Virus record (IMG/VR): IMGVR_UViG_3300020172_006270 | Coordinates: 1-64,000 of that record | Length of the DNA: 64,000 nt | Strand: one strand, 5' to 3' | Part shown: one piece after another, positions 1 to 64,000 of the stretch | How positions within the stretch are numbered: the first letter of the stretch is position 1 | Layout of the letters: each line of letters opens with the position of its first letter | Notes under the pieces: model-generated | Seen by the model: the letters and a program-made list of their open reading frames with translations, nothing else | Databases searched by the model: none | What the model was told of the DNA's origin: nothing | Position numbers and translations under genes: made by a program

Positions 1-96
1 ACAGAACCGGCTACTACAGAACCGGCTACTACAGAACCGGCTACTACAGAACCGGCTACTACAGAACCGGCTACTACAGAACCGGCTACTACAGAA
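1..96 (+). repeat. 15-bp tandem repeat ACAGAACCGGCTACT, 6 full copies plus a partial, encoding TEPAT
   Basis: Perfect copies at 1,16,31,46,61,76; in frame with the methyltransferase. Confidence 0.97.
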
Positions 97-879
97 TCAG
101 ATTTTCAACAACTTCAAAAGCTGCTAAACAGTGATGTTTGGCCTGAAGCTGCGCCAGCTTTCTTGATTTGCAAAGAAACCGAAGAGGATAAATTCGAGCG
201 TGCCGAGGGCGTTATTGACGCAGTGAATGCTGATTTTGTCAACAAGAAGATTTTGGATTTTGGTTGTGGAGAAGGGCATGTCGTTAAAAAGCTCGCCGCC
301 CTGGGACACAATGTAGTTGGATTTGACATCAAGAAGCAGGGCGTGCTTGAATGGGATGAATCTAGCGATCCATTTTCTTGTAATGGACAGGGCCAACTGA
401 CAACTGATTGGCAGAAGATATTGGCTCAAGGACCATTTGATATGGTCATTTTGTATGATGTCATGGACCATTGTGTAGACCCGATTGCTGCGTTGCAAAG
501 CGTCAGACAAGTCTGCACATCCAGCACTCATGTTTTTTCTCGATGTCACCCATTCTGTGGCCCACACGGAGGACACCTATATCAGACAATCAACAAAGCA
601 TATGTCCATCTGTTCTTTACAGAAGATGAATTGAAACAAATGGGGGCCGAACCTGACTTTGCTCAAAAGGTGCTTTTCCCATTAGGTACTGTGGATGAAT
701 GGTTAAGGAAAAGCGGATTTGCTGTTGTCACTCATTCAATGGTAAGGGTTAACGTATCGCCATTCTTCAAAGATACAGCACTCGTCAGAAGTCGATTGCC
801 AAGTGCCTATGCTGGCCGTGAATTCCCGGAATGGCAAATGTCACAAGCATTCAATGACTATGTGTTAAAAGCAATATAA
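1..879 (+). CDS. SAM-dependent methyltransferase (class I), 5'-partial, with N-terminal (TEPAT)n repeat
   Basis: Frame 1 is open from base 1 to the stop at 879; ILDFGCGEG motif I, VGFDI, FDMVILYDVMDH. Confidence 0.8.
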   Translation, partial: TEPATTEPATTEPATTEPATTEPATTEPATTESDFQQLQKLLNSDVWPEAAPAFLICKETEEDKFERAEGVIDAVNADFVNKKILDFGCGEGHVVKKLAALGHNVVGFDIKKQGVLEWDESSDPFSCNGQGQLTTDWQKILAQGPFDMVILYDVMDHCVDPIAALQSVRQVCTSSTHVFSRCHPFCGPHGGHLYQTINKAYVHLFFTEDELKQMGAEPDFAQKVLFPLGTVDEWLRKSGFAVVTHSMVRVNVSPFFKDTALVRSRLPSAYAGREFPEWQMSQAFNDYVLKAI

Positions 880-891
880 AAGAGACGATAA

Positions 892-1542
892 ATGAAAATA
901 ATCATTCCTGTTAAATCAACATCAACTCGTGTTGAAAACAAAAACTTCAGGCCGTTCTATGGCGACCTTTCGTTGACAGAAATACTGTTGAAAAAACTTT
1001 TGTTTATGGGGTCAAACAACATATTCATAAGCTGTGATGATCCAGAAAAAGAATCACTAGCTCAGAAATACAATTGCAACTTTTCATTAAGAGATAAAAA
1101 GTATTGTGATAACGACACACCTTTGCCAGACGTAATCAGACAGGTGGTAAATCAAATTCCATATGACGAAGAAATAGCATGGTGTCAAGTGACCGATCCT
1201 ATGTTCAACGATCACGTCAAAGCGTTTGCTGAGTGGGAAATGAACAAGAAGAATCACGATAGCCTGTGCGTTGTTTATCCAATCAAAAAATATCTTTTGA
1301 ACACAGATCACATGCCAGTTAATTTTGGGTTTGGAAACTGGCATGTTAAGTCCCAAGACCTCAAAATGTTTTTTGATATGACATTTACTTTCTCAATACT
1401 AAAAAGAGAATCAATCGAAAGATGCGGATACCACATCGGCGCTAAGCCCTATTGGTTTAACGCATCTAACATGCACGTCGATATAGACACAATGGAAGAT
1501 TTTGAGTTGGCAAAATTCATATACGAAAGGAAGACAAAATGA
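892..1542 (+). CDS. NeuA/CMP-nonulosonate synthetase-like cytidylyltransferase
   Basis: IIPVKSTSTRVENKN, QVTDPM and VDIDTMEDF motifs. Confidence 0.8.
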   Translation: MKIIIPVKSTSTRVENKNFRPFYGDLSLTEILLKKLLFMGSNNIFISCDDPEKESLAQKYNCNFSLRDKKYCDNDTPLPDVIRQVVNQIPYDEEIAWCQVTDPMFNDHVKAFAEWEMNKKNHDSLCVVYPIKKYLLNTDHMPVNFGFGNWHVKSQDLKMFFDMTFTFSILKRESIERCGYHIGAKPYWFNASNMHVDIDTMEDFELAKFIYERKTK

Positions 1543-2363
1543 AGCCTTTGTTCAGATGGGTCATAGGAGATGTAAACCCGGAAGGCTTTTGCGTTTTGTC
1601 GCAAGCGATAACAAACGCTTTAAGATTGTACAAAAATGATTTTGATTTCTTGATTTGTTCTAATGCAGTTAATTCTACATGCAAAAAAAAACTACAAGAG
1701 ATTTCTCGAAAATTCGACATCGAGGTATACGATCAATCTTGGATTGATTTGCCCCTCGATGAATCGTTGATATTGAAATCATCTGACCGCATTAGACAAG
1801 GTACGTTTTGGAAACTGTGTCCCACTCGCATGAGATTAGAAAGTCACGAAATAATATGTGACAATGACATTGTTTTTGCAAATCCAATAAATTCGATTTT
1901 GGAGTTCCTAGAAAACAAGAACATTCTAATGATGAAAGAAGACGCTTTTTGCGTAGGCAAATACTTCAAGCTATTCAAAGAAAAAGAAAACTACAACTCT
2001 GGACTTTATGGCTTGCCTCCTGGCTATGACTTTGAAGATGACTTAAAAGCCACTTGGTCTGAATCCAGGTACAGCGAACTTCTATGGAGAGACGAACAAG
2101 GTCTTGTAACAGGAACTCTAAAAAAACACGAACACATCACAATAGAGGCCGATGAAATAGTTCACTTGTTTGATGGCGGCAGATGCTCTGCATATGAATT
2201 TGAATTCATTCAAGAAAATGAAACAAAAGCTCGTGTGATGAGAAATATGAAATTCAACGAATTCAAATTTTCTAGCACAGACAAAGGCTATCATTTTCTA
2301 GGAGTAAACAGAAGCGTTCACAAAAAGTGGATTGAGTATAAGACAAGCAGAATGCTCTTATGA
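1539..2363 (+). CDS. Putative GT-A (GT8-like) glycosyltransferase; paralogue of 5045..5734
   Basis: DND, NSGLYG, DEQG and HFxG motifs; MKPLFRW N-terminus shared with the paralogue. Confidence 0.6.
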   Translation: MKPLFRWVIGDVNPEGFCVLSQAITNALRLYKNDFDFLICSNAVNSTCKKKLQEISRKFDIEVYDQSWIDLPLDESLILKSSDRIRQGTFWKLCPTRMRLESHEIICDNDIVFANPINSILEFLENKNILMMKEDAFCVGKYFKLFKEKENYNSGLYGLPPGYDFEDDLKATWSESRYSELLWRDEQGLVTGTLKKHEHITIEADEIVHLFDGGRCSAYEFEFIQENETKARVMRNMKFNEFKFSSTDKGYHFLGVNRSVHKKWIEYKTSRMLL

Positions 2364-2980
2364 GATATGTAACCTTTACGTTTGATGACGGTCTAATCAA
2401 TACAGCAAGAATAGTGGATAAACTAAATATTCCAGCCACTTTTTACATTGTGCTAGGCTGGGTGTTAAATGAAACGAAGATAAACGATTCATTCAATGTC
2501 GAACTGGATCATGGAACCATTGAAGAGTGGAAAAGCCTAAAATTGGACATAGGGTGCCACACTTATGACCATGAAAAATATTTCGATGAATATTTCAGCC
2601 ACAAGAGATTCTCTCAATTATTCATTGGTCCCAAAAATTTGGCAACGCCATATGGATTGAAATATGATTCAAAACTGTACGACAGTTGCAAGATAGGATT
2701 TTACGGCAAGTGCTACAACACACTGACCAGCGAGGACGTAAAGCAAATACACTCAATAAACCCATGCTATGACCTAGACAAAGAAGCTCTCAAGTCAACA
2801 ATACTAAATTGCCCAGACCAACAATGGATAGTATTGACTTTTCACGGCATCAATGAAGGCTGGATGCCGATCAGCTATGAAGAATTGAAATTCTGGATTG
2901 AGTTTTTTACTCAAAACAACTTCACATTTTTGACGATGACAGAAGGAGTTAAAAGATCATGCAAAAAATACTTGCTGTGA
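2360..2980 (+). CDS. Polysaccharide deacetylase (CE4/NodB-like)
   Basis: TFTFDDG, ATFYI, GCHTYDH, PYG, LTFHG. Confidence 0.85.
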   Translation: MRYVTFTFDDGLINTARIVDKLNIPATFYIVLGWVLNETKINDSFNVELDHGTIEEWKSLKLDIGCHTYDHEKYFDEYFSHKRFSQLFIGPKNLATPYGLKYDSKLYDSCKIGFYGKCYNTLTSEDVKQIHSINPCYDLDKEALKSTILNCPDQQWIVLTFHGINEGWMPISYEELKFWIEFFTQNNFTFLTMTEGVKRSCKKYLL

Positions 2981-3774
2981 CGACATATAACCGACTATTG
3001 TTCTTGCAAGAAATGATTCATGGATTTTTTAGACACACAAAAAACATAAATGAATGGACCCTAATCATTGCCGATGATGGATCATCTGATGGCACAAAAG
3101 AGTTCATTGAAAAACTCGATTTTCCCAATGCCATAAAAATCTACAATAATAGGATTGGCATTTCCAACCAAACCAACTCAATCTTTTTAGAGTTGTCGAA
3201 ACTCAAAGAATTCGTCTGCTTCAAAGCAGATGACGATATGATGTTCATCAAAGATGGCTGGGACAGCCTATATTTGGAAGCAATGAATTCGAGTGGATTT
3301 CAACATTTATGCTTCGATCATTATCTGTTTAACCAATTCGGCGAGTTCAAGAAGAATGTGTTCTTGCATCCAATAATAAACAAATCTGTACTGGCTCGGA
3401 CTCCGACCATGTTCGCCAAAGGATGCTTCTATACCATAACCGATTCCATTTTGAAATCAGTTGGCTATATGGACTCAAACATTTTCTTTCATGGTCTTGA
3501 ACACGTTGATTATTCAATGCGATGCGCCCGTGCTGGATTTAATGACCCGAACCATATATTCGATGCCAAAGATTCAGATTTGTTTTTGAGCTATCGCTTC
3601 CCAATACTCGGCAGTGATCGACCTTGCTTGGAAAGAAGCACCTACAAAGCAAATGGCAATGGACAAACAGAAACAGAAATCAAAAAGACAACAATAATGA
3701 CACCCACAAGAATTTTTGTTGATTACAATCAAAACTCAAAAAGAATGAAAGACGCAATCAAAATTATGCTATAA
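2959..3774 (+). CDS. Glycosyltransferase family 2
   Basis: TTYNR, DDGSSDGT, DDD, EHVDYSMR. Confidence 0.88.
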   Translation: MQKILAVTTYNRLLFLQEMIHGFFRHTKNINEWTLIIADDGSSDGTKEFIEKLDFPNAIKIYNNRIGISNQTNSIFLELSKLKEFVCFKADDDMMFIKDGWDSLYLEAMNSSGFQHLCFDHYLFNQFGEFKKNVFLHPIINKSVLARTPTMFAKGCFYTITDSILKSVGYMDSNIFFHGLEHVDYSMRCARAGFNDPNHIFDAKDSDLFLSYRFPILGSDRPCLERSTYKANGNGQTETEIKKTTIMTPTRIFVDYNQNSKRMKDAIKIML

Positions 3775-4455
3775 CAAGGGCGATGAAAGGTCACTAATCT
3801 CAGGCAAAAAACCATCTCCCCTTCCATGTATGATTGCCAAATCTTGGTGATAGTGAAATTTCTTAGGTCGCCAATTAAACTCAGGAGGTAAAATTGCGAA
3901 CCTCAAATCACAATCCCATAGAGTTTTTCTAAAGGATGGCTGATCGTGTGGTTGCGGCTGGATTGAAAAGTTGACTTCCCACGACTTAAAAAAATCATGC
4001 GTATCACTTTTCCTGTAAAAGACAAGCCCGCAATTTAAGTCAGGAAAACACAGTGGCACATTGAATGTATCGCTCCATTTGGTGGTTCTGCATGAGTCGT
4101 GAGCGACAACTATGCTAAACTTGTCGAGCATCGAAAACATACAATCAATGTCTACCAAGGTTTTTATATCGCCATCCAAATACAGATTTTTTTCAAACCT
4201 CGTTTCCGACAGAATCTTAATTTTTGATTCAAAATAGACTCTACCCTCGCTCCAACCAGGAGCGGTATAACCATTAGGTATGAGATTTGGAATCTTGACT
4301 ATTTCATCAAATGCCGAAGACGTAAAGTCAACATCTGTGTACAGAACAAAATGAACATCAGTAGAATGCTTCCTGAAGTTCGCCGCAGAAATTGCCGCTT
4401 CGATGCAATACTTTTTGCTATCACAAGCAATGTAGTGAATACACTTTTCAATCAT
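3769..4455 (-). CDS. GT8-like nucleotide-diphospho-sugar transferase
   Basis: YLDGD, NCGLV, DQPSF, PPEFN, IIHG. Confidence 0.8.
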   Translation of the reverse strand: MIEKCIHYIACDSKKYCIEAAISAANFRKHSTDVHFVLYTDVDFTSSAFDEIVKIPNLIPNGYTAPGWSEGRVYFESKIKILSETRFEKNLYLDGDIKTLVDIDCMFSMLDKFSIVVAHDSCRTTKWSDTFNVPLCFPDLNCGLVFYRKSDTHDFFKSWEVNFSIQPQPHDQPSFRKTLWDCDLRFAILPPEFNWRPKKFHYHQDLAIIHGRGDGFLPEISDLSSPLL

Positions 4456-5048
4456 AATGCAATTATTTCAACCCCTTCGGATAATTTTTTCATTAAGTCT
4501 AATTGTTCATCCAAGAACATGCCATTCCCTTTTGTGGCCTCAAAATCAGAATGATATTGTGTGCCACCATCAATTCCTAAAGTGAAAAGTTGTTTCATTT
4601 TCAATGATTGAGCCACCTGTATAATTAAAACGCCAAAAGCATACTTGAACAATAATTGGTTTTTTTGAAAAAGGTTAGTAGAAAAACCATCTGGCGTAAT
4701 TATGTCATAGGAGAACAGTCTCTTTTCTTTATAGAGCCTGCCCATTTCACGGTCCTCTTGAACCAATGATGTTAAGTCCTTTACTGTTCTGCACTGATAA
4801 TTCATGAAAGCAGAACAAATGACGAACTGAGAATGTTTTGTTTGATCTTGAAACATTTCATAGTCTGTAAAATGACTTATCGGCGTGTTGAAAACAGCCG
4901 CAGCGTGATTGGAGCCTACCACGTTAAAAGCATTCAAGTATTCTGGCTTCCATCGACTCGATGATGGACCTTTGCCTACAGCTAGAAGCTGCTTATCTTT
5001 AAGCAGGGGCAACTCTTCGATGTGTTGAATGTTAACAGTCTTTATCAT
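4452..5048 (-). CDS. Maf/DUF115/sialyltransferase-fold-like protein
   Basis: VGKGPS...GSN...LGIDG pattern. Confidence 0.5.
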   Translation of the reverse strand: MIKTVNIQHIEELPLLKDKQLLAVGKGPSSSRWKPEYLNAFNVVGSNHAAAVFNTPISHFTDYEMFQDQTKHSQFVICSAFMNYQCRTVKDLTSLVQEDREMGRLYKEKRLFSYDIITPDGFSTNLFQKNQLLFKYAFGVLIIQVAQSLKMKQLFTLGIDGGTQYHSDFEATKGNGMFLDEQLDLMKKLSEGVEIIAL

Positions 5049-5734
5049 GACGAGGCCGCAAGATATTCATTCCAAAAAAAGCTATCACCTGAATTGAGGC
5101 CCACAAAATGTATGCCCGCCCTACCGAAACACAAATGTTCCGCAGCATCTTTACAAGCAATGTAAATATCAGAAATAGGGATGACCTTTACATTGCATTC
5201 TAACAATATCGAAGCAACTAAACCTTGTTCGTCAAAATGACCTTCCCAATTCCCTAACAACTTAGATTCAATCTTCTGACCAAAATCAAATTTGGGCGGC
5301 AAGCCAAATAATCCTGTGTTTAACTTTTGATTGCTTGCAATAGTGCTATCGTATTTTCCATATCTTCTTTTAAGCCCTTCTGTGCAGAATATCATGTCGT
5401 CAGAGTCAAAAAAACTATCAATTATTGGAAGTTGACCATAGACGATCAAATCATTGTCTATGAAAATTTCATGCGAGTCGCTCCTAATTCTAGGAGGATA
5501 TAACTTCCAAGAAGTCAAAAAAGGATCAACGGATATTGATCTCAAACAATCTCTCTGGTCTATAAAGTTTACGCCCTGCAATCCAATTGAATGAACATTG
5601 TCTCCACTGTGGCATACAAAATAATCGCATGATTCACCGTATCTTTTCTTCATTAAAGATATAGAGTAAATCAGGGATTGCAGTCCTTCCTTAGAAGAGT
5701 TGCGACCTATTGTCCATCTAAATAAAGGCTTCAT
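5045..5734 (-). CDS. Putative GT-A glycosyltransferase; paralogue of 1539..2363
   Basis: WKLYPPR, DNDL, NTGLFGLPP, DEQGLV, HFVG; start placed at MKPLFRW. Confidence 0.6.
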   Translation of the reverse strand: MKPLFRWTIGRNSSKEGLQSLIYSISLMKKRYGESCDYFVCHSGDNVHSIGLQGVNFIDQRDCLRSISVDPFLTSWKLYPPRIRSDSHEIFIDNDLIVYGQLPIIDSFFDSDDMIFCTEGLKRRYGKYDSTIASNQKLNTGLFGLPPKFDFGQKIESKLLGNWEGHFDEQGLVASILLECNVKVIPISDIYIACKDAAEHLCFGRAGIHFVGLNSGDSFFWNEYLAASS

Positions 5735-5788
5735 TGAACAACCCAATAAAAAGAAACCAAAACACTCGTTTATTCTTGATTCAAGTGA

Positions 5789-5796
5789 CTTAAATA
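5789..5796 (+). promoter_or_regulatory. Late-type promoter CTTAAATA
   Basis: TAAATA core recurs upstream of several genes; followed by GGAG RBS. Confidence 0.45.
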
Positions 5797-5818
5797 AGTA
5801 TCCAGGCGAGGAGAATAA

Positions 5819-6847
5819 TTGGTTGATTCAAAAATAAAAATAACCCATGTTAATGACCGCTACCTCAATAACGGAGGAGCAGAAATTTTCCTGCGAGAGC
5901 TATACCCACACCTGCGAGATGTTACCATCCGGCAGAGCATATGCGTTCGCCCTGATCGTATCGACCAAGATTTTGCCAGTACATTTCCCTTCCCGGTAAT
6001 CGCTGGAGGGAGGCAGGAAATCCAGCAGGCCATAGACGCCGACGATGTGATAATCTGTTGGGGAAATAACCAACTTAACAAACTGGTTGATCGAAAACCA
6101 AAAGTTTGCATTTACAATGCTTGCGCAGATGCACGTCAGCAATTGCTGGGATGCAATGAAATTGTTACCCATGTAATTGCATCAAACAGTCTGATATGCA
6201 AAACCGTTGCATTCGACTTCCCCCACACTCGAATTCTACCAGGGGTTAACCCTGACCGTCTAATCACTACAGAATCCAGGGATGAAACTCGCCGCCTCCT
6301 GAACTATACAAAAAATGATTTTGTAGTAGCAATGATCGCTCGAATTGACTTCGAGAAACAGCAAGACTGGCTAGTGCAGTGCCGCCGACAGCTACCTCCC
6401 CATGTTAAGGCGCTTTTTGTAGGGGATGGCCCTGACCGTGCCAAACTGGAAGAGGTCGCCGATGAAAATTGCCGTTTCGTAGGCCACCAGAAGGCAGTAG
6501 GCAATTGGTTTAATTGTATTGATGCCTACTGCCTACTCTCCTCCACAGAGGGTTGTCCGGCTGCTATGTTCGAGGCCATGTTTGCTAAAGTCCCAATTAT
6601 CGCTACTCCTGTAGGATCGGTGCCAGACCTTATCGAGCATGGAAAAAATGGAATGGTAGTCACCAACCACAAGGAACTCGTGGTTGCCATCAACACCCTT
6701 GCCGATAACCCAGAATACGGCAAGTCACTCGCTAATGAAGCCTATCAAACGGCAATTGCCAATGGCCATATAAAAGAAACAGCATCACAGTGGGAATCTT
6801 TAATCAAAAAACTAAAGAAAAGAGGAACATGGAAGTTGTACAAATAA
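5819..6847 (+). CDS. Glycosyltransferase family 4 (GT-B)
   Basis: GGAE, ARIDFEK, VGDGP, EGCPAAMFEAM, ATPVG. Confidence 0.9.
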   Translation: MVDSKIKITHVNDRYLNNGGAEIFLRELYPHLRDVTIRQSICVRPDRIDQDFASTFPFPVIAGGRQEIQQAIDADDVIICWGNNQLNKLVDRKPKVCIYNACADARQQLLGCNEIVTHVIASNSLICKTVAFDFPHTRILPGVNPDRLITTESRDETRRLLNYTKNDFVVAMIARIDFEKQQDWLVQCRRQLPPHVKALFVGDGPDRAKLEEVADENCRFVGHQKAVGNWFNCIDAYCLLSSTEGCPAAMFEAMFAKVPIIATPVGSVPDLIEHGKNGMVVTNHKELVVAINTLADNPEYGKSLANEAYQTAIANGHIKETASQWESLIKKLKKRGTWKLYK

Positions 6848-7587
6848 AAAACGAGCGTCATCTAGGCGACACTATGACCATATTGAATTTGTTGCACAGC
6901 AGGGCTATTGTGACAAATGAAAAATTCAAAATTTTTGGGCCTGATTTTATACCCATGTTGTTTGAGATATTTGAATACAAAGGATTAAGTTACGAAGGGC
7001 CTATGATTGAAGACTTAAATATGACCACCCCAATCATCAGCCTATTTCCAAGACTTACAAATGGCGTATTGGCACAAAACTTAGCGACTGTGACATTCTT
7101 GAACGGCGTCATGTTTAGACCCGATTCGCCGCCTGACTACAAACTACAAGAAGTCTGTTTGCCACAGTGCAAGCTGCCCTCTCAGGTAGCAGAAAATATC
7201 GCCTGTTTCCAATTCGACAGTCGCTCAATACATGAAGACAAGATGCCAATGACAAGCGAAGAAAGCATCATGAATATCAAAAAGTTCCAGCCCGAAGGCG
7301 TCAAGGTAGTAGGAATTGGAGGCCACGATACTAAGCCATATTTAGACTATGAATTCCAACTAGGTGACTTAGTTCAGTTGTGCAAGACATTAAAGAAATG
7401 CAATAAATTCATTGGCTCCGATAGCGGCATTTCTCACCTTGCAGGTACAGCACGAATAAGTGGAGACATCATCATCATCCACTCAAGACAACGACACTTC
7501 GATGAACTCAAGGTCTTTTATAATATCATGTACCCTACACTGCGATGCCATCACCGTTACCATAATAGCAAGAAACTTTTCTTATGA
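6829..7587 (+). CDS. GT9 (heptosyltransferase)-like protein
   Basis: HLGD near N-terminus; FIGSDSGISHLA; GAGGA RBS before ATG 6829. Confidence 0.65.
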   Translation: MEVVQIKNERHLGDTMTILNLLHSRAIVTNEKFKIFGPDFIPMLFEIFEYKGLSYEGPMIEDLNMTTPIISLFPRLTNGVLAQNLATVTFLNGVMFRPDSPPDYKLQEVCLPQCKLPSQVAENIACFQFDSRSIHEDKMPMTSEESIMNIKKFQPEGVKVVGIGGHDTKPYLDYEFQLGDLVQLCKTLKKCNKFIGSDSGISHLAGTARISGDIIIIHSRQRHFDELKVFYNIMYPTLRCHHRYHNSKKLFL

Positions 7588-8696
7588 TCCCATACTTAGT
7601 TCAGAGCAACCTATCCTCGGAACAACATAAAAACTGCTGCCAACGATTTGGCTACTCTGCGGAATGGGATCGCTCCGTCCGAGAGAATGTATGGAGACGC
7701 CACCAGGAGGATAAAAACAAAGAAGCATCAGGGTGGAAGATCGGCGATCACCGTCGCCGACTGGTTCACTTCAAAGACAAATATGGACTTCAAGGAAACG
7801 ATTTTTATCTTACCTCCACATACCTGTTCCTGTCACTGAAGTTGCCAAAAAAAGAACTCAGACTGTATCAGGAAAAAATATGTGACACTTGGCGACCGTC
7901 CAACACACTACAACTGAAAATGGTTGAAAGCAAAGTCCATATAGCGGACATACAGCATGGACGAGAAACGCCTCCTGATTATTCCAACCTAGACGTATGG
8001 TTGTATTCTGAACCTGTGTCTGACCGGGTATTAGACAAGCCTTGGAAAATTCTCAAAACGGGAATTAGAGAACGCCGCCCGGCAGGTCGCCCAACGACTA
8101 TAAACAGAGCCGATCTGGAACAATTCTTTCCGGCGCAAATTGAACTAGGCTGTGGGCCATCCATCGAAACTGGCATTCCACCACTGAACTACTTCCACAA
8201 CCTATTCTCACTGCAAAAAAACGGCAAGTTCGTATTCGCTGCGGACGACGATCAATTACTGGATGTTTTCAGCGACCCCGCTGAATGGTATTCCAGGGCG
8301 GTCGTCATGCACCGACAATGTTTACTGGCCGAGCCGTCGCCATTCTACCACAAGCTCAAATGCCTGCATGATGAGGGTCGAATCGTTGGACCGATATTGA
8401 ATAACAATTTTGACGGGCTACCGTTAAGTGTGGGGCTGGAAGAATTTTCACTTCGCCAGTACGACGAGGACGGCCTATATCCATCCATTAAATTCCACCC
8501 TAACGCCAAATCACTCCTGGTAATCGGATCACACGCTGACCGCCGCAATTGCCAAGCTCACGCCCGCAATCATGGACTCACGGTCGTCTATATTGACCCC
8601 GAAGGATATACAATCGGAGACAAATTCGCCCCGTACCCAGTCGAATCACCCCAAGACCAAGACTACATACTCCGCATCCCAGCATCGGAGTTATAA
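7584..8696 (+). CDS. Divergent sirtuin (SIR2-like) domain protein
   Basis: LGCGPSIETGIP, NNNFDGL, LLVIGS, VVYIDP. Confidence 0.6.
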   Translation: MIPYLVQSNLSSEQHKNCCQRFGYSAEWDRSVRENVWRRHQEDKNKEASGWKIGDHRRRLVHFKDKYGLQGNDFYLTSTYLFLSLKLPKKELRLYQEKICDTWRPSNTLQLKMVESKVHIADIQHGRETPPDYSNLDVWLYSEPVSDRVLDKPWKILKTGIRERRPAGRPTTINRADLEQFFPAQIELGCGPSIETGIPPLNYFHNLFSLQKNGKFVFAADDDQLLDVFSDPAEWYSRAVVMHRQCLLAEPSPFYHKLKCLHDEGRIVGPILNNNFDGLPLSVGLEEFSLRQYDEDGLYPSIKFHPNAKSLLVIGSHADRRNCQAHARNHGLTVVYIDPEGYTIGDKFAPYPVESPQDQDYILRIPASEL

Positions 8697-8697
8697 T

Positions 8698-9348
8698 ATG
8701 TACACACCTTGTTTCATCGGCGAAGACTGTGAGGCATCCTATCGGTGGAAACAATTGGGACAAACCCCAACTGGCCCGTTCCATAAAAAAGGTATTACTT
8801 TAGCTAGGCTTATGCGTCTGTTGCAAGATGACTTCTTGAATATATGCAACAAGAATAACCTACGAATAGTCGATCCCCTTAAAGGGTACAAAAATTCACT
8901 AGGAGGTTGTCTACGGGTTACGGAAGTAATCGACAACCAAATCGGCATGGAACTGTGGCACGACTTTCCTGCTCATCTCCAATTTGATGAACAATACAAC
9001 AGATTCATTGATGGAATGAGTAAAGAAATGGCTGAATTCAAGAATCTTGTCTGCTACGACCTACGACCCATATTATTCATACACAAAAAAACAGACCTTT
9101 TGTCAATTGCCGATAATAGCGATCTGAAGAATCAGTATCGAATATTGCTATCCCAACTGAAGTACCACCGAGCGGGCAGAAGATTTCTATTGGTCGCCCT
9201 GGGTCACAACGACCAGTTCCGAGAGGACTGGAAAATGGAAAACCTTATGACCCTTCAGATTCACACCCCTAAATTGTGGGGACATGACTTGCCAGAAGAA
9301 TCATGGCGCAAAGTCTACTCTCTGTGCAATCAAGCTCGTCTATTGTAG
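8698..9348 (+). CDS. DUF1796-like (papain-like) protein
   Basis: IGEDCEAS...GPF N-terminus and HDF motif. Confidence 0.5.
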   Translation: MYTPCFIGEDCEASYRWKQLGQTPTGPFHKKGITLARLMRLLQDDFLNICNKNNLRIVDPLKGYKNSLGGCLRVTEVIDNQIGMELWHDFPAHLQFDEQYNRFIDGMSKEMAEFKNLVCYDLRPILFIHKKTDLLSIADNSDLKNQYRILLSQLKYHRAGRRFLLVALGHNDQFREDWKMENLMTLQIHTPKLWGHDLPEESWRKVYSLCNQARLL

Positions 9349-9352
9349 CAAT

Positions 9353-9389
9353 AAAAAAGGGAACCAATACTATCGAGTAATTGATTCCC
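9353..9389 (-). terminator. Intrinsic terminator of the candidate minus-strand ncRNA
   Basis: GGGAAUCAAU/AUUGGUUCCC stem followed by U6 on the minus strand. Confidence 0.7.
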
Positions 9390-9560
9390 TTATCCTTGGT
9401 CGAGGGATTTCCTCTGTTTGAACTTCGCCCGATCAGTGCCTTAAAGCATCCTGATCCTGCATTGGCTCTGCCCACTCGTGACCTCAGATCAAACTTCCAT
9501 GCAGACAGTCGGAACTGAGTTGGTGTCACGGACTGAAGTTAGGGAGTCAGTCAAGGACTC
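9353..9560 (-). ncRNA. Candidate structured ncRNA (~210 nt), family unknown
   Basis: Intergenic; nested stems AACUUC/GAAGUU, GUCC/GGGC, GUGAC/GUCAC, CUCAG/CUGAG, UUCC/GGAA, GAUCAG/CUGAUC; TATAGATA upstream (9563-9570); terminator downstream. Confidence 0.6.
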
Positions 9561-9607
9561 ATTATCTATAATGCAGACAGAGAAATTTTAGAACAGGGTC
9601 AAAATAT

Positions 9608-10621
9608 ATGCTCAAGTTGGTGAAAAAGAAGGTGAAGAAGCCGGTATCGCTGCGAGATCACCAGGAAAGACGAAATAAAATACTCATCAAAAGACGCAGC
9701 GGCGGCTACGGCGACATCCTCATGCAAAGAATGCTATTTGAGGACTTTTCAAAGGCTTTTCCAGGCGCAGAAATCACATTTGCCTGCCCTGCAATGTACG
9801 TCGAAATGGCCAAAAATCACCCGTTCGCCAAAGCGATTGATCTTGGCTCCGTAAATGAGGATGAATATGGAGCCATATACGACCTATCAACCGCCTGTCG
9901 AGTTCACGAATCTCGCTTTGGAGAGAGAAATCAAGATCATAGAAGCGATATTTGGGCGGCACATTGCGGCATAGTTTTGAACAACCATAATATGATGCTG
10001 AAGCCAGACCCAATTGTGTTGGAGCAATGCCGAGAAGCATTCAAGCGATACAACAAGGAAGGAAAGCCAGCAGTATTGCTTGCTTCGACTTCCACTCCCG
10101 ATATGATAGGCACAGCCAAGAGCCTGACCTACAATCAAATCAGCGATGTAGTCAAAGCACTAAGAGATCAAGGCTGCTATGTGTTTACTATCCACACCGA
10201 CAAGCAAGTTGTGTACGACAACTTGGGAGTAGACCAAATATTCAGCATCCATCAACAAGCCTGGATTTCTATGGTCGAACTAGCTGATGCCGTCATCTCA
10301 GTAGATACTGCGACATTTCATATCGCAGGTGGGCTTCAAAAACCCTTAATTGGGATATTCGCTTTCACTGACGGCAAACTGTACGGCAAATACTACGATT
10401 TTGTCCTGGTTCAAAAACACAGAGACAATGGCGATTGGGACTGTGGCCCATGCTTCAACATGACGACTTGTCCGAAGTCAAAAGAAATTCAGAAGCCATG
10501 CCTGACAGAGCTATCTTCCTCCGACATTCTTCGGGGGTTCGCTGAGGCCGTAGAGAAGTGGCCGTCCTTAAAAAATAGTCTAAAAAATAAGCGAACCGAT
10601 CTGCTTGGTCATACATCATGA
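9608..10621 (+). CDS. GT9 ADP-heptose:LPS heptosyltransferase-like protein
   Basis: GGYGDIL, ISVDTATFHIAGG, C-terminal CGPC...C...C. Confidence 0.85.
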   Translation: MLKLVKKKVKKPVSLRDHQERRNKILIKRRSGGYGDILMQRMLFEDFSKAFPGAEITFACPAMYVEMAKNHPFAKAIDLGSVNEDEYGAIYDLSTACRVHESRFGERNQDHRSDIWAAHCGIVLNNHNMMLKPDPIVLEQCREAFKRYNKEGKPAVLLASTSTPDMIGTAKSLTYNQISDVVKALRDQGCYVFTIHTDKQVVYDNLGVDQIFSIHQQAWISMVELADAVISVDTATFHIAGGLQKPLIGIFAFTDGKLYGKYYDFVLVQKHRDNGDWDCGPCFNMTTCPKSKEIQKPCLTELSSSDILRGFAEAVEKWPSLKNSLKNKRTDLLGHTS

Positions 10622-11312
10622 AGACGTTTTTGCTCTTAAACAACGGCTTCAGATACAAATCATGATTGTTGGGAGAATACAGATTGTGAAACAATAAATG
10701 ACTCGGACCTATGCACAAAGACGGCACGTTATGCACCCATGCAGCACACTGCATGGAACTATGGCTACCAACGAAAAAAGCCGCCCTCTCAACCAGCTTG
10801 GTTGCCAAACGTGGACTACCTTTGATGTGCTTCACATTGGATGATTCATATCCAAAGTCTTCTTGCCCCAGAACCACCATATTGACGCCAGACGCATCGG
10901 CGATCCATTGCACCATATTAGCCGTATTGAATGCCGTAACGAGGTTACGAGGGCCGTAGGAGGCAAATGGATGGAAAACACCATAAGGCCCGACCACATT
11001 AACCAAGATGTCTTCTTCGTCTGAATCTAGCCACAAAGGAGGAACCACTTTGGGGTAATCAGAAAGATTGGCGATATAAGAAATATCGTCTTTAAGACGG
11101 TTTTGGGCAAACTTCTTTTCTTGATAGACATGCTGGTGTCTGAAGTACGGTGAATTCTTCACCAAATCAATACCAGCAGGACATTGAGCAGAAACTCTGA
11201 ACTCAATGTCCTGCACTGACATCATAATGTAAGTAAGCCGGTTGCCCGGCTCACCCAGGTACTTGAGAATATAATCCCCAAGACCTCCACCTAAAGTAAA
11301 AGATAATTTCAT
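10455..11312 (-). CDS. GT9-like GT-B protein
   Basis: GGGLGD, HPFAS, FVGSHSSMQCAAW; 3' end overlaps the convergent gene by 167 nt. Confidence 0.6.
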   Translation of the reverse strand: MKLSFTLGGGLGDYILKYLGEPGNRLTYIMMSVQDIEFRVSAQCPAGIDLVKNSPYFRHQHVYQEKKFAQNRLKDDISYIANLSDYPKVVPPLWLDSDEEDILVNVVGPYGVFHPFASYGPRNLVTAFNTANMVQWIADASGVNMVVLGQEDFGYESSNVKHIKGSPRLATKLVERAAFFVGSHSSMQCAAWVHNVPSLCIGPSHLLFHNLYSPNNHDLYLKPLFKSKNVFMMYDQADRFAYFLDYFLRTATSLRPQRTPEECRRKIALSGMASEFLLTSDKSSC

Positions 11313-11587
11313 TTGCCCAATTCAGTCAACCAGCCCATAGGGTTTCCTGCAAATTTAGCTGGAATACTACCGGGCAAGGTCACAAGTTTTGTGATAGACG
11401 CCCACGGGATCACGCCAAATTTTCTGCGTCCTTTTGAAAAGACAATGCCGCTGCCAGTCATAGTGACGGCAACCTCCCCTACAACGTCGTTAATATCCTT
11501 GATGTCAACAACTCTAGTTACTGGCTTTGTTAGCTTGGTTGCCACTGTCGTCTCCGTGTAAAAGAACCAATTCGACTCCGGCTTCAC
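11309..11587 (-). CDS. Hypothetical protein (start uncertain)
   Basis: ORF fills the gap in the minus-strand operon; stop overlaps next start. Confidence 0.5.
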   Translation of the reverse strand: MKPESNWFFYTETTVATKLTKPVTRVVDIKDINDVVGEVAVTMTGSGIVFSKGRRKFGVIPWASITKLVTLPGSIPAKFAGNPMGWLTELGK

Positions 11588-12005
11588 TGAACAACTGCTC
11601 GGTGAGCTTAAAGTCTTCTACCCATCGAGGGTTGTCGCTGTATGGTGCGACAACCCTTCTGATGCCTGCCTGGATAACCATGCTGGCACAAGTTGCACAT
11701 GGCATGAATGGCGTCGTGTAAAGTGTGCAGCCCGTGACAGGCCGTCCAGCAAACAACAACGCATTACGCTCGCCGTGAACAATCATCTTGTATTTGATTT
11801 CACGATTGTTCAATCGCTCATCGGTGTCTTCGACGCCTTGTGGCAAGCCATTATATCCAGTGGATACAATGCGACGACTTTCATCAACAATGACCGCACC
11901 AACCTTGGTGGATGGGTCTTTGCTCCAACAAGAAATGAATTGAGCAAGTTCCAAGAACCTACGATCCCACTTCTCAACTCTACTTTTTTTCATTTTCCCT
12001 GACAT
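11514..12005 (-). CDS. dCMP deaminase
   Basis: SKDPSTKVGAVI, GYNG, HGERNA, PCATC. Confidence 0.95.
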   Translation of the reverse strand: MSGKMKKSRVEKWDRRFLELAQFISCWSKDPSTKVGAVIVDESRRIVSTGYNGLPQGVEDTDERLNNREIKYKMIVHGERNALLFAGRPVTGCTLYTTPFMPCATCASMVIQAGIRRVVAPYSDNPRWVEDFKLTEQLFSEAGVELVLLHGDDSGNQANKASN

Positions 12006-12499
12006 GATTCATCCAGTTGTTTGCGTTTGTTTAATTTGTAAGGATTGCCGAGACGGTAAACAAAATTATATCCGTCATGCCCAGGCCCGAAAAAATTTCT
12101 CGTTATCGTTTCTGCCCTGAACCCCGTAGCACGGAAAAACAAATGAGCAGGAAGATTGTCATCACTCACTGTGAGACAAACTCTTTTGCAATTTAATTCT
12201 TCAATCGCATCTTCGCCCAACAACATAATGACGCCGATCCTTTTCCGACGCATGTGCGGGGCTACAGCCATGCTAATGATAGACATTTGAGCCTGTTCCG
12301 TATCCAATCGGTAAATGCAGTATCCAATCACTTCCTTGTTGATCTCAGCAAGAAACCCAATGTTGTCTTTTGAGCCAAGCGTATGACGAAAATCTTGAAC
12401 TTCCCAAGGGATTGGAAAACTAGCATTTTCAACCAAAACAACAGCAGGCAAATCACTCGGTTTGATTCTGCGAATTTTGACATCACGAATAATACTCAT
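11990..12499 (-). CDS. RimI-like GNAT acetyltransferase
   Basis: ENASFPIPW, MAVAPHMRRKRIG, NLPAHLFF. Confidence 0.85.
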   Translation of the reverse strand: MSIIRDVKIRRIKPSDLPAVVLVENASFPIPWEVQDFRHTLGSKDNIGFLAEINKEVIGYCIYRLDTEQAQMSIISMAVAPHMRRKRIGVIMLLGEDAIEELNCKRVCLTVSDDNLPAHLFFRATGFRAETITRNFFGPGHDGYNFVYRLGNPYKLNKRKQLDESCQGK

Positions 12500-13086
12500 G
12501 CCGCTTTCCTATTCCGGTAGTCATTCCAAATCATTAAATCAAAGTCTGCCACGGTCATACCGGACTCGGCCACATACTTCAAAAACACCGTTTCTAAATC
12601 ACGATATTTTTTACCAGTGGGAGTAGACTTAGGAACCTCATGTCCCTTATCTCGGAGAAATTTCAGAACGTGAGTATCAAGACCAGCGTATTGCTGATTT
12701 GGGCGGCTGTGAATCAAGAAGCATCGGGCAGTCTTTGGACCAATGCCAGGAACGGACTCAAGGTCTTCCACAGTGCATTTCTTTAGGTCCATTGACTTGC
12801 CGACCAGATGAAGAAATGTTTTGGCCTTGGCGTTATAACAGCCAATTCCATGATTCTTCATTTCGTCGGCAAGATCGCCGACTTGAGAGATGTGTCGAAT
12901 GATGTCAAACGGCAACGGCTTCGGATTGACCTTGGATGCTCTCTCCCGCCAAGTCGAGAGAAGCCTGTCTAAGCATTTCGCTGCGGTCACGCCATTCTTG
13001 CCTGCTGCGCAAACCCAAAACAAAAGCACTTCTTCTGTCTTGGCTTGAGAAAGACGGTAGTTCGTAATCTTGGTAGGATCGACCAT
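12496..13086 (-). CDS. HhH-GPD DNA glycosylase (8-oxoguanine glycosylase-like)
   Basis: LESVPGIGPKTARCFL, LDTHV, DLMIW. Confidence 0.85.
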   Translation of the reverse strand: MVDPTKITNYRLSQAKTEEVLLFWVCAAGKNGVTAAKCLDRLLSTWRERASKVNPKPLPFDIIRHISQVGDLADEMKNHGIGCYNAKAKTFLHLVGKSMDLKKCTVEDLESVPGIGPKTARCFLIHSRPNQQYAGLDTHVLKFLRDKGHEVPKSTPTGKKYRDLETVFLKYVAESGMTVADFDLMIWNDYRNRKAA

Positions 13087-13231
13087 GAGAGACTTCACCC
13101 ATTGGATACCTGCGAATCAATTCGCCTATTGCAGCGTATTGATCTTCACCTTCTACATACAAATCAGGACGCAGATCGTGGTAGACACGATAATCATTAG
13201 TCAAAGAACGGTAAAGGGTAATTATTGACAT
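12905..13231 (-). CDS. Hypothetical protein (3' part overlaps the glycosylase gene)
   Basis: GGAG RBS and TAATG coupling to the upstream gene; long overlap lowers confidence. Confidence 0.35.
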   Translation of the reverse strand: MSIITLYRSLTNDYRVYHDLRPDLYVEGEDQYAAIGELIRRYPMGEVSHGRSYQDYELPSFSSQDRRSAFVLGLRSRQEWRDRSEMLRQASLDLAGESIQGQSEAVAV

Positions 13232-13725
13232 TACTCCTCCTTGTTCAGAGCTTCCTCAAATGTGCAAGTCGCATCTTCGGGTGACACATAGATGTCCCGA
13301 TTGAGCTTGTCTAACTCTTTGCGAAGCGTATGGCCTCGGTTCTGAGCGTTTTCATGGTTCTTATCAAAGGCTTTCAAGTGAGCCTTGATGTGGCCGACAA
13401 CTTCTTTTCGTTCAGCCAGATACTTCCTTGCCGCAACCACATCATCACTGGAATTCGCAAAGGCTTTTGAATAACCTTCTGATTGTCCTTTGTCTTTTGC
13501 TTCCATATATCGCAAACCGAGTAGTCGGTCAGCTTCTATGTCGGCAAGCAAAACTTCTTTTTGGGCGTATTCAAGCTGTTTGCCGAGATAATCAACCCAA
13601 CCATACTCCTGGCTCATGTAGTCGCCCAAAGAGTTCTCGTTGTACTTCATGTTCTTGGGGTCGAGAACAATCTCTCGACCCTGAACAGTTACTTTCACAA
13701 TTTCAATGGGTGCGACTTGTGCCAT
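13231..13725 (-). CDS. uvsY: UvsY-like recombination mediator
   Basis: Size, long coiled-coil pattern and replication-block context. Confidence 0.55.
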   Translation of the reverse strand: MAQVAPIEIVKVTVQGREIVLDPKNMKYNENSLGDYMSQEYGWVDYLGKQLEYAQKEVLLADIEADRLLGLRYMEAKDKGQSEGYSKAFANSSDDVVAARKYLAERKEVVGHIKAHLKAFDKNHENAQNRGHTLRKELDKLNRDIYVSPEDATCTFEEALNKEE

Positions 13726-13745
13726 AGTGTTTCGCCTTTAGGAAT

Positions 13746-13774
13746 ACTTTACCATTACTCTCGGATGTAATCAA
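13746..13774 (-). promoter_or_regulatory. Sigma70-like promoter TTGATT-N17-TAAAGT
   Basis: 17-nt spacer, TG extension, just upstream of 13725. Confidence 0.5.
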
Positions 13775-13955
13775 CACAGTTGTTTTCTCTGTAGCTGTCT
13801 GCTGGAGCCACCTTCAATGGTCCTCGGTTCGGCCAACGTAAAGTAGCGAGCTTCTGAGCCTCTTCTTGACTGCTTGCTTCAATTTCATCAATTTTAACCT
13901 CAGTGGGATGATTAACATACTCGTTGAGCATCATTTCACAAATGCGATATTTCAT
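13755..13955 (-). CDS. Hypothetical protein
   Basis: ATG at 13955 with GAGG RBS, coupled to upstream stop. Confidence 0.55.
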   Translation of the reverse strand: MKYRICEMMLNEYVNHPTEVKIDEIEASSQEEAQKLATLRWPNRGPLKVAPADSYRENNCVDYIRE

Positions 13956-14545
13956 TTTAAGTTCCTCAAAATAGATTCTGTCTTCGAGACAGACTGATCG
14001 GTTGCAGATTTGACCTGCTTGCGAGCGTAGTCTGCCATAAACCAAGGAACGAATCGTTTAAGCGTTATATTGCTACTCAACTCCACCTTGGTCGTTTGTC
14101 CGTCAGGATATATCACTATTTCCTGCCGCATGTTGGAGACGCCTATCGCCAATGGTTTGGCAAGCTGCGTCTTCACTTCAATTCTATTGGTGGCGAAAAA
14201 AATATCCTCCACCAATTCCACATCCATCTTTCCAGCCTGGGGATTATCTACCCGCACCTTGGCGAGCAGCCTGCCGGAAAACTCCCAATATCGGTCGGCC
14301 TTTAAGGGTCGTTGGATATTGAAATTCCTGTCTATCCATTGCTTTTGTAGCAATTCCGCATTGTTGATCTTCAAGGTTTCCTGTTCAAAATTCCCCTTTC
14401 GGATGGACTTCTGAACTTCCTTAAACGGGACGTTCAAAACAAATTGTGTAGCAGAGGATTCCTGAATAACTGTGTGCGGAAGATGAACAATTATCAAGAC
14501 CGTCATAATGACGATCCCCGCTACGAGAGCGACTTTCTTTACCAT
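13952..14545 (-). CDS. Membrane-anchored hypothetical protein (possibly START/SRPBCC-like)
   Basis: N-terminal hydrophobic helix; beta-rich body ending in VPWFM plus helix. Confidence 0.55.
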   Translation of the reverse strand: MVKKVALVAGIVIMTVLIIVHLPHTVIQESSATQFVLNVPFKEVQKSIRKGNFEQETLKINNAELLQKQWIDRNFNIQRPLKADRYWEFSGRLLAKVRVDNPQAGKMDVELVEDIFFATNRIEVKTQLAKPLAIGVSNMRQEIVIYPDGQTTKVELSSNITLKRFVPWFMADYARKQVKSATDQSVSKTESILRNLK

Positions 14546-14590
14546 ATCCTATGTAGTCAACGGGCCGAAACAATTGGAGTTCGGTTGGAG

Positions 14591-16138
14591 TTAAGCCTCA
14601 TAGGTATCTTCAATCGGATCGTCGCCCTTAAAGCCCCGCTTGCTCCTTTGTTTTTTCCCAGGCTGAGGAGCGCCAGTGTCAATGTTATCCATCGTGACCT
14701 CATCAGCCTTCTTTTCCTGGACAAGATTCATTTGCTCTCGATATTTCTCCTTCGAGATAGCAAACATATCGAGCGTTCCCAGCTTATAGTCAAAGCCGAT
14801 TTTGAACGGAAAGCGTGAGCGACCGTTACGGTGCTTGATAACGAAGACTCGACCAACTTCGGCGTCTTTCTCCAACACCTGCTGGTTGATACTCCAGAAG
14901 GCGTCCAGCGGCTTGAACTGGTCGAATGACGTGCCTATATTCGACTCGTCAATATACTGACCGAGTTCCAGCTTGGCGGCTGACGCATTGGGCTGCACAC
15001 AAGTCATTGTGCAGTGTCCACGACTCACGCCAAATCCACGGAGGTCACGAAGAATACGATATGCAGATTCGTACTTCTTGACGTTGGGATCGTCTTTCAT
15101 TTCACCAACATAGTCAACAATGATTAAGTTGGGTTTGAATTTTCGCAACTCAAGTTGAGCAACATATGCACGAATGCCATTAACATCCATTTCGCCACCA
15201 GGGAACTGCTTAACATGCAACAAGTTGGGATCATCATATCCCTTCTTGAATTCTTCCACGGTGCGATAAACTTCGTCTTTGACGCCTCGCAGGTTATTGA
15301 TGTCTAACTTGGCAAACTGCGATGTGAATCGCTGCATGATGCCAAGTTCATCCATTTCCATCGTGAGATAGAGAACCTTGTGGCCCAACAGGACGTTCTG
15401 CACAGCAGAACGGACGAGTGCCAAAGACTTACCCGTGCCGGGCAGTCCAATCCAGGAAGCGATCTGTCCGTTGAATAGACCGCCACCAGTGAGGGCATCA
15501 TCAATAGGAGCAAAACCAGAAGTGAATCGGTCCTTGCCTTCAAAGACCTGATCCATTCGCAGGAACATTTCATCCAAGTTCATGAAGTATTCAACGCCGG
15601 GTTCATAGCTCCGGTCGATGAGCATTGCTTTACGCATTTCCTCATAAACGGTGGCCCAGGTTTTTTCGGATTCTGGGGCTTCTGCCATCAATTCGAGAGA
15701 TTTATTGAAAGCTATTTTTACAGCTTGTACTTTTGCAAAGAACGTAATTTTATCAATTAAATATTCCCGTGTTTCCAAACCGGGAACATAGTAGTCATAC
15801 ACAGAATGCAATTCAGCCAAGTAGTGCAATTGAATACTGGCATCACGATCTTTGAGTTTTTCTCGAAGCTCATTTTCAATGATCCATTTTTCTGGAATTG
15901 CTTTGCGGACAGCAAAGTGTTTCAACAGAATATCGCAGATCAGCACATGAGCTTCGTTGCTGAAATATCCGGCTTCCAACTTGTCTATTGCCTGGATGAG
16001 CATGTATTGATCGGTCAATAACATGCCCATCAGCTTGCGCTGGAACGTGTCGTCCCAGGCAAATTTTACCTTCGCATTGGCCTGTGGATCGGTAATCGCT
16101 TCAAGTTTTGCCTGCTCCTCTGGGGTTAAGTCACGCAT
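14591..16138 (-). CDS. Replicative DNA helicase (DnaB/T4 gp41-like)
   Basis: GLPGTGKS Walker A, YLTMEM, IIVDY, KHRNG. Confidence 0.92.
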   Translation of the reverse strand: MRDLTPEEQAKLEAITDPQANAKVKFAWDDTFQRKLMGMLLTDQYMLIQAIDKLEAGYFSNEAHVLICDILLKHFAVRKAIPEKWIIENELREKLKDRDASIQLHYLAELHSVYDYYVPGLETREYLIDKITFFAKVQAVKIAFNKSLELMAEAPESEKTWATVYEEMRKAMLIDRSYEPGVEYFMNLDEMFLRMDQVFEGKDRFTSGFAPIDDALTGGGLFNGQIASWIGLPGTGKSLALVRSAVQNVLLGHKVLYLTMEMDELGIMQRFTSQFAKLDINNLRGVKDEVYRTVEEFKKGYDDPNLLHVKQFPGGEMDVNGIRAYVAQLELRKFKPNLIIVDYVGEMKDDPNVKKYESAYRILRDLRGFGVSRGHCTMTCVQPNASAAKLELGQYIDESNIGTSFDQFKPLDAFWSINQQVLEKDAEVGRVFVIKHRNGRSRFPFKIGFDYKLGTLDMFAISKEKYREQMNLVQEKKADEVTMDNIDTGAPQPGKKQRSKRGFKGDDPIEDTYEA

Positions 16139-16144
16139 TTGTTG

Positions 16145-16654
16145 TCATCCATTCACGAAAGGTTTATTTATACCCAAGGATACCATAACCTCGTGAGCAG
16201 GTACACCCAAAGACGACTTGTGGTCAGAGATAACCCAATCCGTGACGCCCATTTGCAACATCGGAATGACTAACCTTAAATTAGGCATAAGTCTTGGGTC
16301 GTCAAGCACTTCCAGAGGATACCAATCGACTTTTTCTGTTTCGCCTTCTCGTGGCTTGATTACTTTGTCATATACATCCACAGAGAAACAATAAATTAGA
16401 CAATCAACGCCTTTGATCGCCCCGCACAACTTAGGAATCGCCGGACTGCCAATGAGTCCCGACTCTTCAAGAAACTCTCGCATAGCGGCATGAGTAGGCG
16501 TTTCTCCAGGCTCAATTTTGCCGCCAACCAAATTCAAACGACCCTTCTGCCATGCTGGTCTGTCTTTGAGAACCAACAACAATTTTCCATCGGGATGACG
16601 AGCGTGAACGATAACGTAGCTTTTGAGTTCTACTTCGACACTCTTTTTCTTCAC
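16145..16654 (-). CDS. NUDIX hydrolase (MutT-like)
   Basis: GGKIEPGETPTHAAMREFLEESG Nudix box. Confidence 0.93.
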   Translation of the reverse strand: MKKKSVEVELKSYVIVHARHPDGKLLLVLKDRPAWQKGRLNLVGGKIEPGETPTHAAMREFLEESGLIGSPAIPKLCGAIKGVDCLIYCFSVDVYDKVIKPREGETEKVDWYPLEVLDDPRLMPNLRLVIPMLQMGVTDWVISDHKSSLGVPAHEVMVSLGINKPFVNG

Positions 16655-17241
16655 TTACTTGCCTCCGGTTTTGTGCCTTGCCATATAGTTTCTGTCTTCC
16701 CGGCAGAATAGCACAAATAGCGGGCCATGATGAAGAGATAATCGCTGAGGCGATTGATGTACGGCACGATAAATTTGAAGCCCTCAACATTTGGAATCTT
16801 GCTGGTTGGCATTTCTGAAAGGAGTCTTTCAGATTGCCGCATAAAAGTACACAGCTTGCGTTCCACACGACGGCATACCGCTCGTGCGATATGAACCTCA
16901 GAAGGATAATGAGGAAGAATAAAGTTCTTGAGTTCAGGCAAGTCTTTATCGAGTTCCAAAGACTTGACCTCCAACCAACGAACATCCTCAAGAGAAAGAG
17001 GAGAGCGATATTGAATGACGAATACGCCAAGCTCAAAAATATTGCCTTGAATCGTCTTCAGGTCTTCATCGAATTGTGGATACAACTCTCTAGTGCGACC
17101 CAACCAACAATTAAGTTCATCAAGGTCGCCCAGGGTGTCAATGACAAAATCATCTTTTGCACATTGCTTATGGATTCCGGCGTAAGTCCATCCATCATCG
17201 CCATATCCGGTAGTTATTGTAGGTCTTAATTTGGGTTCCAT
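16651..17241 (-). CDS. pduO: PduO-type ATP:cob(I)alamin adenosyltransferase
   Basis: TGYGDDGWT, GDLDELN, ARAVCRRVER, YINRLSDYLF. Confidence 0.92.
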   Translation of the reverse strand: MEPKLRPTITTGYGDDGWTYAGIHKQCAKDDFVIDTLGDLDELNCWLGRTRELYPQFDEDLKTIQGNIFELGVFVIQYRSPLSLEDVRWLEVKSLELDKDLPELKNFILPHYPSEVHIARAVCRRVERKLCTFMRQSERLLSEMPTSKIPNVEGFKFIVPYINRLSDYLFIMARYLCYSAGKTETIWQGTKPEASK

Positions 17242-17392
17242 CGGGACAACCTTCAGGAGAAAAGAAATAAGGAACGGCGTGTCGCATTACTAAGGCATGT
17301 TTTATAAAAAAACAAACATATCTAAAAATACAATCAAGTTGTATGCCCTCGGCGACAGACTACACCGTTCCCATTTCCATATTAAAAACCGA

Positions 17393-17950
17393 TTATACCG
17401 TACCCAAGTAATCGAATTCGGAAAGGCTTACTTGGCCAGATCGGATTGCTTTCTCTCTAGTTATCTTCTTGCCCATGCTTTTTTGCCCATTCCAGACAAT
17501 AGCCTTGCAATAAGTGGCGAACTTGGCGTCGATCTTCAAGTTCTCTTTCTTATTGGGCCTCTCCTCTTTCGGCACGATTTGCCGAACGATCTTCTGGAGA
17601 AGCTGTTCTTGGAACGTCCCGAACTTCTGGCGGTTTGCACCATGTCGAGTTCGGTTAGCCCACAAGTTCTCTAGCTCTTGTATGATATGCTGCATAAACT
17701 CATCGGTAGCATATTTCTTTGCTACGGCAAGACATTTTTCAATGTATATCTGCCGCTTGTAATAGCTACCGGCCCTGAGCATAGACATCTGGAGTTCTTG
17801 CTTGATGTCTTCGGGATCATCGGTGTAGTTGTTGCGAGAGTTCTTCTTCTTGAGTTCGTGTGCGGCGTGCCAACAAAGACGACCGAAACGCTGCTCAAGT
17901 TCAAGATATTCTTCTTCATTGATGCTGTAATTTGTGCAAATGTCTAACAT
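17393..17950 (-). CDS. Region-2-only sigma factor (gp55-like late sigma candidate)
   Basis: DPEDIKQELQMSMLRA (region 2.2) and KFATYCKAIVWN (2.3/2.4); no region 4; 185 aa. Confidence 0.55.
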   Translation of the reverse strand: MLDICTNYSINEEEYLELEQRFGRLCWHAAHELKKKNSRNNYTDDPEDIKQELQMSMLRAGSYYKRQIYIEKCLAVAKKYATDEFMQHIIQELENLWANRTRHGANRQKFGTFQEQLLQKIVRQIVPKEERPNKKENLKIDAKFATYCKAIVWNGQKSMGKKITREKAIRSGQVSLSEFDYLGTV

Positions 17951-17957
17951 TGGTCCT

Positions 17958-19268
17958 CTAGGTGCGGAGTAACTTCAGATCATCAAGGTTGCGACCAGCA
18001 CGGCAAGTTACTCTGAGCCGTAAACCGGGGCATAAATCTGACTCGCCAGTAAGAACATCTCGGCCAAGTTTTGCTATGGCTTTCCAGTTCTCCTTCGTTG
18101 CATACACAGCGTAACCGTCGTGAACGGTGTAGGCGAGGTCGGTTTTATCTTTGAGTGCGAAATATAGGTGGGATAACTTTTCCAAACACACGACGGATGC
18201 CGGTGATTGAACTGCGAAGTTTCTGACAGAATATTCTTTGCCTTCCTCGAAGCTGGAGCGGCGTTTGCCAAAGATGTCTTTGGCATATCCGAGTTCTTGA
18301 AGCTGCTTCTGATAACCCTCGATGAAGGCCAAAGCAACCGGAAACAAAGCGTCAATGCGTTCTGAAATAATCTCTGCGACATCTAAGGCGACACCGCAGC
18401 GTTGGCTTAATGAATAAGCCGACTGTCCATATATAACCGGCAGAAAGAATTTTTTCGCCATTTCACGATCATTTTTTCCTTCGCATTTCTTGCCGGTAAT
18501 CTTCTCGTAAAGAGCCACATAAATATCCGGCTCCCGACAAAGCTCCTGCAATAACGGGTCTTTGCTCATCCAAGCCAGCATGAAGACTTCCATGCCCTTG
18601 TAGTCAAAGACCATGAACAGATCGCTCTCAGAGCGAGGCTTGAGAGCCTGCCGTGTTTCCGGCTTCATGGCGTGCGGAACATAACCCTGCTGATATTCTC
18701 CAGAACATTTCAGACGGCCATTTTCCTGGCCGTTGATTTCGTAATACGCATAGACCCTATTGCCGATTTGCGTATTGAGAATACCAACAGTTTCGAGATG
18801 AGGAATGACCGTGGTAATGAGCGGTATATGGACCTTGCGATAAACAGTCTCAACCTCTCTCCACATGCCAGTGGTGATGAGGTCTTTCAATCTGTTCATC
18901 GCCTCGATCAGTGTCTTCGGAACATTGAACTTGCGCCCGCAATAAGTTTCGATTATCTTCAAGTCAATAATTGCCCCATCGACGGGATACGTCTTGCCAG
19001 TCTTGGCCAGAATGAAACTTACGAAGTTCTTCCAATTCCAAGCGACAATCTTGTTGCTCTTTCCAAAAATACTCAACCGCAACATCGGCAGGAGTATCGG
19101 CAAAACTTCATCCGTGAGCATGACTTTAATTTGCCCACTCGAACTGAATATTTGCAATTCCGGTACGACTGCCCGATCCGTGAAGTCAAGCACTTCCGGC
19201 TGGCAACAGATAAACACATTTGGCCCTACCGTATCGGCGAGAGCCTTTGCCAGTTGTGAGTGGTCCAT
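17958..19268 (-). CDS. polA: Family A DNA polymerase, divergent
   Basis: NGRL, motif A DYKGME, motif B REMAKKFFLPVIYG, NFAVQS, motif C TVHDG. Confidence 0.9.
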   Translation of the reverse strand: MDHSQLAKALADTVGPNVFICCQPEVLDFTDRAVVPELQIFSSSGQIKVMLTDEVLPILLPMLRLSIFGKSNKIVAWNWKNFVSFILAKTGKTYPVDGAIIDLKIIETYCGRKFNVPKTLIEAMNRLKDLITTGMWREVETVYRKVHIPLITTVIPHLETVGILNTQIGNRVYAYYEINGQENGRLKCSGEYQQGYVPHAMKPETRQALKPRSESDLFMVFDYKGMEVFMLAWMSKDPLLQELCREPDIYVALYEKITGKKCEGKNDREMAKKFFLPVIYGQSAYSLSQRCGVALDVAEIISERIDALFPVALAFIEGYQKQLQELGYAKDIFGKRRSSFEEGKEYSVRNFAVQSPASVVCLEKLSHLYFALKDKTDLAYTVHDGYAVYATKENWKAIAKLGRDVLTGESDLCPGLRLRVTCRAGRNLDDLKLLRT

Positions 19269-19310
19269 GTGCCTCAATCATGCGGTTACTGCCAAGGATG
19301 TCGTTGTTGA

Positions 19311-19339
19311 AGTATAAGACTCAAACCCTTTGATTGCAA
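19311..19339 (-). promoter_or_regulatory. Sigma70-like promoter of polA: TTGCAA-N17-TATACT
   Basis: Near-consensus hexamers with 17-nt spacer. Confidence 0.7.
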
Positions 19340-19359
19340 GACTGTTCGTTGTCACTTTG

Positions 19360-19901
19360 ATTCTGAGTTGGGTGTACAACAAGCGCTTCTTATAAGTAAT
19401 TTATAAACTAAAAGAGCCTTCTTATTATTGGGATTAACTCTTGTACAAGTAACTGTAAATAGTCACTAATACAATAGCCGAAATTTTCGGCTGTAATCCC
19501 AACAATAAGTTAGCTCAAAGCTCTTTCTGATTTACACCCAACTTCCGTTGGAGCAATTATAGGTTCAGCGGATTATATCGGTTTCTTTGTGATTTATCCC
19601 AACCTCGTTTATCTGAGCGACGAGGCACGCCGTTGGTGGGTGTTGAATCCTAGCTCTTATTCAATCCTCGGAGATTGCTCTCCGACTAGCCGCTACACGT
19701 CGGCCCATTGCCACCTAAGACCTCTTTTGAGGAAGAAACCCTATCCAGTAAATCAGGCCCTCTGACCAATCCGGGGTTCTGGGGCTGTAGCATCAAAGGC
19801 TTTCCAAAATCTGAAGGGATATTTCTAACCCAGCAGCGATGACCTGTATGCCTTCTTGAAGGTTTTCACTCGGCTATTTGGATGCACTTATTTCACCGAG
19901 C
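19360..19901 (-). ncRNA. Candidate large structured ncRNA (~540 nt), family unknown
   Basis: No ORF of 60 aa or more; many stems including a 7-bp GCAA-capped hairpin (19668-19685), an 11-bp long-range helix (19366-19376/19533-19543) and a 16-bp helix with G-U (19421-19436/19494-19509); own promoter. Confidence 0.65.
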
Positions 19902-19907
19902 GTCAAT

Positions 19908-19936
19908 ATCCTAGACATGGAATTCGTTTCGATCAA
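19908..19936 (-). promoter_or_regulatory. Sigma70-like promoter TTGATC-N17-TAGGAT driving the candidate ncRNA
   Basis: 17-nt spacer; predicted +1 (~19901) coincides with the first base of the 5' stem. Confidence 0.6.
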
Positions 19937-20008
19937 GCCAGATAGAACGTATTTTTACCGCTTCCGGCCATTCGATCCCAGGTTTTTTCTTTTAGTTTGG
20001 TTGTAGCG

Positions 20009-20016
20009 CATAAATA
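20009..20016 (+). promoter_or_regulatory. Late-type promoter CATAAATA
   Basis: Recurrent TAAATA motif upstream of 20064. Confidence 0.45.
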
Positions 20017-20063
20017 CGGTAGACCCAGGTACGGGTATTTCTTTTTTACTATGGAAGGATTCC

Positions 20064-21350
20064 ATGAAAATAATTGTAATCGGAGCAGGATTCTCCGGCC
20101 TTGCTTGTGCATACGAGCTAATGACCGCTGGTCATACCGTTCAAGTTCTGGAAGCTCGCAACCGAGTTGGTGGCCGAGTATACAGCAAAGACGATTTCAT
20201 CTCTGGCATGAACGTCGAATTCGGTGGAGAGCTTATCGGCTCGAACCATTATTCCTTAATCGGCTACGCTCTTGAGTTTGGCCTCGAATTCTTGGAAGCC
20301 GAAGATAATGATGCTGAAACACCGATCATACTGAAGCAACAAAAGCTGTCGCAGGTAGAGTACGGAAATATCAAAACAGAAATATCCAAAATGCAAAATG
20401 CGTTGTCGGAAATGGCTGTTGATATTGATGCTAACCAACCTTGGTTGTCTCCACGAGCCGAATATCTGGATCAGATTTCGATGCGAGAATGGATTTACAC
20501 TCAAGATGCTTCGGCAATATCCAAATATCTTTTCGATATTCAGGTATCGAGTGACAATGGCGTAACCTCTGATAAGCAAAGTCTTTTGGGCAACTTAGTT
20601 TTAATTCGAGGCGGTGGCCTCGATAAATTCTGGAGTGATACCGAAAGCTACCGCACCAAGGGCGGCAACCAACAATTCGCTTTGAAGTTTGCTCAAAAAT
20701 TAGGCACTCGATTAACTTTGAATTGCCCGGTAACTCATATCATCACCGAGCCAAATGTTGTTGTTGTAGATGCTCATGGCGTAAATCACGAGGCCGATAT
20801 TGTCGTATTGGCAATTCCACCTTCACTGTGGTCTACCATTTATTTCACGCCGGAATTACCTGAAGATTTCATTCCTCAAATGGGAATGAATATCAAGCAT
20901 CTCTCGGCAGTTGAAAGCAAATATTGGATCAACAAAAACGTGTCGCAAAATGCCAAAGGCGACAGAAAGATTAACGAAACATGGAACGGCACAGAGGGCC
21001 AAGTCCAGGTTGATTATTCTGCCATCGTGATATTCAGTGGTGGCGAATCTGCAAAATCAGTAAATGCTGAGAAGGAATTGCTTGATGAGTTGGAGGAGTT
21101 TTATCCAAATATCAACCAGTCTATTGTTCGCAGTGAACTGGTTAATTGGATAACTGATCGCTGGACAAAGTGCGGATATTCTTTCCCGGCACCTGGAGAG
21201 ATCACAAAGCTCGGCCCAATTTTGAGACAGGGCATTGGGAACCTGCATTTTGCAGGTGAACATACATGCTATAAGTTCATTGGATACATGGAAGGCGCAG
21301 TCACATCTGGTTCGGACTTGGCTGCAAGAATCATCAAAGAATTAAAATAA
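20064..21350 (+). CDS. Flavin monoamine oxidase family protein
   Basis: GAGFSGL, EARNRVGGR, FAGEHT, GYMEGA. Confidence 0.92.
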   Translation: MKIIVIGAGFSGLACAYELMTAGHTVQVLEARNRVGGRVYSKDDFISGMNVEFGGELIGSNHYSLIGYALEFGLEFLEAEDNDAETPIILKQQKLSQVEYGNIKTEISKMQNALSEMAVDIDANQPWLSPRAEYLDQISMREWIYTQDASAISKYLFDIQVSSDNGVTSDKQSLLGNLVLIRGGGLDKFWSDTESYRTKGGNQQFALKFAQKLGTRLTLNCPVTHIITEPNVVVVDAHGVNHEADIVVLAIPPSLWSTIYFTPELPEDFIPQMGMNIKHLSAVESKYWINKNVSQNAKGDRKINETWNGTEGQVQVDYSAIVIFSGGESAKSVNAEKELLDELEEFYPNINQSIVRSELVNWITDRWTKCGYSFPAPGEITKLGPILRQGIGNLHFAGEHTCYKFIGYMEGAVTSGSDLAARIIKELK

Positions 21351-21623
21351 CGTGCCTTGAATTGGCGGTTTATCTTGAGGTAATTTTTCTTGAGGCGGTG
21401 GCTCTATTTGGGTCGCCGCCTTATTTTTTACCATTTCCTTAATCTTGTTCAAGGCAGTCCAAGGCTTAAAACGTGCCAATTTTTGAAGTTGACGATGGTA
21501 AAGAGCATCGGTCACGAAAACGTACCGGGTGCTGTCAATGTAGACGATTATTGTCCCATCTTTCCACCAACTGCCGAATCTAATGTTTTGCCCTTCGTTC
21601 AAGAGCCATTCTCTGAAGTTCAT
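21342..21623 (-). CDS. Hypothetical protein, possible internal head protein
   Basis: MNFREWLLNE N-terminus; TATATA 5 nt before ATG. Confidence 0.6.
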   Translation of the reverse strand: MNFREWLLNEGQNIRFGSWWKDGTIIVYIDSTRYVFVTDALYHRQLQKLARFKPWTALNKIKEMVKNKAATQIEPPPQEKLPQDKPPIQGTLF

Positions 21624-21667
21624 GGATTTATATATTGGGCTTGGCACCTATTCAGATACGAGGTAAA

Positions 21668-22435
21668 ATGGCTGAAAACAAAAAAGAACACTTATTCTCG
21701 GAGAGTGATGTGCGACTCGAAGCAATTATCGACTACGAAATGGATGAACTTGAAGGCAAAGCGTATAAATTGTGCTTGCTCTGGCTCGATAGAAGTCGTA
21801 AAGTATTCCCTGAATATCAGCACACGACAATGAAGAAGGGCGACCCTCGAAAGTCGCTGATATTCAAAGTGTGCTACAAGCTGGCTCGTGAGACACAGGG
21901 CGTACTCGAAGAAAAAGACTACCCTTTGTATATCCGGGCGCAGCTTGATGTTCTCCGACACATCAATACCGGCAAGGGCCATCCTCTCATCGACGCAAAT
22001 TGTTTGGTGGGAGATAAAGCCTGGAAGCGGTGGAAATTATGGAAAAGAAAATATGATTCCATCTCTGCGAAGCCGTCCGAAGTATCCCAGCCTGTTGGTC
22101 CCGGCGTTATCAAAGCTCTCGAAGGACTTGAGCGAACCAAAGAGTTCTTCGCCAAAACCTTTGGAGCAAGTCCAAGTCTTGAAAAGTACCGGGAGTCCTA
22201 CATCAACAACAACCTCTTTCGCTGGGTTAATTTCGGCAAAATCAGCCCGTACTATATTGCAATGTCGCCGCACATTGCGGCAGTTATGAAGCCGGAAGAT
22301 TATAAGAGAATGAACTTCGATCCCGATCTGTACAAGCCCTGCATTACAGATGATGTAATTCGTAAGTTCAGGGAAATGTTTCCGCACGAGTTCGATAATT
22401 TTATTTCTGATTTCTCCACTGAGACAATAGGATAA
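21668..22435 (+). CDS. Hypothetical protein
   Basis: Long ORF; GAGGT RBS before ATG 21668. Confidence 0.7.
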   Translation: MAENKKEHLFSESDVRLEAIIDYEMDELEGKAYKLCLLWLDRSRKVFPEYQHTTMKKGDPRKSLIFKVCYKLARETQGVLEEKDYPLYIRAQLDVLRHINTGKGHPLIDANCLVGDKAWKRWKLWKRKYDSISAKPSEVSQPVGPGVIKALEGLERTKEFFAKTFGASPSLEKYRESYINNNLFRWVNFGKISPYYIAMSPHIAAVMKPEDYKRMNFDPDLYKPCITDDVIRKFREMFPHEFDNFISDFSTETIG

Positions 22436-22439
22436 GCAG

Positions 22440-22712
22440 ATGCTTTCTCCAAAAGAGTTTAGAACACTCATGGCAGAACAGGGACGTGAATACACTGTCG
22501 ATCAAGCGTCTAAAATACTACGCAATTTAATTTCGTTGAATAAAAAACTCAAGAAACAACCTGATTTGAGTTTGATGAGCCAACAAGAAAAGCAAAGATC
22601 GAGAATGGAAGCCGCAGAGCATGGCATGGAGATTTCTCCCGACGAATTTAATCAACTGCATGATCTAATGGTTGATATTCAACAATCAGATTTTGAGGAT
22701 TACAATTCATGA
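22440..22712 (+). CDS. Hypothetical protein
   Basis: Operonic ORF. Confidence 0.6.
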   Translation: MLSPKEFRTLMAEQGREYTVDQASKILRNLISLNKKLKKQPDLSLMSQQEKQRSRMEAAEHGMEISPDEFNQLHDLMVDIQQSDFEDYNS

Positions 22713-23425
22713 ACTTAGTCTATCTTCCCCTTAGTAGAACAAACTGTGATTATGCTGATTTATGGTTTGGCAATAGTAAAAACTACGACATACTTGTGAA
22801 CAATTGGGGCGACCCTGGCTTTTTTCGGGATCGAAACCCTGAGTTATACTTTGAAATCAAAGAACATAAATTTCGCACATTGTTGAGTCTCTATGGACGT
22901 AATTTCAAGACGTTAAGCAAATACGACTATGTGATGTGTCCCGATCCTGATCTGAAAATTAAAGTTCAGGACATCAACAAATTGTTTGACATGGCAAAGC
23001 AATATGACTTAGATTTATGTCAACCATCTATCACGGGACACCTTAATCATCCGTGTTTAGCTCCAGTAGATAACAAAAACATTCTCATTAGGCATCTGAA
23101 CTTGATCGAGCCTATGTGTCCAATATTTTCTCGCAAAGCTATGCTCTCTTGCTTGTGGACGTTTTCTTTGTCATACTCTGCATGGGGCCTTGATTTTGTT
23201 TGGCCAGTTATTGTCAGTAATGAAAAGAGGTCTAATGTTGGCGTCATCAATGGTATAAGCATAGAGCATACACGACCATGTGTTTCAAAGGATATTGTGT
23301 TCCCAAATGGCAAAAAGGCATGGGATGAACACCAAGAGACACTTACTGCGTTTGGGCTTACAAACGCCGTTAAAATTTACCACACAACTTCTATGTTTTC
23401 TTCAAAATCAAATTTTATGTTGTGA
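22709..23425 (+). CDS. DUF707-like GT-A fold protein
   Basis: YDYVMCPDPD, LCQPS, IEPMCPIFS, WGLDFVW, HTRP. Confidence 0.75.
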   Translation: MNLVYLPLSRTNCDYADLWFGNSKNYDILVNNWGDPGFFRDRNPELYFEIKEHKFRTLLSLYGRNFKTLSKYDYVMCPDPDLKIKVQDINKLFDMAKQYDLDLCQPSITGHLNHPCLAPVDNKNILIRHLNLIEPMCPIFSRKAMLSCLWTFSLSYSAWGLDFVWPVIVSNEKRSNVGVINGISIEHTRPCVSKDIVFPNGKKAWDEHQETLTAFGLTNAVKIYHTTSMFSSKSNFML

Positions 23426-23427
23426 CC

Positions 23428-24102
23428 ATGAACCAATACAAACAATACCTCGATCAATGTAAGCTCGACGACAAATATCCATTTGAGTTTTTTGGCTCTA
23501 AACCATTTGATTCAATAGATGTTGGTCAAGAATACACATTGAATGAACGGGAAATTAAAGCTACGGAAATCTTAGGACCGAAAAGAACTCAAGCTGCACG
23601 AGCCAGTGGCAAAGTGAATATGATTCAGGCTGCGTCTGGTGGCTCTGATAAAGAGAAGTTCATGGAAATCAATGGACTTCAAGGCGAATTACTTTATGCC
23701 AAGATGTTCGACCTTTATCCAGGTGAGCAATTGGAGATTCGTCCAAGAGATGCCAAAGACGATTTCGGAGATATAGTGCATGATGGCCTCAAGATTGACA
23801 TCAAGGCCACTGAGTACCACACAGGAAGGCTCACGCTTTCTCATTGGAAACAAGCGGAACACATTGATGCACTGTGTCTATTTACTGGAAAGAATGGCAG
23901 GTTTACGTTCCGTGGCTTCTATTGGGCAAAGGAATTAGCCAAAGAAGAAAACTTCCGTTGTTTGCCAGGACGAGATAAGCCACAATACATCATGGAACAA
24001 AGAAACTTGTTGTCGTTCGACGCCCTGAAAAATAGAACACCACAACAGCCCAACATAATTCAGTCGGCGACATCAATTACTGATTTTGACTATCTCCAAT
24101 AA
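23428..24102 (+). CDS. Hypothetical protein, possible PD-(D/E)xK nuclease fold
   Basis: GELL...GD...IDIK pattern. Confidence 0.45.
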   Translation: MNQYKQYLDQCKLDDKYPFEFFGSKPFDSIDVGQEYTLNEREIKATEILGPKRTQAARASGKVNMIQAASGGSDKEKFMEINGLQGELLYAKMFDLYPGEQLEIRPRDAKDDFGDIVHDGLKIDIKATEYHTGRLTLSHWKQAEHIDALCLFTGKNGRFTFRGFYWAKELAKEENFRCLPGRDKPQYIMEQRNLLSFDALKNRTPQQPNIIQSATSITDFDYLQ

Positions 24103-24111
24103 GGAAAAAGC

Positions 24112-24456
24112 ATGTGGTGTGTAGAAGACGAACGCAAGACTGGCCTCAAGAACGGCCTGCGACAATTAAGTGTAGAAGAGTTGCTGAAAGTGTTCTTGCA
24201 TCCTGAGCCAATGGTTCTGGACACATACAACTACGAAGATGGCAAGTTCTGCCCGTTGGCGGTAGCGTTGGGCCTGACCGATATGGCTGACCCTTCACAT
24301 GAGAAGGTGTATCAAGAATTGACCAGACTAGGCTATAAGGTCAACAACACTCGTGGGATCAAAGGTGACTTCTATACAATGAACCGCCTCGATGATCTGC
24401 TAGAGGCCACCGAGGAGGTTCTGTATGAGAAACTTCAAGACAAGAAAGCCGCTTAG
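24112..24456 (+). CDS. Hypothetical protein
   Basis: AAGGA RBS; FCPLAVALG motif. Confidence 0.65.
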   Translation: MWCVEDERKTGLKNGLRQLSVEELLKVFLHPEPMVLDTYNYEDGKFCPLAVALGLTDMADPSHEKVYQELTRLGYKVNNTRGIKGDFYTMNRLDDLLEATEEVLYEKLQDKKAA

Positions 24457-24998
24457 TATTTATCGTCAAGCAACGATACGTTCTTTGGTCGCAACCAAGT
24501 TAGCATATCATCCTTGCTCTTGAATCCAGAGTCACGGACAATAACAGTCTCAGATGTATCAATGACCATATAGGCAGGGATACCTGAGACTTTGTATTTT
24601 CTGGCCGTCGCACGATCTTTGTCGGTGTCGATGAGGCAAGTGACATATTCCTTGCCCAGCTTGTCCTTCACAGCCGCATCAGAAAGCGTTTCTGATTTCA
24701 TCTTCTTGCACCAACCGCACCACTCCGCACCGAAATACAAAAAGATTGGTCGATTGTGTTTCTTAGCGGCAGCTAACGCTTCTTGGTAGTTGCTGAAATT
24801 AGCCAGCACTTCTGGTGGTGCTACAGGTGGAGGAACCACAGGAGGCGTGACTGGCGGCGTCACAGGTGGAGCGACAGGATCAGTCATCTCAATAGGTGGT
24901 TTTACTGGCACAACATTATGTTTGCCGTATTTAACATACAAGGCACCGGCTCCAACTAAGAGCAGCGCAGCAATCAAGATTTTCTTTGAGTCCATCAT
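24453..24998 (-). CDS. Membrane-anchored thioredoxin-family protein
   Basis: N-terminal hydrophobic helix, Pro-rich linker, WCGWC, GIP. Confidence 0.88.
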   Translation of the reverse strand: MMDSKKILIAALLLVGAGALYVKYGKHNVVPVKPPIEMTDPVAPPVTPPVTPPVVPPPVAPPEVLANFSNYQEALAAAKKHNRPIFLYFGAEWCGWCKKMKSETLSDAAVKDKLGKEYVTCLIDTDKDRATARKYKVSGIPAYMVIDTSETVIVRDSGFKSKDDMLTWLRPKNVSLLDDKY

Positions 24999-25009
24999 TG
25001 TCCTCTGTT

Positions 25010-25828
25010 TTAATACTGTAAGAAGGTCTGAACTATACTGTCGATGATATTTTCGTGTTTCTGTTGAGGCGAATAATATTCATTGAACTCAGCAGGCTGA
25101 ACTTCCCACGAGTGTTGTCCAGTTGAAGAGTCAATATCGTAACCGAGACATCGGATCAATCCACGCTTTGGCTCCCAAACCATGTCGATGTTGAATTGTT
25201 CCGCACGACCTCCACCACTTCCGGCTTTTTGCCGATTTACTCCCTGTCCACGGAATTCAAATACGAGCTTGTAGTAATTTTCATTTTGCTGTCGCATCCC
25301 AATGGGGAACATGCAATATGACGGATGTTGACGTTTGGTTGCGGCCCATAGTTTCCACGACAACCGCTCTAATTCATCATACTCTTTGGCAGGCCCCGGA
25401 ACCATCTCATTGGAAACTTCCGTAAGCGTATCGTATACGTCGTGAGCAATGGCTGTTTCTTTATTTTCGGCTGCGTTATCGCCAAGTGGTATTACCTTGG
25501 TGCATATCCAAGTAGCCTCGCCGCATAGGTCTTTTGTCATTCTACGGACAACGACACGCATTGATCCTAGCGGCGTCACGCCCACCTGGATTGCCCCAGG
25601 ACCGACTCCCCATTCTACCACATCGTTCCATCGTTGAAGAGGACGATTAGGGCCAAGAGCCGGGAAACTCGCTAGTTCTGTGATGATTTTGCTGCCGTCT
25701 ACCGCTTTGAATAGAGTGTCCCCATCCATTGCCTCAATGCCGCCTTTCGGCTTGCCTCGTTGGTCATTGTCAAAGCCGAAATCGGCCATTTCGGATAACA
25801 TCCATTGCTTGAAAAGTAAACGGTTCAT
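25010..25828 (-). CDS. Hypothetical protein, possible internal head protein
   Basis: FKQWMLSEMA N-terminus; TATATA 5 nt before ATG. Confidence 0.65.
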   Translation of the reverse strand: MNRLLFKQWMLSEMADFGFDNDQRGKPKGGIEAMDGDTLFKAVDGSKIITELASFPALGPNRPLQRWNDVVEWGVGPGAIQVGVTPLGSMRVVVRRMTKDLCGEATWICTKVIPLGDNAAENKETAIAHDVYDTLTEVSNEMVPGPAKEYDELERLSWKLWAATKRQHPSYCMFPIGMRQQNENYYKLVFEFRGQGVNRQKAGSGGGRAEQFNIDMVWEPKRGLIRCLGYDIDSSTGQHSWEVQPAEFNEYYSPQQKHENIIDSIVQTFLQY

Positions 25829-25876
25829 GACTTTATATATAGGAACAGACTCAATTACTGCAAGGGAAGAAATGGT

Positions 25877-26893
25877 ATGGGAGCATTTAGAAGTTGGCTC
25901 AATATGAATGAAATGGCCGTCAAAACGACGAGCAGATTCGGAAAACCGATTCCGAATCTGGATAGTCGTGACGATGCTGGCCTAAAACATATGTCCCGTC
26001 CAGGTTTCCGTGATGTGGATCGAAACCTAATTCATCGGGATTCTCCTGAAGTTGAACGCAAGTTAACCCAGGCCACTGAAAAATACGGTATCCATTGGGT
26101 GATTGGATATTTGGAGCCAAAAGAAGACGCTGAAGAGAATAACCCAGCCCATTGGGATCAATATGCAGCCCAGGCAAAGCAAGACGGCCAGCAAATGCTC
26201 CAGCAGTTCAGTCAGGAATACAATCCGTCACAGTCGGTAGTTCCCATTGAGCCGCCCAACCCAGAAAATACGATTGTCTATATCAAGCCGACATCTCGTG
26301 TTCACAGCTTGACCCCACATGAACAAGTCCATAATATCGGCCACGCCTTGTGGCTGAGGAACCCTGCGCAGATGGCTCGTGCCAAACAAGAGCTTATGCA
26401 GGCGGTTCATGTATTGCAACAGTCGGCACATGAAGCTGACCCGCAGTCGCCGCCACCAACTGAAGCTGAAGTCACCATCATCTTGGCTCGATTGATTGAC
26501 TTGCTCTCCTACCAAAGAACTCTTACCCTAAACCCTGGTGATTTAGGCAGTTCTGTTAAGACCGCATTGACGGCATTCAATTCATTTGACGAAGTTATTT
26601 TCGATTTGATTCCAGCATTCGTAAATGCAGGTGGTCAGATTAACCTCTATCCAAGAGGCCCTGGAAAGATCGCTAAATTCGACCGCACGGGAGCAATCCC
26701 GCCAAATCAGGAGGTCATCCAGCAAAAGGGTGTGCGTCCGTGGGTGTGGGAAAAGATGGCGGCTGACCGAAACGCTTGGGCAGAGGTTTCTAAGATCATC
26801 ACTGGCATCGTAATTGAATGTTTGCAAGCCTCGACTTGGGCCAAGAAAGGCGGTCCCATTTACCCTTACCAAAAGTTGACTACCAAGCCATGA
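25877..26893 (+). CDS. Hypothetical protein, possible internal head protein
   Basis: FRSWLNMNEMA N-terminus; HEQVHNIGH motif. Confidence 0.65.
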   Translation: MGAFRSWLNMNEMAVKTTSRFGKPIPNLDSRDDAGLKHMSRPGFRDVDRNLIHRDSPEVERKLTQATEKYGIHWVIGYLEPKEDAEENNPAHWDQYAAQAKQDGQQMLQQFSQEYNPSQSVVPIEPPNPENTIVYIKPTSRVHSLTPHEQVHNIGHALWLRNPAQMARAKQELMQAVHVLQQSAHEADPQSPPPTEAEVTIILARLIDLLSYQRTLTLNPGDLGSSVKTALTAFNSFDEVIFDLIPAFVNAGGQINLYPRGPGKIAKFDRTGAIPPNQEVIQQKGVRPWVWEKMAADRNAWAEVSKIITGIVIECLQASTWAKKGGPIYPYQKLTTKP

Positions 26894-27027
26894 AAAACGA
26901 TAACACAGCATCATTACTTATCGGTTTGATCTTAGGGATCATTATCGGCTCTTTTCTCGGATATAAATATTCAGAACAACAACATGAACGTGACAATTCG
27001 TTTAAGATAAAAATAGGTGGTAATTGA
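26890..27027 (+). CDS. Small single-TM membrane protein
   Basis: LLIGLILGIIIGSFLGY; ATGA coupling. Confidence 0.5.
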   Translation: MKNDNTASLLIGLILGIIIGSFLGYKYSEQQHERDNSFKIKIGGN

Positions 27028-27311
27028 TGTTTAAGGTTTGGCTTACCGAAATGGAAAACAAAGGTTATGACTTCTACAAGAATATCCTTCTTGGTAAACT
27101 GAACCTTGACCGCACCCACGGCTTATCCCAAGGACTTGATGCTTGGGAACCAGAGCAGTTAATCAATGTTCTCAATGGACTTGGCGAGTTCAAAGAGTTG
27201 CGACAAGAAGTTCAAGATCAAGTCGTCGGGCAGATCAGAAGTCGGATGGGAACTCTTGGTGATCTCATCCGTATTATGTCTTCAACACCAACTTTAGGCA
27301 GCAATGGATGA
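27027..27311 (+). CDS. Hypothetical protein
   Basis: MFKVWLTEME N-terminus; AGGTGG RBS. Confidence 0.65.
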   Translation: MFKVWLTEMENKGYDFYKNILLGKLNLDRTHGLSQGLDAWEPEQLINVLNGLGEFKELRQEVQDQVVGQIRSRMGTLGDLIRIMSSTPTLGSNG

Positions 27312-28132
27312 CCACAATACTTGTTTGCGACCCAACGCATTATGGGATTGAATATGAAATCAATCCTTGGATGAGTGTCCAAAATCAAGCGGATCGAGAA
27401 TTAGCAATTCGCCAGTGGCACGGCTTAGTCAAATTGTTGAATGAAATCGGGACTACTGTACTGACCATGCCAGGGCAACCCGGCCTGCCAGATATGGTCT
27501 TCACGGCCAATGCTGGACTGGTATTTCGAGATCAAAGCACAGTCATGCTCTCGAACTTTAAGCATCCTGAGCGACAAGCCGAAAAGAAATATTACCAAGC
27601 ATGGTTTGAGGCAAACGACTTTGAAACATTGGAGCTTGCCTCATATTTTCATTTTGAAGGCGCTGGGGACGCTTTATTCAAAGAGCAAAACAGCAAAGAG
27701 AATTTCGAGAACAAACTCTACTTTGGATATGGGTTTCGCAGCGACTATGAGTCCGTAACGCACTCAGATTGGAGTCCCCTCTGGAAATTCCGCACCCAAT
27801 ACATTAAGCTGGTTGATCCTTATTTTTATCATTTGGATACTTGCTTTTGTCCTCTCAAAGATGATTATGCTTTGATTTGGCCAGGAGCTTTTGACGAAGA
27901 CACTGTATACGCATTAGAAGTTGACCTAGAATTACTTAGAGTACCAGAAGAGGACGCTCGCAAATTTGCCTGTAATGCGGTTGCCGTTGGCAACAAGGTC
28001 ATTATTCCAGCCGGTTGCGAAGCGACTAAGACTCTTCTGACTGGTGCAGGCTTTGAAGTATTCGACACCGATATGAGCGAATTCATCAAAGCGGGTGGTG
28101 CCTGTAAATGTTTAACTTTGAGGTTGGAATGA
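27308..28132 (+). CDS. Amidinotransferase / DDAH / arginine deiminase family protein
   Basis: INPWM, PDMVFTAN, FEGAGD, YHLDTCF, KAGGACKCLT. Confidence 0.92.
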   Translation: MTTILVCDPTHYGIEYEINPWMSVQNQADRELAIRQWHGLVKLLNEIGTTVLTMPGQPGLPDMVFTANAGLVFRDQSTVMLSNFKHPERQAEKKYYQAWFEANDFETLELASYFHFEGAGDALFKEQNSKENFENKLYFGYGFRSDYESVTHSDWSPLWKFRTQYIKLVDPYFYHLDTCFCPLKDDYALIWPGAFDEDTVYALEVDLELLRVPEEDARKFACNAVAVGNKVIIPAGCEATKTLLTGAGFEVFDTDMSEFIKAGGACKCLTLRLE

Positions 28133-28701
28133 AAGAATTGATTTTGATCCGTCATGGCGAAAGCCAATATAACGCTTATCTGACGGATCACTTAGACAGC
28201 GAGCTTACGCCTAAAGGCATCGAACAAGCTCGTATAACAGGCAAGTTTCTCAAAGAGCAATTTGGTGATATTCACAATTTTGTGGGCATCACTTCTCCTT
28301 ATCTGCGATGCCTTCAAACGTCTCGCATTATTCGAGAAGAGACTGGCTTGGAATTTACCGTGAATCCCGGTCCACGGGAGATCATGATGAAATATCAGGC
28401 TGCTGAAGTAAAAAATCAACAAGAGAAATTTCCAGAGTTCATCTGGAATCACAATAATGATCTGTTTTTCAGCCAAGAGTCTGATACACAATTCATCGCT
28501 CGTATAAAAGCATTCCACGATAGTTTGAATCATGAAAAGCTCGTGGTGATTTCACACGGTACGCCAGTCAATACGATTTACGAGTTTGCTCTTGGGTTAA
28601 AAGCCAATGCAGATACAGTAAATTTTGTAAAGAACTGCTCTGTTAGCTATGTTCGCAATGGCGAAGGTATTTGGTTCGGAAAGGTAGTGTACGACGAGTA
28701 A
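28129..28701 (+). CDS. Histidine phosphatase (phosphoglycerate mutase family)
   Basis: LIRHGES, SPYLRCLQT, SHG. Confidence 0.92.
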   Translation: MKELILIRHGESQYNAYLTDHLDSELTPKGIEQARITGKFLKEQFGDIHNFVGITSPYLRCLQTSRIIREETGLEFTVNPGPREIMMKYQAAEVKNQQEKFPEFIWNHNNDLFFSQESDTQFIARIKAFHDSLNHEKLVVISHGTPVNTIYEFALGLKANADTVNFVKNCSVSYVRNGEGIWFGKVVYDE

Positions 28702-31085
28702 TGATTTTCAATAAGCGACCTCATGGCTTGTGGCATCTTCACAAAATCCCAAAGGTATTGCACCTTTATTGGGGCGGCGAGAATATGTCTTTTTTGAGGC
28801 ATCTTACCGTTGTTTCTTTTCGCCAATACAATCCTGATTGGCAAATCAAAATCCACACGCCGAAAAACATCTACAAAGGGAAGCCTACTTGGGATTCTCC
28901 TGAATACTCTCGTAGCTTCAAGATGTCAGGGAGATACCTGGAGCAACTGAAGAACTACGACGTTGAATTTGTCGAACATGATTTTGAATCATATGGTTTT
29001 CGGAGTGATGTTCCCGAAACCTTTAAGGCAGATTATCTGCGATACCGTCTCCTTTCTACAGAAGGCGGTGTTTGGTCAGACTTCGATATTTTGTATTTCC
29101 GACCTATGATAATGGCTGCATTCAACAATGCAGAGAATGCCGACGCCGACACTGGCCTATACATAGAAAATGGATTGCCACATATCTCTTTTCTATTTAG
29201 CAGTGCCAATAATCCTATGTATGCTAAGTTGGAAGCTCTGGCAAAAGATAAACTGGACCTATCAAGGTATCAGTCTATTGGTGCCGAGTTGTTTGCCCTG
29301 CCTGAGATGCAGGTCGATCAGTTGCCAATCAATTTGTGTAAGATTGACAAAAACTCTATTTACTATTTTGAGTGGCAGCGACTTACTGACATCTTCGTTA
29401 ACGAAGCCGTATATCCAGACGACGCCGTAGGCATTCATTGGTTTGCTGGTACTCCTATCTCTCAAGACTTTGATTCTCAAATTAGCATCGAGAATGTCTT
29501 TCGATTCAACAGTACATTGTGCAAAATTATCGTTAAAGCCTTGAATCTCGGTATTGATTATTCAGCAGATTATTTACCTCAATGGCATTTGACTCGCATC
29601 CCCAAAGTTCTTCATTTGTATTGGGGCGGGCAAAATCTGTCCTACCTCAGATACCTTACAGTTGTGTCTTTTAGACAACAAAATCCTGATTGGAAAATCA
29701 AGATTCATCGACCGTTTTTTCCATATGATGGCGAAATCACTTGGGGAGATTTACCTCATTCCCAAAAGGGATTGGCGACGGCAGGCGAGTATGCTTACAT
29801 TGAAAAATTAGAAGACTCCTATGTGGAGTTTGTTGGCCATGACTTTGAAAAATATGGCTTCCATAACAATATTCCAGAGACATACAAGGCTGATTATCTT
29901 CGCTACTTGTTGCTTTCAACTGAAGGTGGCGTGTGGTCAGACTTCGATATTCTGTACTTCCGGTCCATGAATTCTGTCGCTCTTAACAAGCGAGAGAACG
30001 GGAACGTAGACACCGGCATCTGCATCTTTGAAGATGGTTTGGTCCCTATTGGTTTTTTGTTTAGCTGCCCAGGCAACCCTGTGTATGCTAAATTAGAAAT
30101 TCTGGCGAAGCAAAGATTGAATTTGAAGAAGTATCAATCTATTGGTGCCGATCTATTCTTTCTTCCTGAAATGCGACTCAATAAGTTTCCAATCAATGTC
30201 GGGTTGATTTCTAAAGACACTGTATACGCATTGGATTGGAGTCGCACCAAAGACATTTTCATCAACAACGTGCCTCTTGAACAAGACACTATTGGCATCC
30301 ACTGGTACGCAGGAGATTTGATCGCTCAACAGTTTAATGATCGCATCACGCCGGACAATGTTGCCTATGGCAACAGCACGTTGTCTAATACGATCATGAA
30401 GCATCTTGACATCAAAAGAAAGCCCAAGTCAGTCTCAGTATTGATTCCATCTTTCAAACGAGCCGAACAACTGCGTTGGAATTTATTCTCATTGGCAAAC
30501 CAACAAACTGAGTTCGATTTTGAAGTTATCGTTTTGAACGATGGGTTCAACGACGACGAGACAGAACATATTTGTCGCTTGTACAACAAGCGTTTGCAGC
30601 TTCGATACCTGTTTACAGGGCAAAGAAACAACGGCACCCTAGCTAGGAAGCTCAAGCACCAAGGAGCCAAGGAAGCATTGGCTGTGGGTCTTGACCAAGC
30701 AGTTGGAGAAACCATAGTGATTGCAGGAGCAGAAATGTTTCTGCCTCAACGTGACACTTTGGATAAGTTGATTAAAGCGGCTAAAGCTGATTCAACTGCG
30801 GTAGCGGTGACTCACGTTGTTGACGATCTTGATGGTTCTTTATTGAAAGAACTGAATGACAATTTCGGCACTTTGGGAGACTTCAAAAAAGACAAACAAA
30901 TGGTTGTCTTTAGAGATGTGTCTGATGTTTTTGATAAGCCATATTTGATTGCTTATCAAAAAGACCTCGATAGATCAAAGGCACACATGGTACAAGTCGA
31001 AGCTGAAGCCATCCACTTGTACCACGGGCAGTCCAATGCTAAACGAAGTTATCATGTGATTGAGGCTCTGCAAGCAACTGATTGA
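28701..31085 (+). CDS. Multidomain glycosyltransferase: two GT32 (DXD) domains plus a GT2-like domain
   Basis: IPKVLHLYWGG...ADYLRY...EGGVWSDFD...IHW occurs twice; then SVLIPSFKR...LNDG. Confidence 0.85.
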   Translation: MIFNKRPHGLWHLHKIPKVLHLYWGGENMSFLRHLTVVSFRQYNPDWQIKIHTPKNIYKGKPTWDSPEYSRSFKMSGRYLEQLKNYDVEFVEHDFESYGFRSDVPETFKADYLRYRLLSTEGGVWSDFDILYFRPMIMAAFNNAENADADTGLYIENGLPHISFLFSSANNPMYAKLEALAKDKLDLSRYQSIGAELFALPEMQVDQLPINLCKIDKNSIYYFEWQRLTDIFVNEAVYPDDAVGIHWFAGTPISQDFDSQISIENVFRFNSTLCKIIVKALNLGIDYSADYLPQWHLTRIPKVLHLYWGGQNLSYLRYLTVVSFRQQNPDWKIKIHRPFFPYDGEITWGDLPHSQKGLATAGEYAYIEKLEDSYVEFVGHDFEKYGFHNNIPETYKADYLRYLLLSTEGGVWSDFDILYFRSMNSVALNKRENGNVDTGICIFEDGLVPIGFLFSCPGNPVYAKLEILAKQRLNLKKYQSIGADLFFLPEMRLNKFPINVGLISKDTVYALDWSRTKDIFINNVPLEQDTIGIHWYAGDLIAQQFNDRITPDNVAYGNSTLSNTIMKHLDIKRKPKSVSVLIPSFKRAEQLRWNLFSLANQQTEFDFEVIVLNDGFNDDETEHICRLYNKRLQLRYLFTGQRNNGTLARKLKHQGAKEALAVGLDQAVGETIVIAGAEMFLPQRDTLDKLIKAAKADSTAVAVTHVVDDLDGSLLKELNDNFGTLGDFKKDKQMVVFRDVSDVFDKPYLIAYQKDLDRSKAHMVQVEAEAIHLYHGQSNAKRSYHVIEALQATD

Positions 31086-32133
31086 TCGCCCTGTTCTTGT
31101 CGTTGAACATGCAACGAGTGCAATTTCTGGCGTCGAAGCCACCAAAGAATTCTTGTTTGTGTTGACTATCCCAAAGGTCTTTGAAGCTCATCTCTTTGAT
31201 GCTGCCGATCTGACCTTTTTTGTTGTAGGCATTCACACAGCATGTGTAGACATGCTGATCTCCACCAATGTATGTTGTGAAACTCATATAGCCACATCTT
31301 TGGTAGTCAGGCGTGCCTTGTTCTAGGTCAGCATATCGAGAGTTAAAGTTGTTGAACACTCTGAATTTATCATCGTTCAAATAGGAGATGGTTTCTATCT
31401 GTTCTACTATTTCATCATGTATTCCATCATAGAATCGTTCTTCGTCGTTTTGAAACACAGCAGATAGCCTTACGTTGTCAACGCCCCAGGCTTTGAACTG
31501 CTTCATGGCAATCGCTATTTCTTTGTAGTTTTCTTTTGTAACCACAAAGCCTATACCGACAGTAGCACGCCGATTGGGAATTGATGTAAGATACCGGACG
31601 TTCTTCTCGACAATGCCAAATTCTTGTTTAGGCACATTTCTGATGCCCGAATAAGTCTCAGGTGTTCCAGCATCAACAGAGATTCTGGTCCAGGTGGCTT
31701 TGGCTATGATGTCGGCCCGCTTCTGATTTAATAGAAGACCATTGCTGACAAGAGCTAGATCAATGTTCTTTGAAAGAATCATTTCACATAGTTCATTGAA
31801 GTTAGGGTGGAGCGTCGGTTCACCACCGCCAGTAATCTGAATTGCTCGCACGCCCATTTTTGCGCAGTCTTCTACTACTTCTTGTAGTTTAGGCCACGGG
31901 ATCATTCGTCTGGGGTTGTTGTTTACCTTGCCGTTATCGTCAATAATCTTGAATAGCTCGTTGCTGCTATACCCACTCATGCGGTACGCACAAAAGCTGC
32001 AATCTTGGTTGCAGTAATCAGACACGATCAGTTGAACGTGAACAGGATAGGGCTGCTTGTTTTCACGCAGTTGGACTAATTGGTTCAGGTGCAGGCTCGC
32101 TTTGTTGCTTGCGTATGGTTCCATTGATGGCAT
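31039..32133 (-). CDS. Radical SAM protein with SPASM/twitch domain
   Basis: CNQDCSFC, TGGGEPTLH, C-terminal CC...CTRC. Confidence 0.92.
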   Translation of the reverse strand: MPSMEPYASNKASLHLNQLVQLRENKQPYPVHVQLIVSDYCNQDCSFCAYRMSGYSSNELFKIIDDNGKVNNNPRRMIPWPKLQEVVEDCAKMGVRAIQITGGGEPTLHPNFNELCEMILSKNIDLALVSNGLLLNQKRADIIAKATWTRISVDAGTPETYSGIRNVPKQEFGIVEKNVRYLTSIPNRRATVGIGFVVTKENYKEIAIAMKQFKAWGVDNVRLSAVFQNDEERFYDGIHDEIVEQIETISYLNDDKFRVFNNFNSRYADLEQGTPDYQRCGYMSFTTYIGGDQHVYTCCVNAYNKKGQIGSIKEMSFKDLWDSQHKQEFFGGFDARNCTRCMFNDKNRAINQLLAEPQSHDNFV

Positions 32134-33121
32134 CCTTATATCGCTGTTCGTATTCTGGAACTAATTCTGGGTCTAGCGTCCATTTGTCGCCGACAACTGG
32201 ACACTTTATTTTATCTTTAAGAGAGTCGGGCATTACACCCCAAAGAATTACCACGTCACATTCTTTGAGAATCTCTTCTATTCTTTCGTCGTGTTCGCCG
32301 ATTGTGAAATCATGCCTACGTTCGTAGGTGATGTGGCGATAAGCGAAATCGTCGGTGACTTTGTTCATCATATCGACGAACTTCCAGCCTTCTGAAGTAT
32401 AGGTCTGGGAAATGTATGCAGCTTTATATTTGCAAACTTTCCATCGAGCCATTGCTCGTGCCACGGCTGATTGAGTCCAACCCTCTGGGTTATTGACTCT
32501 GTTGGTCAGGTTTTCAGCATGATTTCGCCATGTTCCCAATGTTTTAGGCACATGAACGAAATCACCTTGCTCGGACAAAAGCAGGTGCATGTAATAGTCT
32601 TCACATATTTCAGCACAATATTCTCCTGCTTTGTCCTTGGCTTCTTTTCTCCAAAGCCAACTTGGTCCCAGAAAACAAAAGTCTTGTAGAGCTTTTTTGT
32701 TGTACTTGGGATTTTTGTGTTCTTTGACGAAGTTAAAAACATCATCAATCTGAAGCCAATCGGCGTAAGCTAATGCTATTTCTGGCCCTGTTTTATCCAG
32801 AGCAGTCACAAGATACTCAATGGCGTCATCCATGACCCAGCTATCCCCACTAAGCCACGTTTGATATTTCCCAACGGCCTCCCTGAATCCTGTGTTTAAT
32901 GCCGTGCCAGTCCCAGAGTTTTTTGGCAATCGTATGCTTCGGAACCGTGGATCAAGTGTTTCAAAATACTTGATGATATTGGGCGTGCGGTCGGTCGAAC
33001 AATCATCTACGATAATGACCTCAAAATCTTCAAAGGTCTGGCATCGTATTGTGTCTAATGATTTTTCGAGGTATTTCTCTTCGTTCCACACTGGAACTAC
33101 GATGCTTACTTTTGGGGTCAT
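32063..33121 (-). CDS. Glycosyltransferase family 2
   Basis: SIVVPVWN, VDDCSTD, ALNTG, EDY. Confidence 0.92.
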   Translation of the reverse strand: MTPKVSIVVPVWNEEKYLEKSLDTIRCQTFEDFEVIIVDDCSTDRTPNIIKYFETLDPRFRSIRLPKNSGTGTALNTGFREAVGKYQTWLSGDSWVMDDAIEYLVTALDKTGPEIALAYADWLQIDDVFNFVKEHKNPKYNKKALQDFCFLGPSWLWRKEAKDKAGEYCAEICEDYYMHLLLSEQGDFVHVPKTLGTWRNHAENLTNRVNNPEGWTQSAVARAMARWKVCKYKAAYISQTYTSEGWKFVDMMNKVTDDFAYRHITYERRHDFTIGEHDERIEEILKECDVVILWGVMPDSLKDKIKCPVVGDKWTLDPELVPEYEQRYKDAINGTIRKQQSEPAPEPISPTA

Positions 33122-33179
33122 ATTGCCTTTCCTTGATTCTGTCGCTGTAAAAGAGATACTTCGGGCCGTTTTTCGTTGC

Positions 33180-33208
33180 TTTACACGGGAAGACTTCCGT
33201 GGTACAGT
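33180..33208 (+). promoter_or_regulatory. Sigma70-like promoter TTTACA-N17-TACAGT with an inverted repeat in the spacer
   Basis: 17-nt spacer, TG extension, CACGGGAAGACTTCCGTG dyad. Confidence 0.55.
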
Positions 33209-33241
33209 TTTAGGTCTTTACAACCTCAAAAGGAGCAATTC

Positions 33242-34177
33242 ATGGCAGAAGTCGTTTTGGTCGGTGGAATGCCTGCGGGTGGAAAAACTACAGTCACGAA
33301 ACGCTTTGTGGACCAGGGATACACCCGATTGAACCGGGATACCTTGGGCGGCAAGGTGGATGATCTCATTTCGCCCATGCTGGCTGCTCTCCGTGCGGGC
33401 AAGAATGTCGTCATGGACAACTTGTATGCCACCAAAGCGAGTCGTGCCGAAGTGCTTAAAGCGGCCAAGAATGCTGGCGTTGATGTTCATTTCGTCTTGA
33501 TGGATACTTCCCTCGAAGACGCCCAATTCAACGCTTGTTGCCGCATGATGGAACGCTGTGGCAAAGTCTTGCATCCCGAAGATCACAAAGACCCTAAATA
33601 CAAGAACGATCCGAATCTCTTCCCTGTTGCCGTCCTGTACAAATATCGCAAAGAGTTCGAGAAGCCATCGGTGGACGAGGGATTCGCATCCGTCAAAACC
33701 GAGAAGTTCGTGCGGGTATATCCTGCCGATTGGGTAAATGGTGCCGTTATTTTCGATTTCGACGGTACACTTCGCACCCATGTCGGCGATGAGAAATATC
33801 CTGTCTCCCCCGATCAGGTTCGTGCAATCAAAGAGCGAAGTGCCAAACTCAAGTCGCTCACAACGCCGCTACTTGGAGCCAGCAATCAATCTGGTATTGC
33901 CAAGGGCAAACTTACTGCTGAAGACGCCGAGGCGTGCTTTGCTGAAACCACGAAGCAGTTGGGTGTGGAGTTCGAGGAAATCCTGTATTGTCCTCATAAG
34001 GTTCCTCCGATCACCTGTTATTGTCGGAAGCCCGGTCCTGGCATGGGCGTGGAGTTGATCTTCAAGTACAAGCTGGACCCCAGGAAATGCACCTACGTTG
34101 GTGATATGACGACCGACAAAACCTTTGCCGCTCGCTGTGGGTTCAAATTTGTGGATCACACGGAGTATTTTCGATGA
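33242..34177 (+). CDS. Polynucleotide kinase/3'-phosphatase (P-loop kinase plus HAD domain)
   Basis: GMPAGGKTT, NRD, DN; FDFDGT, SNQSG, RKPGPGM, VGD. Confidence 0.88.
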   Translation: MAEVVLVGGMPAGGKTTVTKRFVDQGYTRLNRDTLGGKVDDLISPMLAALRAGKNVVMDNLYATKASRAEVLKAAKNAGVDVHFVLMDTSLEDAQFNACCRMMERCGKVLHPEDHKDPKYKNDPNLFPVAVLYKYRKEFEKPSVDEGFASVKTEKFVRVYPADWVNGAVIFDFDGTLRTHVGDEKYPVSPDQVRAIKERSAKLKSLTTPLLGASNQSGIAKGKLTAEDAEACFAETTKQLGVEFEEILYCPHKVPPITCYCRKPGPGMGVELIFKYKLDPRKCTYVGDMTTDKTFAARCGFKFVDHTEYFR

Positions 34178-34542
34178 ACGACAGTGACGAAAGGTTATTG
34201 ATCCATCATGGGTGGACTGTTGAATGCCAGTCTCCATTTGAAATTCGCCATGAAGATGGATCATTTGCAACAGGACAAGCTGCCGATTATGTTCTTTCTT
34301 CTCTCCGAGAAGAATCTGTGGTGATGAAATTTACCGAATTGGCTCTAGGAGCAAGATTCAAATATCTCGTTGGCAAGAAGCTAGACAGAGTGTGGATCAA
34401 AATCAACGATGAAGGCTGTGGACTGGTCGCACAATACGATCCAGAATACATCCAACACCGCAATTGGATGGGCCAGTCAATTTGCAGCTTTGCCGATACG
34501 CCGGAACAGTTGAAAGAACTTGACGTAATTCTCATGGAGTAG
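34174..34542 (+). CDS. Hypothetical protein
   Basis: ATGA-coupled ORF. Confidence 0.6.
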   Translation: MNDSDERLLIHHGWTVECQSPFEIRHEDGSFATGQAADYVLSSLREESVVMKFTELALGARFKYLVGKKLDRVWIKINDEGCGLVAQYDPEYIQHRNWMGQSICSFADTPEQLKELDVILME

Positions 34543-34544
34543 CC

Positions 34545-34829
34545 ATGTTATTGGAAATACACGATTCTGAAGTAGGTAATTCGCACGTCGCCTCTGTCAA
34601 GAATATTGACTACGACTACATGGCCGAACAATGGGTTCAGGATGCCATCAACGATGAGGTTAATCGTCCTCATTCCAAGTTTCCGCTCAGAGAGTTCATT
34701 CTCAAAGACGATCAAGGCGTTCGAGCAACGTGGCAGGTCCATGAAAACCTGGACGTTGAACTCGTTCACAAGTCGGAAAGATTTACTGGCGAGTGGGTTC
34801 TGAACCATCGGTTTACGCCACGCCGATAG
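34545..34829 (+). CDS. Hypothetical protein
   Basis: GGAG RBS; operonic. Confidence 0.6.
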   Translation: MLLEIHDSEVGNSHVASVKNIDYDYMAEQWVQDAINDEVNRPHSKFPLREFILKDDQGVRATWQVHENLDVELVHKSERFTGEWVLNHRFTPRR

Positions 34830-34832
34830 CAT

Positions 34833-34861
34833 TTTACAAATATGCTCCGATATGGTATAAT
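34833..34861 (+). promoter_or_regulatory. Sigma70-like promoter TTTACA-N17-TATAAT (near-leaderless)
   Basis: Consensus -10 with TG extension, 8 nt before ATG 34870. Confidence 0.7.
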
Positions 34862-34869
34862 CCGTCACT

Positions 34870-35571
34870 ATGAAACCATCATTCAAAGACGTGCTGCCAG
34901 AATATCCGGCGACTCGCCATCTTCCTTGGAAGCCCAATAACAAGGGCGACAAGCTGGCGACTCTTCAGGAAGCCGCCGTAATTTTTGATGGCGAAAGAAC
35001 TTGCGTCCAAGAGAAGATCGACGGTGCCAACTGCGGCATGGCCTATCTGAATGGCCATCCCGTGGTCCGAAATCGGACGAAGATATTGCGTAAGGGTCAG
35101 GAAATGAAGAACCCTTCGCAGGCACAGTTTGCGTCAGCCTGGAACTGGATGCACCAGAACAAGTCGATGTTTGACGTTCTGGACGAGCATGGCCCATATT
35201 CCGTATACGGCGAATGGATGATCCAACAGCACGGCATGGAATACGATGCCTTGCCGGAGTGGTTTATCGCTTTTGATGTGTACGATTGGGAGAAGGATCA
35301 CTATATCGACCCAAAGAAGGCCGATAATATTCTCCGGGCATGTGGTTTTTCTGTTATTCCGACATTGCTTTACGGCAAGCTGGATTCCTACGAGACTTTA
35401 GAGGAACTTGCCAACGGCCCGTCCATCTTTACGCTGGGAGCAAAGCGGGAAGGAATTATCGTGAAAGTCTCTAATGGGGAGTCGATCACGACGAAATTCA
35501 AGATGGTGCGGCAAGGTTTCGAGCAAGGCTGTTTGCTCGGAGACGAAATCAAACGAAACAAGAAGGTGTGA
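34870..35571 (+). CDS. ATP-dependent RNA ligase (Rnl2-like nucleotidyltransferase)
   Basis: EKIDGAN, YGEW, FDV, EGIIVK, FKMV. Confidence 0.88.
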   Translation: MKPSFKDVLPEYPATRHLPWKPNNKGDKLATLQEAAVIFDGERTCVQEKIDGANCGMAYLNGHPVVRNRTKILRKGQEMKNPSQAQFASAWNWMHQNKSMFDVLDEHGPYSVYGEWMIQQHGMEYDALPEWFIAFDVYDWEKDHYIDPKKADNILRACGFSVIPTLLYGKLDSYETLEELANGPSIFTLGAKREGIIVKVSNGESITTKFKMVRQGFEQGCLLGDEIKRNKKV

Positions 35572-35573
35572 AC

Positions 35574-36383
35574 ATGGCGAATGCTGATCGTCACTGGTTG
35601 GACAATCCTACGGCCCGTGAATATGACGGACCACGAGTTTGGGGTGGCGAAGCCACCTTCACTGTGCAAGGGGCGGCGTTCAAATCGCTGTTCTTACTTG
35701 CAATCCTAGCGTGTACCTTTGCCTACACTTGGCAACTGACCACACAAGGCTATGCAGAAGCATTTACTGCTGATGCCGCAGGCAAAATTCCTGACTCCAT
35801 TAGCATTCCCAGCAACGTGATTGGACTGGCCCTCCTGGGCTGTTTTGGCGGCTTTATAGTCGCTATGGTGATTATCTTCGCCAAGCATACGGCTCCCTAT
35901 TTGAGTCCCGTATACGCTGCCCTAGAGGGTCTAGCGCTGGGTGCTATCTCAGCCGGATTCGAGGCCAAGTATCCTGGTATTGCCTTGCAAGCTACGGGTT
36001 CGACTATTGGCGTTACTTTGGGGATGTTGACCTTGTACTCGCTGGGCATTTTGAGGCCCACCGAGAAGTTCATGGTCGGTCTATTGGCTGCAATGTTCGG
36101 TATTGTGGTGCTATATCTGGTCGATACGATCATGATTGCCTTCGGGAGTTATGTCCCGGTCGTGCATAGTGCCGGACCCTGGGGTATTGCACTTCAGGTG
36201 TTCATTGTCTTAATTGCCGCCCTGAACCTGATTCCTGACTTCGGCTTGATCGCTGAGTCCGCAGAGAATAAGGCTCCTAAGTCATACGAGTGGTATGCAG
36301 GATTCTCTCTTCTCGTGACTCTTGTGTGGCTGTACTTGGAAATTCTCAAGTTGTTGGCAAAACTCCGGTCCAATAATGACTGA
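35574..36383 (+). CDS. Bax inhibitor-1/YccA family membrane protein
   Basis: About 7 TM helices; YAALEGLALG; EWYAGFSLLVTLVWLYLEILKLL. Confidence 0.9.
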   Translation: MANADRHWLDNPTAREYDGPRVWGGEATFTVQGAAFKSLFLLAILACTFAYTWQLTTQGYAEAFTADAAGKIPDSISIPSNVIGLALLGCFGGFIVAMVIIFAKHTAPYLSPVYAALEGLALGAISAGFEAKYPGIALQATGSTIGVTLGMLTLYSLGILRPTEKFMVGLLAAMFGIVVLYLVDTIMIAFGSYVPVVHSAGPWGIALQVFIVLIAALNLIPDFGLIAESAENKAPKSYEWYAGFSLLVTLVWLYLEILKLLAKLRSNND

Positions 36384-36391
36384 GGGCAATA

Positions 36392-36625
36392 ATGGCACGG
36401 CCACGCTTTAAGGGCCAGAAGGTCATCACGGACTACTGGCTCCAATATTATTGTGGAAATCTCTGTACGTTGTGCGGAAACAGTGGTATCATTGATACAC
36501 GACGTACAGCAGTTTCCGCTGCCGGTGTGAATTCTGGTCGGCTGAACTGGTGTATTTGCCCAAATGGTCAGTGCATGAGGGCAGGCTACAAAGGTGAACT
36601 GCCACCAGCAGAGGCTCGACAATAA
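36392..36625 (+). CDS. Small Cys-rich (zinc-finger-like) protein
   Basis: CTLCGNSG...CICPNG. Confidence 0.6.
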   Translation: MARPRFKGQKVITDYWLQYYCGNLCTLCGNSGIIDTRRTAVSAAGVNSGRLNWCICPNGQCMRAGYKGELPPAEARQ

Positions 36626-37218
36626 TGAACAGCGCATTCCAGTGGATGTTCAGCCCGGACAACGATAAGGTTTTGATCTTGATGCGTGGGGTTCCCGCAT
36701 CAGGCAAGAGCCATCGTGCGCTTGAATTGGCTGGCGATGATCCTTCTGTGATCCACTCTGCCGACCACTTTTTCGGCGAAACCCCGGAAGAGTACGTCGC
36801 CAACTGGTCCATTGAAAAGCTGGGCATGGCTCACAAGCAGTGCCAGAAGAACATCCGTATGCGAATGCAGCGGCAGCTTCCTTTGGCTATTGTAGACAAT
36901 ACCAATACGATGGTTCGGGAAATCATGCCATACTTCGAGATGGCGGTTCAGTACCAATATCGTGTTCAAATCGAAGAACCGACTTCGCCTTGGTGGGTCA
37001 ACGATATTGCTCCATACCTGGAGAACAAAGAAAAGAACCGTGGTCAACTGGAGAAGATGGCTAAGTTCCTTTGGGAAAAGAACCAGTTGACTCATAAGGT
37101 GCCGTTGGAAAGTATCAAGAAGATGCTGTTCCGGTATCACTACAACGTCACTGTTGAGCAATTGGCAACCATGTATGCTCGGAATGCTGGTATTCCGAAG
37201 GACGAGCCGCATGAGTAA
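36625..37218 (+). CDS. P-loop polynucleotide-kinase-like protein (N4BP2/AAA_33)
   Basis: MRGVPASGKS, SADHFF, VDNTN, HKVP. Confidence 0.85.
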   Translation: MNSAFQWMFSPDNDKVLILMRGVPASGKSHRALELAGDDPSVIHSADHFFGETPEEYVANWSIEKLGMAHKQCQKNIRMRMQRQLPLAIVDNTNTMVREIMPYFEMAVQYQYRVQIEEPTSPWWVNDIAPYLENKEKNRGQLEKMAKFLWEKNQLTHKVPLESIKKMLFRYHYNVTVEQLATMYARNAGIPKDEPHE

Positions 37219-37429
37219 AATCAAAACCACCAATGTTGATTTGAACAGCTTGGAGCCAACATATTTCAAGCTGGTGTTGACCACTTCGTTCTCGCCTGAA
37301 GAAATTCAGAAGTTGAATGAATTGGGCGGTGAACTCAAATACGATGGTGGATTGACCGCTCTCATTTTGATTCCACCCTTCAGAATTGAAGAATTCGCTC
37401 AGATCGAATCCATTCTTGAAGTTCGATAA
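37211..37429 (+). CDS. Hypothetical protein
   Basis: Coupled ORF starting MSKIK. Confidence 0.5.
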   Translation: MSKIKTTNVDLNSLEPTYFKLVLTTSFSPEEIQKLNELGGELKYDGGLTALILIPPFRIEEFAQIESILEVR

Positions 37430-37445
37430 AACTAATCCCATGCGG

Positions 37446-37453
37446 GCTAAATA
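37446..37453 (+). promoter_or_regulatory. Late-type promoter GCTAAATA (leaderless)
   Basis: 5 nt before ATG 37459; no RBS. Confidence 0.5.
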
Positions 37454-37458
37454 CTCGC

Positions 37459-38232
37459 ATGGGATTATCTTTTTCTAAGTGGTTGGTCGTCAGCGAGGTC
37501 TTTAGACTCGATCTAGGCCACGTTTTAACGCTCGCAGAAGCCCTGGAACTCTCTCCAGAGGCCCAGGCACGCATTGATAAGACCAAATCAGGCTATCAGC
37601 CAGGACCGCACTCCAGCGATCACCTTGTCGCTGCAATCCTTGGCTACAAGCCTGCCGCCATCGTTCTCTATGCTCATCATCCCGAAAGCCCCGCTGCGGC
37701 TATCGTCACGGATGCACTCAAAAAGGGCGATTCAGGCCGCATTCAGGCCGAGCTTCTTGCTCATGGAATTAAGGTTAGACCTGATTTTCACATTATCCAT
37801 ATGAATCTTCCTGGATATTCAACTGCAAATATCATGGTGGGCGGCAAAGCAGCAGTTGAAGAGTTATGGAAAGTCTACCAATGTCAGTTTTATTTGGATC
37901 AAATAAGTTCTGACGACCATTCTGCTGTTACTCCTGAAATGATGGCCAAAGTAAACAATGTTATGCGTGGCAGATGCGAAGTTCTCTGCAAGAGGGGTTA
38001 TGGCGGCATGAATTGCCAACCAATTCATAAAAGAATTGGGGAATTACTCGGATACACAGACCAGCAAGTTGATGACTTCCTAAAATCAATGGGAGGGTTT
38101 AAGCACATGCCGGATGTAGAATACCCGTTTGAATTACCACCAGCTTTGGCTGCTGCACCAAAGAAAAAAGGCTTTGAACCTCATGAGTCAAGAAACCACT
38201 TTATTCGATCTAAAGCCCCCTCGTTTATTTGA
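37459..38232 (+). CDS. Hypothetical protein, possible internal head protein
   Basis: FSKWLVVSE N-terminus; KPAA...IGELLGY. Confidence 0.65.
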   Translation: MGLSFSKWLVVSEVFRLDLGHVLTLAEALELSPEAQARIDKTKSGYQPGPHSSDHLVAAILGYKPAAIVLYAHHPESPAAAIVTDALKKGDSGRIQAELLAHGIKVRPDFHIIHMNLPGYSTANIMVGGKAAVEELWKVYQCQFYLDQISSDDHSAVTPEMMAKVNNVMRGRCEVLCKRGYGGMNCQPIHKRIGELLGYTDQQVDDFLKSMGGFKHMPDVEYPFELPPALAAAPKKKGFEPHESRNHFIRSKAPSFI

Positions 38233-39196
38233 CTATTCTGTTAAACCCAAAGTTCTTTATGTGGCCGACGTTCCTAACTGGAGTTTCGACATCAAAGGAC
38301 ATCAATACAGAAAGTATCTTCCTCAGTTTGAAATAGACATCGGTTATGCTCGTCGTGATCTCGCCCCGGAATATGGGTATTGGGAAGACATGATGAGGAA
38401 AAAGAAGTACGATGTTGTCTGGCACCTTCACGGCTACAATGTGCCGAGCTATGACCGCTGGTCCTCTTTTGTCCACGATCAAAATAGACGTGGCACACAA
38501 ATCATTCTTACTCAAAACGAGGTCACTCCATTGGAGTCAATCAAGAATGACTTGCGACGATATGCTGTCTTCAATGCTCTATCTGTCAATAATCCCTGGG
38601 CGCATGAGAACTTCACCAAAGCTGGCTTCAGTAATGTTTACACAACATTTGACGGCGTAGATTTGCATGTCTTTGGTCACGACATTCCAATTCAAAAAAG
38701 AAAGTTCAAGGTGTTCTTTTCATCGAGCATCGTCCGCCTCGATCACAAAGGCTATCCAATTTGGCAACGAGTGAAAGAGTTGCTTTCGCATAGAACTGAC
38801 ATCGAGTTTGTCGAGCTTCTTACTGACTCATTTAACAATAAGCGAACGCCGGAAGAAATGAATGCTTTGTACAATGAATGTCAGGTGTTCGTATGTTTGT
38901 CTATTTCTGAAGGTGGACCATGCACTCTGCACGAGGCCGCAGCTTGTGGGTGCGTCCCCATTATGACAAAGGTTGGTTATTGCGATTACTTCAAAAATCT
39001 ATTCATCATTGATCGCAACGCTGAAGCCTGTGTGGAGAAGATCGTCTTCTTGAAAGACAACCCAAATATTTTGGTCAAGATGTCACGAGGTATCAGCAAG
39101 GAAATATTGCCCTGGCACGATAAGTTCATGTCCCAACATTGGGGAAACTTTGTTCAACAATCTTTGTTGAAAAAGAAGGGCATTAAGTTGCCATGA
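38183..39196 (+). CDS. Glycosyltransferase family 4
   Basis: GVD, HKG, SISEGGPCTLHEAAACG. Confidence 0.85.
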   Translation: MSQETTLFDLKPPRLFDYSVKPKVLYVADVPNWSFDIKGHQYRKYLPQFEIDIGYARRDLAPEYGYWEDMMRKKKYDVVWHLHGYNVPSYDRWSSFVHDQNRRGTQIILTQNEVTPLESIKNDLRRYAVFNALSVNNPWAHENFTKAGFSNVYTTFDGVDLHVFGHDIPIQKRKFKVFFSSSIVRLDHKGYPIWQRVKELLSHRTDIEFVELLTDSFNNKRTPEEMNALYNECQVFVCLSISEGGPCTLHEAAACGCVPIMTKVGYCDYFKNLFIIDRNAEACVEKIVFLKDNPNILVKMSRGISKEILPWHDKFMSQHWGNFVQQSLLKKKGIKLP

Positions 39197-40098
39197 AAAG
39201 TGCCATTGTAAGTATTGTTCGTAATGAATCTGACATTATTGAGTTGTTTGTTAGGTATCATGCCAGAATATTCGATCATGTATTCATTATCGACCATCTA
39301 AGCAAAGACGGCACATCAGAGATACTTGCATCTTTGGTCAAAGAAGGCTTGCCTCTTACAGTAACGCAATCGACTTCTTTCTATCATGCTCAAGGCGAGG
39401 CAATTACTGTGCTTCTTAAAGAAATCCGACAGAAGCATAAGCCATCCGTTTTAATGGCCATTGATGCCGATGAATTTGTTGTGGGAGACATCCGACAGGC
39501 TGCTCACGATTTGCCTCGAAACTTCCCTTGTACGCTGTCTGCTTTATGGTGGAACTACGCTCCAACCAAAGATTTGAATCTCCATGTGCTAAGAGACATC
39601 TGTTATCGAAATAAACAGATCAACCCAAACCAGCATAAGACTTTAATTCCAGGTCCGATATTGGATATGAATGTTCACATGCGAGAAGGTTGTCATGAGG
39701 TATATTTTGGAGATGTTGTATTGCGAATGGTGATTTCGCCTCATCTTCATTTGGCTCATTTCCCAATTCGCTCGGCAGAACAGTTCATGAAAAAAGCCCT
39801 GGTTGGCTGGACGGCAAAACTAGCTAATCCAGCCAATCGAGGGCTACGACCAGATTGGTCACATTGGAAGATGTTCTTTGATCGTGCTAAGAAAGGGATC
39901 GCTCTCTCACTAACTGAGTTGCAGAATTTGGCACTCGGCTACACGGTTGACCATCTTGCAACTGAGAGTGATCTGGTGCTTGACCCGGTAGCAAGTGACG
40001 GACTTGACATAAAATACCCATGCGACGACAAATACCTGCCATTTGAAGCCCTGGCTGACGCCGCTGAATTGCTGGCCGCTGAACTTGGACGGGCTTAG
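39193..40098 (+). CDS. Glycosyltransferase family 2 (2_4-type)
   Basis: VRNESD, DHLSKDGT, IDADEF, HFPIRS. Confidence 0.88.
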   Translation: MKSAIVSIVRNESDIIELFVRYHARIFDHVFIIDHLSKDGTSEILASLVKEGLPLTVTQSTSFYHAQGEAITVLLKEIRQKHKPSVLMAIDADEFVVGDIRQAAHDLPRNFPCTLSALWWNYAPTKDLNLHVLRDICYRNKQINPNQHKTLIPGPILDMNVHMREGCHEVYFGDVVLRMVISPHLHLAHFPIRSAEQFMKKALVGWTAKLANPANRGLRPDWSHWKMFFDRAKKGIALSLTELQNLALGYTVDHLATESDLVLDPVASDGLDIKYPCDDKYLPFEALADAAELLAAELGRA

Positions 40099-40777
40099 GG
40101 TTAAGACCCACAAATCGCTCATAGCCGCCTTCGTATGTCACTCCCCATAGGTGATCGCAATATACTGGCCCCGGTCCAGTATACATCGACCCAGCATAGT
40201 GCTTGGGAATGAAATAATGTGAAGGATGCACCTTAATGGGATACTTGTTTGATTGAACAATATGAGTAAAGTAAGCAGGGCCGACATACCACCATGCTGG
40301 ACTCGCCACCTTATCAATCCCCTCAATACATAGGTTCATCAATTCGCATCGAGGCTGACAAGCCATAAAGCCACAGGCAATCAGACCACCACGTTGCTTC
40401 TCTCCTTCATAGACCGACATGCAATCATACTCGAACAATTTGTTTTCTAATGGCCTAATGCAAATTGTGTCGGCGTCTACGAAAAATCCACCCATGCGGT
40501 GAAGTATTTCGTATCGCATTATGTCGCACTTCCCATTAGGCTCAGACATATAGTCAAGTTTTTCTTGATTGCGAAACTTCCATTCCTTGAGTGTTTTGTC
40601 TGTCCACAATATGTGTTTCCACCCAGGATTCTGTTCTTTCCAGGTGTTAATCAGGTTCATTGGAGGATTTTCGCCAATCCACATTTGGTGAATGATCTTA
40701 GGGATCATCTTGCTTTTCTTCGGTGTATTTTCACCCAGCGGCCACCATAAATGGTCTGGATTGTAATTTGGCATCAT
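39887..40777 (-). CDS. GT32 (OCH1-like) glycosyltransferase; alternative start 40708
   Basis: IPKIIHQMW, DIMRYEIL, GGFFVDAD, VGP, HLW. Confidence 0.88.
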   Translation of the reverse strand: MMPNYNPDHLWWPLGENTPKKSKMIPKIIHQMWIGENPPMNLINTWKEQNPGWKHILWTDKTLKEWKFRNQEKLDYMSEPNGKCDIMRYEILHRMGGFFVDADTICIRPLENKLFEYDCMSVYEGEKQRGGLIACGFMACQPRCELMNLCIEGIDKVASPAWWYVGPAYFTHIVQSNKYPIKVHPSHYFIPKHYAGSMYTGPGPVYCDHLWGVTYEGGYERFVGLNPKPVQVQRPAIQRRQPGLQMAGICRRMGILCQVRHLLPGQAPDHSQLQDGQPCSRVPNSATQLVRERSLS

Positions 40778-40791
40778 TTTTTCCGAACTCC

Positions 40792-40799
40792 ACTATATA
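40792..40799 (+). promoter_or_regulatory. Late-type promoter ACTATATA
   Basis: Upstream of the collagen-fibre genes. Confidence 0.4.
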
Positions 40800-40844
40800 A
40801 AACGACTGCTTGACGCTGCTTTAAGAGAGTGGAGAAACAAAAGA

Positions 40845-42323
40845 ATGCCAATAGTAATAACGAAACCAGTGCTTACAGCAACCTATTTAGTGGTTGATGA
40901 GAATGGCACTGTTATTTCGTCTCACCCTCAAAATATCGAGATCGAGTCAGTAGACGCCGATAGTTTTTTGCAAGCTCTAAGTGATTTGATGCTGGCAAAA
41001 GACGGCCTTGAACTCACCGCTAGTGAAGTTCATATGTTGATACGCACTGGCAATATGATTTCTCTCGGTAACGTCCAAGCTGCCACTCTCGGCGTTCAGA
41101 GCCAATATCAATTCCCCACAGCGGTTGGATCGACCGGGCAGGTTATTGGGTATCAAGGCACGAGCCAGTTGGCATGGGTTAACTCAGGTAGTGGCGCTCA
41201 AGGCTTTCAAGGAAACCAAGGCGCACAGGGCAATCAAGGCGCACAAGGAAATCAAGGCAATCAAGGAAACCAGGGGTTTGCAGGCTCGGTTGGTTCACAA
41301 GGTTTTCAGGGCAATCAAGGCAATCAGGGAAATCAAGGCACACAAGGCAACCAAGGGAACCAGGGATTCCAAGGTTCTGCCGGTACTGTCGGAAATCAAG
41401 GATTTCAAGGTAATCAAGGTAATCAGGGAAACCAAGGAACACTAGGAAACCAAGGCAACCAGGGATTACAAGGTTCTGCTGGTACGGTTGGTTCACAAGG
41501 ATTCCAGGGAAACCAAGGCAATCAGGGTAATCAAGGCACTCAAGGCAACCAAGGAAACCAAGGCAACCAAGGAAACCAAGGAACCGCTGGATCACAGGGT
41601 TTTCAAGGCAACCAAGGCGCACAAGGTAATCAGGGAAATCAGGGCAACCAAGGCACACAAGGTTTCCAAGGCAATCAGGGTAATCAAGGAACTGCTGGCG
41701 CACAAGGATTCCAGGGCAACCAAGGCAATCAGGGAAATCAGGGCAACCAAGGCACGCAAGGTTTCCAAGGCAATCAGGGCAACCAAGGAACTGCTGGCGC
41801 ACAAGGATTCCAGGGAGTTCAAGGCGCACAAGGAAATCAAGGATCACAAGGAAACCAGGGCATTTCTGGCTTAGGGTTTAGTGTTCCTTATACATTCAAC
41901 ACAAGCACAGTGATGTCGGCGGCTTCTGGAGAAGTTCGATTCAATAATGCTACGATTGCATCTATTACCAATATCGACATCTCAAGAACAGATCGCAATG
42001 GTGCTGGTCAGCAAGCTGTGTTGGATCGCATGTCATCTGGCACATTGTTTAGATTCTCTGCCGAAGCTAGTGCTACACAATACAACTTCTTCCAAGCCAA
42101 TAGCGTAACGAAGAATGCTCAAGATTATAACTTTGCTGTTGCATACTTGTCGAACAATGGATCGTTGTTCTCTAACTCAGCAAATATTGGTTTGGGAATT
42201 GCCATGATCGGCTACCAGGGCAATCAGGGCGCTCAAGGCTTCCAGGGCTACCAAGGCTTCCAGGGCGCTCAAGGCGCACAAGGACACCAGGGCAACCAAG
42301 GTAATCAAGGAGGAGGCATATAA
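40845..42323 (+). CDS. Collagen-like (G-X-Q)n fibre protein
   Basis: Long GNQ/GFQ/GAQ triplet run flanked by non-repeat domains. Confidence 0.88.
   Translation: MPIVITKPVLTATYLVVDENGTVISSHPQNIEIESVDADSFLQALSDLMLAKDGLELTASEVHMLIRTGNMISLGNVQAATLGVQSQYQFPTAVGSTGQVIGYQGTSQLAWVNSGSGAQGFQGNQGAQGNQGAQGNQGNQGNQGFAGSVGSQGFQGNQGNQGNQGTQGNQGNQGFQGSAGTVGNQGFQGNQGNQGNQGTLGNQGNQGLQGSAGTVGSQGFQGNQGNQGNQGTQGNQGNQGNQGNQGTAGSQGFQGNQGAQGNQGNQGNQGTQGFQGNQGNQGTAGAQGFQGNQGNQGNQGNQGTQGFQGNQGNQGTAGAQGFQGVQGAQGNQGSQGNQGISGLGFSVPYTFNTSTVMSAASGEVRFNNATIASITNIDISRTDRNGAGQQAVLDRMSSGTLFRFSAEASATQYNFFQANSVTKNAQDYNFAVAYLSNNGSLFSNSANIGLGIAMIGYQGNQGAQGFQGYQGFQGAQGAQGHQGNQGNQGGGI
41193..41861 (+). repeat. 9-bp degenerate collagen repeat (GGN-NNN-CAR)
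   Basis: Directly visible ggcaaccaa/ggaaatcaa units. Confidence 0.9.
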
Positions 42324-42324
42324 A

Positions 42325-43929
42325 TTGATAATCACGATTAAACCACAAATATCGGTTAGACTTCTTAAAGCAGATGGTGATACCATCCTGTCTGCTCATG
42401 ATAAATCTATCGACGTTGATTTGGTTGCCGATGATTTCATCTCTGCATTCAATACTTTGTTTGCCGACAAAGACGATTATCAACTTGTTGAAAGACCTAT
42501 TGTTTCGACCAATTTCTTATTGGTAAACAATAATGATGTTGTTGTGGCAACTCATCCACAAAGAATTGAACTTGGATTGAACATCGAGAGCTTTTTGGAT
42601 GGCATGAATAAGCTGATCGAAATTCGAGATGGCTTAGGCGGCGTGAATGCGTTGCTCACAATGGGCAATATCATTTCACTCGGCAATGTGCAGGCTGTAT
42701 CTCTTGGCATTCAAAGCCAGTATACGTTTCCAACGACAGCCGGAGTGACTGGACAAGTCATTGGCTATCAAGGCACATCTCAATTGGAATGGATCAGTGG
42801 TGCTACTGGTTTGCAAGGCCCTCTTGGTCTTCAGGGTCGGCAAGGAAATCAGGGGAATCAAGGCAACCAAGGCACGCAGGGCTTCCAGGGCGTTGGATCG
42901 CAAGGCTCGCAAGGCTTTCAAGGCAACCAAGGTCGTCAAGGAAACCAGGGCAACCAAGGCAATCAAGGCAACCAAGGATTTCAAGGTGTTGGATCGCAAG
43001 GCTCTCAAGGCGCACAGGGAAACCAAGGTCGTCAAGGAAACCAGGGGAATCAAGGCAACCAAGGTACACAAGGTTTTCAAGGGTCTGGCTCGCAAGGTCT
43101 GCAAGGCGCTCAGGGAAACCAAGGCAACCAAGGTGTACAAGGCAACCAAGGAACGCAAGGCAACCAAGGCCGACAAGGAAATCAGGGAGCCGGTCTGCAA
43201 GGCGCACAGGGAAACCAAGGTCGTCAAGGCAACCAAGGAAATCAAGGCAATAGAGGCTTACAGGGTCCGCAGGGCCGACAAGGAAATCAGGGAGCCGGTC
43301 TGCAAGGTCGGCAAGGCAACCAAGGAACACAAGGAAGACAAGGCAACCAAGGCAATCAAGGCTTTCAAGGTCGCCAAGGCAACCAAGGTTTAGGACTTCA
43401 GGGGCGACAAGGCTTTCAAGGCAACCAGGGGAATCAAGGCTTTCAAGGCAATCAGGGAGTTATCGCTCCTGGGTTTGTGTTGCCGCTCGCATTCAACACA
43501 AGCACCGTAATGTCGGCGGCATCTGGAGAGTTGAGATTCAACAACGCTACTGTTGCATCTGTGACCAATATTGACGTGTCGAGAACCGATAGAAATGGTT
43601 CTGGTCAACAGGGCGTGCTTGATAAATTTGGTAATGGCACTTTGTTTTTCTTTACGTCTGAAGCGGTAGCTTCTCAGTATAGTTTTTTCACTACTACTGG
43701 CGTGACGAAGAATGCAAGTGACTATAACTTCAGCGTTAGCTATATTTCTAATGCTGGTACTTTGTTTGCTAACTCACAAAATGTGAGTATGGGTGTTGCT
43801 CTGCTTGGATTCCAAGGAATCAGCTTGCAGGGCGCTCAAGGCTTCCAAGGACGCCAAGGCTCTCAAGGCTTCCAAGGACACCAAGGCAACCAAGGCGATC
43901 CTGGTGGTCCGGTTATTGAAGACCCTTAA
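42325..43929 (+). CDS. Collagen-like (G-X-Q)n fibre protein, paralogue of 40845..42323
   Basis: Shares GNxISLGNVQA...GQVIGYQGTSQL and FNTSTVMSAASGE...SRTDRNG. Confidence 0.88.
   Translation: MIITIKPQISVRLLKADGDTILSAHDKSIDVDLVADDFISAFNTLFADKDDYQLVERPIVSTNFLLVNNNDVVVATHPQRIELGLNIESFLDGMNKLIEIRDGLGGVNALLTMGNIISLGNVQAVSLGIQSQYTFPTTAGVTGQVIGYQGTSQLEWISGATGLQGPLGLQGRQGNQGNQGNQGTQGFQGVGSQGSQGFQGNQGRQGNQGNQGNQGNQGFQGVGSQGSQGAQGNQGRQGNQGNQGNQGTQGFQGSGSQGLQGAQGNQGNQGVQGNQGTQGNQGRQGNQGAGLQGAQGNQGRQGNQGNQGNRGLQGPQGRQGNQGAGLQGRQGNQGTQGRQGNQGNQGFQGRQGNQGLGLQGRQGFQGNQGNQGFQGNQGVIAPGFVLPLAFNTSTVMSAASGELRFNNATVASVTNIDVSRTDRNGSGQQGVLDKFGNGTLFFFTSEAVASQYSFFTTTGVTKNASDYNFSVSYISNAGTLFANSQNVSMGVALLGFQGISLQGAQGFQGRQGSQGFQGHQGNQGDPGGPVIEDP
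42808..43458 (+). repeat. 9-bp degenerate collagen repeat
   Basis: GNQ/GRQ/GLQ triplets. Confidence 0.9.
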
Positions 43930-43930
43930 A

Positions 43931-44143
43931 TCATGGGCTTTTGGTATTAGTTGCATCAACTGGCGTGTCATCGGCCTTGCCGACATCGGCATTTTCCAAT
44001 ACTTTGTTGATGTAGATGATGTAGTCTTCTTGCCCTGCTTTATATCCTTGGTGATAACCAACGACATAGCCGCAAGTGATGTACACGAGTGCCAACAGCA
44101 TAAACAATAATACTGATGGTATTTTCTTAATGAATCTCATCAT
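43931..44143 (-). CDS. Small membrane protein
   Basis: TM segment followed by GYHQGYKAG. Confidence 0.6.
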   Translation of the reverse strand: MMRFIKKIPSVLLFMLLALVYITCGYVVGYHQGYKAGQEDYIIYINKVLENADVGKADDTPVDATNTKSP

Positions 44144-44445
44144 AGTGATTTCACATAATCTTGGATTTTGAAGTAATCGCCGACGATACGTCTAATGCGT
44201 TCGTCGGCATCTTTGTAAAGGCGATTACGGCGACCCCGTTCTTCATCGCCTTGTTCTTGCACGAACTTCTCGAAGCCGCACAAATAGCACCACACCCAAT
44301 ATCGTTTGTTTCTCAGTTTTTCAATGACATAGCTGTGGTATGCGTCCCAACTGAGATTCCATTTCTTGAATAATTTGGAGTAGCGTTCCTCCATCATCTT
44401 GATTTGGTTCTCGTAAAACTCTGGCTCGTAATCAGGAGTATCCAT
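44140..44445 (-). CDS. Hypothetical protein
   Basis: Coupled to the helicase stop. Confidence 0.6.
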   Translation of the reverse strand: MDTPDYEPEFYENQIKMMEERYSKLFKKWNLSWDAYHSYVIEKLRNKRYWVWCYLCGFEKFVQEQGDEERGRRNRLYKDADERIRRIVGDYFKIQDYVKSL

Positions 44446-45893
44446 TAGAAATCAATTTCCTTAATTTTGACTTCGTGACCTTCCTCAGTCAGAATTTTAA
44501 TTCTTTTCTTTGAGTGATCCTGGAGATAATCGTTGATTTCAAACAGGAAGTCATAATAGTTCAAATCTTCTTTGTCATCAGCGGTACGAAGACCTCGACC
44601 CATTCTTTGAATAATCAAGTGGTCGGCCTGACCGCCAGCAGCGTTAATCAAATTATGAACAAATACGTTGATGCCGGTATTGAAAATTTGTTGCGTAGCA
44701 ATCGCTATACATTCTTTATCCTTTTGAAGTTGCTTCACAACACTCTTTCGGGTTGCCTGAGTATCTTTTCCCTGAACCCAGATACTTCCCGGCAGCAGGT
44801 TATGTAGGGCATCTCCGTGAGCAATTCGATCCACCAAGATCAAAGTTCTGCCAGTCTGCTTCTTGGCCAATCTAGTTACAATTTTATGGAAGTGATAGCT
44901 TTCAGCAATACCTCTGGTTACGGCATCAATATAGATGTCGTGAGGAATCATTGGTTCTCTGATCGGATAAAACGTACAATTCGAGTTAGAAAGAATGCCT
45001 CTGCCTTGAAGCTCGGCAGTGGTCAATACGCCTGTCGCCGCACTCTTTACCTTGAGGATAGGGCCAAAGAATCCTCGAACGTGGAACTTCTGCACGTTGT
45101 CTTTGCCGCCGAATTTGAATGGTGTGGCACTAACGGCGACTCGCACATCGCAGGCTTTTAGACGACGATATACAGCTTTTGGCAAAGCACTCATCATATC
45201 GTGAATTTCGTCTACGATAAGCACTTTGATCTTAGGCAAAAGTTTTTCAATTTTGGCAACACTTTGAACGCTGGCAACCGTGATAATATTTGGATTGGCC
45301 GCACCGCCCCAAAGAGTGCCTACATTATTGAATCCCCAATTTTTGATTTCATCGTAGTTTTGTTGAGCCAACGTAACCCGGTTTTGCAAAACAAGAGTAG
45401 GTGTCCCAGGCGGGATAGATTTTAGAATGCCCAACATGATGAATGTTTTACCAGCACTCGTCGGAGCATAAATGACTCCACGACGATGCTTGAGGACTTG
45501 ATTGACCAATTCGACTTGGTAATCATGTAATATAACTGGCTTCATTGGGTCGCCGCCCAATGTTGTAGCTGGTAGCCATTGATTCAAAAAGTTTTGGTCG
45601 ATTGAATCAAAAAGGAAAGGAGTCTTTTTTCGGTTATCTTCTACAGTGAAGTCAACTTTGAAATGTCTGAGAACAGCGGTGACTTCAGGAAGTAAACCTG
45701 TGAGAAACTTACCTGTTTCGAGAGCGAAGAATTGGATATAACCGTCCCACTTCCGCATTTTGTATGCACGGTTATGGAAGTAGTTCCGGTCCCTGAATCT
45801 CAGACGATCCCAAATCTCGTGCTTCGTCTGTAGGTCTTCCGACAGGAAATACGAGTAATCGTTCTCTATTCTCAATATGTTCGTGTTGCTCAT
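44445..45893 (-). CDS. uvsW: SF2 DNA helicase, UvsW-like
   Basis: DYQ, APTSAGKT, DEIH, SATP, TGIN, QRMGRGLR. Confidence 0.88.
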   Translation of the reverse strand: MSNTNILRIENDYSYFLSEDLQTKHEIWDRLRFRDRNYFHNRAYKMRKWDGYIQFFALETGKFLTGLLPEVTAVLRHFKVDFTVEDNRKKTPFLFDSIDQNFLNQWLPATTLGGDPMKPVILHDYQVELVNQVLKHRRGVIYAPTSAGKTFIMLGILKSIPPGTPTLVLQNRVTLAQQNYDEIKNWGFNNVGTLWGGAANPNIITVASVQSVAKIEKLLPKIKVLIVDEIHDMMSALPKAVYRRLKACDVRVAVSATPFKFGGKDNVQKFHVRGFFGPILKVKSAATGVLTTAELQGRGILSNSNCTFYPIREPMIPHDIYIDAVTRGIAESYHFHKIVTRLAKKQTGRTLILVDRIAHGDALHNLLPGSIWVQGKDTQATRKSVVKQLQKDKECIAIATQQIFNTGINVFVHNLINAAGGQADHLIIQRMGRGLRTADDKEDLNYYDFLFEINDYLQDHSKKRIKILTEEGHEVKIKEIDF

Positions 45894-46018
45894 TTTTTGT
45901 GTCTATCGCCTGAGTTTGTATCGTCTTCCTGGCACGGGTTATTCTACCAGATTTACTGCCTCTTGTACCACTCCGTTTTGACCCACAACACATGGCATTT
46001 CCTCACTTAAAATAACTT

Positions 46019-46330
46019 ATGTCAAGTATATATGCCCCTGAAATCGTGTTGAACATACAATCACATCAAATTGTTCCACAGCAGCGTAAGCTAAAAGCTG
46101 TATGGTCAGTAGAGGCAGCACAAGATTTACAGTCTTGGAATACACCAGAACAAGAATTGGCTGATTTGATGGCGCAAGAAATTGCGAACGAGATCGACAA
46201 GGAAATCCTTGAAGACCTCGCTCGCAATGCACGGGAAGCCGCTGAAGAGGAATTACGGTTTAAGAACCGGAAAAAGAAAATCCTGCCAAGGTCTATCAAT
46301 GACGATTGGCAGGTTTCAAGGTTTGATTAA
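46019..46330 (+). CDS. Mini-protein containing a T4 gp23-like major capsid segment
   Basis: RKLKAVWSVEAAQDL...ELADLMAQEIANEIDKEIL resembles gp23 RQLKAAYSIELAQDL...ELSGILATEIMLEINREV (recalled). Confidence 0.7.
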   Translation: MSSIYAPEIVLNIQSHQIVPQQRKLKAVWSVEAAQDLQSWNTPEQELADLMAQEIANEIDKEILEDLARNAREAAEEELRFKNRKKKILPRSINDDWQVSRFD

Positions 46331-46929
46331 GCTGGCAATAGTTTGTGTCGCACGAGTTTGACGACCATCAGGGCGTCCTCAAGTGCAGTATGGGCCACTT
46401 CTCCGGCCATTCCTGCTCGTTCCAGACACGTTGCCGAGTCTGGCAGAGTCTTATCCCCAGGCTGGTAATACAAGATCGCTGGGTCAATAACACGATGCAG
46501 GATCGTAATGTCGCCCCAATGCTTCTTGAGCTTCTTGTTCAAGAATGGCAGATCGAACATGGCGGCATTCTTCCCAGCCACAGTAATCTTGACTCGACCA
46601 CTCTTAGGGTCTTCAGGAACGCCGTTTTGAGTCAAGAAATTCTTGAATGCGAATGGCAAGTCAAGAATGTGCATAAATCGGTCGCCGAATTCGTTCTCTT
46701 CAATACGCTTCTTTTGGGCGTCGGCGATTTTCTTGAATATTTGAGGGTGCATACCCAGGGCATATGGCTCGCCAGTATATGTTGGCTGGGTGAAATGGGT
46801 CTGAAACTTAGGGAGCTTTTCAAGTGGCTGTGGATTAGACAGATCGTCAATCACGGCTGCAAACTGGACAATATCGCAGGTTTTTGGATTGAGTCCCGTG
46901 GTTTCAATGTCAATTGAGCAGTAAAGCAT
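46327..46929 (-). CDS. DEDDh 3'-5' exonuclease
   Basis: DIETTG, NAAMFD, ID, HTALED. Confidence 0.9.
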   Translation of the reverse strand: MLYCSIDIETTGLNPKTCDIVQFAAVIDDLSNPQPLEKLPKFQTHFTQPTYTGEPYALGMHPQIFKKIADAQKKRIEENEFGDRFMHILDLPFAFKNFLTQNGVPEDPKSGRVKITVAGKNAAMFDLPFLNKKLKKHWGDITILHRVIDPAILYYQPGDKTLPDSATCLERAGMAGEVAHTALEDALMVVKLVRHKLLPA

Positions 46930-47015
46930 AGTTTATTCCTTGGTTTTGAATGGCTGGCAAAATATCAGAATAGCAGGATCATTTGTTTCGAGCCAGAGAT
47001 ATTTGTAGTTTGCAA

Positions 47016-47023
47016 CCTAAATA
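47016..47023 (+). promoter_or_regulatory. Late-type promoter CCTAAATA (leaderless)
   Basis: 5 nt before ATG 47029. Confidence 0.5.
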
Positions 47024-47028
47024 AAGGC

Positions 47029-47298
47029 ATGAAAACCTTTACCCAATATCTCCGTGACACCAATAGACTCGATGAGGGTCTAATGGATTTCTTCCGTGGC
47101 AAGAAGCACGTTGAGCCGACACCACCAGCCGATGACCCTGTATCCAAATGGAAGGCCATGCGCCAAAAGTCCACTCTGGGACAGTTTGATAAAACCGGCC
47201 CAGATCAGGACGCTCCAGCAGACGACGGCGAAGCAGATGTTATGGCAGCAATGAGCCGCAAACCAATGCGTTCTCGTAAAATGTCAAACAAGCGTTAA
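47029..47298 (+). CDS. Small hypothetical protein, possible internal head protein
   Basis: MKTFTQYL...LDE, similar to the T4 capsid-targeting sequence. Confidence 0.65.
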   Translation: MKTFTQYLRDTNRLDEGLMDFFRGKKHVEPTPPADDPVSKWKAMRQKSTLGQFDKTGPDQDAPADDGEADVMAAMSRKPMRSRKMSNKR

Positions 47299-47684
47299 GC
47301 AGACTGCAAGGTTCGTTTACGATATAGCGGTTCGATTAAAACTGGAATTTGATCCGATTTCAAATCGAATGGCGAAACGTAAAACATTCCTTGGGTAAGC
47401 TCGTCGCCTTGTTTCCACAACATGATCTTCACGTTGCAGTAATCTCTGCTCCGATACTCGATATACGGCGAAGCCGCATTACCGATACGCCACTTTTGTG
47501 TATCAGGCACATAGATGTTGTCCTTGTTCATCCTTGATTCTGAAAACTCGATATAAGGAGTTTTTCCGTTGAAAACAACACGCTCGTATCCAGTGGCCAC
47601 TTCCAATCCGATTGAAGTGGAAAATCTAATGTCGTCTGAGCCTTCGACGGGAAGTTTGAGACGATCTGTGTATTTTGTCGGCAT
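47295..47684 (-). CDS. Hypothetical protein
   Basis: AGGAG RBS; GYERVV...PYIEF. Confidence 0.7.
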   Translation of the reverse strand: MPTKYTDRLKLPVEGSDDIRFSTSIGLEVATGYERVVFNGKTPYIEFSESRMNKDNIYVPDTQKWRIGNAASPYIEYRSRDYCNVKIMLWKQGDELTQGMFYVSPFDLKSDQIPVLIEPLYRKRTLQSA

Positions 47685-47784
47685 GGCGAATTCTCCTAGA
47701 ATTGCAGGTGATATTGAAAGTTAACCGATTTCAGCCAGAGAATCTAGTGAAGTTTCTATTCCTTGCACATATTGAAGCAGTGAG

Positions 47785-47792
47785 CCTAAATA
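47785..47792 (+). promoter_or_regulatory. Late-type promoter CCTAAATA
   Basis: Followed by AAGGAG RBS and a virion-like gene. Confidence 0.5.
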
Positions 47793-47808
47793 CAAGGAGA
47801 GGTAAATA

Positions 47809-48345
47809 ATGGCTGACGACTTCACAATTTTGAACCCAGGAAGTGGCGGCGACACAATGGACGAAACAGGTGTCGTCTATCCGTCTGCGCCTGTGCTTCG
47901 TAAACGTCCCAGAGTAGTCATCACGGGAGAGGGGATTGATGATATTGTTCCCGCTCTTGCCAGTTCGCCAACAGGTTCAGAGTTCGGCATGGTTACTCGG
48001 CCTGTTATGGGCTATTCAGGCGAGGCGATCACTGTTTTCAATCTAACAACTTTGGTTCCCACAAACACTGAAACAACAGTCACCACATACACCGTTCCTG
48101 CTGGTAAAACCTTCAATTTCCTTGGTTTTGTGGCATCAGGCAATGCCAATGCTCTCTTTAAGCTGTATGTGGCAAGTAGCCCTGTTTTGGCAGGCAGAAG
48201 CTCGGTGGCCAACCTCACAGTTCAAATGACTTATGCCATGTCTCCGTTCCAAGTTCTCGAAGGCGACACTATTGTACTGAGGGTCATCCATCAAGCAAAT
48301 ATCGGCTGTGATTTTGAGGGGACCATCCTTGGATTCAATCTATGA
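47809..48345 (+). CDS. Putative virion structural protein
   Basis: C-terminal TYTVPAGKTF domain resembles that of 52216..53901. Confidence 0.6.
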   Translation: MADDFTILNPGSGGDTMDETGVVYPSAPVLRKRPRVVITGEGIDDIVPALASSPTGSEFGMVTRPVMGYSGEAITVFNLTTLVPTNTETTVTTYTVPAGKTFNFLGFVASGNANALFKLYVASSPVLAGRSSVANLTVQMTYAMSPFQVLEGDTIVLRVIHQANIGCDFEGTILGFNL

Positions 48346-49400
48346 TTTTTCTTGTTTTACCGTGTAACTGCAATAGTGGCTGGGGCGTCTGCTCGACCAA
48401 TCTCGCTAGGGAACTTTCGCAAAAAACCAAAATCAGATACGTCTCTTGTGAACTTAACAACCCAACTGCAACAAGAAATCCAATTGAATTGGCTTATTTC
48501 AAATCTTGCGAATTCACAAACTTAGATTACCTGAAGTCTCAAACACAACATCCTTTGATCCAAGCCATTCAGCACGACTTGTCAGATTATCTGGGTGACT
48601 TCAACGGCTCACGCAAGATTGCCATCACTTTTGCCGATAGAAAAATCCCTACCGCCCTCGCTCTCAGATCGAAGAAGTTCGACGTGATCGTAGCTGGCTC
48701 AGTGTGGTGTAAAGAACTACTGGAAGAGTATGGTGTAAAGTCCCAAGTTGTTCTTCAGGGTATTGATCCGCTTATATTCAATAAGTCTCGGTCCAAAAAA
48801 CAAATTTTCTTGGATGACTTCATGGTTTTCTCAGGCGGCAAGTTTGAACACCGAAAAGGTCAGGATATTACCCTGAAGGCATATAAAGTCCTCCAGGATC
48901 GTTATCCTGATGTCAAATTGGTTTGTGCCTGGACGAACCCATATACAGATGAATCAGGCGTGAAGGCCCTTCAAGAAAGCGGCGTGGATATGAATCGGGT
49001 CATCATGATTCCGAATATGCCCAACTTCATGATGGCTCAGATATATCAAAATACCGATGTGGGCATGTTTCCCAGCCGATGTGAAGCCGGAACCAATTTG
49101 GTCATGATGGAATATATGGCGTGCGGCAAACCGGCAATTGCCACTATCGGTACAGGCCAGCGAGATTTGATTTCAGATAAAACTGGCATCGCTTTAGAGA
49201 ACAGCGGAATATGCGATCTCGTGGAAAACGGACAAGTTGTCAGCAAATGGGAAGAACCGAATGTTGACTCGGCGATAGACAAACTTGATTGGGCATATAA
49301 CCACCGGGCAAAAATAAAGCCCCTTGGGTTACAAGGGGCCAAATTACTTTCTGAATATACCTGGGAGCGAATGGCCCAGCAACTCTTGAGCTTTATGTGA
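48342..49400 (+). CDS. Glycosyltransferase family 4
   Basis: GKFEHRKGQD, FPSRCEAGTNLVMMEYMACG. Confidence 0.9.
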   Translation: MIFLVLPCNCNSGWGVCSTNLARELSQKTKIRYVSCELNNPTATRNPIELAYFKSCEFTNLDYLKSQTQHPLIQAIQHDLSDYLGDFNGSRKIAITFADRKIPTALALRSKKFDVIVAGSVWCKELLEEYGVKSQVVLQGIDPLIFNKSRSKKQIFLDDFMVFSGGKFEHRKGQDITLKAYKVLQDRYPDVKLVCAWTNPYTDESGVKALQESGVDMNRVIMIPNMPNFMMAQIYQNTDVGMFPSRCEAGTNLVMMEYMACGKPAIATIGTGQRDLISDKTGIALENSGICDLVENGQVVSKWEEPNVDSAIDKLDWAYNHRAKIKPLGLQGAKLLSEYTWERMAQQLLSFM

Positions 49401-49722
49401 ACTTAACGCAGCCGTTTACGATTGTGAATTCATAAGGCGACGTATATTCTTCTGGCTGCAAACAAGTAGGGTCTATCGTCAAAAGAATCTGAAGAATCAT
49501 TGCACCAAAATTGAATGCTTCTGCGGACTGACCAGTTCGTACTGAGTCCATGACATCACAAATTGCTTGCAACTCTTCTTTGCTTCTTGTAATGCCATTT
49601 TTTAACCAAAACTTATCTCGTTGGTCTTTATGGAATTGAAGCAAATATTTGAACATTTCATTTCCTGTGTTCAAAATTCTGTTTGCTTCTTTTTCACTTT
49701 CTAAATCATGTATCTCAAACAT
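49393..49722 (-). CDS. Hypothetical protein
   Basis: AGGAG RBS; follows a fibre-like gene. Confidence 0.65.
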   Translation of the reverse strand: MFEIHDLESEKEANRILNTGNEMFKYLLQFHKDQRDKFWLKNGITRSKEELQAICDVMDSVRTGQSAEAFNFGAMILQILLTIDPTCLQPEEYTSPYEFTIVNGCVKFT

Positions 49723-49733
49723 ATTGTCTCCTG

Positions 49734-51155
49734 TTACTCGAAGTATCCATCGACAGTAACCATGCCAGCAATAACCTGCGAGGCCGTCGCCGTTCCTACT
49801 GGTATTCTGAGGATGATATGGAAGAATCGACCAGATGGAACAACCAGTGGGGTCGTGAAGATTTTAGATATTCTCTGAGCGGAAGCACCAATAGCAGCAG
49901 CCACCGGGAAACTTTGCACTCCGAGAGGTATGCGGCATACCGTGGCCGTCGCTAAAGAAACGGCAGTCGAACCCACGCCCGCACCCCAAACCAACAAGTG
50001 TGGAGTAGTGGCAACGGCTGCACCCGTGTTGTATGCTTCGATGTCGATGCCCGTAACGACTAAGTTGCTGTTCGCTGGAACGGTAAAACCAAACAATGCG
50101 AAGTCAGTAGCGGCACCGGCAACAGCAGCGAACTGCCATAGTCCACCCAGGGTCGTATAACCAGCAGCCGTGTTGGACAAGGTTGCCGAAGTAGCAGCAG
50201 CAGAGTTGGCATAGTTAGTCAACTGCGCACCCGTGAATGGGTGAATGGGATTGGACCTAAAGTTGGCAGCATTGACTTGCGCCCAACTTTTGTTCTGCAC
50301 GTTGTCCAGAGCCAAAGCATAAATGTCCGTCAGGATCATCTGAGGGGCGGTCGTAGGTGCGACACCAGAGTTGTAAAGACGTGCCAAGACCTGAATTTGA
50401 GTAGCGCTCAACAATCTTGCAGCAGTCAAAGGCAACTTGATTGATTGCTCAGAAATAATCTGTCCGGTAGAAGTGTTTTGGCAAACAAATACTGCTTCGT
50501 CGTCATCCATGAACACGTCGAATGTGTAGTAGTTTGTCGTGTTGATGGAGCTTCTAATGTCTGAACCTGTAATATCAACGCTGTTGATAGTCACAACAGG
50601 CTGCAATACACCGGAAGATGTCATTTGCCAGTAAGCACCCGTGGTGTTCGCACCGTTAAACGTGGCTGCATCGCCAAATCCAATCTCCATCACCGAGTTG
50701 TTGTAATGGTTAAGTCTGGCTCTGGCCTTAACCTGGAGTGCCGACCTTTGGTTCTTCATGAAAGTCATTGCCGACTTAATCATGTAACCAGTCGTAACCG
50801 TCGTGATTGTACCGGAGTTGAACAAAAGGCCGGTTATCGTGGCCTGCGTTGCAGCCATCGTCGTGTTGGTAATAAGCCAACGCTGAGGGCTGGTCACAGT
50901 CGATTCAAAAGCATCGTGCAACAACAATGTATGACCAGCACTACCCACACTACCGAGTCTGTCCATTCGGATTGGGTGAACGGCTTCATCGTTTAGCCCA
51001 AGGACCATAATGCCTCGTGGCGTAGCTGGTTGGTCGCCGTGGGTGTAGGCCATATTCTGGCCGATACCGTCGTACAGACTCATACGACCAGCTTTGCTTG
51101 TTGGATCGACTGTCAGCATATCGCTGCTGGCACCACTCTTAATTGCTACGCTCAT
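49734..51155 (-). CDS. Putative virion/tail-fibre protein (Thr/Ala-rich, beta-rich)
   Basis: Composition and structural-gene context. Confidence 0.65.
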   Translation of the reverse strand: MSVAIKSGASSDMLTVDPTSKAGRMSLYDGIGQNMAYTHGDQPATPRGIMVLGLNDEAVHPIRMDRLGSVGSAGHTLLLHDAFESTVTSPQRWLITNTTMAATQATITGLLFNSGTITTVTTGYMIKSAMTFMKNQRSALQVKARARLNHYNNSVMEIGFGDAATFNGANTTGAYWQMTSSGVLQPVVTINSVDITGSDIRSSINTTNYYTFDVFMDDDEAVFVCQNTSTGQIISEQSIKLPLTAARLLSATQIQVLARLYNSGVAPTTAPQMILTDIYALALDNVQNKSWAQVNAANFRSNPIHPFTGAQLTNYANSAAATSATLSNTAAGYTTLGGLWQFAAVAGAATDFALFGFTVPANSNLVVTGIDIEAYNTGAAVATTPHLLVWGAGVGSTAVSLATATVCRIPLGVQSFPVAAAIGASAQRISKIFTTPLVVPSGRFFHIILRIPVGTATASQVIAGMVTVDGYFE

Positions 51156-51156
51156 A

Positions 51157-51477
51157 TTAAACTCCGATTATGTTGAAATTGTATTTTCCGAATGTAGTGT
51201 CATGGCATCCTGCTCTCAATGTAAAACCCACCCCATCTACAATAAGATCAGGCACGCCGAAGACGCCTTCCAACACATAATCCTCTGGATCATGATCTGC
51301 TGTTGCGGCTCCTGAAGGAGACACAATAAGTTTAGTTGTGGAAGTTACCCACGTCGCAGAGACAATTACTTCAGCGGCCCCAGCTTCGGTTGCGCCAGGA
51401 GCGCCAAAATCAACTTCTACGGATACGTCGTAGACAGTTGTGCCGGTGCCGGTGCTTGCTGGATAATATACTGGCAT
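51157..51477 (-). CDS. Putative small virion protein
   Basis: GGAG RBS; VDFG motif; beta-rich. Confidence 0.6.
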   Translation of the reverse strand: MPVYYPASTGTGTTVYDVSVEVDFGAPGATEAGAAEVIVSATWVTSTTKLIVSPSGAATADHDPEDYVLEGVFGVPDLIVDGVGFTLRAGCHDTTFGKYNFNIIGV

Positions 51478-51480
51478 GGA

Positions 51481-52125
51481 TTAAATCTCCGTCACTCGAA
51501 TAATGTTTGTTCCGGTTGAGGAGATAGCTTCTATTGCTCCTGTATATGCAGGAAGGTGCATTTCGTAAAAACCATTCGTAAATAATTCTATTGTGTGACT
51601 TGTCGCACTCGCAGCAGTTCCCCACTTGATGTAAACTGAATTGGCTCCACTATTGAAAAATGTTGCCAAATGTCTAGCAGAATTTGCTGCCAATAATTGA
51701 ATACTTACGCCGTTTGTGACAGTAACATTGCTCAATGTTGAGGTTGCCGACCCCAGATGGTCAACCGTATAAGTGCCACTTGGAACGGCAGTAACCGTTC
51801 CAGCTACCGTATAAGTTCCTGTTGGAGTTGCCGTGACGGTTCCAGACACAGCTTGTGTGCCAGATGGCACAATGGTCATAGATGTAGATGTGACCGTGTA
51901 TGTGCCACTTGGAACCGCTGTGGTGGTTCCTGCGACCGTATAAGTGCCGCTTGGAACTGCCGTGGTCGTGCCTACGACCGTATGGGTGCCGGACGGCAAA
52001 GTTCGGACGATTAGCCCGCTTTCGGTGCCTGATGGTGCAACGGTTGATATATCGCAAACCAAAAGGTCGTTTGCGTCAACAAGTTGCACAGGCTGTGAGT
52101 TTTGTATTCTTGTTAGGTCTGGCAT
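51481..52125 (-). CDS. Putative virion protein with PSGTYTV repeats
   Basis: 14-aa repeat shared with 52216..53901. Confidence 0.7.
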   Translation of the reverse strand: MPDLTRIQNSQPVQLVDANDLLVCDISTVAPSGTESGLIVRTLPSGTHTVVGTTTAVPSGTYTVAGTTTAVPSGTYTVTSTSMTIVPSGTQAVSGTVTATPTGTYTVAGTVTAVPSGTYTVDHLGSATSTLSNVTVTNGVSIQLLAANSARHLATFFNSGANSVYIKWGTAASATSHTIELFTNGFYEMHLPAYTGAIEAISSTGTNIIRVTEI

Positions 52126-52160
52126 ATCAGACTTATATAGAGTTTGCTTTGTTCAAAAAC

Positions 52161-52199
52161 AAAAAAAAGGCCCCGCAAACCTTTCGATCTGCGGGGCCT
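52161..52199 (-). terminator. Intrinsic terminator
   Basis: AGGCCCCGCA/TGCGGGGCCT stem plus U-tract on the minus strand. Confidence 0.88.
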
Positions 52200-52215
52200 A
52201 AGTTGAAACTAGAAA

Positions 52216-53901
52216 TTAGACTCGTTCTTCACCCATTAAGGTGCAATAAACATCTTGAGCAGCACCAGCATTGTTCTGAATTTTGATATTCACAACAGTT
52301 GAAGCTGTAATGGCAGGTGGCTGGGTAAAATTGATTGCTAAAAATGGCATAGAAGCTGAATAGAAACCAACTGCGGCCACAGTCGGGCCAGCACCATAAT
52401 CTACTTGAACTCGACAAGGAGCGCCAGAAGAAGAAGCCATAATCCCCTTGAGATACAGGGTTCTACCGGCAGTGACCGTATAGGACAATGTGGCTGTCGA
52501 AGCATTTGCCAAAGAAGCCTGAGTTTGGTAGTTGACAACGATGCCAGTCTGAGCCAAATGGCTGACGTTTAGCGGAGTCGCATTGTTGATACCCTGGACG
52601 CTCAAAACGCCAGCGTTAGCGGTTCCAGCCGTTCCTGCACCAACAATTTCAGCTTTCAAGTTGGCAGCAGTAGACTGAACAACAGTCATGGATGTTGCGG
52701 TTACTGTGTATGTTCCACTTGGAACAGCCGTCACGGTTCCAGATACAGGCTGTGTGCCAGATGGAACATTTGTTACCGTACCAGCAACCGTATAGGTGCC
52801 AGTTGGAGTAGCATTCACAGTACCAGCAACCGTATAGGTGCCAGTTGGAGTAGCGGTGGTTGTGCCAGAGACGCTGATTGGCGTCATCGAGGCAATACCC
52901 TGAATGGTCAGCACTCCAGCGTCAGCAGTTCCCGCCGTTCCCGCACCAACAACTTGAGCTTTCAAGTTGGCCGCTGTCGGGTTCACGACAGTCATGGATG
53001 TTGCGGTTACTGTATAGGTTCCACTTGGAACAGCCGTTACGGTTCCAGACACAGGTTGTGTGCCGGATGACACGCTCGTTACCGTACCAGCAACCGTATA
53101 GGTGCCAGTTGGAGTAGCATTCACAGTACCGGCGACAGTGTAAGTGCCAGTTGGTGTAGCAGTGGTTGTGCCAGAGACGCTAATTGGCGTCATCGAGGCG
53201 ATACCCTGAATAGTCAGCACTCCAGCGTCAGCCGTTCCAGCAGTACCAGCACCAACAACCTGAGCTTTCAAGTTGGCAGCAGTTGGGTTCACAACGGTCA
53301 TAGACGTTGCTGTTACAGTGTAAGTGCCAGTCGGCGTTGCCGTCACGGTTCCAGACACAGGCTGTGTGCCGGATGGAACATTTGTTACCGTACCAGCAAC
53401 CGTATAGGTTCCGGTCGGAGTTGAGTTAACAGTACCAGCAACCGTATAGGTGCCTGTTGGAGTAGCGGTGGTCGTGCCAGAGACGCTAATTGGCGTCATC
53501 GAGGCAATACCTTGAATAGTCACAACGCCTGCGTCAGCAGTACCAGCCGTTCCTGCACCAACAACTTGAGCTTTCAAGTTGGCCGCTGTTGGGTTCACAA
53601 CAGTCATGGATGCGGCGGTTACTGTGTATGTGCCAGTTGGAGTCGATGTTACTGTTCCAGAAACAGCCTGTGTGCCAGATGGTACATTCGTCACCGTACC
53701 AGCAACCGTATAGGTTCCGGTCGGAGTTGAGTTAACAGTACCAGCAACCGTATAGGTGCCTGTTGGCGAAGATGTAATCGTACCGGAAACAGGCTGCGTT
53801 ACAGCAGAACCGTCGATTCTCAAAGCCGAACCAGCGGTAATACCAGCGGTGTTGGTATTGTCCGTTAGTTTAACCGGCATCTGTGTTTGAATATCAGCCA
53901 T
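52216..53901 (-). CDS. Thr-rich repetitive fibre/virion protein
   Basis: Four 102-aa units containing 14-aa PTGTYTVAGTV sub-repeats. Confidence 0.8.
   Translation of the reverse strand: MADIQTQMPVKLTDNTNTAGITAGSALRIDGSAVTQPVSGTITSSPTGTYTVAGTVNSTPTGTYTVAGTVTNVPSGTQAVSGTVTSTPTGTYTVTAASMTVVNPTAANLKAQVVGAGTAGTADAGVVTIQGIASMTPISVSGTTTATPTGTYTVAGTVNSTPTGTYTVAGTVTNVPSGTQPVSGTVTATPTGTYTVTATSMTVVNPTAANLKAQVVGAGTAGTADAGVLTIQGIASMTPISVSGTTTATPTGTYTVAGTVNATPTGTYTVAGTVTSVSSGTQPVSGTVTAVPSGTYTVTATSMTVVNPTAANLKAQVVGAGTAGTADAGVLTIQGIASMTPISVSGTTTATPTGTYTVAGTVNATPTGTYTVAGTVTNVPSGTQPVSGTVTAVPSGTYTVTATSMTVVQSTAANLKAEIVGAGTAGTANAGVLSVQGINNATPLNVSHLAQTGIVVNYQTQASLANASTATLSYTVTAGRTLYLKGIMASSSGAPCRVQVDYGAGPTVAAVGFYSASMPFLAINFTQPPAITASTVVNIKIQNNAGAAQDVYCTLMGEERV
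52590..53805 (-). repeat. 306-bp tandem repeat (x4) with 42-bp sub-repeats
   Basis: GCTTTCAAGTTGG at 52652, 52958, 53264, 53570. Confidence 0.9.
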
Positions 53902-53922
53902 TTAAGTGTCTCCTTACGAGTA

Positions 53923-54168
53923 TTATGCCTTTGGTGCTAAAGCCGCTTCTTGCTTCTTTTCTTCGGCTTCCAATTGAATCTTGATGTTTTTGTCCTGCTC
54001 GACAATCACCTTTTTCTGTGCTTCTATATCTAGGTTGCATCGCTCAATTTCTTCCTGAAGTTCAAGGATGCGAATATGCCGTGCCTGGATATTGGCCTGT
54101 GCTACAATCTTCTGATGTTCAAGCCTCATAATTGTGAGGTTATTGTTGGTGCTAAATAGATCAGCCAT
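53923..54168 (-). CDS. Small coiled-coil protein
   Basis: AAGGAG RBS; heptad pattern. Confidence 0.65.
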   Translation of the reverse strand: MADLFSTNNNLTIMRLEHQKIVAQANIQARHIRILELQEEIERCNLDIEAQKKVIVEQDKNIKIQLEAEEKKQEAALAPKA

Positions 54169-54191
54169 AGTGTTTTTGCTCCTTTCACACT

Positions 54192-54199
54192 TATTTATG
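54192..54199 (-). promoter_or_regulatory. Late-type promoter CATAAATA
   Basis: Heads the minus-strand structural operon. Confidence 0.5.
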
Positions 54200-54227
54200 T
54201 TCGGATGAACCGTTTTGGAGCTTATAG

Positions 54228-55592
54228 ATGAACTTAGACAAAATATTGATTGGTATGCACGAAGAATCCTGCCGTTTGCACGCAGAGGGAAGAGATTCAG
54301 AGGCTTTATTTACCTGCGAACAACTGGCAGTACAATCTCTCAATACATTGGGGCTTGCTTATTGCGGTTATTTGCCCAATTACGACAAGGCAATAAATTG
54401 CTTTTTCGATGCTCTTAAAATCGAGCCAAGTAACTGGTTGTTGTGGTCAAACATTTGTCACGTTCGCAGTCTCCAAGAGCGTCATAAAGAAGCCCTGTCT
54501 GCCGCCATTCAGTCAATCAAGTTTTCAGACGGAATCGCCTTTGATCCTTACTACAACGCTGGCGTGACTTTAACTGCTCTCGGCAGATGCAAAGAAGCCG
54601 TCGAGATGTACCGAGCCGCCTTGCAGATCAGCCCGGAACACAGCCAAATCAATTACAATCTGGGACTGTGCTTGTTGAGAATTGGCGAATGGAAAGACGG
54701 TTGGGAGAAATACGAATACAGGTTCAAGACCAGTGAATTGACGGGTCGATTCAAAGATAGATTCATTCAAGATCAGTGGGACGGCAGGAAGTTCAAAAAG
54801 AAAAGCCTTGCCGTCTATAGCGAGCAAGGCTTGGGCGACTTCATATTTTTCGCTAGATTTTTACCAATGGTAAAAGCCCTCGGTGGTAAGGTGATATGTG
54901 AAGTACAAGAACCATTGAAGGATGTTATTGGAAAGAATCTCAAAATTGATGAATTGGTTTCCCGTCCCAATAATACTGAGTGGCCCGCACCGCCAGATTC
55001 AGATTACGCCGTTTCGATTTCTAGTCTTCCAAGAATTTTGAAAATCGACTCTTTGGACAAGGTGCCGAATCGTCCGTATATTGCCGCCCCCAATAAACCA
55101 AGGCCACGGGGTTTCTCGAACAAGAAGTTCAACATTGGCTTGTGCTGGGCGGGTAACTCAGATCATCAACGAGATTACACCCGATCAATGTTTTTGAATC
55201 ACTTCAAGCCGCTCGCTGACAATCCAAAAGTTCAACTTTTTGGTTTGGTGAAGGGCGTCCGAAATCAAAGGAAGTGGCCGGAAGGAGTGGTTGATTTGAA
55301 CTATGGCATTGATGATTTTCCAATGGTCAATTTAGAAAATCAAATCAATGGATTTGGCGACTTGGCTCATTACATCAATCATCTGGACTTAGTGCTGACT
55401 GTAGACACAGGATTAGCACACTTGGCAGGAGCGATGGGCAAGCCTGTATGGGTTCTGTTGGGCAAAGAAACAGATTGGCGATGGGGAGACGATGCAACAA
55501 CCTCAGCTTGGTATCCCAGCATGAGGTTGTTTCGTCGCCAAGATACTTGGGAAAATCTTGTTTCCGAAGTGATTACTCAACTGCCGTCATAG
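54228..55592 (+). CDS. TPR-repeat GT9-like glycosyltransferase
   Basis: TPRs, then EQGLGDFIFFARF, WAGN, TVDTGLAHLAGAMG, WYPSMRLFR. Confidence 0.9.
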   Translation: MNLDKILIGMHEESCRLHAEGRDSEALFTCEQLAVQSLNTLGLAYCGYLPNYDKAINCFFDALKIEPSNWLLWSNICHVRSLQERHKEALSAAIQSIKFSDGIAFDPYYNAGVTLTALGRCKEAVEMYRAALQISPEHSQINYNLGLCLLRIGEWKDGWEKYEYRFKTSELTGRFKDRFIQDQWDGRKFKKKSLAVYSEQGLGDFIFFARFLPMVKALGGKVICEVQEPLKDVIGKNLKIDELVSRPNNTEWPAPPDSDYAVSISSLPRILKIDSLDKVPNRPYIAAPNKPRPRGFSNKKFNIGLCWAGNSDHQRDYTRSMFLNHFKPLADNPKVQLFGLVKGVRNQRKWPEGVVDLNYGIDDFPMVNLENQINGFGDLAHYINHLDLVLTVDTGLAHLAGAMGKPVWVLLGKETDWRWGDDATTSAWYPSMRLFRRQDTWENLVSEVITQLPS

Positions 55593-56379
55593 CGAATTTG
55601 GTTGGATCAATCGGGCAATCCACATCCTTGTGATGGCAGAATAGATTGCCTGATACAATCTGCGTATATTGTCCTTCGTCTACTTTGCTCAAGAAGACAT
55701 TTTCAGGATCGCCGAAGAAGTTGTTCGGGTTATACAATGGACCCAAATGCTTATAGATCACATAGCCCATTGATTTAATCGTTTCAATCAAAGCGGCAGA
55801 TTTTTCTTCTCTGTCATCTTCGATATAGAGAATTGGCTTAAATTTTTCAATAGTTTCCTTGGCTCCTTCTAAAGCCAATTTTTCCATTCCTTCAACATCC
55901 ATTTTAATGAAGTCCAATCGAAGGAACTGTTGTTCGTCGATAGTAATCAACGGAACTGGATAGCTTGGAGCGCCAGAATAGTCTTCACACAGCGAAAGGC
56001 CACCCCAATTAACGGTTCTCTCTTGATCGAGTTCTGGGACGGCGATGAATCCTGGAGATGAGCCAAGGGCTTTTTGGAATGGGTAGACGTTTAGCAAATT
56101 GTTGATAGAGACGTTGCCTGCCAAGGTATTGAAGTTGATCCGTTCTGGCTCGTATGCGAAAACGACGCCCGCAGGCCCGACCAGACGAGAAAATGCTACC
56201 GTGTGACAGCCTATGTTCGCCCCCACATCCAAAACAACACTCCCCGGCTTGATTGCATCCCGGAAAACCTGGACTTCTGACTCCGAGAATTCCCCGTATT
56301 TTTCGAGAGATCGTCCGACCCAAATATCCTTGTTGTTATAGATCATCAGTCCATAACGGCACTTCTTCAATAGATTCAT
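55573..56379 (-). CDS. FkbM-family methyltransferase
   Basis: LDVGANIG, AYEP, IKMDVEGME; start at MNLLKK with GGAG RBS. Confidence 0.92.
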   Translation of the reverse strand: MNLLKKCRYGLMIYNNKDIWVGRSLEKYGEFSESEVQVFRDAIKPGSVVLDVGANIGCHTVAFSRLVGPAGVVFAYEPERINFNTLAGNVSINNLLNVYPFQKALGSSPGFIAVPELDQERTVNWGGLSLCEDYSGAPSYPVPLITIDEQQFLRLDFIKMDVEGMEKLALEGAKETIEKFKPILYIEDDREEKSAALIETIKSMGYVIYKHLGPLYNPNNFFGDPENVFLSKVDEGQYTQIVSGNLFCHHKDVDCPIDPTKFAMTAVE

Positions 56380-56449
56380 TTGTTTCTCCAAATTGTTCTG
56401 GCTGTGTTGGTAAGAGAGTAACGATTTCAATATATACCACGGAGGGAAT

Positions 56450-57037
56450 ATGCCTTTAGTACAGTGGATCATGCAGAATCTTTCGACTCCCAATGCCCAA
56501 GGCGGGGCAGTGGGTGGCGGTACTGCGCTCGTACAGCAAACCTCTTTTGTAATTGCCACAGGTGGCGCAAACGCAAGTGGCACATCCTTCTATGAAAAAA
56601 TATCCAGCATCATAGCCACAGGTGGTGCTGTTGCTGGTGGCGAAGCATATGTCAATGAGCAAGCAGCCAACATCAAAAAGGTTCGCCATCTACCCGGAGA
56701 CACGGTTTACGACAAGTGCAATAAGAGTTGGGTTGTCATTAGTTTTGAGTTTGCATCTTCTGGCGAACAGAAACTTCGTTTGTCCAACAATGTAAAACAA
56801 AAAGTTTTGTTTGAAAGTGAAATATCTAATCAACCAATTTATGTAATGGGCGAGGGGTTTAGAGATTGTTCTCTGGCTAATTTGCCAATATTTGTGGGCC
56901 GGAGGATAGTCAAATTTGGAAGTTTAGACCCCATTGAAGGACAGGCAGCAATAGCCAACTCCAAGATTATTGCACTAAAGGCACAGTCCTTGGCTAATTT
57001 GCCAGTTTACTCAGGAAGAAGGAAGGTTAAAGTATGA
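56450..57037 (+). CDS. Hypothetical (virion-like) protein
   Basis: GGAGG RBS; ATGGA repeats. Confidence 0.6.
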   Translation: MPLVQWIMQNLSTPNAQGGAVGGGTALVQQTSFVIATGGANASGTSFYEKISSIIATGGAVAGGEAYVNEQAANIKKVRHLPGDTVYDKCNKSWVVISFEFASSGEQKLRLSNNVKQKVLFESEISNQPIYVMGEGFRDCSLANLPIFVGRRIVKFGSLDPIEGQAAIANSKIIALKAQSLANLPVYSGRRKVKV

Positions 57038-57366
57038 CTTTATATTACACTGGCAGTGGAGGAGCAACGACGGGCGGCTGCGCTTTAACTTCTCGATATG
57101 TCTACATTGAATACAAATGGGGTGAAAACTCTGTATTGTATATCAAACACAAAGCAGTCAAAGGCATCTTGGAAAGAATAGCAATAAAACGAGTTATACT
57201 TAACAGTGGGCCAAAAACTGGCAATCAAATTGTTCCAATTTATCAAGACACACTCAATAGTCTATGGAACGAAGATGATCTGATTATTGAATCAGAGGCT
57301 AGAGATTTAGCCTTAGCTTATTGGGAAGCTCGTGAGGCTCAGATCGCTGCCGCTCAATGCAAATAA
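57034..57366 (+). CDS. Hypothetical protein
   Basis: ATGA-coupled; shares the GGAxxGG motif with the upstream gene. Confidence 0.6.
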   Translation: MTLYYTGSGGATTGGCALTSRYVYIEYKWGENSVLYIKHKAVKGILERIAIKRVILNSGPKTGNQIVPIYQDTLNSLWNEDDLIIESEARDLALAYWEAREAQIAAAQCK

Positions 57367-57396
57367 AAATAGCCAGGGTTTAATCCCTGGCTATTT
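57367..57396. terminator. Bidirectional terminator between convergent genes
   Basis: AAATAGCCAGGG/CCCTGGCTATTT perfect 12-bp stem. Confidence 0.85.
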
Positions 57397-57414
57397 CGTG
57401 TTTCGCCTTCAGAG

Positions 57415-58284
57415 TTATGCAACTTTGGACTTCAATTCCTTGAAGATTTCCGCAAGCGGCTTAATTTCCGCAGGGCCACTATCTTGGCGGGAACGCTCGT
57501 ATCCTGAGATAGAGTGTTTGATGGCGAGGGATCGGAACTGCTGCTCATTATTTAGGATGAGTAGATACCTCATAATGAGCGAGTCAGTAGGTGGGAAGCT
57601 GCCCTGAAGGACGACGCACAAGCGATCAACCAAGTTCCCTTGGTCGAACACATGGGTTATACCATGTCCCGTGAAGATTTGGTAGACGAGTCCGCTACGT
57701 CCCTTCACTGAGATAAACCCATGCTTGATGAAGTTGATATACTTCTGGTCCCCAATGACCCTTCGCAGCGTTTCCCTTGCCCGCTGCTCTCGAATATCCG
57801 CAGGGATCGGCAATGGTTGCCGCTTCGTATTTTGCCGAATAGCAATATTCGGCGCACATCGCCCCTGGATGATTTGAGAGAACCTATCTTTGAGTCGCTT
57901 CTCTTCGTAAGCCTTCTTCTCTTCAGCCGACATGGGCTTGGCTGCAACACCTTGCCATTCATATTCGACCGAACACTCGTCATCGCCCCACATGCCCCAT
58001 TGGATAGTGCAAGCCGTGGAAGCCGCAGAGCCAACACGCCAGACGTTCCCGGTGGAAGGCCAGCCGCAATTCGTGCTTTCGTCAATGATCTTGTATGACG
58101 TTGACGCATATGCTGCGCCTGCTCTATAAGCCTTCACTTTGATGCGAGGAATAGCTGTCGTAGCGGTGCCGTATTGGACCCATGTGCTACCCAAGGAGGT
58201 AGTAGCAGGTGATTCATACGTCACTTCGCAACTACCAACCGTGTATTTGTCGCTGCCGATTATCATATAGCCTCCTGGAGCCAT
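57415..58284 (-). CDS. Hypothetical protein; partner of the Gly-Gly-terminated protein
   Basis: C-terminal domain GFISVKGRSGLVYQI...LCV...PPTD. Confidence 0.7.
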   Translation of the reverse strand: MAPGGYMIIGSDKYTVGSCEVTYESPATTSLGSTWVQYGTATTAIPRIKVKAYRAGAAYASTSYKIIDESTNCGWPSTGNVWRVGSAASTACTIQWGMWGDDECSVEYEWQGVAAKPMSAEEKKAYEEKRLKDRFSQIIQGRCAPNIAIRQNTKRQPLPIPADIREQRARETLRRVIGDQKYINFIKHGFISVKGRSGLVYQIFTGHGITHVFDQGNLVDRLCVVLQGSFPPTDSLIMRYLLILNNEQQFRSLAIKHSISGYERSRQDSGPAEIKPLAEIFKELKSKVA

Positions 58285-58286
58285 GT

Positions 58287-58661
58287 TTAACCCCCTGCGA
58301 CCATTGCTACGGGGAGGAAGATGATTTCCTCAGCGTATGGATCGAACTCAGCCATGACTTCAGATGAAGCCCGGCCATTTACGCCCACACAATACGGAAC
58401 GAGTCCTTGAACGACCAGTTCATCGAACATTGCTTTTGCTTCGCTGATTTGAGCGAAGTCACGGCTATCCCACACCACTCGCTTGTCGCCATCCTTCGGC
58501 GTCATGATGCGGAAGCAACCGAATCCTTCGGGAGCCTTCTGAGCCGGATCGTCCATGATTCCCAGGTTGTCGGGAATTCTGAGCTTGGCCGATAAGTTGC
58601 CGGGGGTTTTTCCAACCCTCAACATTGCAACGTCAATCTCACGTTCTGCCGTAGCAGGCAT
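58287..58661 (-). CDS. Small protein with C-terminal Gly-Gly
   Basis: Ends FDPYAEEIIFLPVAMVAGG-stop; AAGGAG RBS. Confidence 0.75.
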   Translation of the reverse strand: MPATAEREIDVAMLRVGKTPGNLSAKLRIPDNLGIMDDPAQKAPEGFGCFRIMTPKDGDKRVVWDSRDFAQISEAKAMFDELVVQGLVPYCVGVNGRASSEVMAEFDPYAEEIIFLPVAMVAGG

Positions 58662-58672
58662 GATTGTCTCCT

Positions 58673-58954
58673 TTATTTGTAACGAATGACTCGAAATGAG
58701 TGCTTTGGAAAATCCTCTGCACCGCCTTCACCTTCGGTCAACATTAGACCGATATATTCTTTGTGATCTTCTGCCTTTGCGTCACCGAAGGTTCCATCGG
58801 CCACTAAAGTATTGGCGGCATCTTGGATGATCCTGACAGCATCAGGAACTTCCATTTCTTTTCCATCGAGTCCTCTCGCTACGAGAAGCACGATTTCTGG
58901 CAATGCAATGCTCGCACCAGCACGACCAGGATGGGGATCATAGAAAGTCTTCAT
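58673..58954 (-). CDS. Hypothetical protein
   Basis: Coupled ORF. Confidence 0.6.
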   Translation of the reverse strand: MKTFYDPHPGRAGASIALPEIVLLVARGLDGKEMEVPDAVRIIQDAANTLVADGTFGDAKAEDHKEYIGLMLTEGEGGAEDFPKHSFRVIRYK

Positions 58955-59328
58955 CCAATGTTACCTCCATACAACTCGAACCAGCGTTCCTTAATCATCG
59001 CATCGGCGATTGGACTGCGTGCATTGAGGTCTTCTTCTTTCTCAATCTTCACGCCATCTCGTCGCCCGCCCCAGCCCGTAGCTGATTTCATCTTGGCCGT
59101 CAGTGGTTCTTTGCTGTAGGCCGACAAAGGTGGGCAGATTTCTTCTTTGGCACCGTTCTCGCTACGGCCATTTTCGTAAATCACACCATCCTTGATGAAG
59201 CGATGGTGTTTATGTTTACATTTAGGGCAGACGATTTCCACGCCGATGGTGAGAGCCATATTCAGTCTTACTCGAAAATAGCCCGAACACTCACCGCAGT
59301 AAAACTCCTGCCATACTTTGTTATCCAT
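58951..59328 (-). CDS. Zinc-ribbon protein
   Basis: CGEC...CPKC. Confidence 0.65.
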   Translation of the reverse strand: MDNKVWQEFYCGECSGYFRVRLNMALTIGVEIVCPKCKHKHHRFIKDGVIYENGRSENGAKEEICPPLSAYSKEPLTAKMKSATGWGGRRDGVKIEKEEDLNARSPIADAMIKERWFELYGGNIG

Positions 59329-60719
59329 TAGTCCCTCGGCCTCAATAGGGGGAATGCAATTACGTCTCGAATGGTAGCCTGATTGGTCAGGATAGCCACA
59401 AGACGGTCGATGCCAAGTCCAAGACCGCCAGCCGGAGGCATACCTGTCTTGATGGCATCTACGAAGTCTTGATCCATAACGTGACCGTCCTTGGCTTGCT
59501 TTTGGAAATTCTCCAATTGAATATCCGGGTCGTTCAACTCGGTATATCCTGGCGCAATTTCCATGCCGCCAATGACCAGTTCAAATGTCTCTGCGTATCC
59601 TTGGTTTCCATCATACTTGCCGAATGGTCGTGCCAATGGCACTGCACTAGCAGGCATGTGCATAACGAAGGTTGGCTGAATCAGCGTTGATTCAATCGTG
59701 TCTTCGTATACCTGGAAGCGATATTCGGGCGAGCCGTCTCCGACCACCAGTTCTTGCAAGGATACTCGCTTGAATGGTGGAGTGAAGTTTAGCAGATGTT
59801 CCTTGTAGGGAATATCCATAAGGCGACCGTGAATCTTTTCCACTTGGTTGACGATAAGAGCCTCAACCAGCTTCATCATCGTCTCGTAGTTGCCAAAGGC
59901 TTGGTAAGCCTCCATAGACGTGAATTCAGGGTTGTGGCGAGGGCTGATGCCTTCATTGCGGAAGTTCTTGCCGATCTCGAAGACCTTGTTCATGCCGCCA
60001 ATGAGCAACTTCTTCAGATATAGCTCAGGGGCAATACGAAGGAACATGCCAATGTCGAGGGCATTGTGGTGCGTCATGAATGGCTTGGCGATAGCACCAC
60101 CAGCCGACGCTTGCAGAATCGGAGTTTCGACTTCATCAAAGCCACGATCATACATCATCGTGCGAATATCACGAATGATATTGGCTCGCTGCCGAAACAC
60201 CTTCATGGTGTCCGGGTTGGTCCACATATCAACGTGGCGAAGACGATACTTGAGTTCCGGGTCATTTAGCCCGTGAACCTTGTCTGGTGGTGGCGTGAGA
60301 GCCTTAGATACAATACGAAACGTATCGGCCCAAATAGTGATCTCGCCACGCTGAGTAGCGGCCAGACGACCCCGGACAGCGACAATATCGCCCAGGTCCA
60401 ATGCTTCGTATTGTGGCCAATCCCATCGTTGAGCTACAGGACCAGCAAACTTAGACTGGTCGATGGCAACTTGGATTTGCCCATCCTCACTTGTGATGGT
60501 GAGGAAGGACAACTTTCCATGACCCCGCTTGAGCGCACACCGACCAACAATAACAAACTCCGGGCCGTCTTCCTTGGTGAAAGAGGCATCAAAGCTGTCA
60601 CGAACAATATCAATGTTCGTTGGTGCTGGATCAATAATGGACATATCGAAAGGCCGGTGTCCCTTGGCCTTTAGATCGTCTAACTTGGCTCGGCGTTCAT
60701 CAACAGGGTTGTTGCTCAT
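59328..60719 (-). CDS. lysS: Lysyl-tRNA synthetase (class II)
   Basis: OB fold, EVETPIL, LRIAPELYLK, FRNEG, HNPEFT, GMPPAGGLGLGIDRL. Confidence 0.97.
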   Translation of the reverse strand: MSNNPVDERRAKLDDLKAKGHRPFDMSIIDPAPTNIDIVRDSFDASFTKEDGPEFVIVGRCALKRGHGKLSFLTITSEDGQIQVAIDQSKFAGPVAQRWDWPQYEALDLGDIVAVRGRLAATQRGEITIWADTFRIVSKALTPPPDKVHGLNDPELKYRLRHVDMWTNPDTMKVFRQRANIIRDIRTMMYDRGFDEVETPILQASAGGAIAKPFMTHHNALDIGMFLRIAPELYLKKLLIGGMNKVFEIGKNFRNEGISPRHNPEFTSMEAYQAFGNYETMMKLVEALIVNQVEKIHGRLMDIPYKEHLLNFTPPFKRVSLQELVVGDGSPEYRFQVYEDTIESTLIQPTFVMHMPASAVPLARPFGKYDGNQGYAETFELVIGGMEIAPGYTELNDPDIQLENFQKQAKDGHVMDQDFVDAIKTGMPPAGGLGLGIDRLVAILTNQATIRDVIAFPLLRPRD

Positions 60720-60721
60720 GA

Positions 60722-61213
60722 TTATCTCTTGCCAGTGACGGCATTCATATCGTTGAAACGAGGCCCGATTTCAATCGGAGCCAGTTCAATGGCGACCTCG
60801 AATAGACCGCCATGAACGTAAGGGCGTAAATACGCCACGCACTTGTTTTCTGCATCGACAAAGGTGAACGGATTCAGGGAACGCAGGTGTCGCATGATGA
60901 CGAACCATTCGGCGACAGGCACAGCAGCCTTGAGTGGCTGTGGTGCATCCACATGCAAATGGACTTGTCCATTATTCATGTGTTGTCGAATGGCCTGGGT
61001 CTGCATAGGAACACCAGTTCCCTGCAAATTAAGCGGTGGTGGCGGCACTACGTTCGTCGGTGGTTGAACATAGTCCGGCGCAAGGATGGTTCCTGGCGAG
61101 CCGCCCATGCTAGGACTTGCAGCCCCGGCATCTTTTTTCTTTTTGCCCTTATCGGACTCAAGAACGGATTCGTTGATCCCGCCCATTTTCTTTCTCCTGT
61201 TAAAAGGCCACAT
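60722..61213 (-). CDS. Hypothetical protein
   Basis: Operonic ORF. Confidence 0.65.
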   Translation of the reverse strand: MWPFNRRKKMGGINESVLESDKGKKKKDAGAASPSMGGSPGTILAPDYVQPPTNVVPPPPLNLQGTGVPMQTQAIRQHMNNGQVHLHVDAPQPLKAAVPVAEWFVIMRHLRSLNPFTFVDAENKCVAYLRPYVHGGLFEVAIELAPIEIGPRFNDMNAVTGKR

Positions 61214-61215
61214 TG

Positions 61216-61590
61216 TTATTCCTGATATTCAGGCCACTCTATTTCGCCTTCGGTAGCAGCACGAAGTTTATCCATGTCCATATATCCGTCGAAACAAAGG
61301 GGTTCGCCCTCGGAATATGCTCGGATGTTTTTGAATGTTTCAGCCATCTGAGCGATACGTTCCTCGCTCACTCCGGCTTTTCGCATTTTGTCAATTTCTT
61401 CTTCGTCATTTTGATCTACACCAATTTGCTTAGTGAAGACAATATCACGCTCGCCGTTCTCGTGGGTTATTTCGACTCTAAGTCGTCCCCAACGATAACG
61501 TGCGTATATTTCTTCACCCTGTTCGGTCTTGCCTTCAACTTGGAAAGGGCAGGCACCGCCAGCATGTAGGATTTCTTTCACCACAATCAT
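61216..61590 (-). CDS. Hypothetical phage protein
   Basis: ACPFQVEG...YARYRWGRL motif. Confidence 0.7.
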   Translation of the reverse strand: MIVVKEILHAGGACPFQVEGKTEQGEEIYARYRWGRLRVEITHENGERDIVFTKQIGVDQNDEEEIDKMRKAGVSEERIAQMAETFKNIRAYSEGEPLCFDGYMDMDKLRAATEGEIEWPEYQE

Positions 61591-61616
61591 GACAAGCCGC
61601 CTTTCTTGAGGTTCGT

Positions 61617-61645
61617 ATTGTACAGCAAATAAAAAGAAGCGTCAA
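61617..61645 (-). promoter_or_regulatory. Sigma70-like promoter TTGACG-N17-TACAAT
   Basis: Near-consensus; 17-nt spacer. Confidence 0.7.
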
Positions 61646-62559
61646 GACTCGTCGTCACGGATGATCTCTTTGTCATCCAGTGGGATGCTGTCAGGATCAC
61701 AGCCGAAAAAGCGTGCCACGTCCGGGTGCATCAGAACCTTCATTTTTGGTTCGTCTTCCTCGGATGCGTTGTCTGGCGTTTCTTCTTTCATATCGGTGAA
61801 GACTTGCTCGATAGGGATCATTGGCACTTGGCCGCTTTTAATCTGATCCATCGTTTCGTTCATCTGTTCGATGAAATTGGCGTTGTCCTCTGGACCGCCC
61901 ATGAAGGAAATATCCCAATAGATGGCGTCGAGGACTTCCAACAAGGTATATTCACGAGTGGCCGTCAACAGCTTCTCTGGACGTTTCTTGGGGTTGTTGG
62001 TATCGAATGGTTCGTAAACGTCAAAGGTCTTATTGAGTCTGACGGGCAGATCGGCCAACTTCCACATAGGGCTGTAGGATACAGAATAGTTGATATTTCC
62101 ATCTGGTCGTGCGGCACTCTTCATGTCCTCTTTTGCAGGACCGATGCCGTGGAAGCCAACTGAAGTATCGAAGTCAACAGTGATGGTACGCTCACGCATA
62201 CCGCCAGGGTGTTTCTTCTTCTCGGTCAACTTGTGAACTTCTGGATGATGATAGAGTTCCAGATATTCAAGAGGATCGGTATCGTCAGGATCGAATCGTT
62301 GTGGCTCTTGAGCCTGTGCGTGAAACTCATCCAGTTGACGGCACCATGAATATTGGGAAATCACCAACTTCAATAGTTTGTATTTGTCCACCGCCTCGAA
62401 GATTTGTTTCAGGGTGGTCCCTTCAGCAATCTCGCAGCGGGAGCGAAGATGGGTAATGATGCTCAGTTTTTTGGGACGCTTGCGAAGAAACATACGCTTC
62501 TTGCCGTTCCACTTGTGAAGCACGAGTCCATTGGGAGTGAACTCAATATGCTCTGACAT
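61642..62559 (-). CDS. Hypothetical protein
   Basis: Long ORF; YTLLEVLDAIYWDISFMG. Confidence 0.75.
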   Translation of the reverse strand: MSEHIEFTPNGLVLHKWNGKKRMFLRKRPKKLSIITHLRSRCEIAEGTTLKQIFEAVDKYKLLKLVISQYSWCRQLDEFHAQAQEPQRFDPDDTDPLEYLELYHHPEVHKLTEKKKHPGGMRERTITVDFDTSVGFHGIGPAKEDMKSAARPDGNINYSVSYSPMWKLADLPVRLNKTFDVYEPFDTNNPKKRPEKLLTATREYTLLEVLDAIYWDISFMGGPEDNANFIEQMNETMDQIKSGQVPMIPIEQVFTDMKEETPDNASEEDEPKMKVLMHPDVARFFGCDPDSIPLDDKEIIRDDES

Positions 62560-62561
62560 GA

Positions 62562-62843
62562 TTAGTCTCTTTCTATGAGTCGGGAACGGGTGCTGACAAC
62601 GCCAGCTTTGTATTCTTCGGAAACCAACTCTGCGACGTTGATGTATCCTTCGCTTTCTAAGAAAGCGTTCAAGCCCCTAACGATTGAGTCGGGGCTTGAA
62701 TTTTTGGACGTAGCACTAAAGGTGCGTAGGTCCGCTCGGAAATCGTCGTCATGCTTGAACCGATGAATCCAATACTGTGCAGTTCCATCTACTTCCAACA
62801 AGTATATTCGGAAGGGTAAACTTTGAATAATGTCGTGCCTCAT
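62562..62843 (-). CDS. Hypothetical protein
   Basis: Operonic ORF. Confidence 0.55.
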   Translation of the reverse strand: MRHDIIQSLPFRIYLLEVDGTAQYWIHRFKHDDDFRADLRTFSATSKNSSPDSIVRGLNAFLESEGYINVAELVSEEYKAGVVSTRSRLIERD

Positions 62844-62871
62844 ACAACATTATGTACTGTTTGCCCACGGC

Positions 62872-63999
62872 TTACTCGTTTGTCATCATGCCCATCTTGG
62901 GGAGGAATACTTCCAAAGGCAAGGTTTCCTGATCGCCCGAAGTTGATCTCATTTGCTTGAGAGTCACAGTCCTTGCGGTCTTTTCTTTTTCTCCCAAGAT
63001 GACCATATACGGTACTTTTTTCTCATACCCGATGGCAATCTTTTGTTGTAGCGTCCGATTCGAGTGATCGCATTCACACCGAATCCCTTGAGCGAGCAAG
63101 GCTTCTTTGACTTCGTTGGCGTAATCAGCAACCTTGTCGCTGATTGGTGCAATAGTAACACCGACCGGAGCCAACCACATTGGTAAATTCCCATCAGTGT
63201 GTTCTAACAGCACACCGATGAAACGCTCGAAGCTGCCATATATCGCTCGGTGAATAACAATCGGAGTTTGTTCTTTGTCTTCCTTGTCGGTGTAAGTGCA
63301 ACCGAATCGCTGCGGCAATTGGAAGTCTAACTGGATAGTAGCAGTTTGCCATTCACGACCCAGGGAGTCAGTTACAATGAAGTCGATTTTCGGTCCATAA
63401 AAAGCACCGTCTTTATGAGCCACGTCAAACTTCAAATTATTTTCACACAAGGCGTCTTCAAGGCTTGCTTCAGCATTATCCCAAGTCAATATATCGCCCA
63501 TGAAGTTATCGGGACGAGTGCTGAGTACGGATCGGAACTTCATTCCGAACCAGCCGTATACTCTGCCGATCATAATGAGAATTCGCTTGATCTCGCTTTG
63601 CAGGTTGTCCGGCGAAACGAAAATATGGGCATCATCTTGGCAGAACGCACGACAACGAGTAAGTCCACCCAAGGCACCGGAAACCTCGTTTCGATGCAAT
63701 GGGCCATACTCGGCGAACCGCACGGGCAAATCTCGATAGCTCCACTGCTTTGAGCGGAATATCTCCATATGCCCAGGGCAGTTCATTGGCTTCAAACAAC
63801 AATCTTCATGTTCTTCGTCTTGCTTCTCGCCAGTTGGCTTATCGCTGACGAAGAACATATTTTTCGCATAGTGGTCCAGATGCCCGCTGGTTGCATAAAG
63901 TTCGGACTTCCAGACGAGTGGGGTCCGAACTTCTTGGCAACCATTGGCTTCATTGAGTTGGCGAATGCGATTCAGCAATGATTGATAAAGGACAACTCC
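62872..63999 (-). CDS. thrS: Threonyl-tRNA synthetase, 5'-partial (runs off the window)
   Basis: SGHLDHY, KPMNCPGH, HRNE, QDDAHIF, GAFYGPKID, HRAIYGSFERF; frame is open to the window end. Confidence 0.97.
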   Translation of the reverse strand, partial: GVVLYQSLLNRIRQLNEANGCQEVRTPLVWKSELYATSGHLDHYAKNMFFVSDKPTGEKQDEEHEDCCLKPMNCPGHMEIFRSKQWSYRDLPVRFAEYGPLHRNEVSGALGGLTRCRAFCQDDAHIFVSPDNLQSEIKRILIMIGRVYGWFGMKFRSVLSTRPDNFMGDILTWDNAEASLEDALCENNLKFDVAHKDGAFYGPKIDFIVTDSLGREWQTATIQLDFQLPQRFGCTYTDKEDKEQTPIVIHRAIYGSFERFIGVLLEHTDGNLPMWLAPVGVTIAPISDKVADYANEVKEALLAQGIRCECDHSNRTLQQKIAIGYEKKVPYMVILGEKEKTARTVTLKQMRSTSGDQETLPLEVFLPKMGMMTNE

Positions 64000-64000
64000 C

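Follow-up and report, generated by a model that had tools for sequence, protein, structure and literature searches.

A short N-terminal tag resembling the T4 capsid targeting sequence is shared by unrelated proteins of a huge uncultivated phage

Introduction

The internal proteins IpI, IpII and IpIII of bacteriophage T4 carry a capsid targeting sequence (Mullaney and Black 1996; reviewed in PMC9026906, PMC3012670 and PMC12373910), in which residues 4 and 7 serve targeting and residues 8 and 10 serve processing, the protease gp21 cutting after L/I-x-E (PMC9026906). Marked by this sequence and injected, all three proteins block type IV restriction enzymes (PMC12373910). In the T4 reference AF158101, IpII and IpIII start MKTYQEFIAE followed by A, and IpI starts MKTFKEF. 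Among phiKZ-like giants such as 201phi2-1 and SPN3US, a diverged gp21 homologue cleaves many proteins inside the head, namely ejection and inner-body proteins, after Glu (PMC5694885).

Here we analyse a stretch of 64,000 nucleotides (the window), positions 1 to 64,000 of the IMG/VR virus record IMGVR_UViG_3300020172_006270. The complete record, 223,268 bp long, contains the window; it is the partial genome, estimated to be 46% complete, of a huge phage that is uncultivated and has a T4-type head. When 6 kb of the window were compared with GenBank phages by Megablast, no match was returned. The standard code was used throughout, with no alternative genetic code applied. An original prediction held that six unrelated proteins of the window share an N-terminal tag, that this tag is comparable to the T4 signal, and that its bearers are packaged and injected cargo, good candidates for anti-defence or host-takeover effectors.

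Results

The tag is enriched at N-termini

All six predicted N-terminal strings are present, each directly behind its start codon, at 21623 and 25828 on the minus strand and at 25877, 27027, 37459 and 47029 on the plus strand. A genome-wide search, covering the 2,331 ORFs of the complete 223,268-bp record that start with ATG and reach 50 aa, bore out the proposed N-terminal placement. The strict motif F-x-x-[WY]-[LM]-x(1-7)-E, starting at residues 2-7, occurs in 14 ORFs of the record and in none when the test is shifted 25, 35 or 45 residues inward; 20 Markov-2 random genomes average 0.45 such ORFs (range 0-2). Likewise, in a six-frame scan of ORFs of at least 60 aa, 15 of 23 strict matches lie no more than 6 residues from the start codon. 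The looser motif [FY]-x-x-[FWY]-[LIMV]-x(1-7)-E recovers 24 distinct ORFs, where random genomes give 3.0 on average and internal positions 2-5. The count of six was thus too low, about 22 genes in the record carrying the tag; given that the looser motif has a real background of about 3 per random genome, a few of these may be chance matches, and one loose member, at record position 150748, has no Glu within range. Run on 87 kb of T4, the same scan recovered ipII and ipIII together with 4 unannotated or unexplained hits.

Beyond the tag the proteins are indeed unrelated. BLASTP of the protein bodies, all against all, gave a best E of 0.3 and a profile-profile comparison of two tagged families a probability of 7.6%, ruling out that the six are paralogues. 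The tag is conserved at the level of the protein and not of the DNA: its first aromatic is encoded by TTC 12 times and by TTT 10 times, and nine different codons are used at the aliphatic position.

The six tagged genes of the window

The first gene (21342-21623, minus strand) encodes a protein of 93 aa with a pI of 9.7 that begins MNFREWLLNE; residues 1-10 (21594-21623, minus strand) form the tag, with a predicted cut after LNE, and a TATATA box (21629-21634, minus strand) lies 5 nt upstream of the ATG, with no Shine-Dalgarno sequence. The second (25010-25828, minus strand; 272 aa) begins MNRLLFKQWMLSE. Its tag (residues 1-13, 25790-25828, minus strand) has a predicted cut after LSE, which would leave a conserved mature start M-A-D-F/Y-G-F, and a TATATA box (25834-25839, minus strand) again stands 5 nt upstream of the ATG. 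The tag is carried by 58 of its 69 homologues. The AlphaFold model of this protein has a pLDDT of 82.3 with a low-confidence N-terminus, and Foldseek against the PDB found no match for it at E <= 0.001.

The third gene (25877-26893, plus strand; 338 aa), preceded by a Shine-Dalgarno sequence, begins MGAFRSWLNMNE, with the tag in residues 1-12 (25877-25912, plus strand) and a predicted cut after MNE. Across 21 orthologues F4 and W7 are retained in at least 90%. The AlphaFold model reaches a pLDDT of 90.7, tag residues 4-9 falling below 50; Foldseek against the PDB gave no match at E <= 0.001, and an exhaustive VIA-align comparison gave a best Z of 4.4, with zinc peptidases only as weak rows. 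A cluster of His residues in this protein, H-[EQ]-Q-[VIL]-H-N-[IM]-G-H, is conserved; we reject its assignment as HExxH of a classical zincin because the Glu is replaced by Gln in many orthologues. In both models, of the 272-aa and the 338-aa protein, the tag hangs outside the folded body and is modelled with low confidence.

The fourth gene (27027-27311, plus strand; 94 aa) has an AGGTGG Shine-Dalgarno sequence upstream and begins MFKVWLTE, residues 1-8 (27027-27050, plus strand) being the tag, with a predicted cut after LTE. The fifth (37459-38232, plus strand; 257 aa) begins MGLSFSKWLVVSE; its tag (residues 1-13, 37459-37497, plus strand) has a predicted cut after VSE, and a TAAATA box (37448-37453, plus strand) lies 5 nt upstream of the ATG. 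The tag is present in 18 of its 23 homologues, the other 5 being fragments or called from a later start, and ESM Atlas features returned hypothetical clusters only, all sub-threshold. The sixth (47029-47298, plus strand; 89 aa, pI 9.6) begins MKTFTQYLRDTNRLDE, with a TAAATA box (47018-47023, plus strand) 5 nt upstream of the ATG and a long tag of 16 residues (47029-47076, plus strand), predicted to be cut after LDE. This tag opens with M-K-T-F, as T4 IpI does. Searches of Pfam and PHROGs matched none of the six proteins to a family; with neither such a family nor a solved fold, nothing ties the six to defence.

The same phage encodes T4-type head genes

A Peptidase_S77 protein of the T4 gp21 prohead protease family is encoded at record positions 187673-188356 (91.7 bits); it is 34% identical to T4 gp21, and the catalytic His85 and Ser140 are aligned. 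The record also encodes a homologue of the gp23 capsid protein (293 bits, 29% identity to T4) and a T4-type portal (Portal_T4, 249.7 bits). At the N-terminus of the capsid protein F-L-N-E-A occupies residues 7-11, and two more L-x-E sites precede residue 26. The gene for an acidic, helical protein of 298 aa is placed between those of the protease and the capsid protein, the position of gp22 in T4; no pairwise similarity of this protein to T4 gp22 was detected. A complex prediction of the protease with tag residues 1-36 scored 0.02, a value that is not evidence either way.

The layout of the tag is that of the T4 signal and is conserved in relatives

All tags in the record have an aromatic pair at i and i+3, the first aromatic at residues 2-6. 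The two aromatics are equivalent to residues 4 and 7 of the T4 signal, and the closing aliphatic-x-Glu to residues 8 and 10. Among the 17 tags in which this position is independent, 12 have L, V or M two before the Glu, the background frequency being 0.23 (binomial P = 4e-5), and 5 have no aliphatic there.

Conservation of the tag extends to a large clade of huge phages, likewise uncultivated. In 80 related head-module contigs (950 kb) we found 114 tagged ORFs, with L, I, M or V two before the Glu in 69 and the first aromatic at residue 4 in 71. The 595-kb relative LR756511.1 has 49 tag hits compared with about 4 in random genomes. The tag is retained in orthologues down to 33-36% identity, and in some relatives it is nearly that of T4, starting M-K-T-F and ending L-A-E followed by A.

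About half of the tagged genes directly follow a promoter-like box

In 12 of the 22 tagged genes the ATG is preceded, at a distance of 4-5 nt, by a TA(A/T)ATA box similar to the late promoter of T4, and these genes, about half of the set, have no Shine-Dalgarno sequence. The abutting box and the absent Shine-Dalgarno sequence suggest leaderless late mRNAs. A search for T4 gp55 in the record, itself about 46% complete, found no homologue, and a search for RNA sequencing runs containing the locus found none listed. As many tagged genes have no Shine-Dalgarno sequence, gene callers often place the start at a Met further downstream and overlook the tag, which therefore corrects the annotation of start sites.

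Other proteins that carry the tag

The tagged set is probably mixed, comprising enzymes, small basic or acidic proteins of the size of the T4 Ip proteins, and low-complexity proteins. One tagged protein (record positions 209286-209843) is an Acb1-like 2H phosphoesterase in which both H-x-T motifs are kept; it matches Pfam Acb1 with 34.9 bits (cut-off 27), a score slightly exceeded by that of the generic 2_5_RNA_ligase2 family (38.8 bits). Its pairwise similarity to T4 Acb1 (gp57B, an anti-CBASS 2H phosphodiesterase) is weak (E = 1e-4) and, unlike T4 Acb1, it has an N-terminal extension that bears the tag; to our knowledge T4 Acb1 is not a packaged protein. A further tagged protein is possibly a GNAT, and LR756511.1 encodes a tagged nucleotidyltransferase of the poly(A)/CCA type.

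Discussion

We propose, with a probability of roughly 70%, that the shared N-terminus is a capsid targeting sequence of the T4 type, that is, a prohead-targeting propeptide cut off by the gp21-family protease, the mature protein being left in the head. The propeptide, of 8 to 16 residues, would present two aromatics (i, i+3) on a short helix; this pair would attach the protein to the core of the prohead during its assembly, the phage's own gp21-family protease would cut at the closing aliphatic-x-Glu, and cleavage would leave the mature protein inside the head. The parallel with T4 that the original prediction had drawn holds for the layout of the tag, for the co-encoded protease, capsid protein and portal, and for conservation; core binding, cleavage after Glu, packaging in the virion, injection with the DNA and any anti-defence role are what we infer from it.

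Are the tagged proteins cargo for the host, or parts of the head? Prohead targeting could be real and most tagged proteins nevertheless be core, scaffold or DNA-packing components that are degraded or kept in the head rather than injected, a reading that we consider unlikely. T4 itself sends gp67, gp68 and IpIII to the core, and two groups of tagged proteins fit such a role, the low-complexity proteins rich in Pro, Gly or Gln (at record positions 86326, 95741 and 159219) and a protein encoded inside the head module (190454-190855) that is conserved in nearly every related locus; these may be prohead core components and not effectors. Other members of the set are folded and enzyme-like, and their genes are dispersed among non-structural ones; examples are the Acb1-like phosphoesterase, the nucleotidyltransferase of the relative and the well-folded proteins of 272 and 338 aa. 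The single predicted N-terminal cut site suggests that an intact mature protein is released and not degraded.

It is quite improbable, in our view, that the tag is an N-terminal signal unconnected with the capsid, such as a membrane amphipathic helix, a stability signal or a site that a phage chaperone recognises. Many surfaces could be bound by a short helix that has two aromatics and a Leu, the presence of these proteins in virions is itself deduced, and the protein in the scaffold position lacks pairwise similarity to gp22. Such a signal, however, leaves unexplained why aliphatic-x-Glu is enriched just as one would expect from the specificity of the gp21-type protease encoded in the same genome, why the tags of some relatives are near-identical to the T4 signal, and why the boxes look like late promoters. 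That the N-terminus is conserved only as a consequence of a signal in the nucleic acid, such as one needed to translate leaderless mRNAs, agrees with the boxes abutting about half of the tagged ATGs in place of a Shine-Dalgarno sequence but is very improbable and largely refuted, because the conserved residues are encoded by freely varying synonymous codons, the same tag is found on genes with ordinary Shine-Dalgarno sites (at 25877, 27027, 184429 and 190454), and 5 of 17 box-abutted ORFs in the record and 39 of 50 in LR756511.1 have no tag.

On a T4-type capsid targeting sequence a bolder scheme can be built, which we offer only tentatively and would ourselves bet against. A compact, portable cassette would combine a late-promoter box with an ATG directly behind it, for a leaderless mRNA, and a tag of 10-13 residues, and by it any acquired gene would become late-made, packaged and injected; huge T4-related phages would then carry a pre-loaded arsenal of 20-50 proteins, among them a signal-degrading 2H phosphoesterase and tRNA-end repair enzymes, acting before any phage gene is expressed.

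Because the tag sits on some 20 otherwise unrelated proteins, the sequence by itself yields a list of proteins that are probably packaged and perhaps injected. If its grammar holds in the clade, the tag is a sequence-only key to dozens of probable head-packaged proteins per genome; most of the proteins listed have no known fold and, if the reading is true, would be a rich pool for counter-defence and host-takeover functions.

How does the tag compare with known systems? As in the T4 Ip proteins, a putative propeptide of about 10-19 residues forms the very N-terminus of proteins that have nothing else in common, with aromatics three apart followed by an aliphatic, and its aliphatic-x-Glu end matches the specificity of gp21. 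As in T4, a gp21-family protease, gp23 and a T4-type portal are encoded in the same genome, the head proteins being 29-34% identical to their T4 counterparts, and, like the T4 ip genes, the tagged genes lie outside the head module, some scattered and some in clusters. Shine-Dalgarno leaders precede the T4 ip genes, whereas about half of the tagged genes here have the promoter-like box abutting the ATG. The consensus here is F-x-x-W-L in place of Y-x-x-F-I in T4, and is followed by a spacer of 0 to 7 residues, 3 being commonest, before the Glu; as both differ from the Y-x-x-F-I-A-E of T4, the shared grammar could reflect convergence and not the same receptor. The propeptides of T4 gp24, gp23 and Alt are removed by the same protease after L-x-E, as is predicted for the tag (gp24 is cut after residue 10, gp23 after L-T-E at residue 65), but they have no aromatic pair, and the capsid protein here has only the F-L-N-E part. 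The phiKZ-like giants carry a large internal protein load and process many of these proteins after Glu, as we propose here; they belong to a different lineage without a short shared aromatic tag, and their propeptides are mostly longer than 100 residues, with the motif S/A/G-x-E or A-x-E (PMC5694885). Compared with the three Ip proteins of T4, and at least ten reported from the T-even phages together, there are about 22 tagged genes in a 46%-complete record and about 49 hits in the 595-kb relative, and the presumed cargo, unlike that of T4, includes enzymes and, in that relative, proteins of up to about 1,000 aa. The tag system belongs to a known, T4-type kind; its scale is unusual.

A shared N-terminal tag on unrelated proteins

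Six proteins encoded in the window (genes at 21342-47298) begin with the short string F-x-x-(W/Y)-(L/M)-x(1-7)-E, in each case immediately after the start codon and exactly where the original prediction placed it. When the whole record is scanned in six frames, this strict motif has 23 matches in ORFs of 60 aa or more, 15 of them no more than six residues from the start codon. Of the record's 2,331 ORFs that start with ATG and reach 50 aa, 14 have it beginning at residues 2-7, against a mean of 0.45 in 20 Markov-2 random genomes, and the count falls to 0 when the test windows are moved 25-45 residues downstream in the same ORFs. The motif is thus enriched at N-termini genome-wide. Relaxing the motif to accept either Y or F in the aromatic slots and also I or V in the aliphatic one yields 24 ORFs in the whole record, where 3.0 are expected. 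Dropping three implausible matches and adding one near-member leaves about 22 tagged genes, which occur along the whole record, some of them in clusters, and encode products of 66 to 338 aa. The bodies of these products show no relationship, as had been claimed for the six, and synonymous codons vary freely at the tag's conserved residues, indicating selection on the peptide. The observation of a shared tag is confirmed, and it extends beyond the six proteins.

The record and its relatives

The record is a single virus sequence of 223,268 bp (45.8% G+C), 46% complete by CheckV estimate; the window covers its first 64 kb. Its genes were taken from a simple hexamer-scored ORF picker, each candidate start being inspected directly. 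In GenBank its closest relative is LR756511.1, the unannotated sequence of a 595-kb uncultured phage, with 72% nucleotide identity across the capsid gene, and at least 205 IMG/VR contigs encode close relatives of the prohead protease.

The tagged-gene region of the window is a non-structural gene mosaic, with an amine oxidase, glycosyltransferases, a polynucleotide kinase-phosphatase, collagen-repeat proteins, a helicase, an exonuclease and a Bax-inhibitor-like protein as neighbours. Collagen triple-helix repeats occur in two adjoining large proteins (40845-42323 and 42325-43929, both +; 141 and 107 bits), which are probably fibres. The DNA polymerase of T4 belongs to family B. Given that a family A polymerase domain (17958-19268, -) is found here in a phage with T4-like head genes, the genome looks mosaic. 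Two class II aminoacyl-tRNA synthetase genes were also seen, one of D/K/N type (59328-60719, -; 280.7 bits) and one of G/H/P/S/T type with an anticodon-binding domain (62872-64000+, -). At the contig's very start (1-90) a 15-bp unit stands in six tandem copies, in the reading frame of an ORF that continues past the contig end.

Conservation of the tag

In the 338-aa protein (25877..26893, +), F4 and W7 are kept in at least 90% of 21 orthologues, down to 33% identity, together with the Glu-Met-Ala junction. The tag is kept in 58 of 69 homologues of the 272-aa protein (25010..25828, -) and in 18 of 23 of the 257-aa protein (37459..38232, +); the untagged ones are mostly fragments, or gene calls starting at a Met just after the predicted cut. 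LR756511.1, a phage of bacteria scanned after joining its public pieces, has 49 tagged ORFs versus about 4 in random genomes, some encoding proteins of 508 to 1,040 aa, and several of the record's tagged proteins have tagged orthologues there with a different tag sequence. Eighty related head-module loci, 950 kb in all, contain 114 tagged ORFs, of which 71 have residue 4 as the first aromatic and 69 have an aliphatic at the second position before the Glu; some of the tags are almost identical to that of T4.

Candidate cargo

The six window proteins have no match in Pfam or PHROGs. Confident models were obtained for the 338-aa and 272-aa proteins; in each, the tag hangs outside the folded body as a low-confidence appendage, and neither model has a match among solved structures. 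Several tagged proteins contain low-complexity sequence. Outside the window, one tagged protein (209286-209843 of the whole record) scores above the cut-offs of both Acb1 and 2_5_RNA_ligase2, has the two H-x-T motifs intact and is read as an Acb1-like 2H phosphoesterase, another has a sub-threshold GNAT match, and a helix-turn-helix protein is a near-member of the set. In LR756511.1, tagged proteins carry a 2H cyclic phosphodiesterase domain (L112:12579-13121, on one public piece) and a poly(A)/CCA-type nucleotidyltransferase head domain (L115:31780-33303, on another; 91 bits). These domains suggest that the tagged enzymes may be pre-packaged, degrading signalling nucleotides or repairing tRNA ends.

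Box-ATG arrangement

In 12 of the 22 tagged genes, TA(A/T)ATA lies 4-5 nt before the ATG without a Shine-Dalgarno sequence (in the window at 21629-21634, 25834-25839, 37448-37453 and 47018-47023). There are 17 such sites in the whole record, on genes without the tag as well, and 50 in LR756511.1. The box sequence is under-represented overall in the record, and genome-wide the spacer is sharply peaked at 4 nt (11 cases) and 5 nt (6 cases; ORFs of at least 40 aa). A hairpin and T-run precede several boxes; upstream of them no conserved sequence, including a -35, was found. Gene callers tend to miss these starts in favour of a later Met.

The late promoters of T4 consist of a bare TATAAATA with its centre near -10. 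With a 5-nt spacer, a promoter of this type would make the A of the ATG the transcript start, so the arrangement looks like leaderless late mRNAs from a T4-late-type promoter. A gp55 homologue was not found in the partial, 46% complete record, and a search for RNA sequencing runs containing the locus listed none.

Head machinery

One product of the record is a Peptidase_S77 prohead protease (91.7 bits), 34% identical to T4 gp21 across 140 residues, in which the positions aligned to gp21 His85 and Ser140, which we take to be the family's catalytic residues, are conserved. Also encoded are a Portal_T4 protein (249.7 bits) and a major capsid protein of the gp23 family (293 bits), which shares 29% identity with T4 gp23. 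An acidic helical 298-aa protein between the protease and capsid genes occupies gp22's position, with no measurable similarity to gp22. The capsid protein has F-L-N-E-A at residues 7-11 and two further L-x-E sites before residue 26, which fit a protease with an aliphatic-x-Glu preference.

Also inside the head module, a 675-aa ORF of uncertain start codon (188380-190407 of the record, -) separates the portal region from the protease gene. Internal or C-terminal pieces of gp23-family sequence occur in short ORFs at 46037-46351 of the window (+; 55.8 bits; a TAA within) and 177667-177978 of the record (-; 51 bits), far from the head module and each adjoining tagged genes; they may be left over from a capsid-gene duplication, or may be small proteins with a function of their own.

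Comparison with the T4 capsid targeting sequence

In T4, IpII and IpIII start MKTYQEFIAE, then A; IpI starts MKTFKEF, its cut site lying further on. The first ten residues of IpIII are enough for packaging; targeting rests mainly on residues 4 and 7 and processing on residues 8 and 10, with gp21 cleaving after L/I-x-E (PMC9026906). The record's tags share the i, i+3 aromatic spacing and the aliphatic residue at i+4, with Glu after 0-7 further residues, three being the commonest number. In the 17 tags where the position two before the Glu is independent of the motif, L, V or M stands there in 12 (background 0.23, P = 4e-5). The same scan of 87 kb of T4 recovers ipII and ipIII as a positive control, along with four other matches; the loose pattern therefore has a background. 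Tag-like starts are also seen in T4 (AF158101) in a small ORF after uvsW (114210-114440, +; M-L-L-E-F-K-Q-F-L-Y-E-A) and in gp57B (Acb1; 73952-74410, -; M-M-E-F-K-D-F).

The part of the original T4 comparison that stands is likeness to the targeting sequence, in the aromatic spacing, the aliphatic-x-Glu preference, the gp21-family protease and conservation in orthologues. Judged from these sequence features, a T4-type capsid targeting sequence is the best explanation of the tags, with a probability of roughly 0.7. On this reading the tagged proteins would be packaged and cleaved, and they may be injected and act against host defence, as originally proposed. The kind of tag is already known, since this signal has long served to recognise the ip genes of T-even phages (PMC12373910); new are its occurrence in a distant clade of huge uncultivated phages, the scale and cargo range it has there, and the frequent box-ATG arrangement.

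Follow-up and report, generated by a model that had tools for sequence, protein, structure and literature searches.

A short protein of a huge freshwater phage joins a fragment of the T4-type capsid protein to a conserved terminal tag

A 103-codon open reading frame of a huge freshwater phage is a real, conserved gene, whose product carries a 65-residue piece of the phage's T4-type major capsid protein joined to a short end-peptide. The same end-peptide, hereafter the tag, is found on other protein fragments in related huge freshwater phages; we could not find such a gene family described. The window analysed here is a stretch of 64,000 nucleotides, the first 64 kb of a 223-kb virus record (G000), itself only about 46% complete, from a freshwater metagenome. 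The record belongs to a huge phage with T4-type head genes: a protease, a scaffold and a 478-aa capsid protein.

The gene runs from an ATG to a TAA codon, head-to-head with a helicase gene and tail-to-tail with an exonuclease gene. Residues 7-80 of the product match positions 132-199 of 376 of the Pfam profile Gp23 (PF07068; E 1.5e-15, 58 bits against a cut-off of 24.4) and the major head protein family phrog_138 (E 3.5e-15), far beyond chance; a missing gp23 match had been named in advance as grounds for abandoning the idea. Against solved structures, residues 13-68 align to T4 gp23 254-311, which comprises the RxLKAxWS strand, the short acidic helix and the spine helix. The protein is a homologous fragment and not a capsid protein: it has no N-arm, I domain, A domain or P-loop, and its AF2 model is a single long helix, which cannot form an HK97 fold alone. 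Whether it enters capsomers or the virion shell was not assayed, as no virion proteome or structure exists for this uncultured phage. The true capsid gene is intact, at 185-187 kb of the record (profile positions 1-347, aligned to T4 gp23 85-479), so the ORF is not an exon of a split gene.

What the initial annotation observed, a free-standing gp23 fragment with its own start and stop between helicase and exonuclease genes on the opposite strand, is confirmed. Its remark that the HG(M/L)D loop is shortened holds for this copy and its two nearest relatives, which have a 2-residue gap, while other homologues keep the full loop. Its statement that no other gp23 remnants flank the gene is true locally, although the record holds the intact capsid gene and a second free-standing fragment 131 kb away. 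The different charged tail that it noted is real and is the most conserved part of the protein.

Table 1. Positions of the capsid-fragment gene, its parts and other loci considered (window numbering unless a record or locus name is given; G000 is the 223-kb record, L names are loci of the record or of related phages).
Position	Strand	Feature	Supporting observations
46019..46330	+	Gene of the 103-aa tagged fragment (type A, fragment A), stop codon included	ORF listing and translation
46037..46228	+	gp23-derived core, residues 7-70 (I-domain linker 2, P-domain strand, short acidic helix, spine helix)	56% identical to the phage's own capsid protein
46085..46126	+	Basic strand plus short acidic helix, residues 23-36, RKLKAVWSVEAAQD	R23, K26, A27, W29 and D36 invariant in 16 homologues; equivalent to T4 gp23 264-277, with head-length sites A268 and A275
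46148..46228	+	Spine-helix equivalent, residues 44-70	AF2 helix 23-87, pLDDT 79-93 over residues 41-80; equivalent to T4 gp23 about 289-311, with gp31-bypass sites G292, V306 and V307
46259..46285	+	Lys/Arg-rich linker, residues 81-89, FKNRKKKIL	Nearly invariant in type A
46286..46327	+	Terminal tag, residues 90-103, PRSINDDWQVSRFD	P90, R91, I93, W97, V99, S100, R101, F102 and D103 invariant
45894..46018	.	125-bp spacer between the divergent helicase and fragment genes	About 91% column identity across 4 genomes
44445..45893	-	Helicase, conserved left neighbour	ResIII/DEAD/Helicase_C, phrog_16; same neighbour in L004, L005 and L006; 482/480-aa ORF conserved
46327..46929	-	3'-5' exonuclease, conserved right neighbour	RNase_T, phrog_192; stop overlaps the fragment's stop by 4 nt; synteny conserved
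45772-45993	-	73-aa ORF called by gene finders in relatives	Overlaps the conserved helicase frame
G000 177667-177981 = L003:1426-1734	-	Second free-standing gp23 fragment, 103 aa (type B, fragment B)	C-terminal P-domain sheet and P-loop; same terminal tag
G000 179508-179885 = L189:5512-5886	-	125-aa DUF6794-like protein	Starts with the tag motif, followed by a helical domain
L173:5357-6299 and L197:5730-6303		Tandem arrays of two or three small genes, each ending in the tag	N-terminal parts include a gp23 N-terminal fragment, a collagen-like GPxG run and unknown sequences
L180:1339-1638 and L181:1438-1944		Capsid-derived pieces of a tag-less relative (LR756511.1, 595-kb uncultured phage)	
L198:1583-2179		Stand-alone Peptidase_C39-like gene	
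28671-33121		Glycosyltransferase region with an embedded radical SAM/SPASM enzyme	Enzyme at 31039-32133 (-)
40845-43929		Two adjacent large ORFs with long collagen-type G-x-y repeats	Pfam Collagen E 7e-42 for the first
54228-55592		TPR repeats joined to a family-9 glycosyltransferase domain	
59328-60719 and 62872-63978		Two class II aminoacyl-tRNA synthetases	D/K/N type; G/H/P/S/T type with an anticodon-binding domain

A word-index search restricted to similar lengths found ten further proteins of 99-106 aa at 64-86% identity, on contigs up to 462 kb, and later searches added five more. In total at least 15 homologues of 79-109 aa, at 54-86% identity, keep size, start and stop, and the order helicase, fragment, exonuclease is the same in every contig long enough to show it (contigs of 38-462 kb). 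Neutral decay was the other outcome that had been set against the reading beforehand, and it is not observed: pairwise Nei-Gojobori dN/dS among four DNA copies is 0.12-0.29, with dS up to about 1.7. In the last 26 codons, against the most distant DNA-sampled relative (L005), synonymous sites are saturated while the residues are kept. The reading frame itself is fixed by the gp23 homology, because the mirror antisense frame gives a similar ratio. We are nearly certain that this is a functional gene, and equally so that it belongs to the tag family. There are nevertheless no expression data: the sequence occurs only in DNA runs from freshwater and sediment and in no RNA run, the reads themselves not having been aligned to it, and searches around the gene revealed no obvious ribosome-binding site, no recognisable promoter, T4 late promoter or terminator, no Rfam family and no stable RNA fold. 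The 125-bp spacer upstream is unusually conserved (about 91-95% identical in four genomes), although its flanking genes have dS of about 0.9-1.3, and it gives no Rfam hit and no stable fold either. Gene finders call a 71-73-aa basic ORF here on the minus strand, whose low dS (0.09) and dN/dS of 0.5 look non-coding or doubly constrained; it is probably not a separate gene.

The sequence after the capsid-like part, FKNRKKKILP-RSIxDDWQVSRFD, constitutes the tag with its Lys/Arg-rich run. A family search of the whole record found fragment B, which matches Gp23 profile positions 289-354 (T4 gp23 435-479) and ends in HRSITDPWEVSQFDG. It has about 40 short relatives, most of the full-coverage ones carrying the same ending, and it is always followed by a 161-163-aa gene with an AbiEi_4-type winged helix (G000, L007, L190, L198 and L199). 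A profile of the last 32 residues only, run against 1.84 billion representative proteins, returned 20 proteins at E<1e-3. Nineteen of them are 55-156 aa long with the motif at the very end, and the 460-aa exception (P0067) is a repetitive protein that we take for a spurious match. The type-A cluster representative (P0004, 83% identical to the window protein) scores E 8.5e-13. Besides types A and B, the hits include fragments of the N-terminal conserved gp23 region (type N, profile positions 3-61), a fragment of the PrkA C-terminal domain (PrkA 118-214, E 8e-11) and several unknown N-terminal parts. Two loci show tandem arrays of tagged genes, one with a collagen-like GPxG fragment. A word-index search with the tail region returned only type A.

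The motif also occurs at the N-terminus (M-T-RKITDPWEVSKD) of a 125-aa protein at 179.5 kb of the record, where it is invariant in six homologues. The gene lies 1.5-2 kb from the fragment B gene in four lineages, and one 462-kb contig carries type A, type B and this protein. Its match to DUF6794 (PF20594) is weak and below the curated cut-off (17 against 27 bits), with DUF6794 models among weak fold hits; a Foldseek search with its model gave no hit with E<1. DUF6794 has no known function, and no paper in the literature searched mentions it.

From 56 sequences, the window protein included, the tag reads as about four K/R in ten residues (the average for C-terminal tags), then W/Y/H/P, then R-S-I-T-D-(P/D)-W-E-V-S; R, I and S are almost invariant, Ser and Arg being kept in 54 of 56 sequences. 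The record has exactly three tag proteins, and their tags use different codons (for example Ser as TCA, TCT and AGC), so they are kept by selection and not by recent copying. The tag is low-confidence coil in both AF2 models. A six-frame hit had seemed to run from the capsid match through the tail, but profile-profile comparison finds no match of the core tag to the capsid alignment, and a gp23 origin of the tag is rejected. We conclude that it is a short linear docking or recognition motif kept by selection on the protein.

Types A and B correspond to T4 gp23 254-311 and 435-479 by alignment to solved structures, and type N to about 90-136 through this phage's own capsid protein. In T4, capsomers are held together near the quasi-threefold axes by P-loops and by charge contacts between a short acidic P-domain helix and basic P-domain strands (PMC9546572). 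Head-length mutations fall in three clusters, A66D/A94V/G97S, A268V/A275T/D285V/D287V,N and T457A/R460C/G461S, and the gp31-bypass mutations are G292S/V306I/V307I in the spine helix and A455V in the P-domain sheet (PMC9546572). Each fragment type thus covers one head-length cluster, and types A and B also cover the chaperonin-bypass sites. In ungapped register, which is our inference, Ala27 and Ala34 of the window protein correspond to T4 A268 and A275, while the 2-residue gap falls at D285/D287. The overlap may, however, only reflect that these are the three best-conserved gp23 segments; the N-terminal one is described as the most conserved region and the site of the Gol peptide (PMC3014915).

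The fragment genes evolve much faster than the true capsid gene. Against the 462-kb-type relative, amino-acid identity and dN/dS are 98% and 0.05 for the capsid protein, 95% and 0.025 for the exonuclease, 89% and 0.066 for the helicase, 70% and 0.24 for fragment A, 72% and 0.23 for the DUF6794-like protein, and 54% and 0.39 for fragment B. Fragment B has also lost part of its capsid-like segment in that relative while keeping a perfect tag. Compared with the phage's real capsid protein, as had been suggested at the outset, fragment A is no closer (56%) than to other T4-like capsid proteins (50-58%). A tree of fragments and capsid proteins was dropped, because all capsid proteins sampled are more than 80% alike and equidistant from the fragments. 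What fragment A retains is the set conserved across the gp23 family: R23, K26, A27, W29, D36, E54, I55, E58, I59 and D60.

We tentatively propose that the protein is a capsid-interface mimic. Its gp23-derived part would occupy, on gp23-type capsid protein (the phage's own or that of a co-infecting T4-like phage) or on factors that recognise gp23, the site normally filled by this element, which in T4 forms charge contacts between capsomers and packs on the P-domain sheet. The tag would be a docking peptide coupling whatever is bound to one shared, unidentified partner. A piece of an interface that keeps the interface residues is most simply explained as still making, or competing for, the contacts of that interface, and the same logic covers the PrkA and collagen-like members, which also derive from self-associating proteins. 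Fast evolution, loss or erosion in sister lineages and a variable repertoire point to an accessory, conflict-type role rather than a core assembly factor. Our data establish homology, selection, family membership, the modular tag and the positional overlap with T4 functional sites, whereas binding, target and consequence are inferred. No result shows binding to capsid protein or to anything else; the one complex prediction, of fragment A with fragment B, scored 0.00 and gave no verdict, which is not evidence either way on whether the two rebuild a P-domain, and the fragment was not modelled with the capsid protein. Since the fragment does not track its own capsid protein, a specific self-partner is not indicated, and a broad inhibitor would also threaten the phage's own assembly. 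The intact tag on the eroded fragment B indicates that the tag, not the mimic, may carry the main function.

The interpretation given by the initial annotation is thus supported in part. A free-standing capsid mimic maintained by selection is borne out, but which of its three proposed roles holds (sensor decoy, assembly modulator or inhibitor of competing phages) is not decided by our results, binding, timing and phenotype not having been examined. It missed that the tail is a shared modular tag, which changes the question from one odd capsid piece to a bait-plus-tag system. The faster evolution and patchy repertoire favour its conflict-type ideas over a core morphogenesis role, while the overlap with T4 head-length and chaperonin-bypass sites keeps the assembly idea alive.

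Two alternatives seem unlikely to a similar degree. In the first, the fragment is a decoy that presents a conserved gp23 surface to a host sensor of the CapRel, Lit or PifA kind, soaking it up or misdirecting it, with the tag blocking activation or sending the sensor to a disposal route. Fast evolution, erosion in a sister lineage and a variable repertoire are typical of counter-defence genes; only gp23-wide conserved residues are retained; and type N covers the most conserved part of the first quarter of gp23, where the T4 Gol peptide that triggers Lit lies (PMC3014915). On the other hand, known capsid sensors are activated, not blocked, by the capsid piece they bind, so a free piece should trigger them, and the PrkA-type and collagen-type fragments do not fit such a decoy. 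PADLOC and NCBIfam models gave nothing for the three tag proteins, and there are no matches to defence or anti-defence models. The host and its sensors are unknown, with sensor binding not measured here: among 185,579 species genomes we found no A-type gene, only binned phage capsid genes.

In the second, the fragment caps or chaperones the phage's own capsid protein at the inter-capsomer interface, delaying polymerisation or tuning capsomer angles and so the size of a very large head, and the tag ties it to scaffold, portal or chaperonin. The coincidence with the T4 head-length and gp31-bypass sites, the gap at the equivalent of D285/D287 and the position of fragment B, 8 kb from the head genes, speak for it. 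No GroES/gp31-type gene was found in the 223 kb of the record, although this absence is weak given its incompleteness. However, a partner of an invariant protein should not drift as the fragments do between two lineages with 98% identical capsid proteins, gene A sits among replication genes, and the fragment does not track its own capsid protein.

It is somewhat less likely still that the tag is the working part, a targeting or docking signal (for loading into the head, delivery to a chaperonin or protease, or modification), and that the capsid piece is mainly a carrier, captured by recombination, that is stable or suitably located. The tag is more conserved than the capsid-like part, survives its erosion, works at either end of proteins and on unrelated N-terminal parts, sometimes in tandem arrays, and its conserved Ser and Arg would suit a recognition or modification site. 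Yet in type A the capsid-derived residues are themselves under purifying selection (core dN/dS 0.16-0.42) and stay gp23-like, and the recurrent choice of the three most conserved gp23 segments is hard to explain by random capture. No partner or enzyme is linked by synteny: the TPR-glycosyltransferase gene and the radical SAM/SPASM gene, a possible tag-modifying enzyme with only generic sub-threshold matches to peptide and cofactor maturases, are not adjacent, and the latter is a lead only. The resemblance of the tag (I-T-D-P-W-E-V) to the GroEL 'strongly binding peptide', which reportedly contains T-T-P-W-G-F, is an unverified lead and not evidence.

A non-functional remnant of capsid gene duplication or recombination, for which speak only the short length, the lack of an obvious ribosome-binding site and the missing expression data, is contradicted by the conserved borders, the selection, the synteny and the non-gp23 tail that other genes share in different codons; the divergence of the homologues excludes that they are assembly duplicates of one sequence.

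A broader possibility, which we consider unlikely but not excluded, is that huge T4-related phages run a modular system in which short pieces of self-assembling proteins (three interface segments of the capsid protein, a collagen-like fibre, PrkA) serve as homotypic baits, while one common terminal peptide hands whatever they capture to a single machine (chaperonin, protease, modifying enzyme or the DUF6794-like protein), either to set the geometry of giant capsids or to sabotage co-infecting T4-like phages.

The nearest known concepts each share one feature only. T4 gp23 and its paralogue gp24 share the sequence homology, but the window protein covers only 68 of 376 profile positions and adds a non-gp23 tag. 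The Gol peptide, a 29-residue gp23 segment that binds EF-Tu and activates the Lit protease (PMC3014915), is a precedent for a short, highly conserved gp23 segment with biological activity of its own, and type N covers the corresponding region; Gol is not separately encoded, fragment A comes from a different region, and a link to EF-Tu or Lit was not examined. MicroProteins or dominant-negative fragments, such as plant LITTLE ZIPPER and animal Id proteins, are likewise small, separately encoded proteins derived from the interaction element of a larger self-associating protein, as fragment A derives from the gp23 element making inter-capsomer charge contacts in T4. Here the setting is a phage, the universal terminal tag has no counterpart in microProteins, and interference through non-productive complexes with the parent protein has not been demonstrated. 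Terminal targeting peptides of protein shells (the T4 capsid-targeting sequence of internal proteins, encapsulin cargo-loading peptides) are also short disordered peptides shared by unrelated small proteins, usable at either terminus and set off by a linker, and the tag has these properties. We could confirm no sequence resemblance, there is no evidence of loading or cleavage, neither having been assayed, and the cargo would be pieces of the shell protein itself; Asp before Pro in most tags makes an L/I-x-E type cleavage site unlikely, an inference from T4.

To our knowledge, neither the tag nor free-standing tagged capsid fragments have been described: we found no paper and no Pfam, PHROG, NCBIfam or PADLOC model for them. 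DNA and protein searches of GenBank phages returned no free-standing homologue of fragment A or B, only full-length capsid genes, and no homologue of the DUF6794-like protein; in IMG/VR only 3-4 contigs carry the family, and ESM Atlas features gave nothing above noise. If our reading is right, phages have a general way of making specific binders, by cutting out a piece of the target's own interface and adding a common handle. The fragments single out the three gp23 regions that control head length in T4, two of which also control chaperonin dependence, in phages whose heads must hold 0.3-0.6 Mb genomes; how very large capsids set their size is an open question, for which this gives concrete genes to test. 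For phage-host and phage-phage conflict, the family would be the first capsid-derived interference or decoy family, and the tag a ready-made probe for its partner. Even if the function turns out to be modest, the tag defines a new, easily recognised gene family for annotating huge-phage genomes.

Capsid-derived small proteins may be wider than the tag family. The tag-less relative LR756511.1 carries a gp23 C-terminal piece fused to an N-terminal CxxC...CxxC zinc-ribbon-like segment, as well as a very diverged 168-aa A-domain-like piece (E 0.008). In another relative, a Peptidase_C39-like gene lies two genes downstream of a C-terminal tagged fragment; it is not present at the same place in this genome. 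The window itself encodes collagen-like proteins, a related phage having a tagged collagen-like mini-gene, at least eight glycosyltransferase genes, and aminoacyl-tRNA synthetases typical of huge phages.

What the first reader, a model, noticed from the sequence alone, without database searches (positions are those of the whole stretch)
57415..58661. Small protein ending in Gly-Gly coupled to a Cys-containing partner: possible ubiquitin-like conjugation pair
Seen: a 124-aa protein ends ...IIFLPVAMVAGG-stop; after a 2-nt gap comes a 289-aa protein whose C-terminal domain holds LCV...PPTD; a Zn-ribbon gene lies two ORFs upstream. Known: C-terminal GG marks ubiquitin/ThiS/MoaD-type modifiers, and bacterial Bil systems conjugate Ubls to phage proteins. 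No E1 or JAB gene is visible in this window. Inference: a phage-encoded modifier with a non-canonical ligase or hydrolase, or a decoy for host Ubl defences.
Basis: partly seen in the sequence, partly recalled or inferred. Interest (0 to 1): 0.68.

Follow-up and report, generated by a model that had tools for sequence, protein, structure and literature searches.

The report
Huge-phage ubiquitin-like and E2-like gene pair
Two neighbouring genes of a 223-kb phage encode a small ubiquitin-shaped protein that always ends in glycine and a partner with one invariant cysteine; the pair is conserved across huge phages, is predicted to dock tail-to-cysteine, and looks like a previously undescribed phage version of a ubiquitin-type tagging system.

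Summary
On the minus strand, ORF A (58287-58661, 124 aa) ends in VAGG-stop. After a 2-nt gap comes ORF B (57415-58284, 289 aa) with LCVVLQGSFPPTD.

Neither protein matches any Pfam, PHROG, NCBIfam or PADLOC family. Both belong to large families confined to metagenomic huge phages.

- The A terminus is GG in 114 of 120 database homologues and AG in 6. It is never extended.
- Cys223 of B is present in all 120 listed homologues and in all 25 loci.
- A is followed by B in 25 of 25 loci. The pair is usually the end of a four-gene cassette: an MGG-start protein, a Zn-ribbon, A, then B.
- In AlphaFold models, A residues 45-124 resemble a beta-grasp with a free tail, and B residues 160-260 resemble a UBC/RWD fold. 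Both matches are weak (Z at most 5.3).
- A complex prediction passes its controls (ipSAE 0.75 against 0.01 or less) and lays the A tail along the Cys223 loop.

The window has no E1 or JAB gene. Three related phages carry ThiF-family E1 genes, one of them tail-to-tail with B.

Best reading, at about 0.45: a phage Ubl:E2-like pair that does covalent chemistry at the terminal glycine. Conjugation itself is untested.

The parts
58287..58661 (-). ORF A, 124 aa. It has an N-terminal beta extension (aa 1-44), a beta-grasp-like core (aa 45-117) and a flexible tail VAMVAGG that ends exactly at Gly124. An AAGGAG Shine-Dalgarno sequence lies 5 nt upstream.
   Evidence: ORF and sequence. GG/AG terminus in 120 of 120 homologues. 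AlphaFold model, pLDDT 79, strand-strand-helix-strand-strand order. All top structural neighbours over residues 45-124 are beta-grasp proteins (Ubl, PB1, RBD, MoaD, TtuB, Ufm1) at Z 2.7-4.1.
57415..58284 (-). ORF B, 289 aa, translationally coupled to A through a 2-nt gap.
   Evidence: It has 422 homologues, none with a Pfam domain.
57931..58284 (-). N-terminal domain of B (aa 1 to about 118). It is hypervariable in length and sequence between homologues, rich in W/C/T/S/G, and modelled with low confidence.
   Evidence: Alignment A2, where there is almost no column conservation before aa 133. pLDDT is below 50 for aa 18-113.
57418..57807 (-). Conserved C-terminal domain of B (aa 160-289), with alpha-beta4-alpha-alpha topology. 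The invariant Cys223 (codon 57616-57618) sits at the end of strand 4, 9 residues before helix 232-245. The FPPTD motif and invariant D234, R239 and N245 follow.
   Evidence: Invariant columns. pLDDT about 90. VIA-align hits covering the whole domain: (Ubc9 Z 5.3, rmsd 3.1, 82 aa; RWD domains Z 4.1-4.5; E2S Z 3.7; UEV Z 3.6). Predicted interface with the A tail.
57366..57397 (-). Hairpin of 13 pairs followed by a T-run, 18 nt after the stop of B. It ends the minus-strand operon, and the convergent plus-strand gene ends at 57366.
58951..59328 (-). F3, a 125-aa Zn-ribbon protein with CxxC...CPxCxHxHxR, all invariant. It is a conserved member of the cassette, immediately upstream of A in most loci.
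   Evidence: Present in 23 of 25 loci. Alignment A7. Weak Zn_ribbon_8 / FmdB hits below cutoff.
58673..58954 (-). A 93-aa ORF between F3 and A. It is found only in the closest relatives, so it is a lineage-specific insert.
   Evidence: Family F22 occurs in only 5 loci. No family hit.
59328..60719 (-). Lysine-tRNA ligase, 463 aa, inserted between F2 and F3. It is cargo, not a conserved cassette member; other phages carry unrelated genes or nothing at this point.
   Evidence: Pfam tRNA-synt_2 at 1.7e-83. NCBIfam PRK00484 at 503.8 bits, above its cutoff. Synteny maps.
60722..61186 (-). F2, the first conserved gene of the cassette. Its likely true start is the second ATG (61186), preceded by AGGAGA, giving a 154-aa protein that begins with an invariant MGG. 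A Lys-rich, low-complexity tail and then a domain of about 85 aa with invariant R.H...H.H.D follow.
   Evidence: Present in 23 of 25 loci. Alignment A5. Shine-Dalgarno sequence. No Pfam or PDB relative.

Best explanation
A and B are a cognate ubiquitin-like protein and E2-like cysteine partner encoded by huge phages.

A is made in its mature form. Its beta-grasp core carries a flexible 7-residue tail that ends in a genetically fixed C-terminal glycine, so no processing protease is needed.

A docks its beta-sheet face on the N-terminal helix and the 'crossover' helix (aa 232-245) of B's UBC/RWD-like domain. Its tail lies as an extra strand along B residues 224-227, which brings Gly123-Gly124 next to the invariant Cys223.

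The inferred chemistry is as follows.

- The glycine carboxylate is activated by a ThiF/MoeB-type adenylating enzyme. That enzyme is phage-encoded in some relatives and presumably borrowed from the host, or encoded elsewhere in the genome, in the others.
- The activated A is passed to Cys223 as a thioester.
- From there it is transferred to an amine on a target.
- B's hypervariable N-terminal domain would choose the target.

The two other conserved cassette genes are candidate accessory factors or substrates. They are the Zn-ribbon F3 and the MGG-start, Lys-rich F2.

What is shown, in silico only: conservation, linkage, the two folds (weakly) and the docking geometry. What is inferred: adenylation, the thioester, transfer, and the identity of targets.
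For: 1. The terminal Gly is invariant and never extended. GG occurs in 114 and AG in 6 of 120 homologues; KG and PG appear once each among distant loci.
2. Cys223 is the only invariant Cys of B. It is kept in all 120 listed homologues and even at 27% identity in Rctr197k.
3. A is followed by B on the same strand in 25 of 25 loci from phages whose contigs run from about 10 to 670 kb. The genes are directly abutting in 21.
4. In the A model, aa 45-117 have the ubiquitin order of strands and helix, followed by a low-pLDDT tail. Every top neighbour over this range is a beta-grasp protein, including MoaD and TtuB aligned end to end.
5. The only hits that cover B's whole C-terminal domain are Ubc9 (Z 5.3, rmsd 3.1, 82 aa), four RWD domains (Z 4.1-4.5), E2S and UEV domains.
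6. Complex prediction gives ipSAE 0.75 (three runs: 0.74-0.76; at least 81% of contacts shared; partner pLDDT 80) against a best control of 0.01. That mark was reached by 58 of 80 solved complexes and 2 of 110 mismatched pairs in the tool's calibration. A residues 120-124 touch B residues 223-231, and A's sheet touches B helices 164-181 and 234-246.
7. Positions that are at least 90% conserved are enriched at that interface: A has odds ratio 3.3, p=0.01; B has odds ratio 5.4, p=2e-5.
8. ThiF-family E1 genes lie tail-to-tail with B in L016 (Pfam 1.3e-65), 5.5 kb downstream in L023, and next to a Prok-JAB gene elsewhere in LR756511. No other GG-ending small ORF lies near the L016 or L023 E1 genes.
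Against: - Fold similarity is weak: Z is at most 4.1 for A and 5.3 for B. The tool warns that Z under 8 can reflect a common arrangement only, and Foldseek gave no significant PDB hit for either model.
- There is no sequence-level link to any Ubl or E2 family. Pfam, NCBIfam, PADLOC and PHROGs are blank, and hhalign against E. coli MoaD and ThiS is not significant.
- B lacks the HPN motif. The link between strand 4 and helix 2 is 8 residues, against about 30 in Ubc9.
- Cys223 sits in a hydrophobic stretch (LCVVL) and could be structural.
- No E1 is found in the window's 64 kb or within 10 kb of the pair in 19 of 21 non-redundant viral loci, nor in two further neighbourhoods with precomputed Pfam calls.
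- The complex predictor used my own unpaired alignments, so its calibration holds only roughly.
Confidence: 0.45

Rival explanations
1. A and B form a tight non-covalent heterodimer with no conjugation chemistry. A is a beta-grasp adaptor and B is a UEV/RWD-like non-catalytic domain with a variable N-terminal recognition domain, for example a regulatory or virion-associated complex. The terminal glycines and Cys223 are then conserved for packing of the tail strand against B.
For: - The predicted interface is large (86 contacts) and conserved, which is more typical of an obligate complex than of a transient E2~Ub pair.
- RWD and UEV domains, which are non-catalytic, score about as well as E2s.
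- Cys223 lies in a hydrophobic strand, LCVVL.
- No E1 is linked in most loci.
- B's W/C/T/S-rich hypervariable N-terminus resembles a surface or receptor-binding module.
Against: - A purely structural Cys and a purely structural last residue would be expected to drift at 27-40% identity, and neither does.
- The reading frame stops exactly after the Gly in all 120 homologues and all 22 loci read, which suggests that a free carboxylate matters.
- The cassette sits among tRNA-synthetase and other auxiliary genes, not among recognisable structural genes.
Confidence: 0.25
2. This is a sulfur-relay pair. A is a ThiS/MoaD/TtuB-type sulfur carrier whose C-terminal Gly is adenylated and converted to a thiocarboxylate. 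B carries the sulfur as a persulfide on Cys223, or uses the thiocarboxylate, for a phage-specific thio-modification of tRNA, DNA or a cofactor.
For: - The tail ...EEIIFLPxxxVxGG resembles the MoaD ending ...DEVAFFPPVTGG, and the best (non-significant) hhalign segment is exactly that stretch.
- MoaD and TtuB appear among the structural neighbours, aligned end to end.
- The E1 genes found nearby are of the short MoeB/ThiF type, 250 aa, 33-37% identical to the E. coli enzymes.
- The pair sits among translation-related genes: LysRS and a second class II aaRS.
Against: - B resembles none of the known sulfur-carrier partners (MoaE, ThiG, TtuA, rhodanese, TusA). tblastn with MoaE finds nothing and Pfam is blank.
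- No PP-loop ATPase, cysteine desulfurase or rhodanese is conserved in the cassette.
- A hypervariable N-terminal domain on B is hard to reconcile with a small-molecule or tRNA pathway.
Confidence: 0.12
3. The pair is a counter-defence device. A/B mimics or intercepts host ubiquitin-like defence systems (Bil, Bub, CBASS Cap2/Cap3). B could be a Cys-dependent deconjugase or an E2 decoy, or A could be a decoy Ubl that titrates the host E1/E2.
For: - Host Ubl systems that target phage parts are known (PMC10557695; 10.1101/2023.09.04.556158).
- The pair is restricted to phages: only 1 hit in 185,579 species genomes, on a MAG contig.
- The hypervariable domain on B is consistent with an arms race.
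- H257 is nearly invariant and N245 and D234 are invariant. With Cys223 they could form a protease-type site.
Against: - There is no similarity to any PADLOC Bil or CBASS component.
- B's fold hits are not papain-, JAB- or Ulp-like.
- A is already mature, so B is not needed as a processing enzyme.
- The cassette is conserved as a core-like module in very diverse huge phages, whereas anti-defence genes are usually patchy.
Confidence: 0.1

Closest known systems
Bacterial Bil (BilABCD) ubiquitination-like anti-phage system (Chambers et al., PMC10557695; Hör et al., 10.1101/2023.09.04.556158)
   Same: Both have a small beta-grasp Ubl whose C-terminal glycine is the reactive end, encoded next to an E2-type protein with a catalytic cysteine, in a compact prokaryotic-style operon in the phage-host arena.
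   Different: - Bil needs and encodes an E1 and a JAB deubiquitinase that trims the Ubl to expose its Gly. Here the Ubl is born mature, and the cassette has no E1 or JAB.
- Here the accompanying genes are a Zn-ribbon and an MGG-start protein.
- The owner is the phage, not the host.
- There is no detectable sequence similarity (PADLOC and Pfam blank).
Canonical E2 / UBC superfamily, including non-catalytic RWD and UEV domains (e.g. Ubc9, 4y1l)
   Same: - The alpha-beta4-alpha-alpha topology is shared.
- The invariant Cys lies between strand 4 and the crossover helix.
- The predicted docking of the Ubl sheet on that helix, with the tail running to the Cys, resembles the closed E2~Ub arrangement (the last comparison rests on my knowledge of E2~Ub structures).
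   Different: - There is no HPN motif.
- The loop from strand 4 to helix 2 is about 8 residues instead of about 30.
- Extra helices lie on both sides, and an N-terminal hypervariable domain is fused.
- Z is only 5.3, and there is no UQ_con or Prok-E2 Pfam hit.
ThiS/MoaD/TtuB sulfur-carrier proteins with ThiF/MoeB adenylating enzymes
   Same: - A beta-grasp of about 70-80 aa ends in a ...P..xGG tail.
- MoeB/ThiF-like E1 genes lie beside the pair in some phages.
   Different: - A has a 44-aa N-terminal extension.
- There is no significant profile match to E. coli MoaD or ThiS.
- The partner is not MoaE-, ThiG- or TtuA-like.
- E1 linkage is seen in only 2 of 21 non-redundant viral loci.
Bub (bacterial ubiquitination-like) and CBASS type II Cap2/Cap3 pathways (PMC11601596; PMC10097602)
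   Same: These are diverged prokaryotic E1/E2/Ubl-type machineries showing that such systems can depart far from the eukaryotic sequence families and mechanisms.
   Different: - Bub works through oxyester (Ser) intermediates, with a peptidase-E1 fusion.
- CBASS conjugates the C-terminus of a CD-NTase using an E1-E2 fusion.
- Neither architecture, nor any CD-NTase, is present here.
Caldiarchaeum-type minimal operon: Ub, E1-like, E2-like, small RING/Zn finger, Rpn11 (PMC5654768)
   Same: Both are compact operons that combine a Ubl, an E2-like protein and a small zinc-finger protein.
   Different: - That operon has recognisable E1 and JAB genes and eukaryote-like sequences.
- The phage Zn-ribbon (CxxC...CPxCxHxH) was not shown to be RING-like.

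Membership tests
Ubiquitin-like beta-grasp modifiers / sulfur carriers (Ub, ThiS, MoaD superfamily) | Beta-grasp fold (strand-strand-helix-strand-strand around one helix) | tested here: inconclusive
   The AF2 model (pLDDT 79) has the right order of elements for aa 45-117. All top neighbours in three searches are beta-grasp proteins, but Z is at most 4.1 and Foldseek E is at least 0.055.
Ubiquitin-like beta-grasp modifiers / sulfur carriers (Ub, ThiS, MoaD superfamily) | Flexible C-terminal tail ending in Gly (usually Gly-Gly) as the reactive carboxylate | tested here: met
   GG in 114 and AG in 6 of 120 homologues. The terminal G is invariant in all loci. The tail has pLDDT below 50 in the monomer model.
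Ubiquitin-like beta-grasp modifiers / sulfur carriers (Ub, ThiS, MoaD superfamily) | Sequence-profile membership (Pfam ThiS, ubiquitin, Prok_Ub, etc.) | tested here: not met
   No Pfam hit for the window protein or for any of 63 family members at E up to 5. hhalign against E. coli MoaD and ThiS gives probability below 1%.
Ubiquitin-like beta-grasp modifiers / sulfur carriers (Ub, ThiS, MoaD superfamily) | C-terminal adenylation by a ThiF/MoeB/E1-type enzyme | not testable with these tools
   Only gene context is available. A ThiF-family gene is adjacent in L016, 5.5 kb away in L023 and 60 kb away in LR756511. None is in the window.
E2 / UBC-fold conjugating enzymes | UBC-type alpha/beta fold (N-terminal helix, four-stranded antiparallel sheet, crossover helix) | tested here: inconclusive
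   pLDDT is about 90 for aa 160-260, with that order of elements. Hits are Ubc9 Z 5.3 over 163-252, RWD Z 4.1-4.5, E2S Z 3.7 and UEV Z 3.6. Foldseek found nothing.
E2 / UBC-fold conjugating enzymes | Invariant catalytic Cys between strand 4 and the crossover helix | tested here: met
   C223 is invariant and lies at the end of strand 217-223, 9 residues before helix 232-245. Catalysis itself was not tested.
E2 / UBC-fold conjugating enzymes | HPN motif upstream of the Cys, and UQ_con / Prok-E2 profile match | tested here: not met
   There is no HPN in the alignment. No Pfam E2 family is hit by any of 59 members at E up to 5.
E2 / UBC-fold conjugating enzymes | Binds its Ubl with the Ubl C-terminus at the active-site Cys (thioester) | tested here: inconclusive
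   In silico only. ipSAE is 0.75 against controls of 0.01 or less, and the tail (120-124) contacts 223-231. Covalent bond formation is not testable here.
Bil (BilABCD) defence system | Four genes together: Ubl, E2, E1 and a JAB deubiquitinase that processes the Ubl | tested here: not met
   The conserved cassette is F2 - Zn-ribbon - A - B with no E1 or JAB. A needs no processing. PADLOC is blank.
MoaD-MoaE / ThiS-ThiG type sulfur-carrier pairs | Partner is the cognate synthase (MoaE, ThiG) or a PP-loop thiolase | tested here: not met
   B has no Pfam or NCBIfam hit. tblastn with E. coli MoaE finds nothing in the window or the loci.

The most novel reading that the evidence does not exclude
The four-gene cassette may be a self-contained phage protein-ligation machine that works without a classical E1.

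- The Zn-ribbon (CxxC...CPxCxHxH) and the His-rich F2 domain (R.H...H.H.D) would supply a new way of activating or transferring the Ubl.
- Alternatively, F2, with its invariant N-terminal Gly-Gly (after Met removal) and Lys-rich tail, is the dedicated acceptor to which A's terminal Gly is joined.
- B's hypervariable N-terminal domain would then redirect the tag to fast-evolving host targets.

This would be the first ubiquitin-type conjugation system owned by bacteriophages.
Probability: 0.15. Interest if true: 0.9.

Novelty: new variant of a known kind. Interest (0 to 1): 0.72.

Why it matters
Ubiquitin-type conjugation has so far been found on the bacterial side of the phage-host conflict (Bil, Bub, CBASS Cap2). 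A Ubl:E2-like module carried by the phages themselves would reverse that picture.

It would suggest that huge phages tag host proteins, or their own, much as eukaryotic viruses exploit ubiquitin.

The B family is large, with at least 1,622 clusters at 50% identity. It is conserved from phage contigs of about 75 to 670 kb and is invisible to every current annotation library. Naming it would therefore annotate thousands of 'hypothetical' genes.

It also offers a minimal, E1-less architecture for asking how Ubl activation and E2 chemistry evolved. If the pair turns out to be non-covalent or a sulfur relay, it is still a new, widespread huge-phage complex with a clear structural hypothesis to test.

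Tried and rejected
**Searches that came back blank**
- Pfam, PHROGs, NCBIfam and PADLOC scans of A, B, F2, F3 and the 93-aa ORF gave nothing, apart from sub-threshold Zn-ribbon hits for F3.
- In the per-member scans, DUF5370 was hit by 15 of 59 B domains (best E 0.0036) and DUF4788 by 4 of 63 A proteins. I treated both as noise.
- PDB profile search: the A profile hit designed PPR repeats through one helix (EEAxxMFDELxxxGLVP), a repeat-summing artefact. The B profile hit Abraxas-2 at E 0.017, not supported by the fold searches. F2 and the 1004-aa protein gave nothing.
- Foldseek against the PDB gave no significant hit for either model. The pdb_via second look at B returned only beta-propeller blades and similar partial matches.
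- hhalign of the A profile against E. coli MoaD and ThiS was not significant.

**Ideas tested and dropped**
- A diversity-generating retroelement as the source of B's variable N-terminus: no template-like repeats in 54-64 kb.
- LysRS as a dedicated activating enzyme: it is a bona fide LysRS and is not conserved in the cassette.
- The 443-aa inserts in L020 and L022 are unrelated to LysRS.

**Searches for relatives and context**
- Cellular homologues: one MAG contig in 185,579 species genomes.
- A cultured model phage: a weak BFVD hit to Agrobacterium phage Atu_ph07 (E 0.064) was not confirmed by three tblastn searches. Only LR756511 and Rctr197k among 50,697 GenBank phage records carry the pair.
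- The representative search returned only close family members in its 150 listed rows, so it could not bridge to known families.
- Literature searches found no description of a phage-encoded Ubl/E2 pair.
- Two extra neighbourhoods with precomputed Pfam calls showed no ThiF or JAB.
Full report
**1. The observation**

The window is positions 1-64000 of IMG/VR contig IMGVR_UViG_3300020172_006270, which is 223,268 bp long. It has the gene content of a jumbo phage: a Gp23-type capsid protein, DNA polymerase A, RNA ligase, two class II aminoacyl-tRNA synthetases, collagen-repeat proteins and many glycosyltransferases.

On the minus strand, ORF A (58287..58661, 124 aa) ends ...IIFLPVAMVAGG-TAA. Two nucleotides later ORF B starts (57415..58284, 289 aa) and contains LCVVLQGSFPPTD with Cys223. 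A has a canonical AAGGAG ribosome-binding site. B is followed after 18 nt by a 13-pair hairpin with a T-run (57366-57397). So A and B are the last two, translationally coupled, genes of an operon. The Zn-ribbon ORF sits two ORFs upstream, as described.

**2. Conservation**

Neither protein hits Pfam, PHROGs, NCBIfam or PADLOC. Both nevertheless have many relatives:

- A has 161 homologues and B has 422 in the 5.8-billion-protein set. All are metagenomic, and many lie on contigs of 100-670 kb.
- A profile of B's C-terminal domain finds 1,622 clusters (50% identity) at E of 1e-3 or better.
- Among GenBank phages, only the 595-kb uncultured phage LR756511 and virus Rctr197k carry them.
- Among one genome for each of 185,579 prokaryotic species, only one MAG contig does.

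All 120 listed A homologues stop exactly after a glycine: GG in 114 and AG in 6. In the more distant loci the ending is GG, AG, KG or PG, so the last Gly is invariant and the penultimate one nearly so.

B has a hypervariable N-terminal part. It varies in length, is rich in W/C/T/S/G and has almost no conserved columns. It is followed by a very conserved C-terminal domain of about 160 aa, whose invariant residues include the single Cys223, T233, D234, R239 and N245. The six homologues that break the PPTD motif still keep LCVVL.

**3. Linkage and the wider cassette**

I collected 22 viral loci, LR756511, Rctr197k and the window itself. In all 25, A is followed by B on the same strand. The genes abut in 21 and are separated by one to five inserted ORFs in four. 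Two further loci found through B also have A just upstream.

Clustering all ORFs showed two more families present in 23 of 25 loci, always upstream and in the same order: F2 - F3 - A - B.

- **F3** is the Zn-ribbon (window 58951..59328), with invariant CxxC...CPxCxHxHxR.
- **F2** (window 60722..61213) almost certainly starts at its second ATG (61186), which alone has an AGGAG site. In 20 diverged homologues the protein then begins with an invariant MGG. A Lys-rich low-complexity tail and a small domain with invariant R.H...H.H.D follow.

F2 and F3 have no detectable relatives of known function. The LysRS between F2 and F3 in the window is a bona fide lysine-tRNA ligase. It is not conserved at that position; other phages carry unrelated inserts or none.

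**4. Folds**

*Protein A.* The AlphaFold model, built on 63 sequences, has pLDDT 79. It shows an N-terminal three-strand extension (aa 1-44). Then come strand 47-54, strand 58-65, helix 69-84, strand 87-92, a short bridge and strand 112-117. A low-confidence tail at 118-124 ends the chain. That is the ubiquitin order of elements.

Foldseek gives no significant hit, but its weak list is dominated by Ubl, Ras-binding, PB1 and UBX domains. VIA-align against 48,161 chains and against Foldseek's top 1,000 gives only beta-grasp proteins over residues 45-124. Among them are MoaD (1fm0_D, Z 2.9, model 47-124 on chain 1-81), TtuB and Ufm1, with a best Z of 4.1.

*Protein B.* The model is confident only for aa 120-142 and 160-260. 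The latter region is helix-helix-four strands-helix-helix, with Cys223 at the end of strand 4. VIA-align's only matches that span the whole domain are:

| Match | Z | Detail |
|---|---|---|
| Ubc9 (4y1l_C) | 5.3 | rmsd 3.1, 82 aa |
| Four RWD domains | 4.1-4.5 | |
| Knl1 RWD | 3.9 | |
| E2S | 3.7 | |
| Tsg101 / VPS37 UEV domains | 3.6-3.7 | |

These Z values lie in the range the tool flags as possibly uninformative. I therefore treat both fold assignments as probable, not established. The canonical HPN motif is absent, and the loop carrying the Cys is much shorter than in E2s.

**5. Do they bind, and how?**

I ran the one complex job on B(125-289) plus A. It gave ipSAE 0.75 (runs 0.74, 0.76, 0.75) against 0.00-0.01 for three controls. 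At least 81% of contacts were shared between runs, and partner pLDDT was 80. In the tool's calibration, 58 of 80 solved complexes and 2 of 110 mismatched pairs reach this mark. Those counts hold only roughly here, because my own alignments were used.

- The confident contacts put A residues 120-122 alongside B residues 224-227, as an added strand.
- The whole tail (120-124) lies against 223-231, the Cys223 loop.
- A's beta1-beta2 hairpin (the invariant DGDKR..W loop), beta3 and beta5 pack on B's helices 164-181 and 234-246.
- Positions at least 90% conserved are enriched at this interface: A has odds ratio 3.3, p=0.01; B has odds ratio 5.4, p=2e-5.

From my knowledge of E2~ubiquitin structures, this resembles the 'closed' arrangement, in which the Ubl sheet packs on the crossover helix and the tail leads to the Cys. 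That comparison is an inference, because I could not inspect coordinates.

**6. Where is the E1?**

The window has none, by Pfam on 71 ORFs or by tblastn with E. coli ThiF and MoeB. The same tblastn did find ThiF-family genes in related phages:

- In L016, a 250-aa ThiF protein (Pfam 1.3e-65) lies tail-to-tail with B, overlapping its end.
- In L023, an orthologue (4.1e-65) lies 5.5 kb downstream.
- In LR756511, a 217-aa ThiF protein (6.8e-32) lies about 60 kb from the cassette. It sits in a cluster with a Prok-JAB protein that carries an intact HxHx7SxxD motif.

In L016 and L023 the E1 is paired with an unknown protein of about 1,000 aa. No other small GG-ending ORF is nearby, which leaves A as the only visible candidate substrate.

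E1 linkage is thus real but sporadic: 2 of 21 non-redundant viral loci within 10 kb, and none in two further annotated neighbourhoods. Whether the window's phage encodes an E1 in its other 159 kb could not be checked.

**7. Interpretation**

The most economical reading is a cognate Ubl:E2-like pair. A mature, Gly-terminated beta-grasp protein is held by a UBC/RWD-like domain so that its carboxylate sits at an invariant Cys. A variable N-terminal domain on the E2-like protein is suited to choosing targets. Activation would come from a ThiF-type enzyme supplied in cis in some phages and from elsewhere in the others. I put this at about 0.45.

The main rivals are:

- an obligate non-covalent complex (0.25), favoured by the large interface, the RWD/UEV resemblance and the usual lack of an E1;
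- a sulfur-carrier relay (0.12), favoured by the MoaD-like tail and the MoeB-type E1s;
- a counter-defence decoy or deconjugase (0.10).

That the ORFs are not real genes can be excluded.

**8. Comparison with known systems and novelty**

The pair works like, but is not a member of, Bil, Bub, CBASS Cap2/Cap3 or the ThiS/MoaD systems.

- It fails their sequence models.
- It lacks their E1 and peptidase genes.
- It needs no Ubl processing.
- It has different accessory genes, and it is phage-owned.

Full-text searches found no description of a phage-encoded Ubl/E2 pair. I therefore class it as a new variant of a known kind of system. It has a real chance (about 0.15) of being mechanistically new: E1-independent, or with F2 as a built-in acceptor.

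The practical limits are the weak fold scores, the absence of a cultured phage carrying the pair, and the fact that all mechanistic steps beyond binding are inferred.

Noticed in passing
window 60722-61213 (-): F2, the first cassette gene, has its Shine-Dalgarno sequence before the second ATG (61186). The protein therefore starts with MGG, which is invariant in 20 homologues at 23-33% identity. A Lys-rich tail and an invariant R.H...H.H.D motif follow. An N-terminal Gly-Gly encoded next to a C-terminal Gly-Gly protein is striking and unexplained.
   Followed up: partly
L033 35616-37541 (LR756511 about 280.6-282.5 kb): A second ubiquitin-type cluster sits in the 595-kb relative: a ThiF-family E1 (217 aa), a 214-aa protein of unknown function and a Prok-JAB peptidase (158 aa, HTHPx7SxxD). 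It lies 60 kb from that phage's A/B cassette.
   Followed up: partly
L016 11078-14813 and L023 13574-17327: A conserved two-gene unit of an unknown protein of about 1,000 aa (63% identical between the two phages; no Pfam or PDB relative) plus a ThiF-family E1. It lies beside the cassette in two phages only.
   Followed up: partly
window 59328-60719 (-) and 62872-63978 (-): There are two phage-encoded class II aminoacyl-tRNA synthetases. One is a full-length lysine-tRNA ligase (NCBIfam score above cutoff) inserted inside the cassette. The other is a 368-aa tRNA-synt_2b + HGTP_anticodon enzyme. ARAGORN found no tRNA genes in the 64 kb.
   Followed up: partly
window 40845-43929 (+): Two adjacent large proteins (492 and 534 aa) carry collagen triple-helix repeats (Pfam E 7e-42 and 3e-31), probably fibre or whisker components.
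   Followed up: no
window 56450-57037 (+): A 195-aa protein on the opposite strand, converging on the cassette's terminator. It has internal ATGG(A/G)xxxG repeats (direct repeat 56552/56612) and a faint PHROG 'head protein' hit (E 0.06).
   Followed up: no
L002 3351-3605 (Rctr197k): The distant relative Rctr197k has an annotated CRISPR array and a transposase-like gene about 1.3-3 kb upstream of its A/B pair, and it lacks recognisable F2 and F3.
   Followed up: no
BFVD entry A0A2L0UZL2 (Agrobacterium phage Atu_ph07): The B model has a weak Foldseek match (E 0.064, probability 0.93) to a 397-aa protein of a cultured 490-kb jumbo phage. tblastn with three different family members did not confirm it. 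If real, it would provide a laboratory model.
   Followed up: partly
window 1-34000: The first half of the window is rich in sugar- and cofactor-related genes: several glycosyltransferases, a radical SAM protein, cobalamin adenosyltransferase, amine oxidase, thioredoxin-like proteins, dCMP deaminase and NUDIX. GC content drops to 38-40% in the first 6 kb.
   Followed up: no
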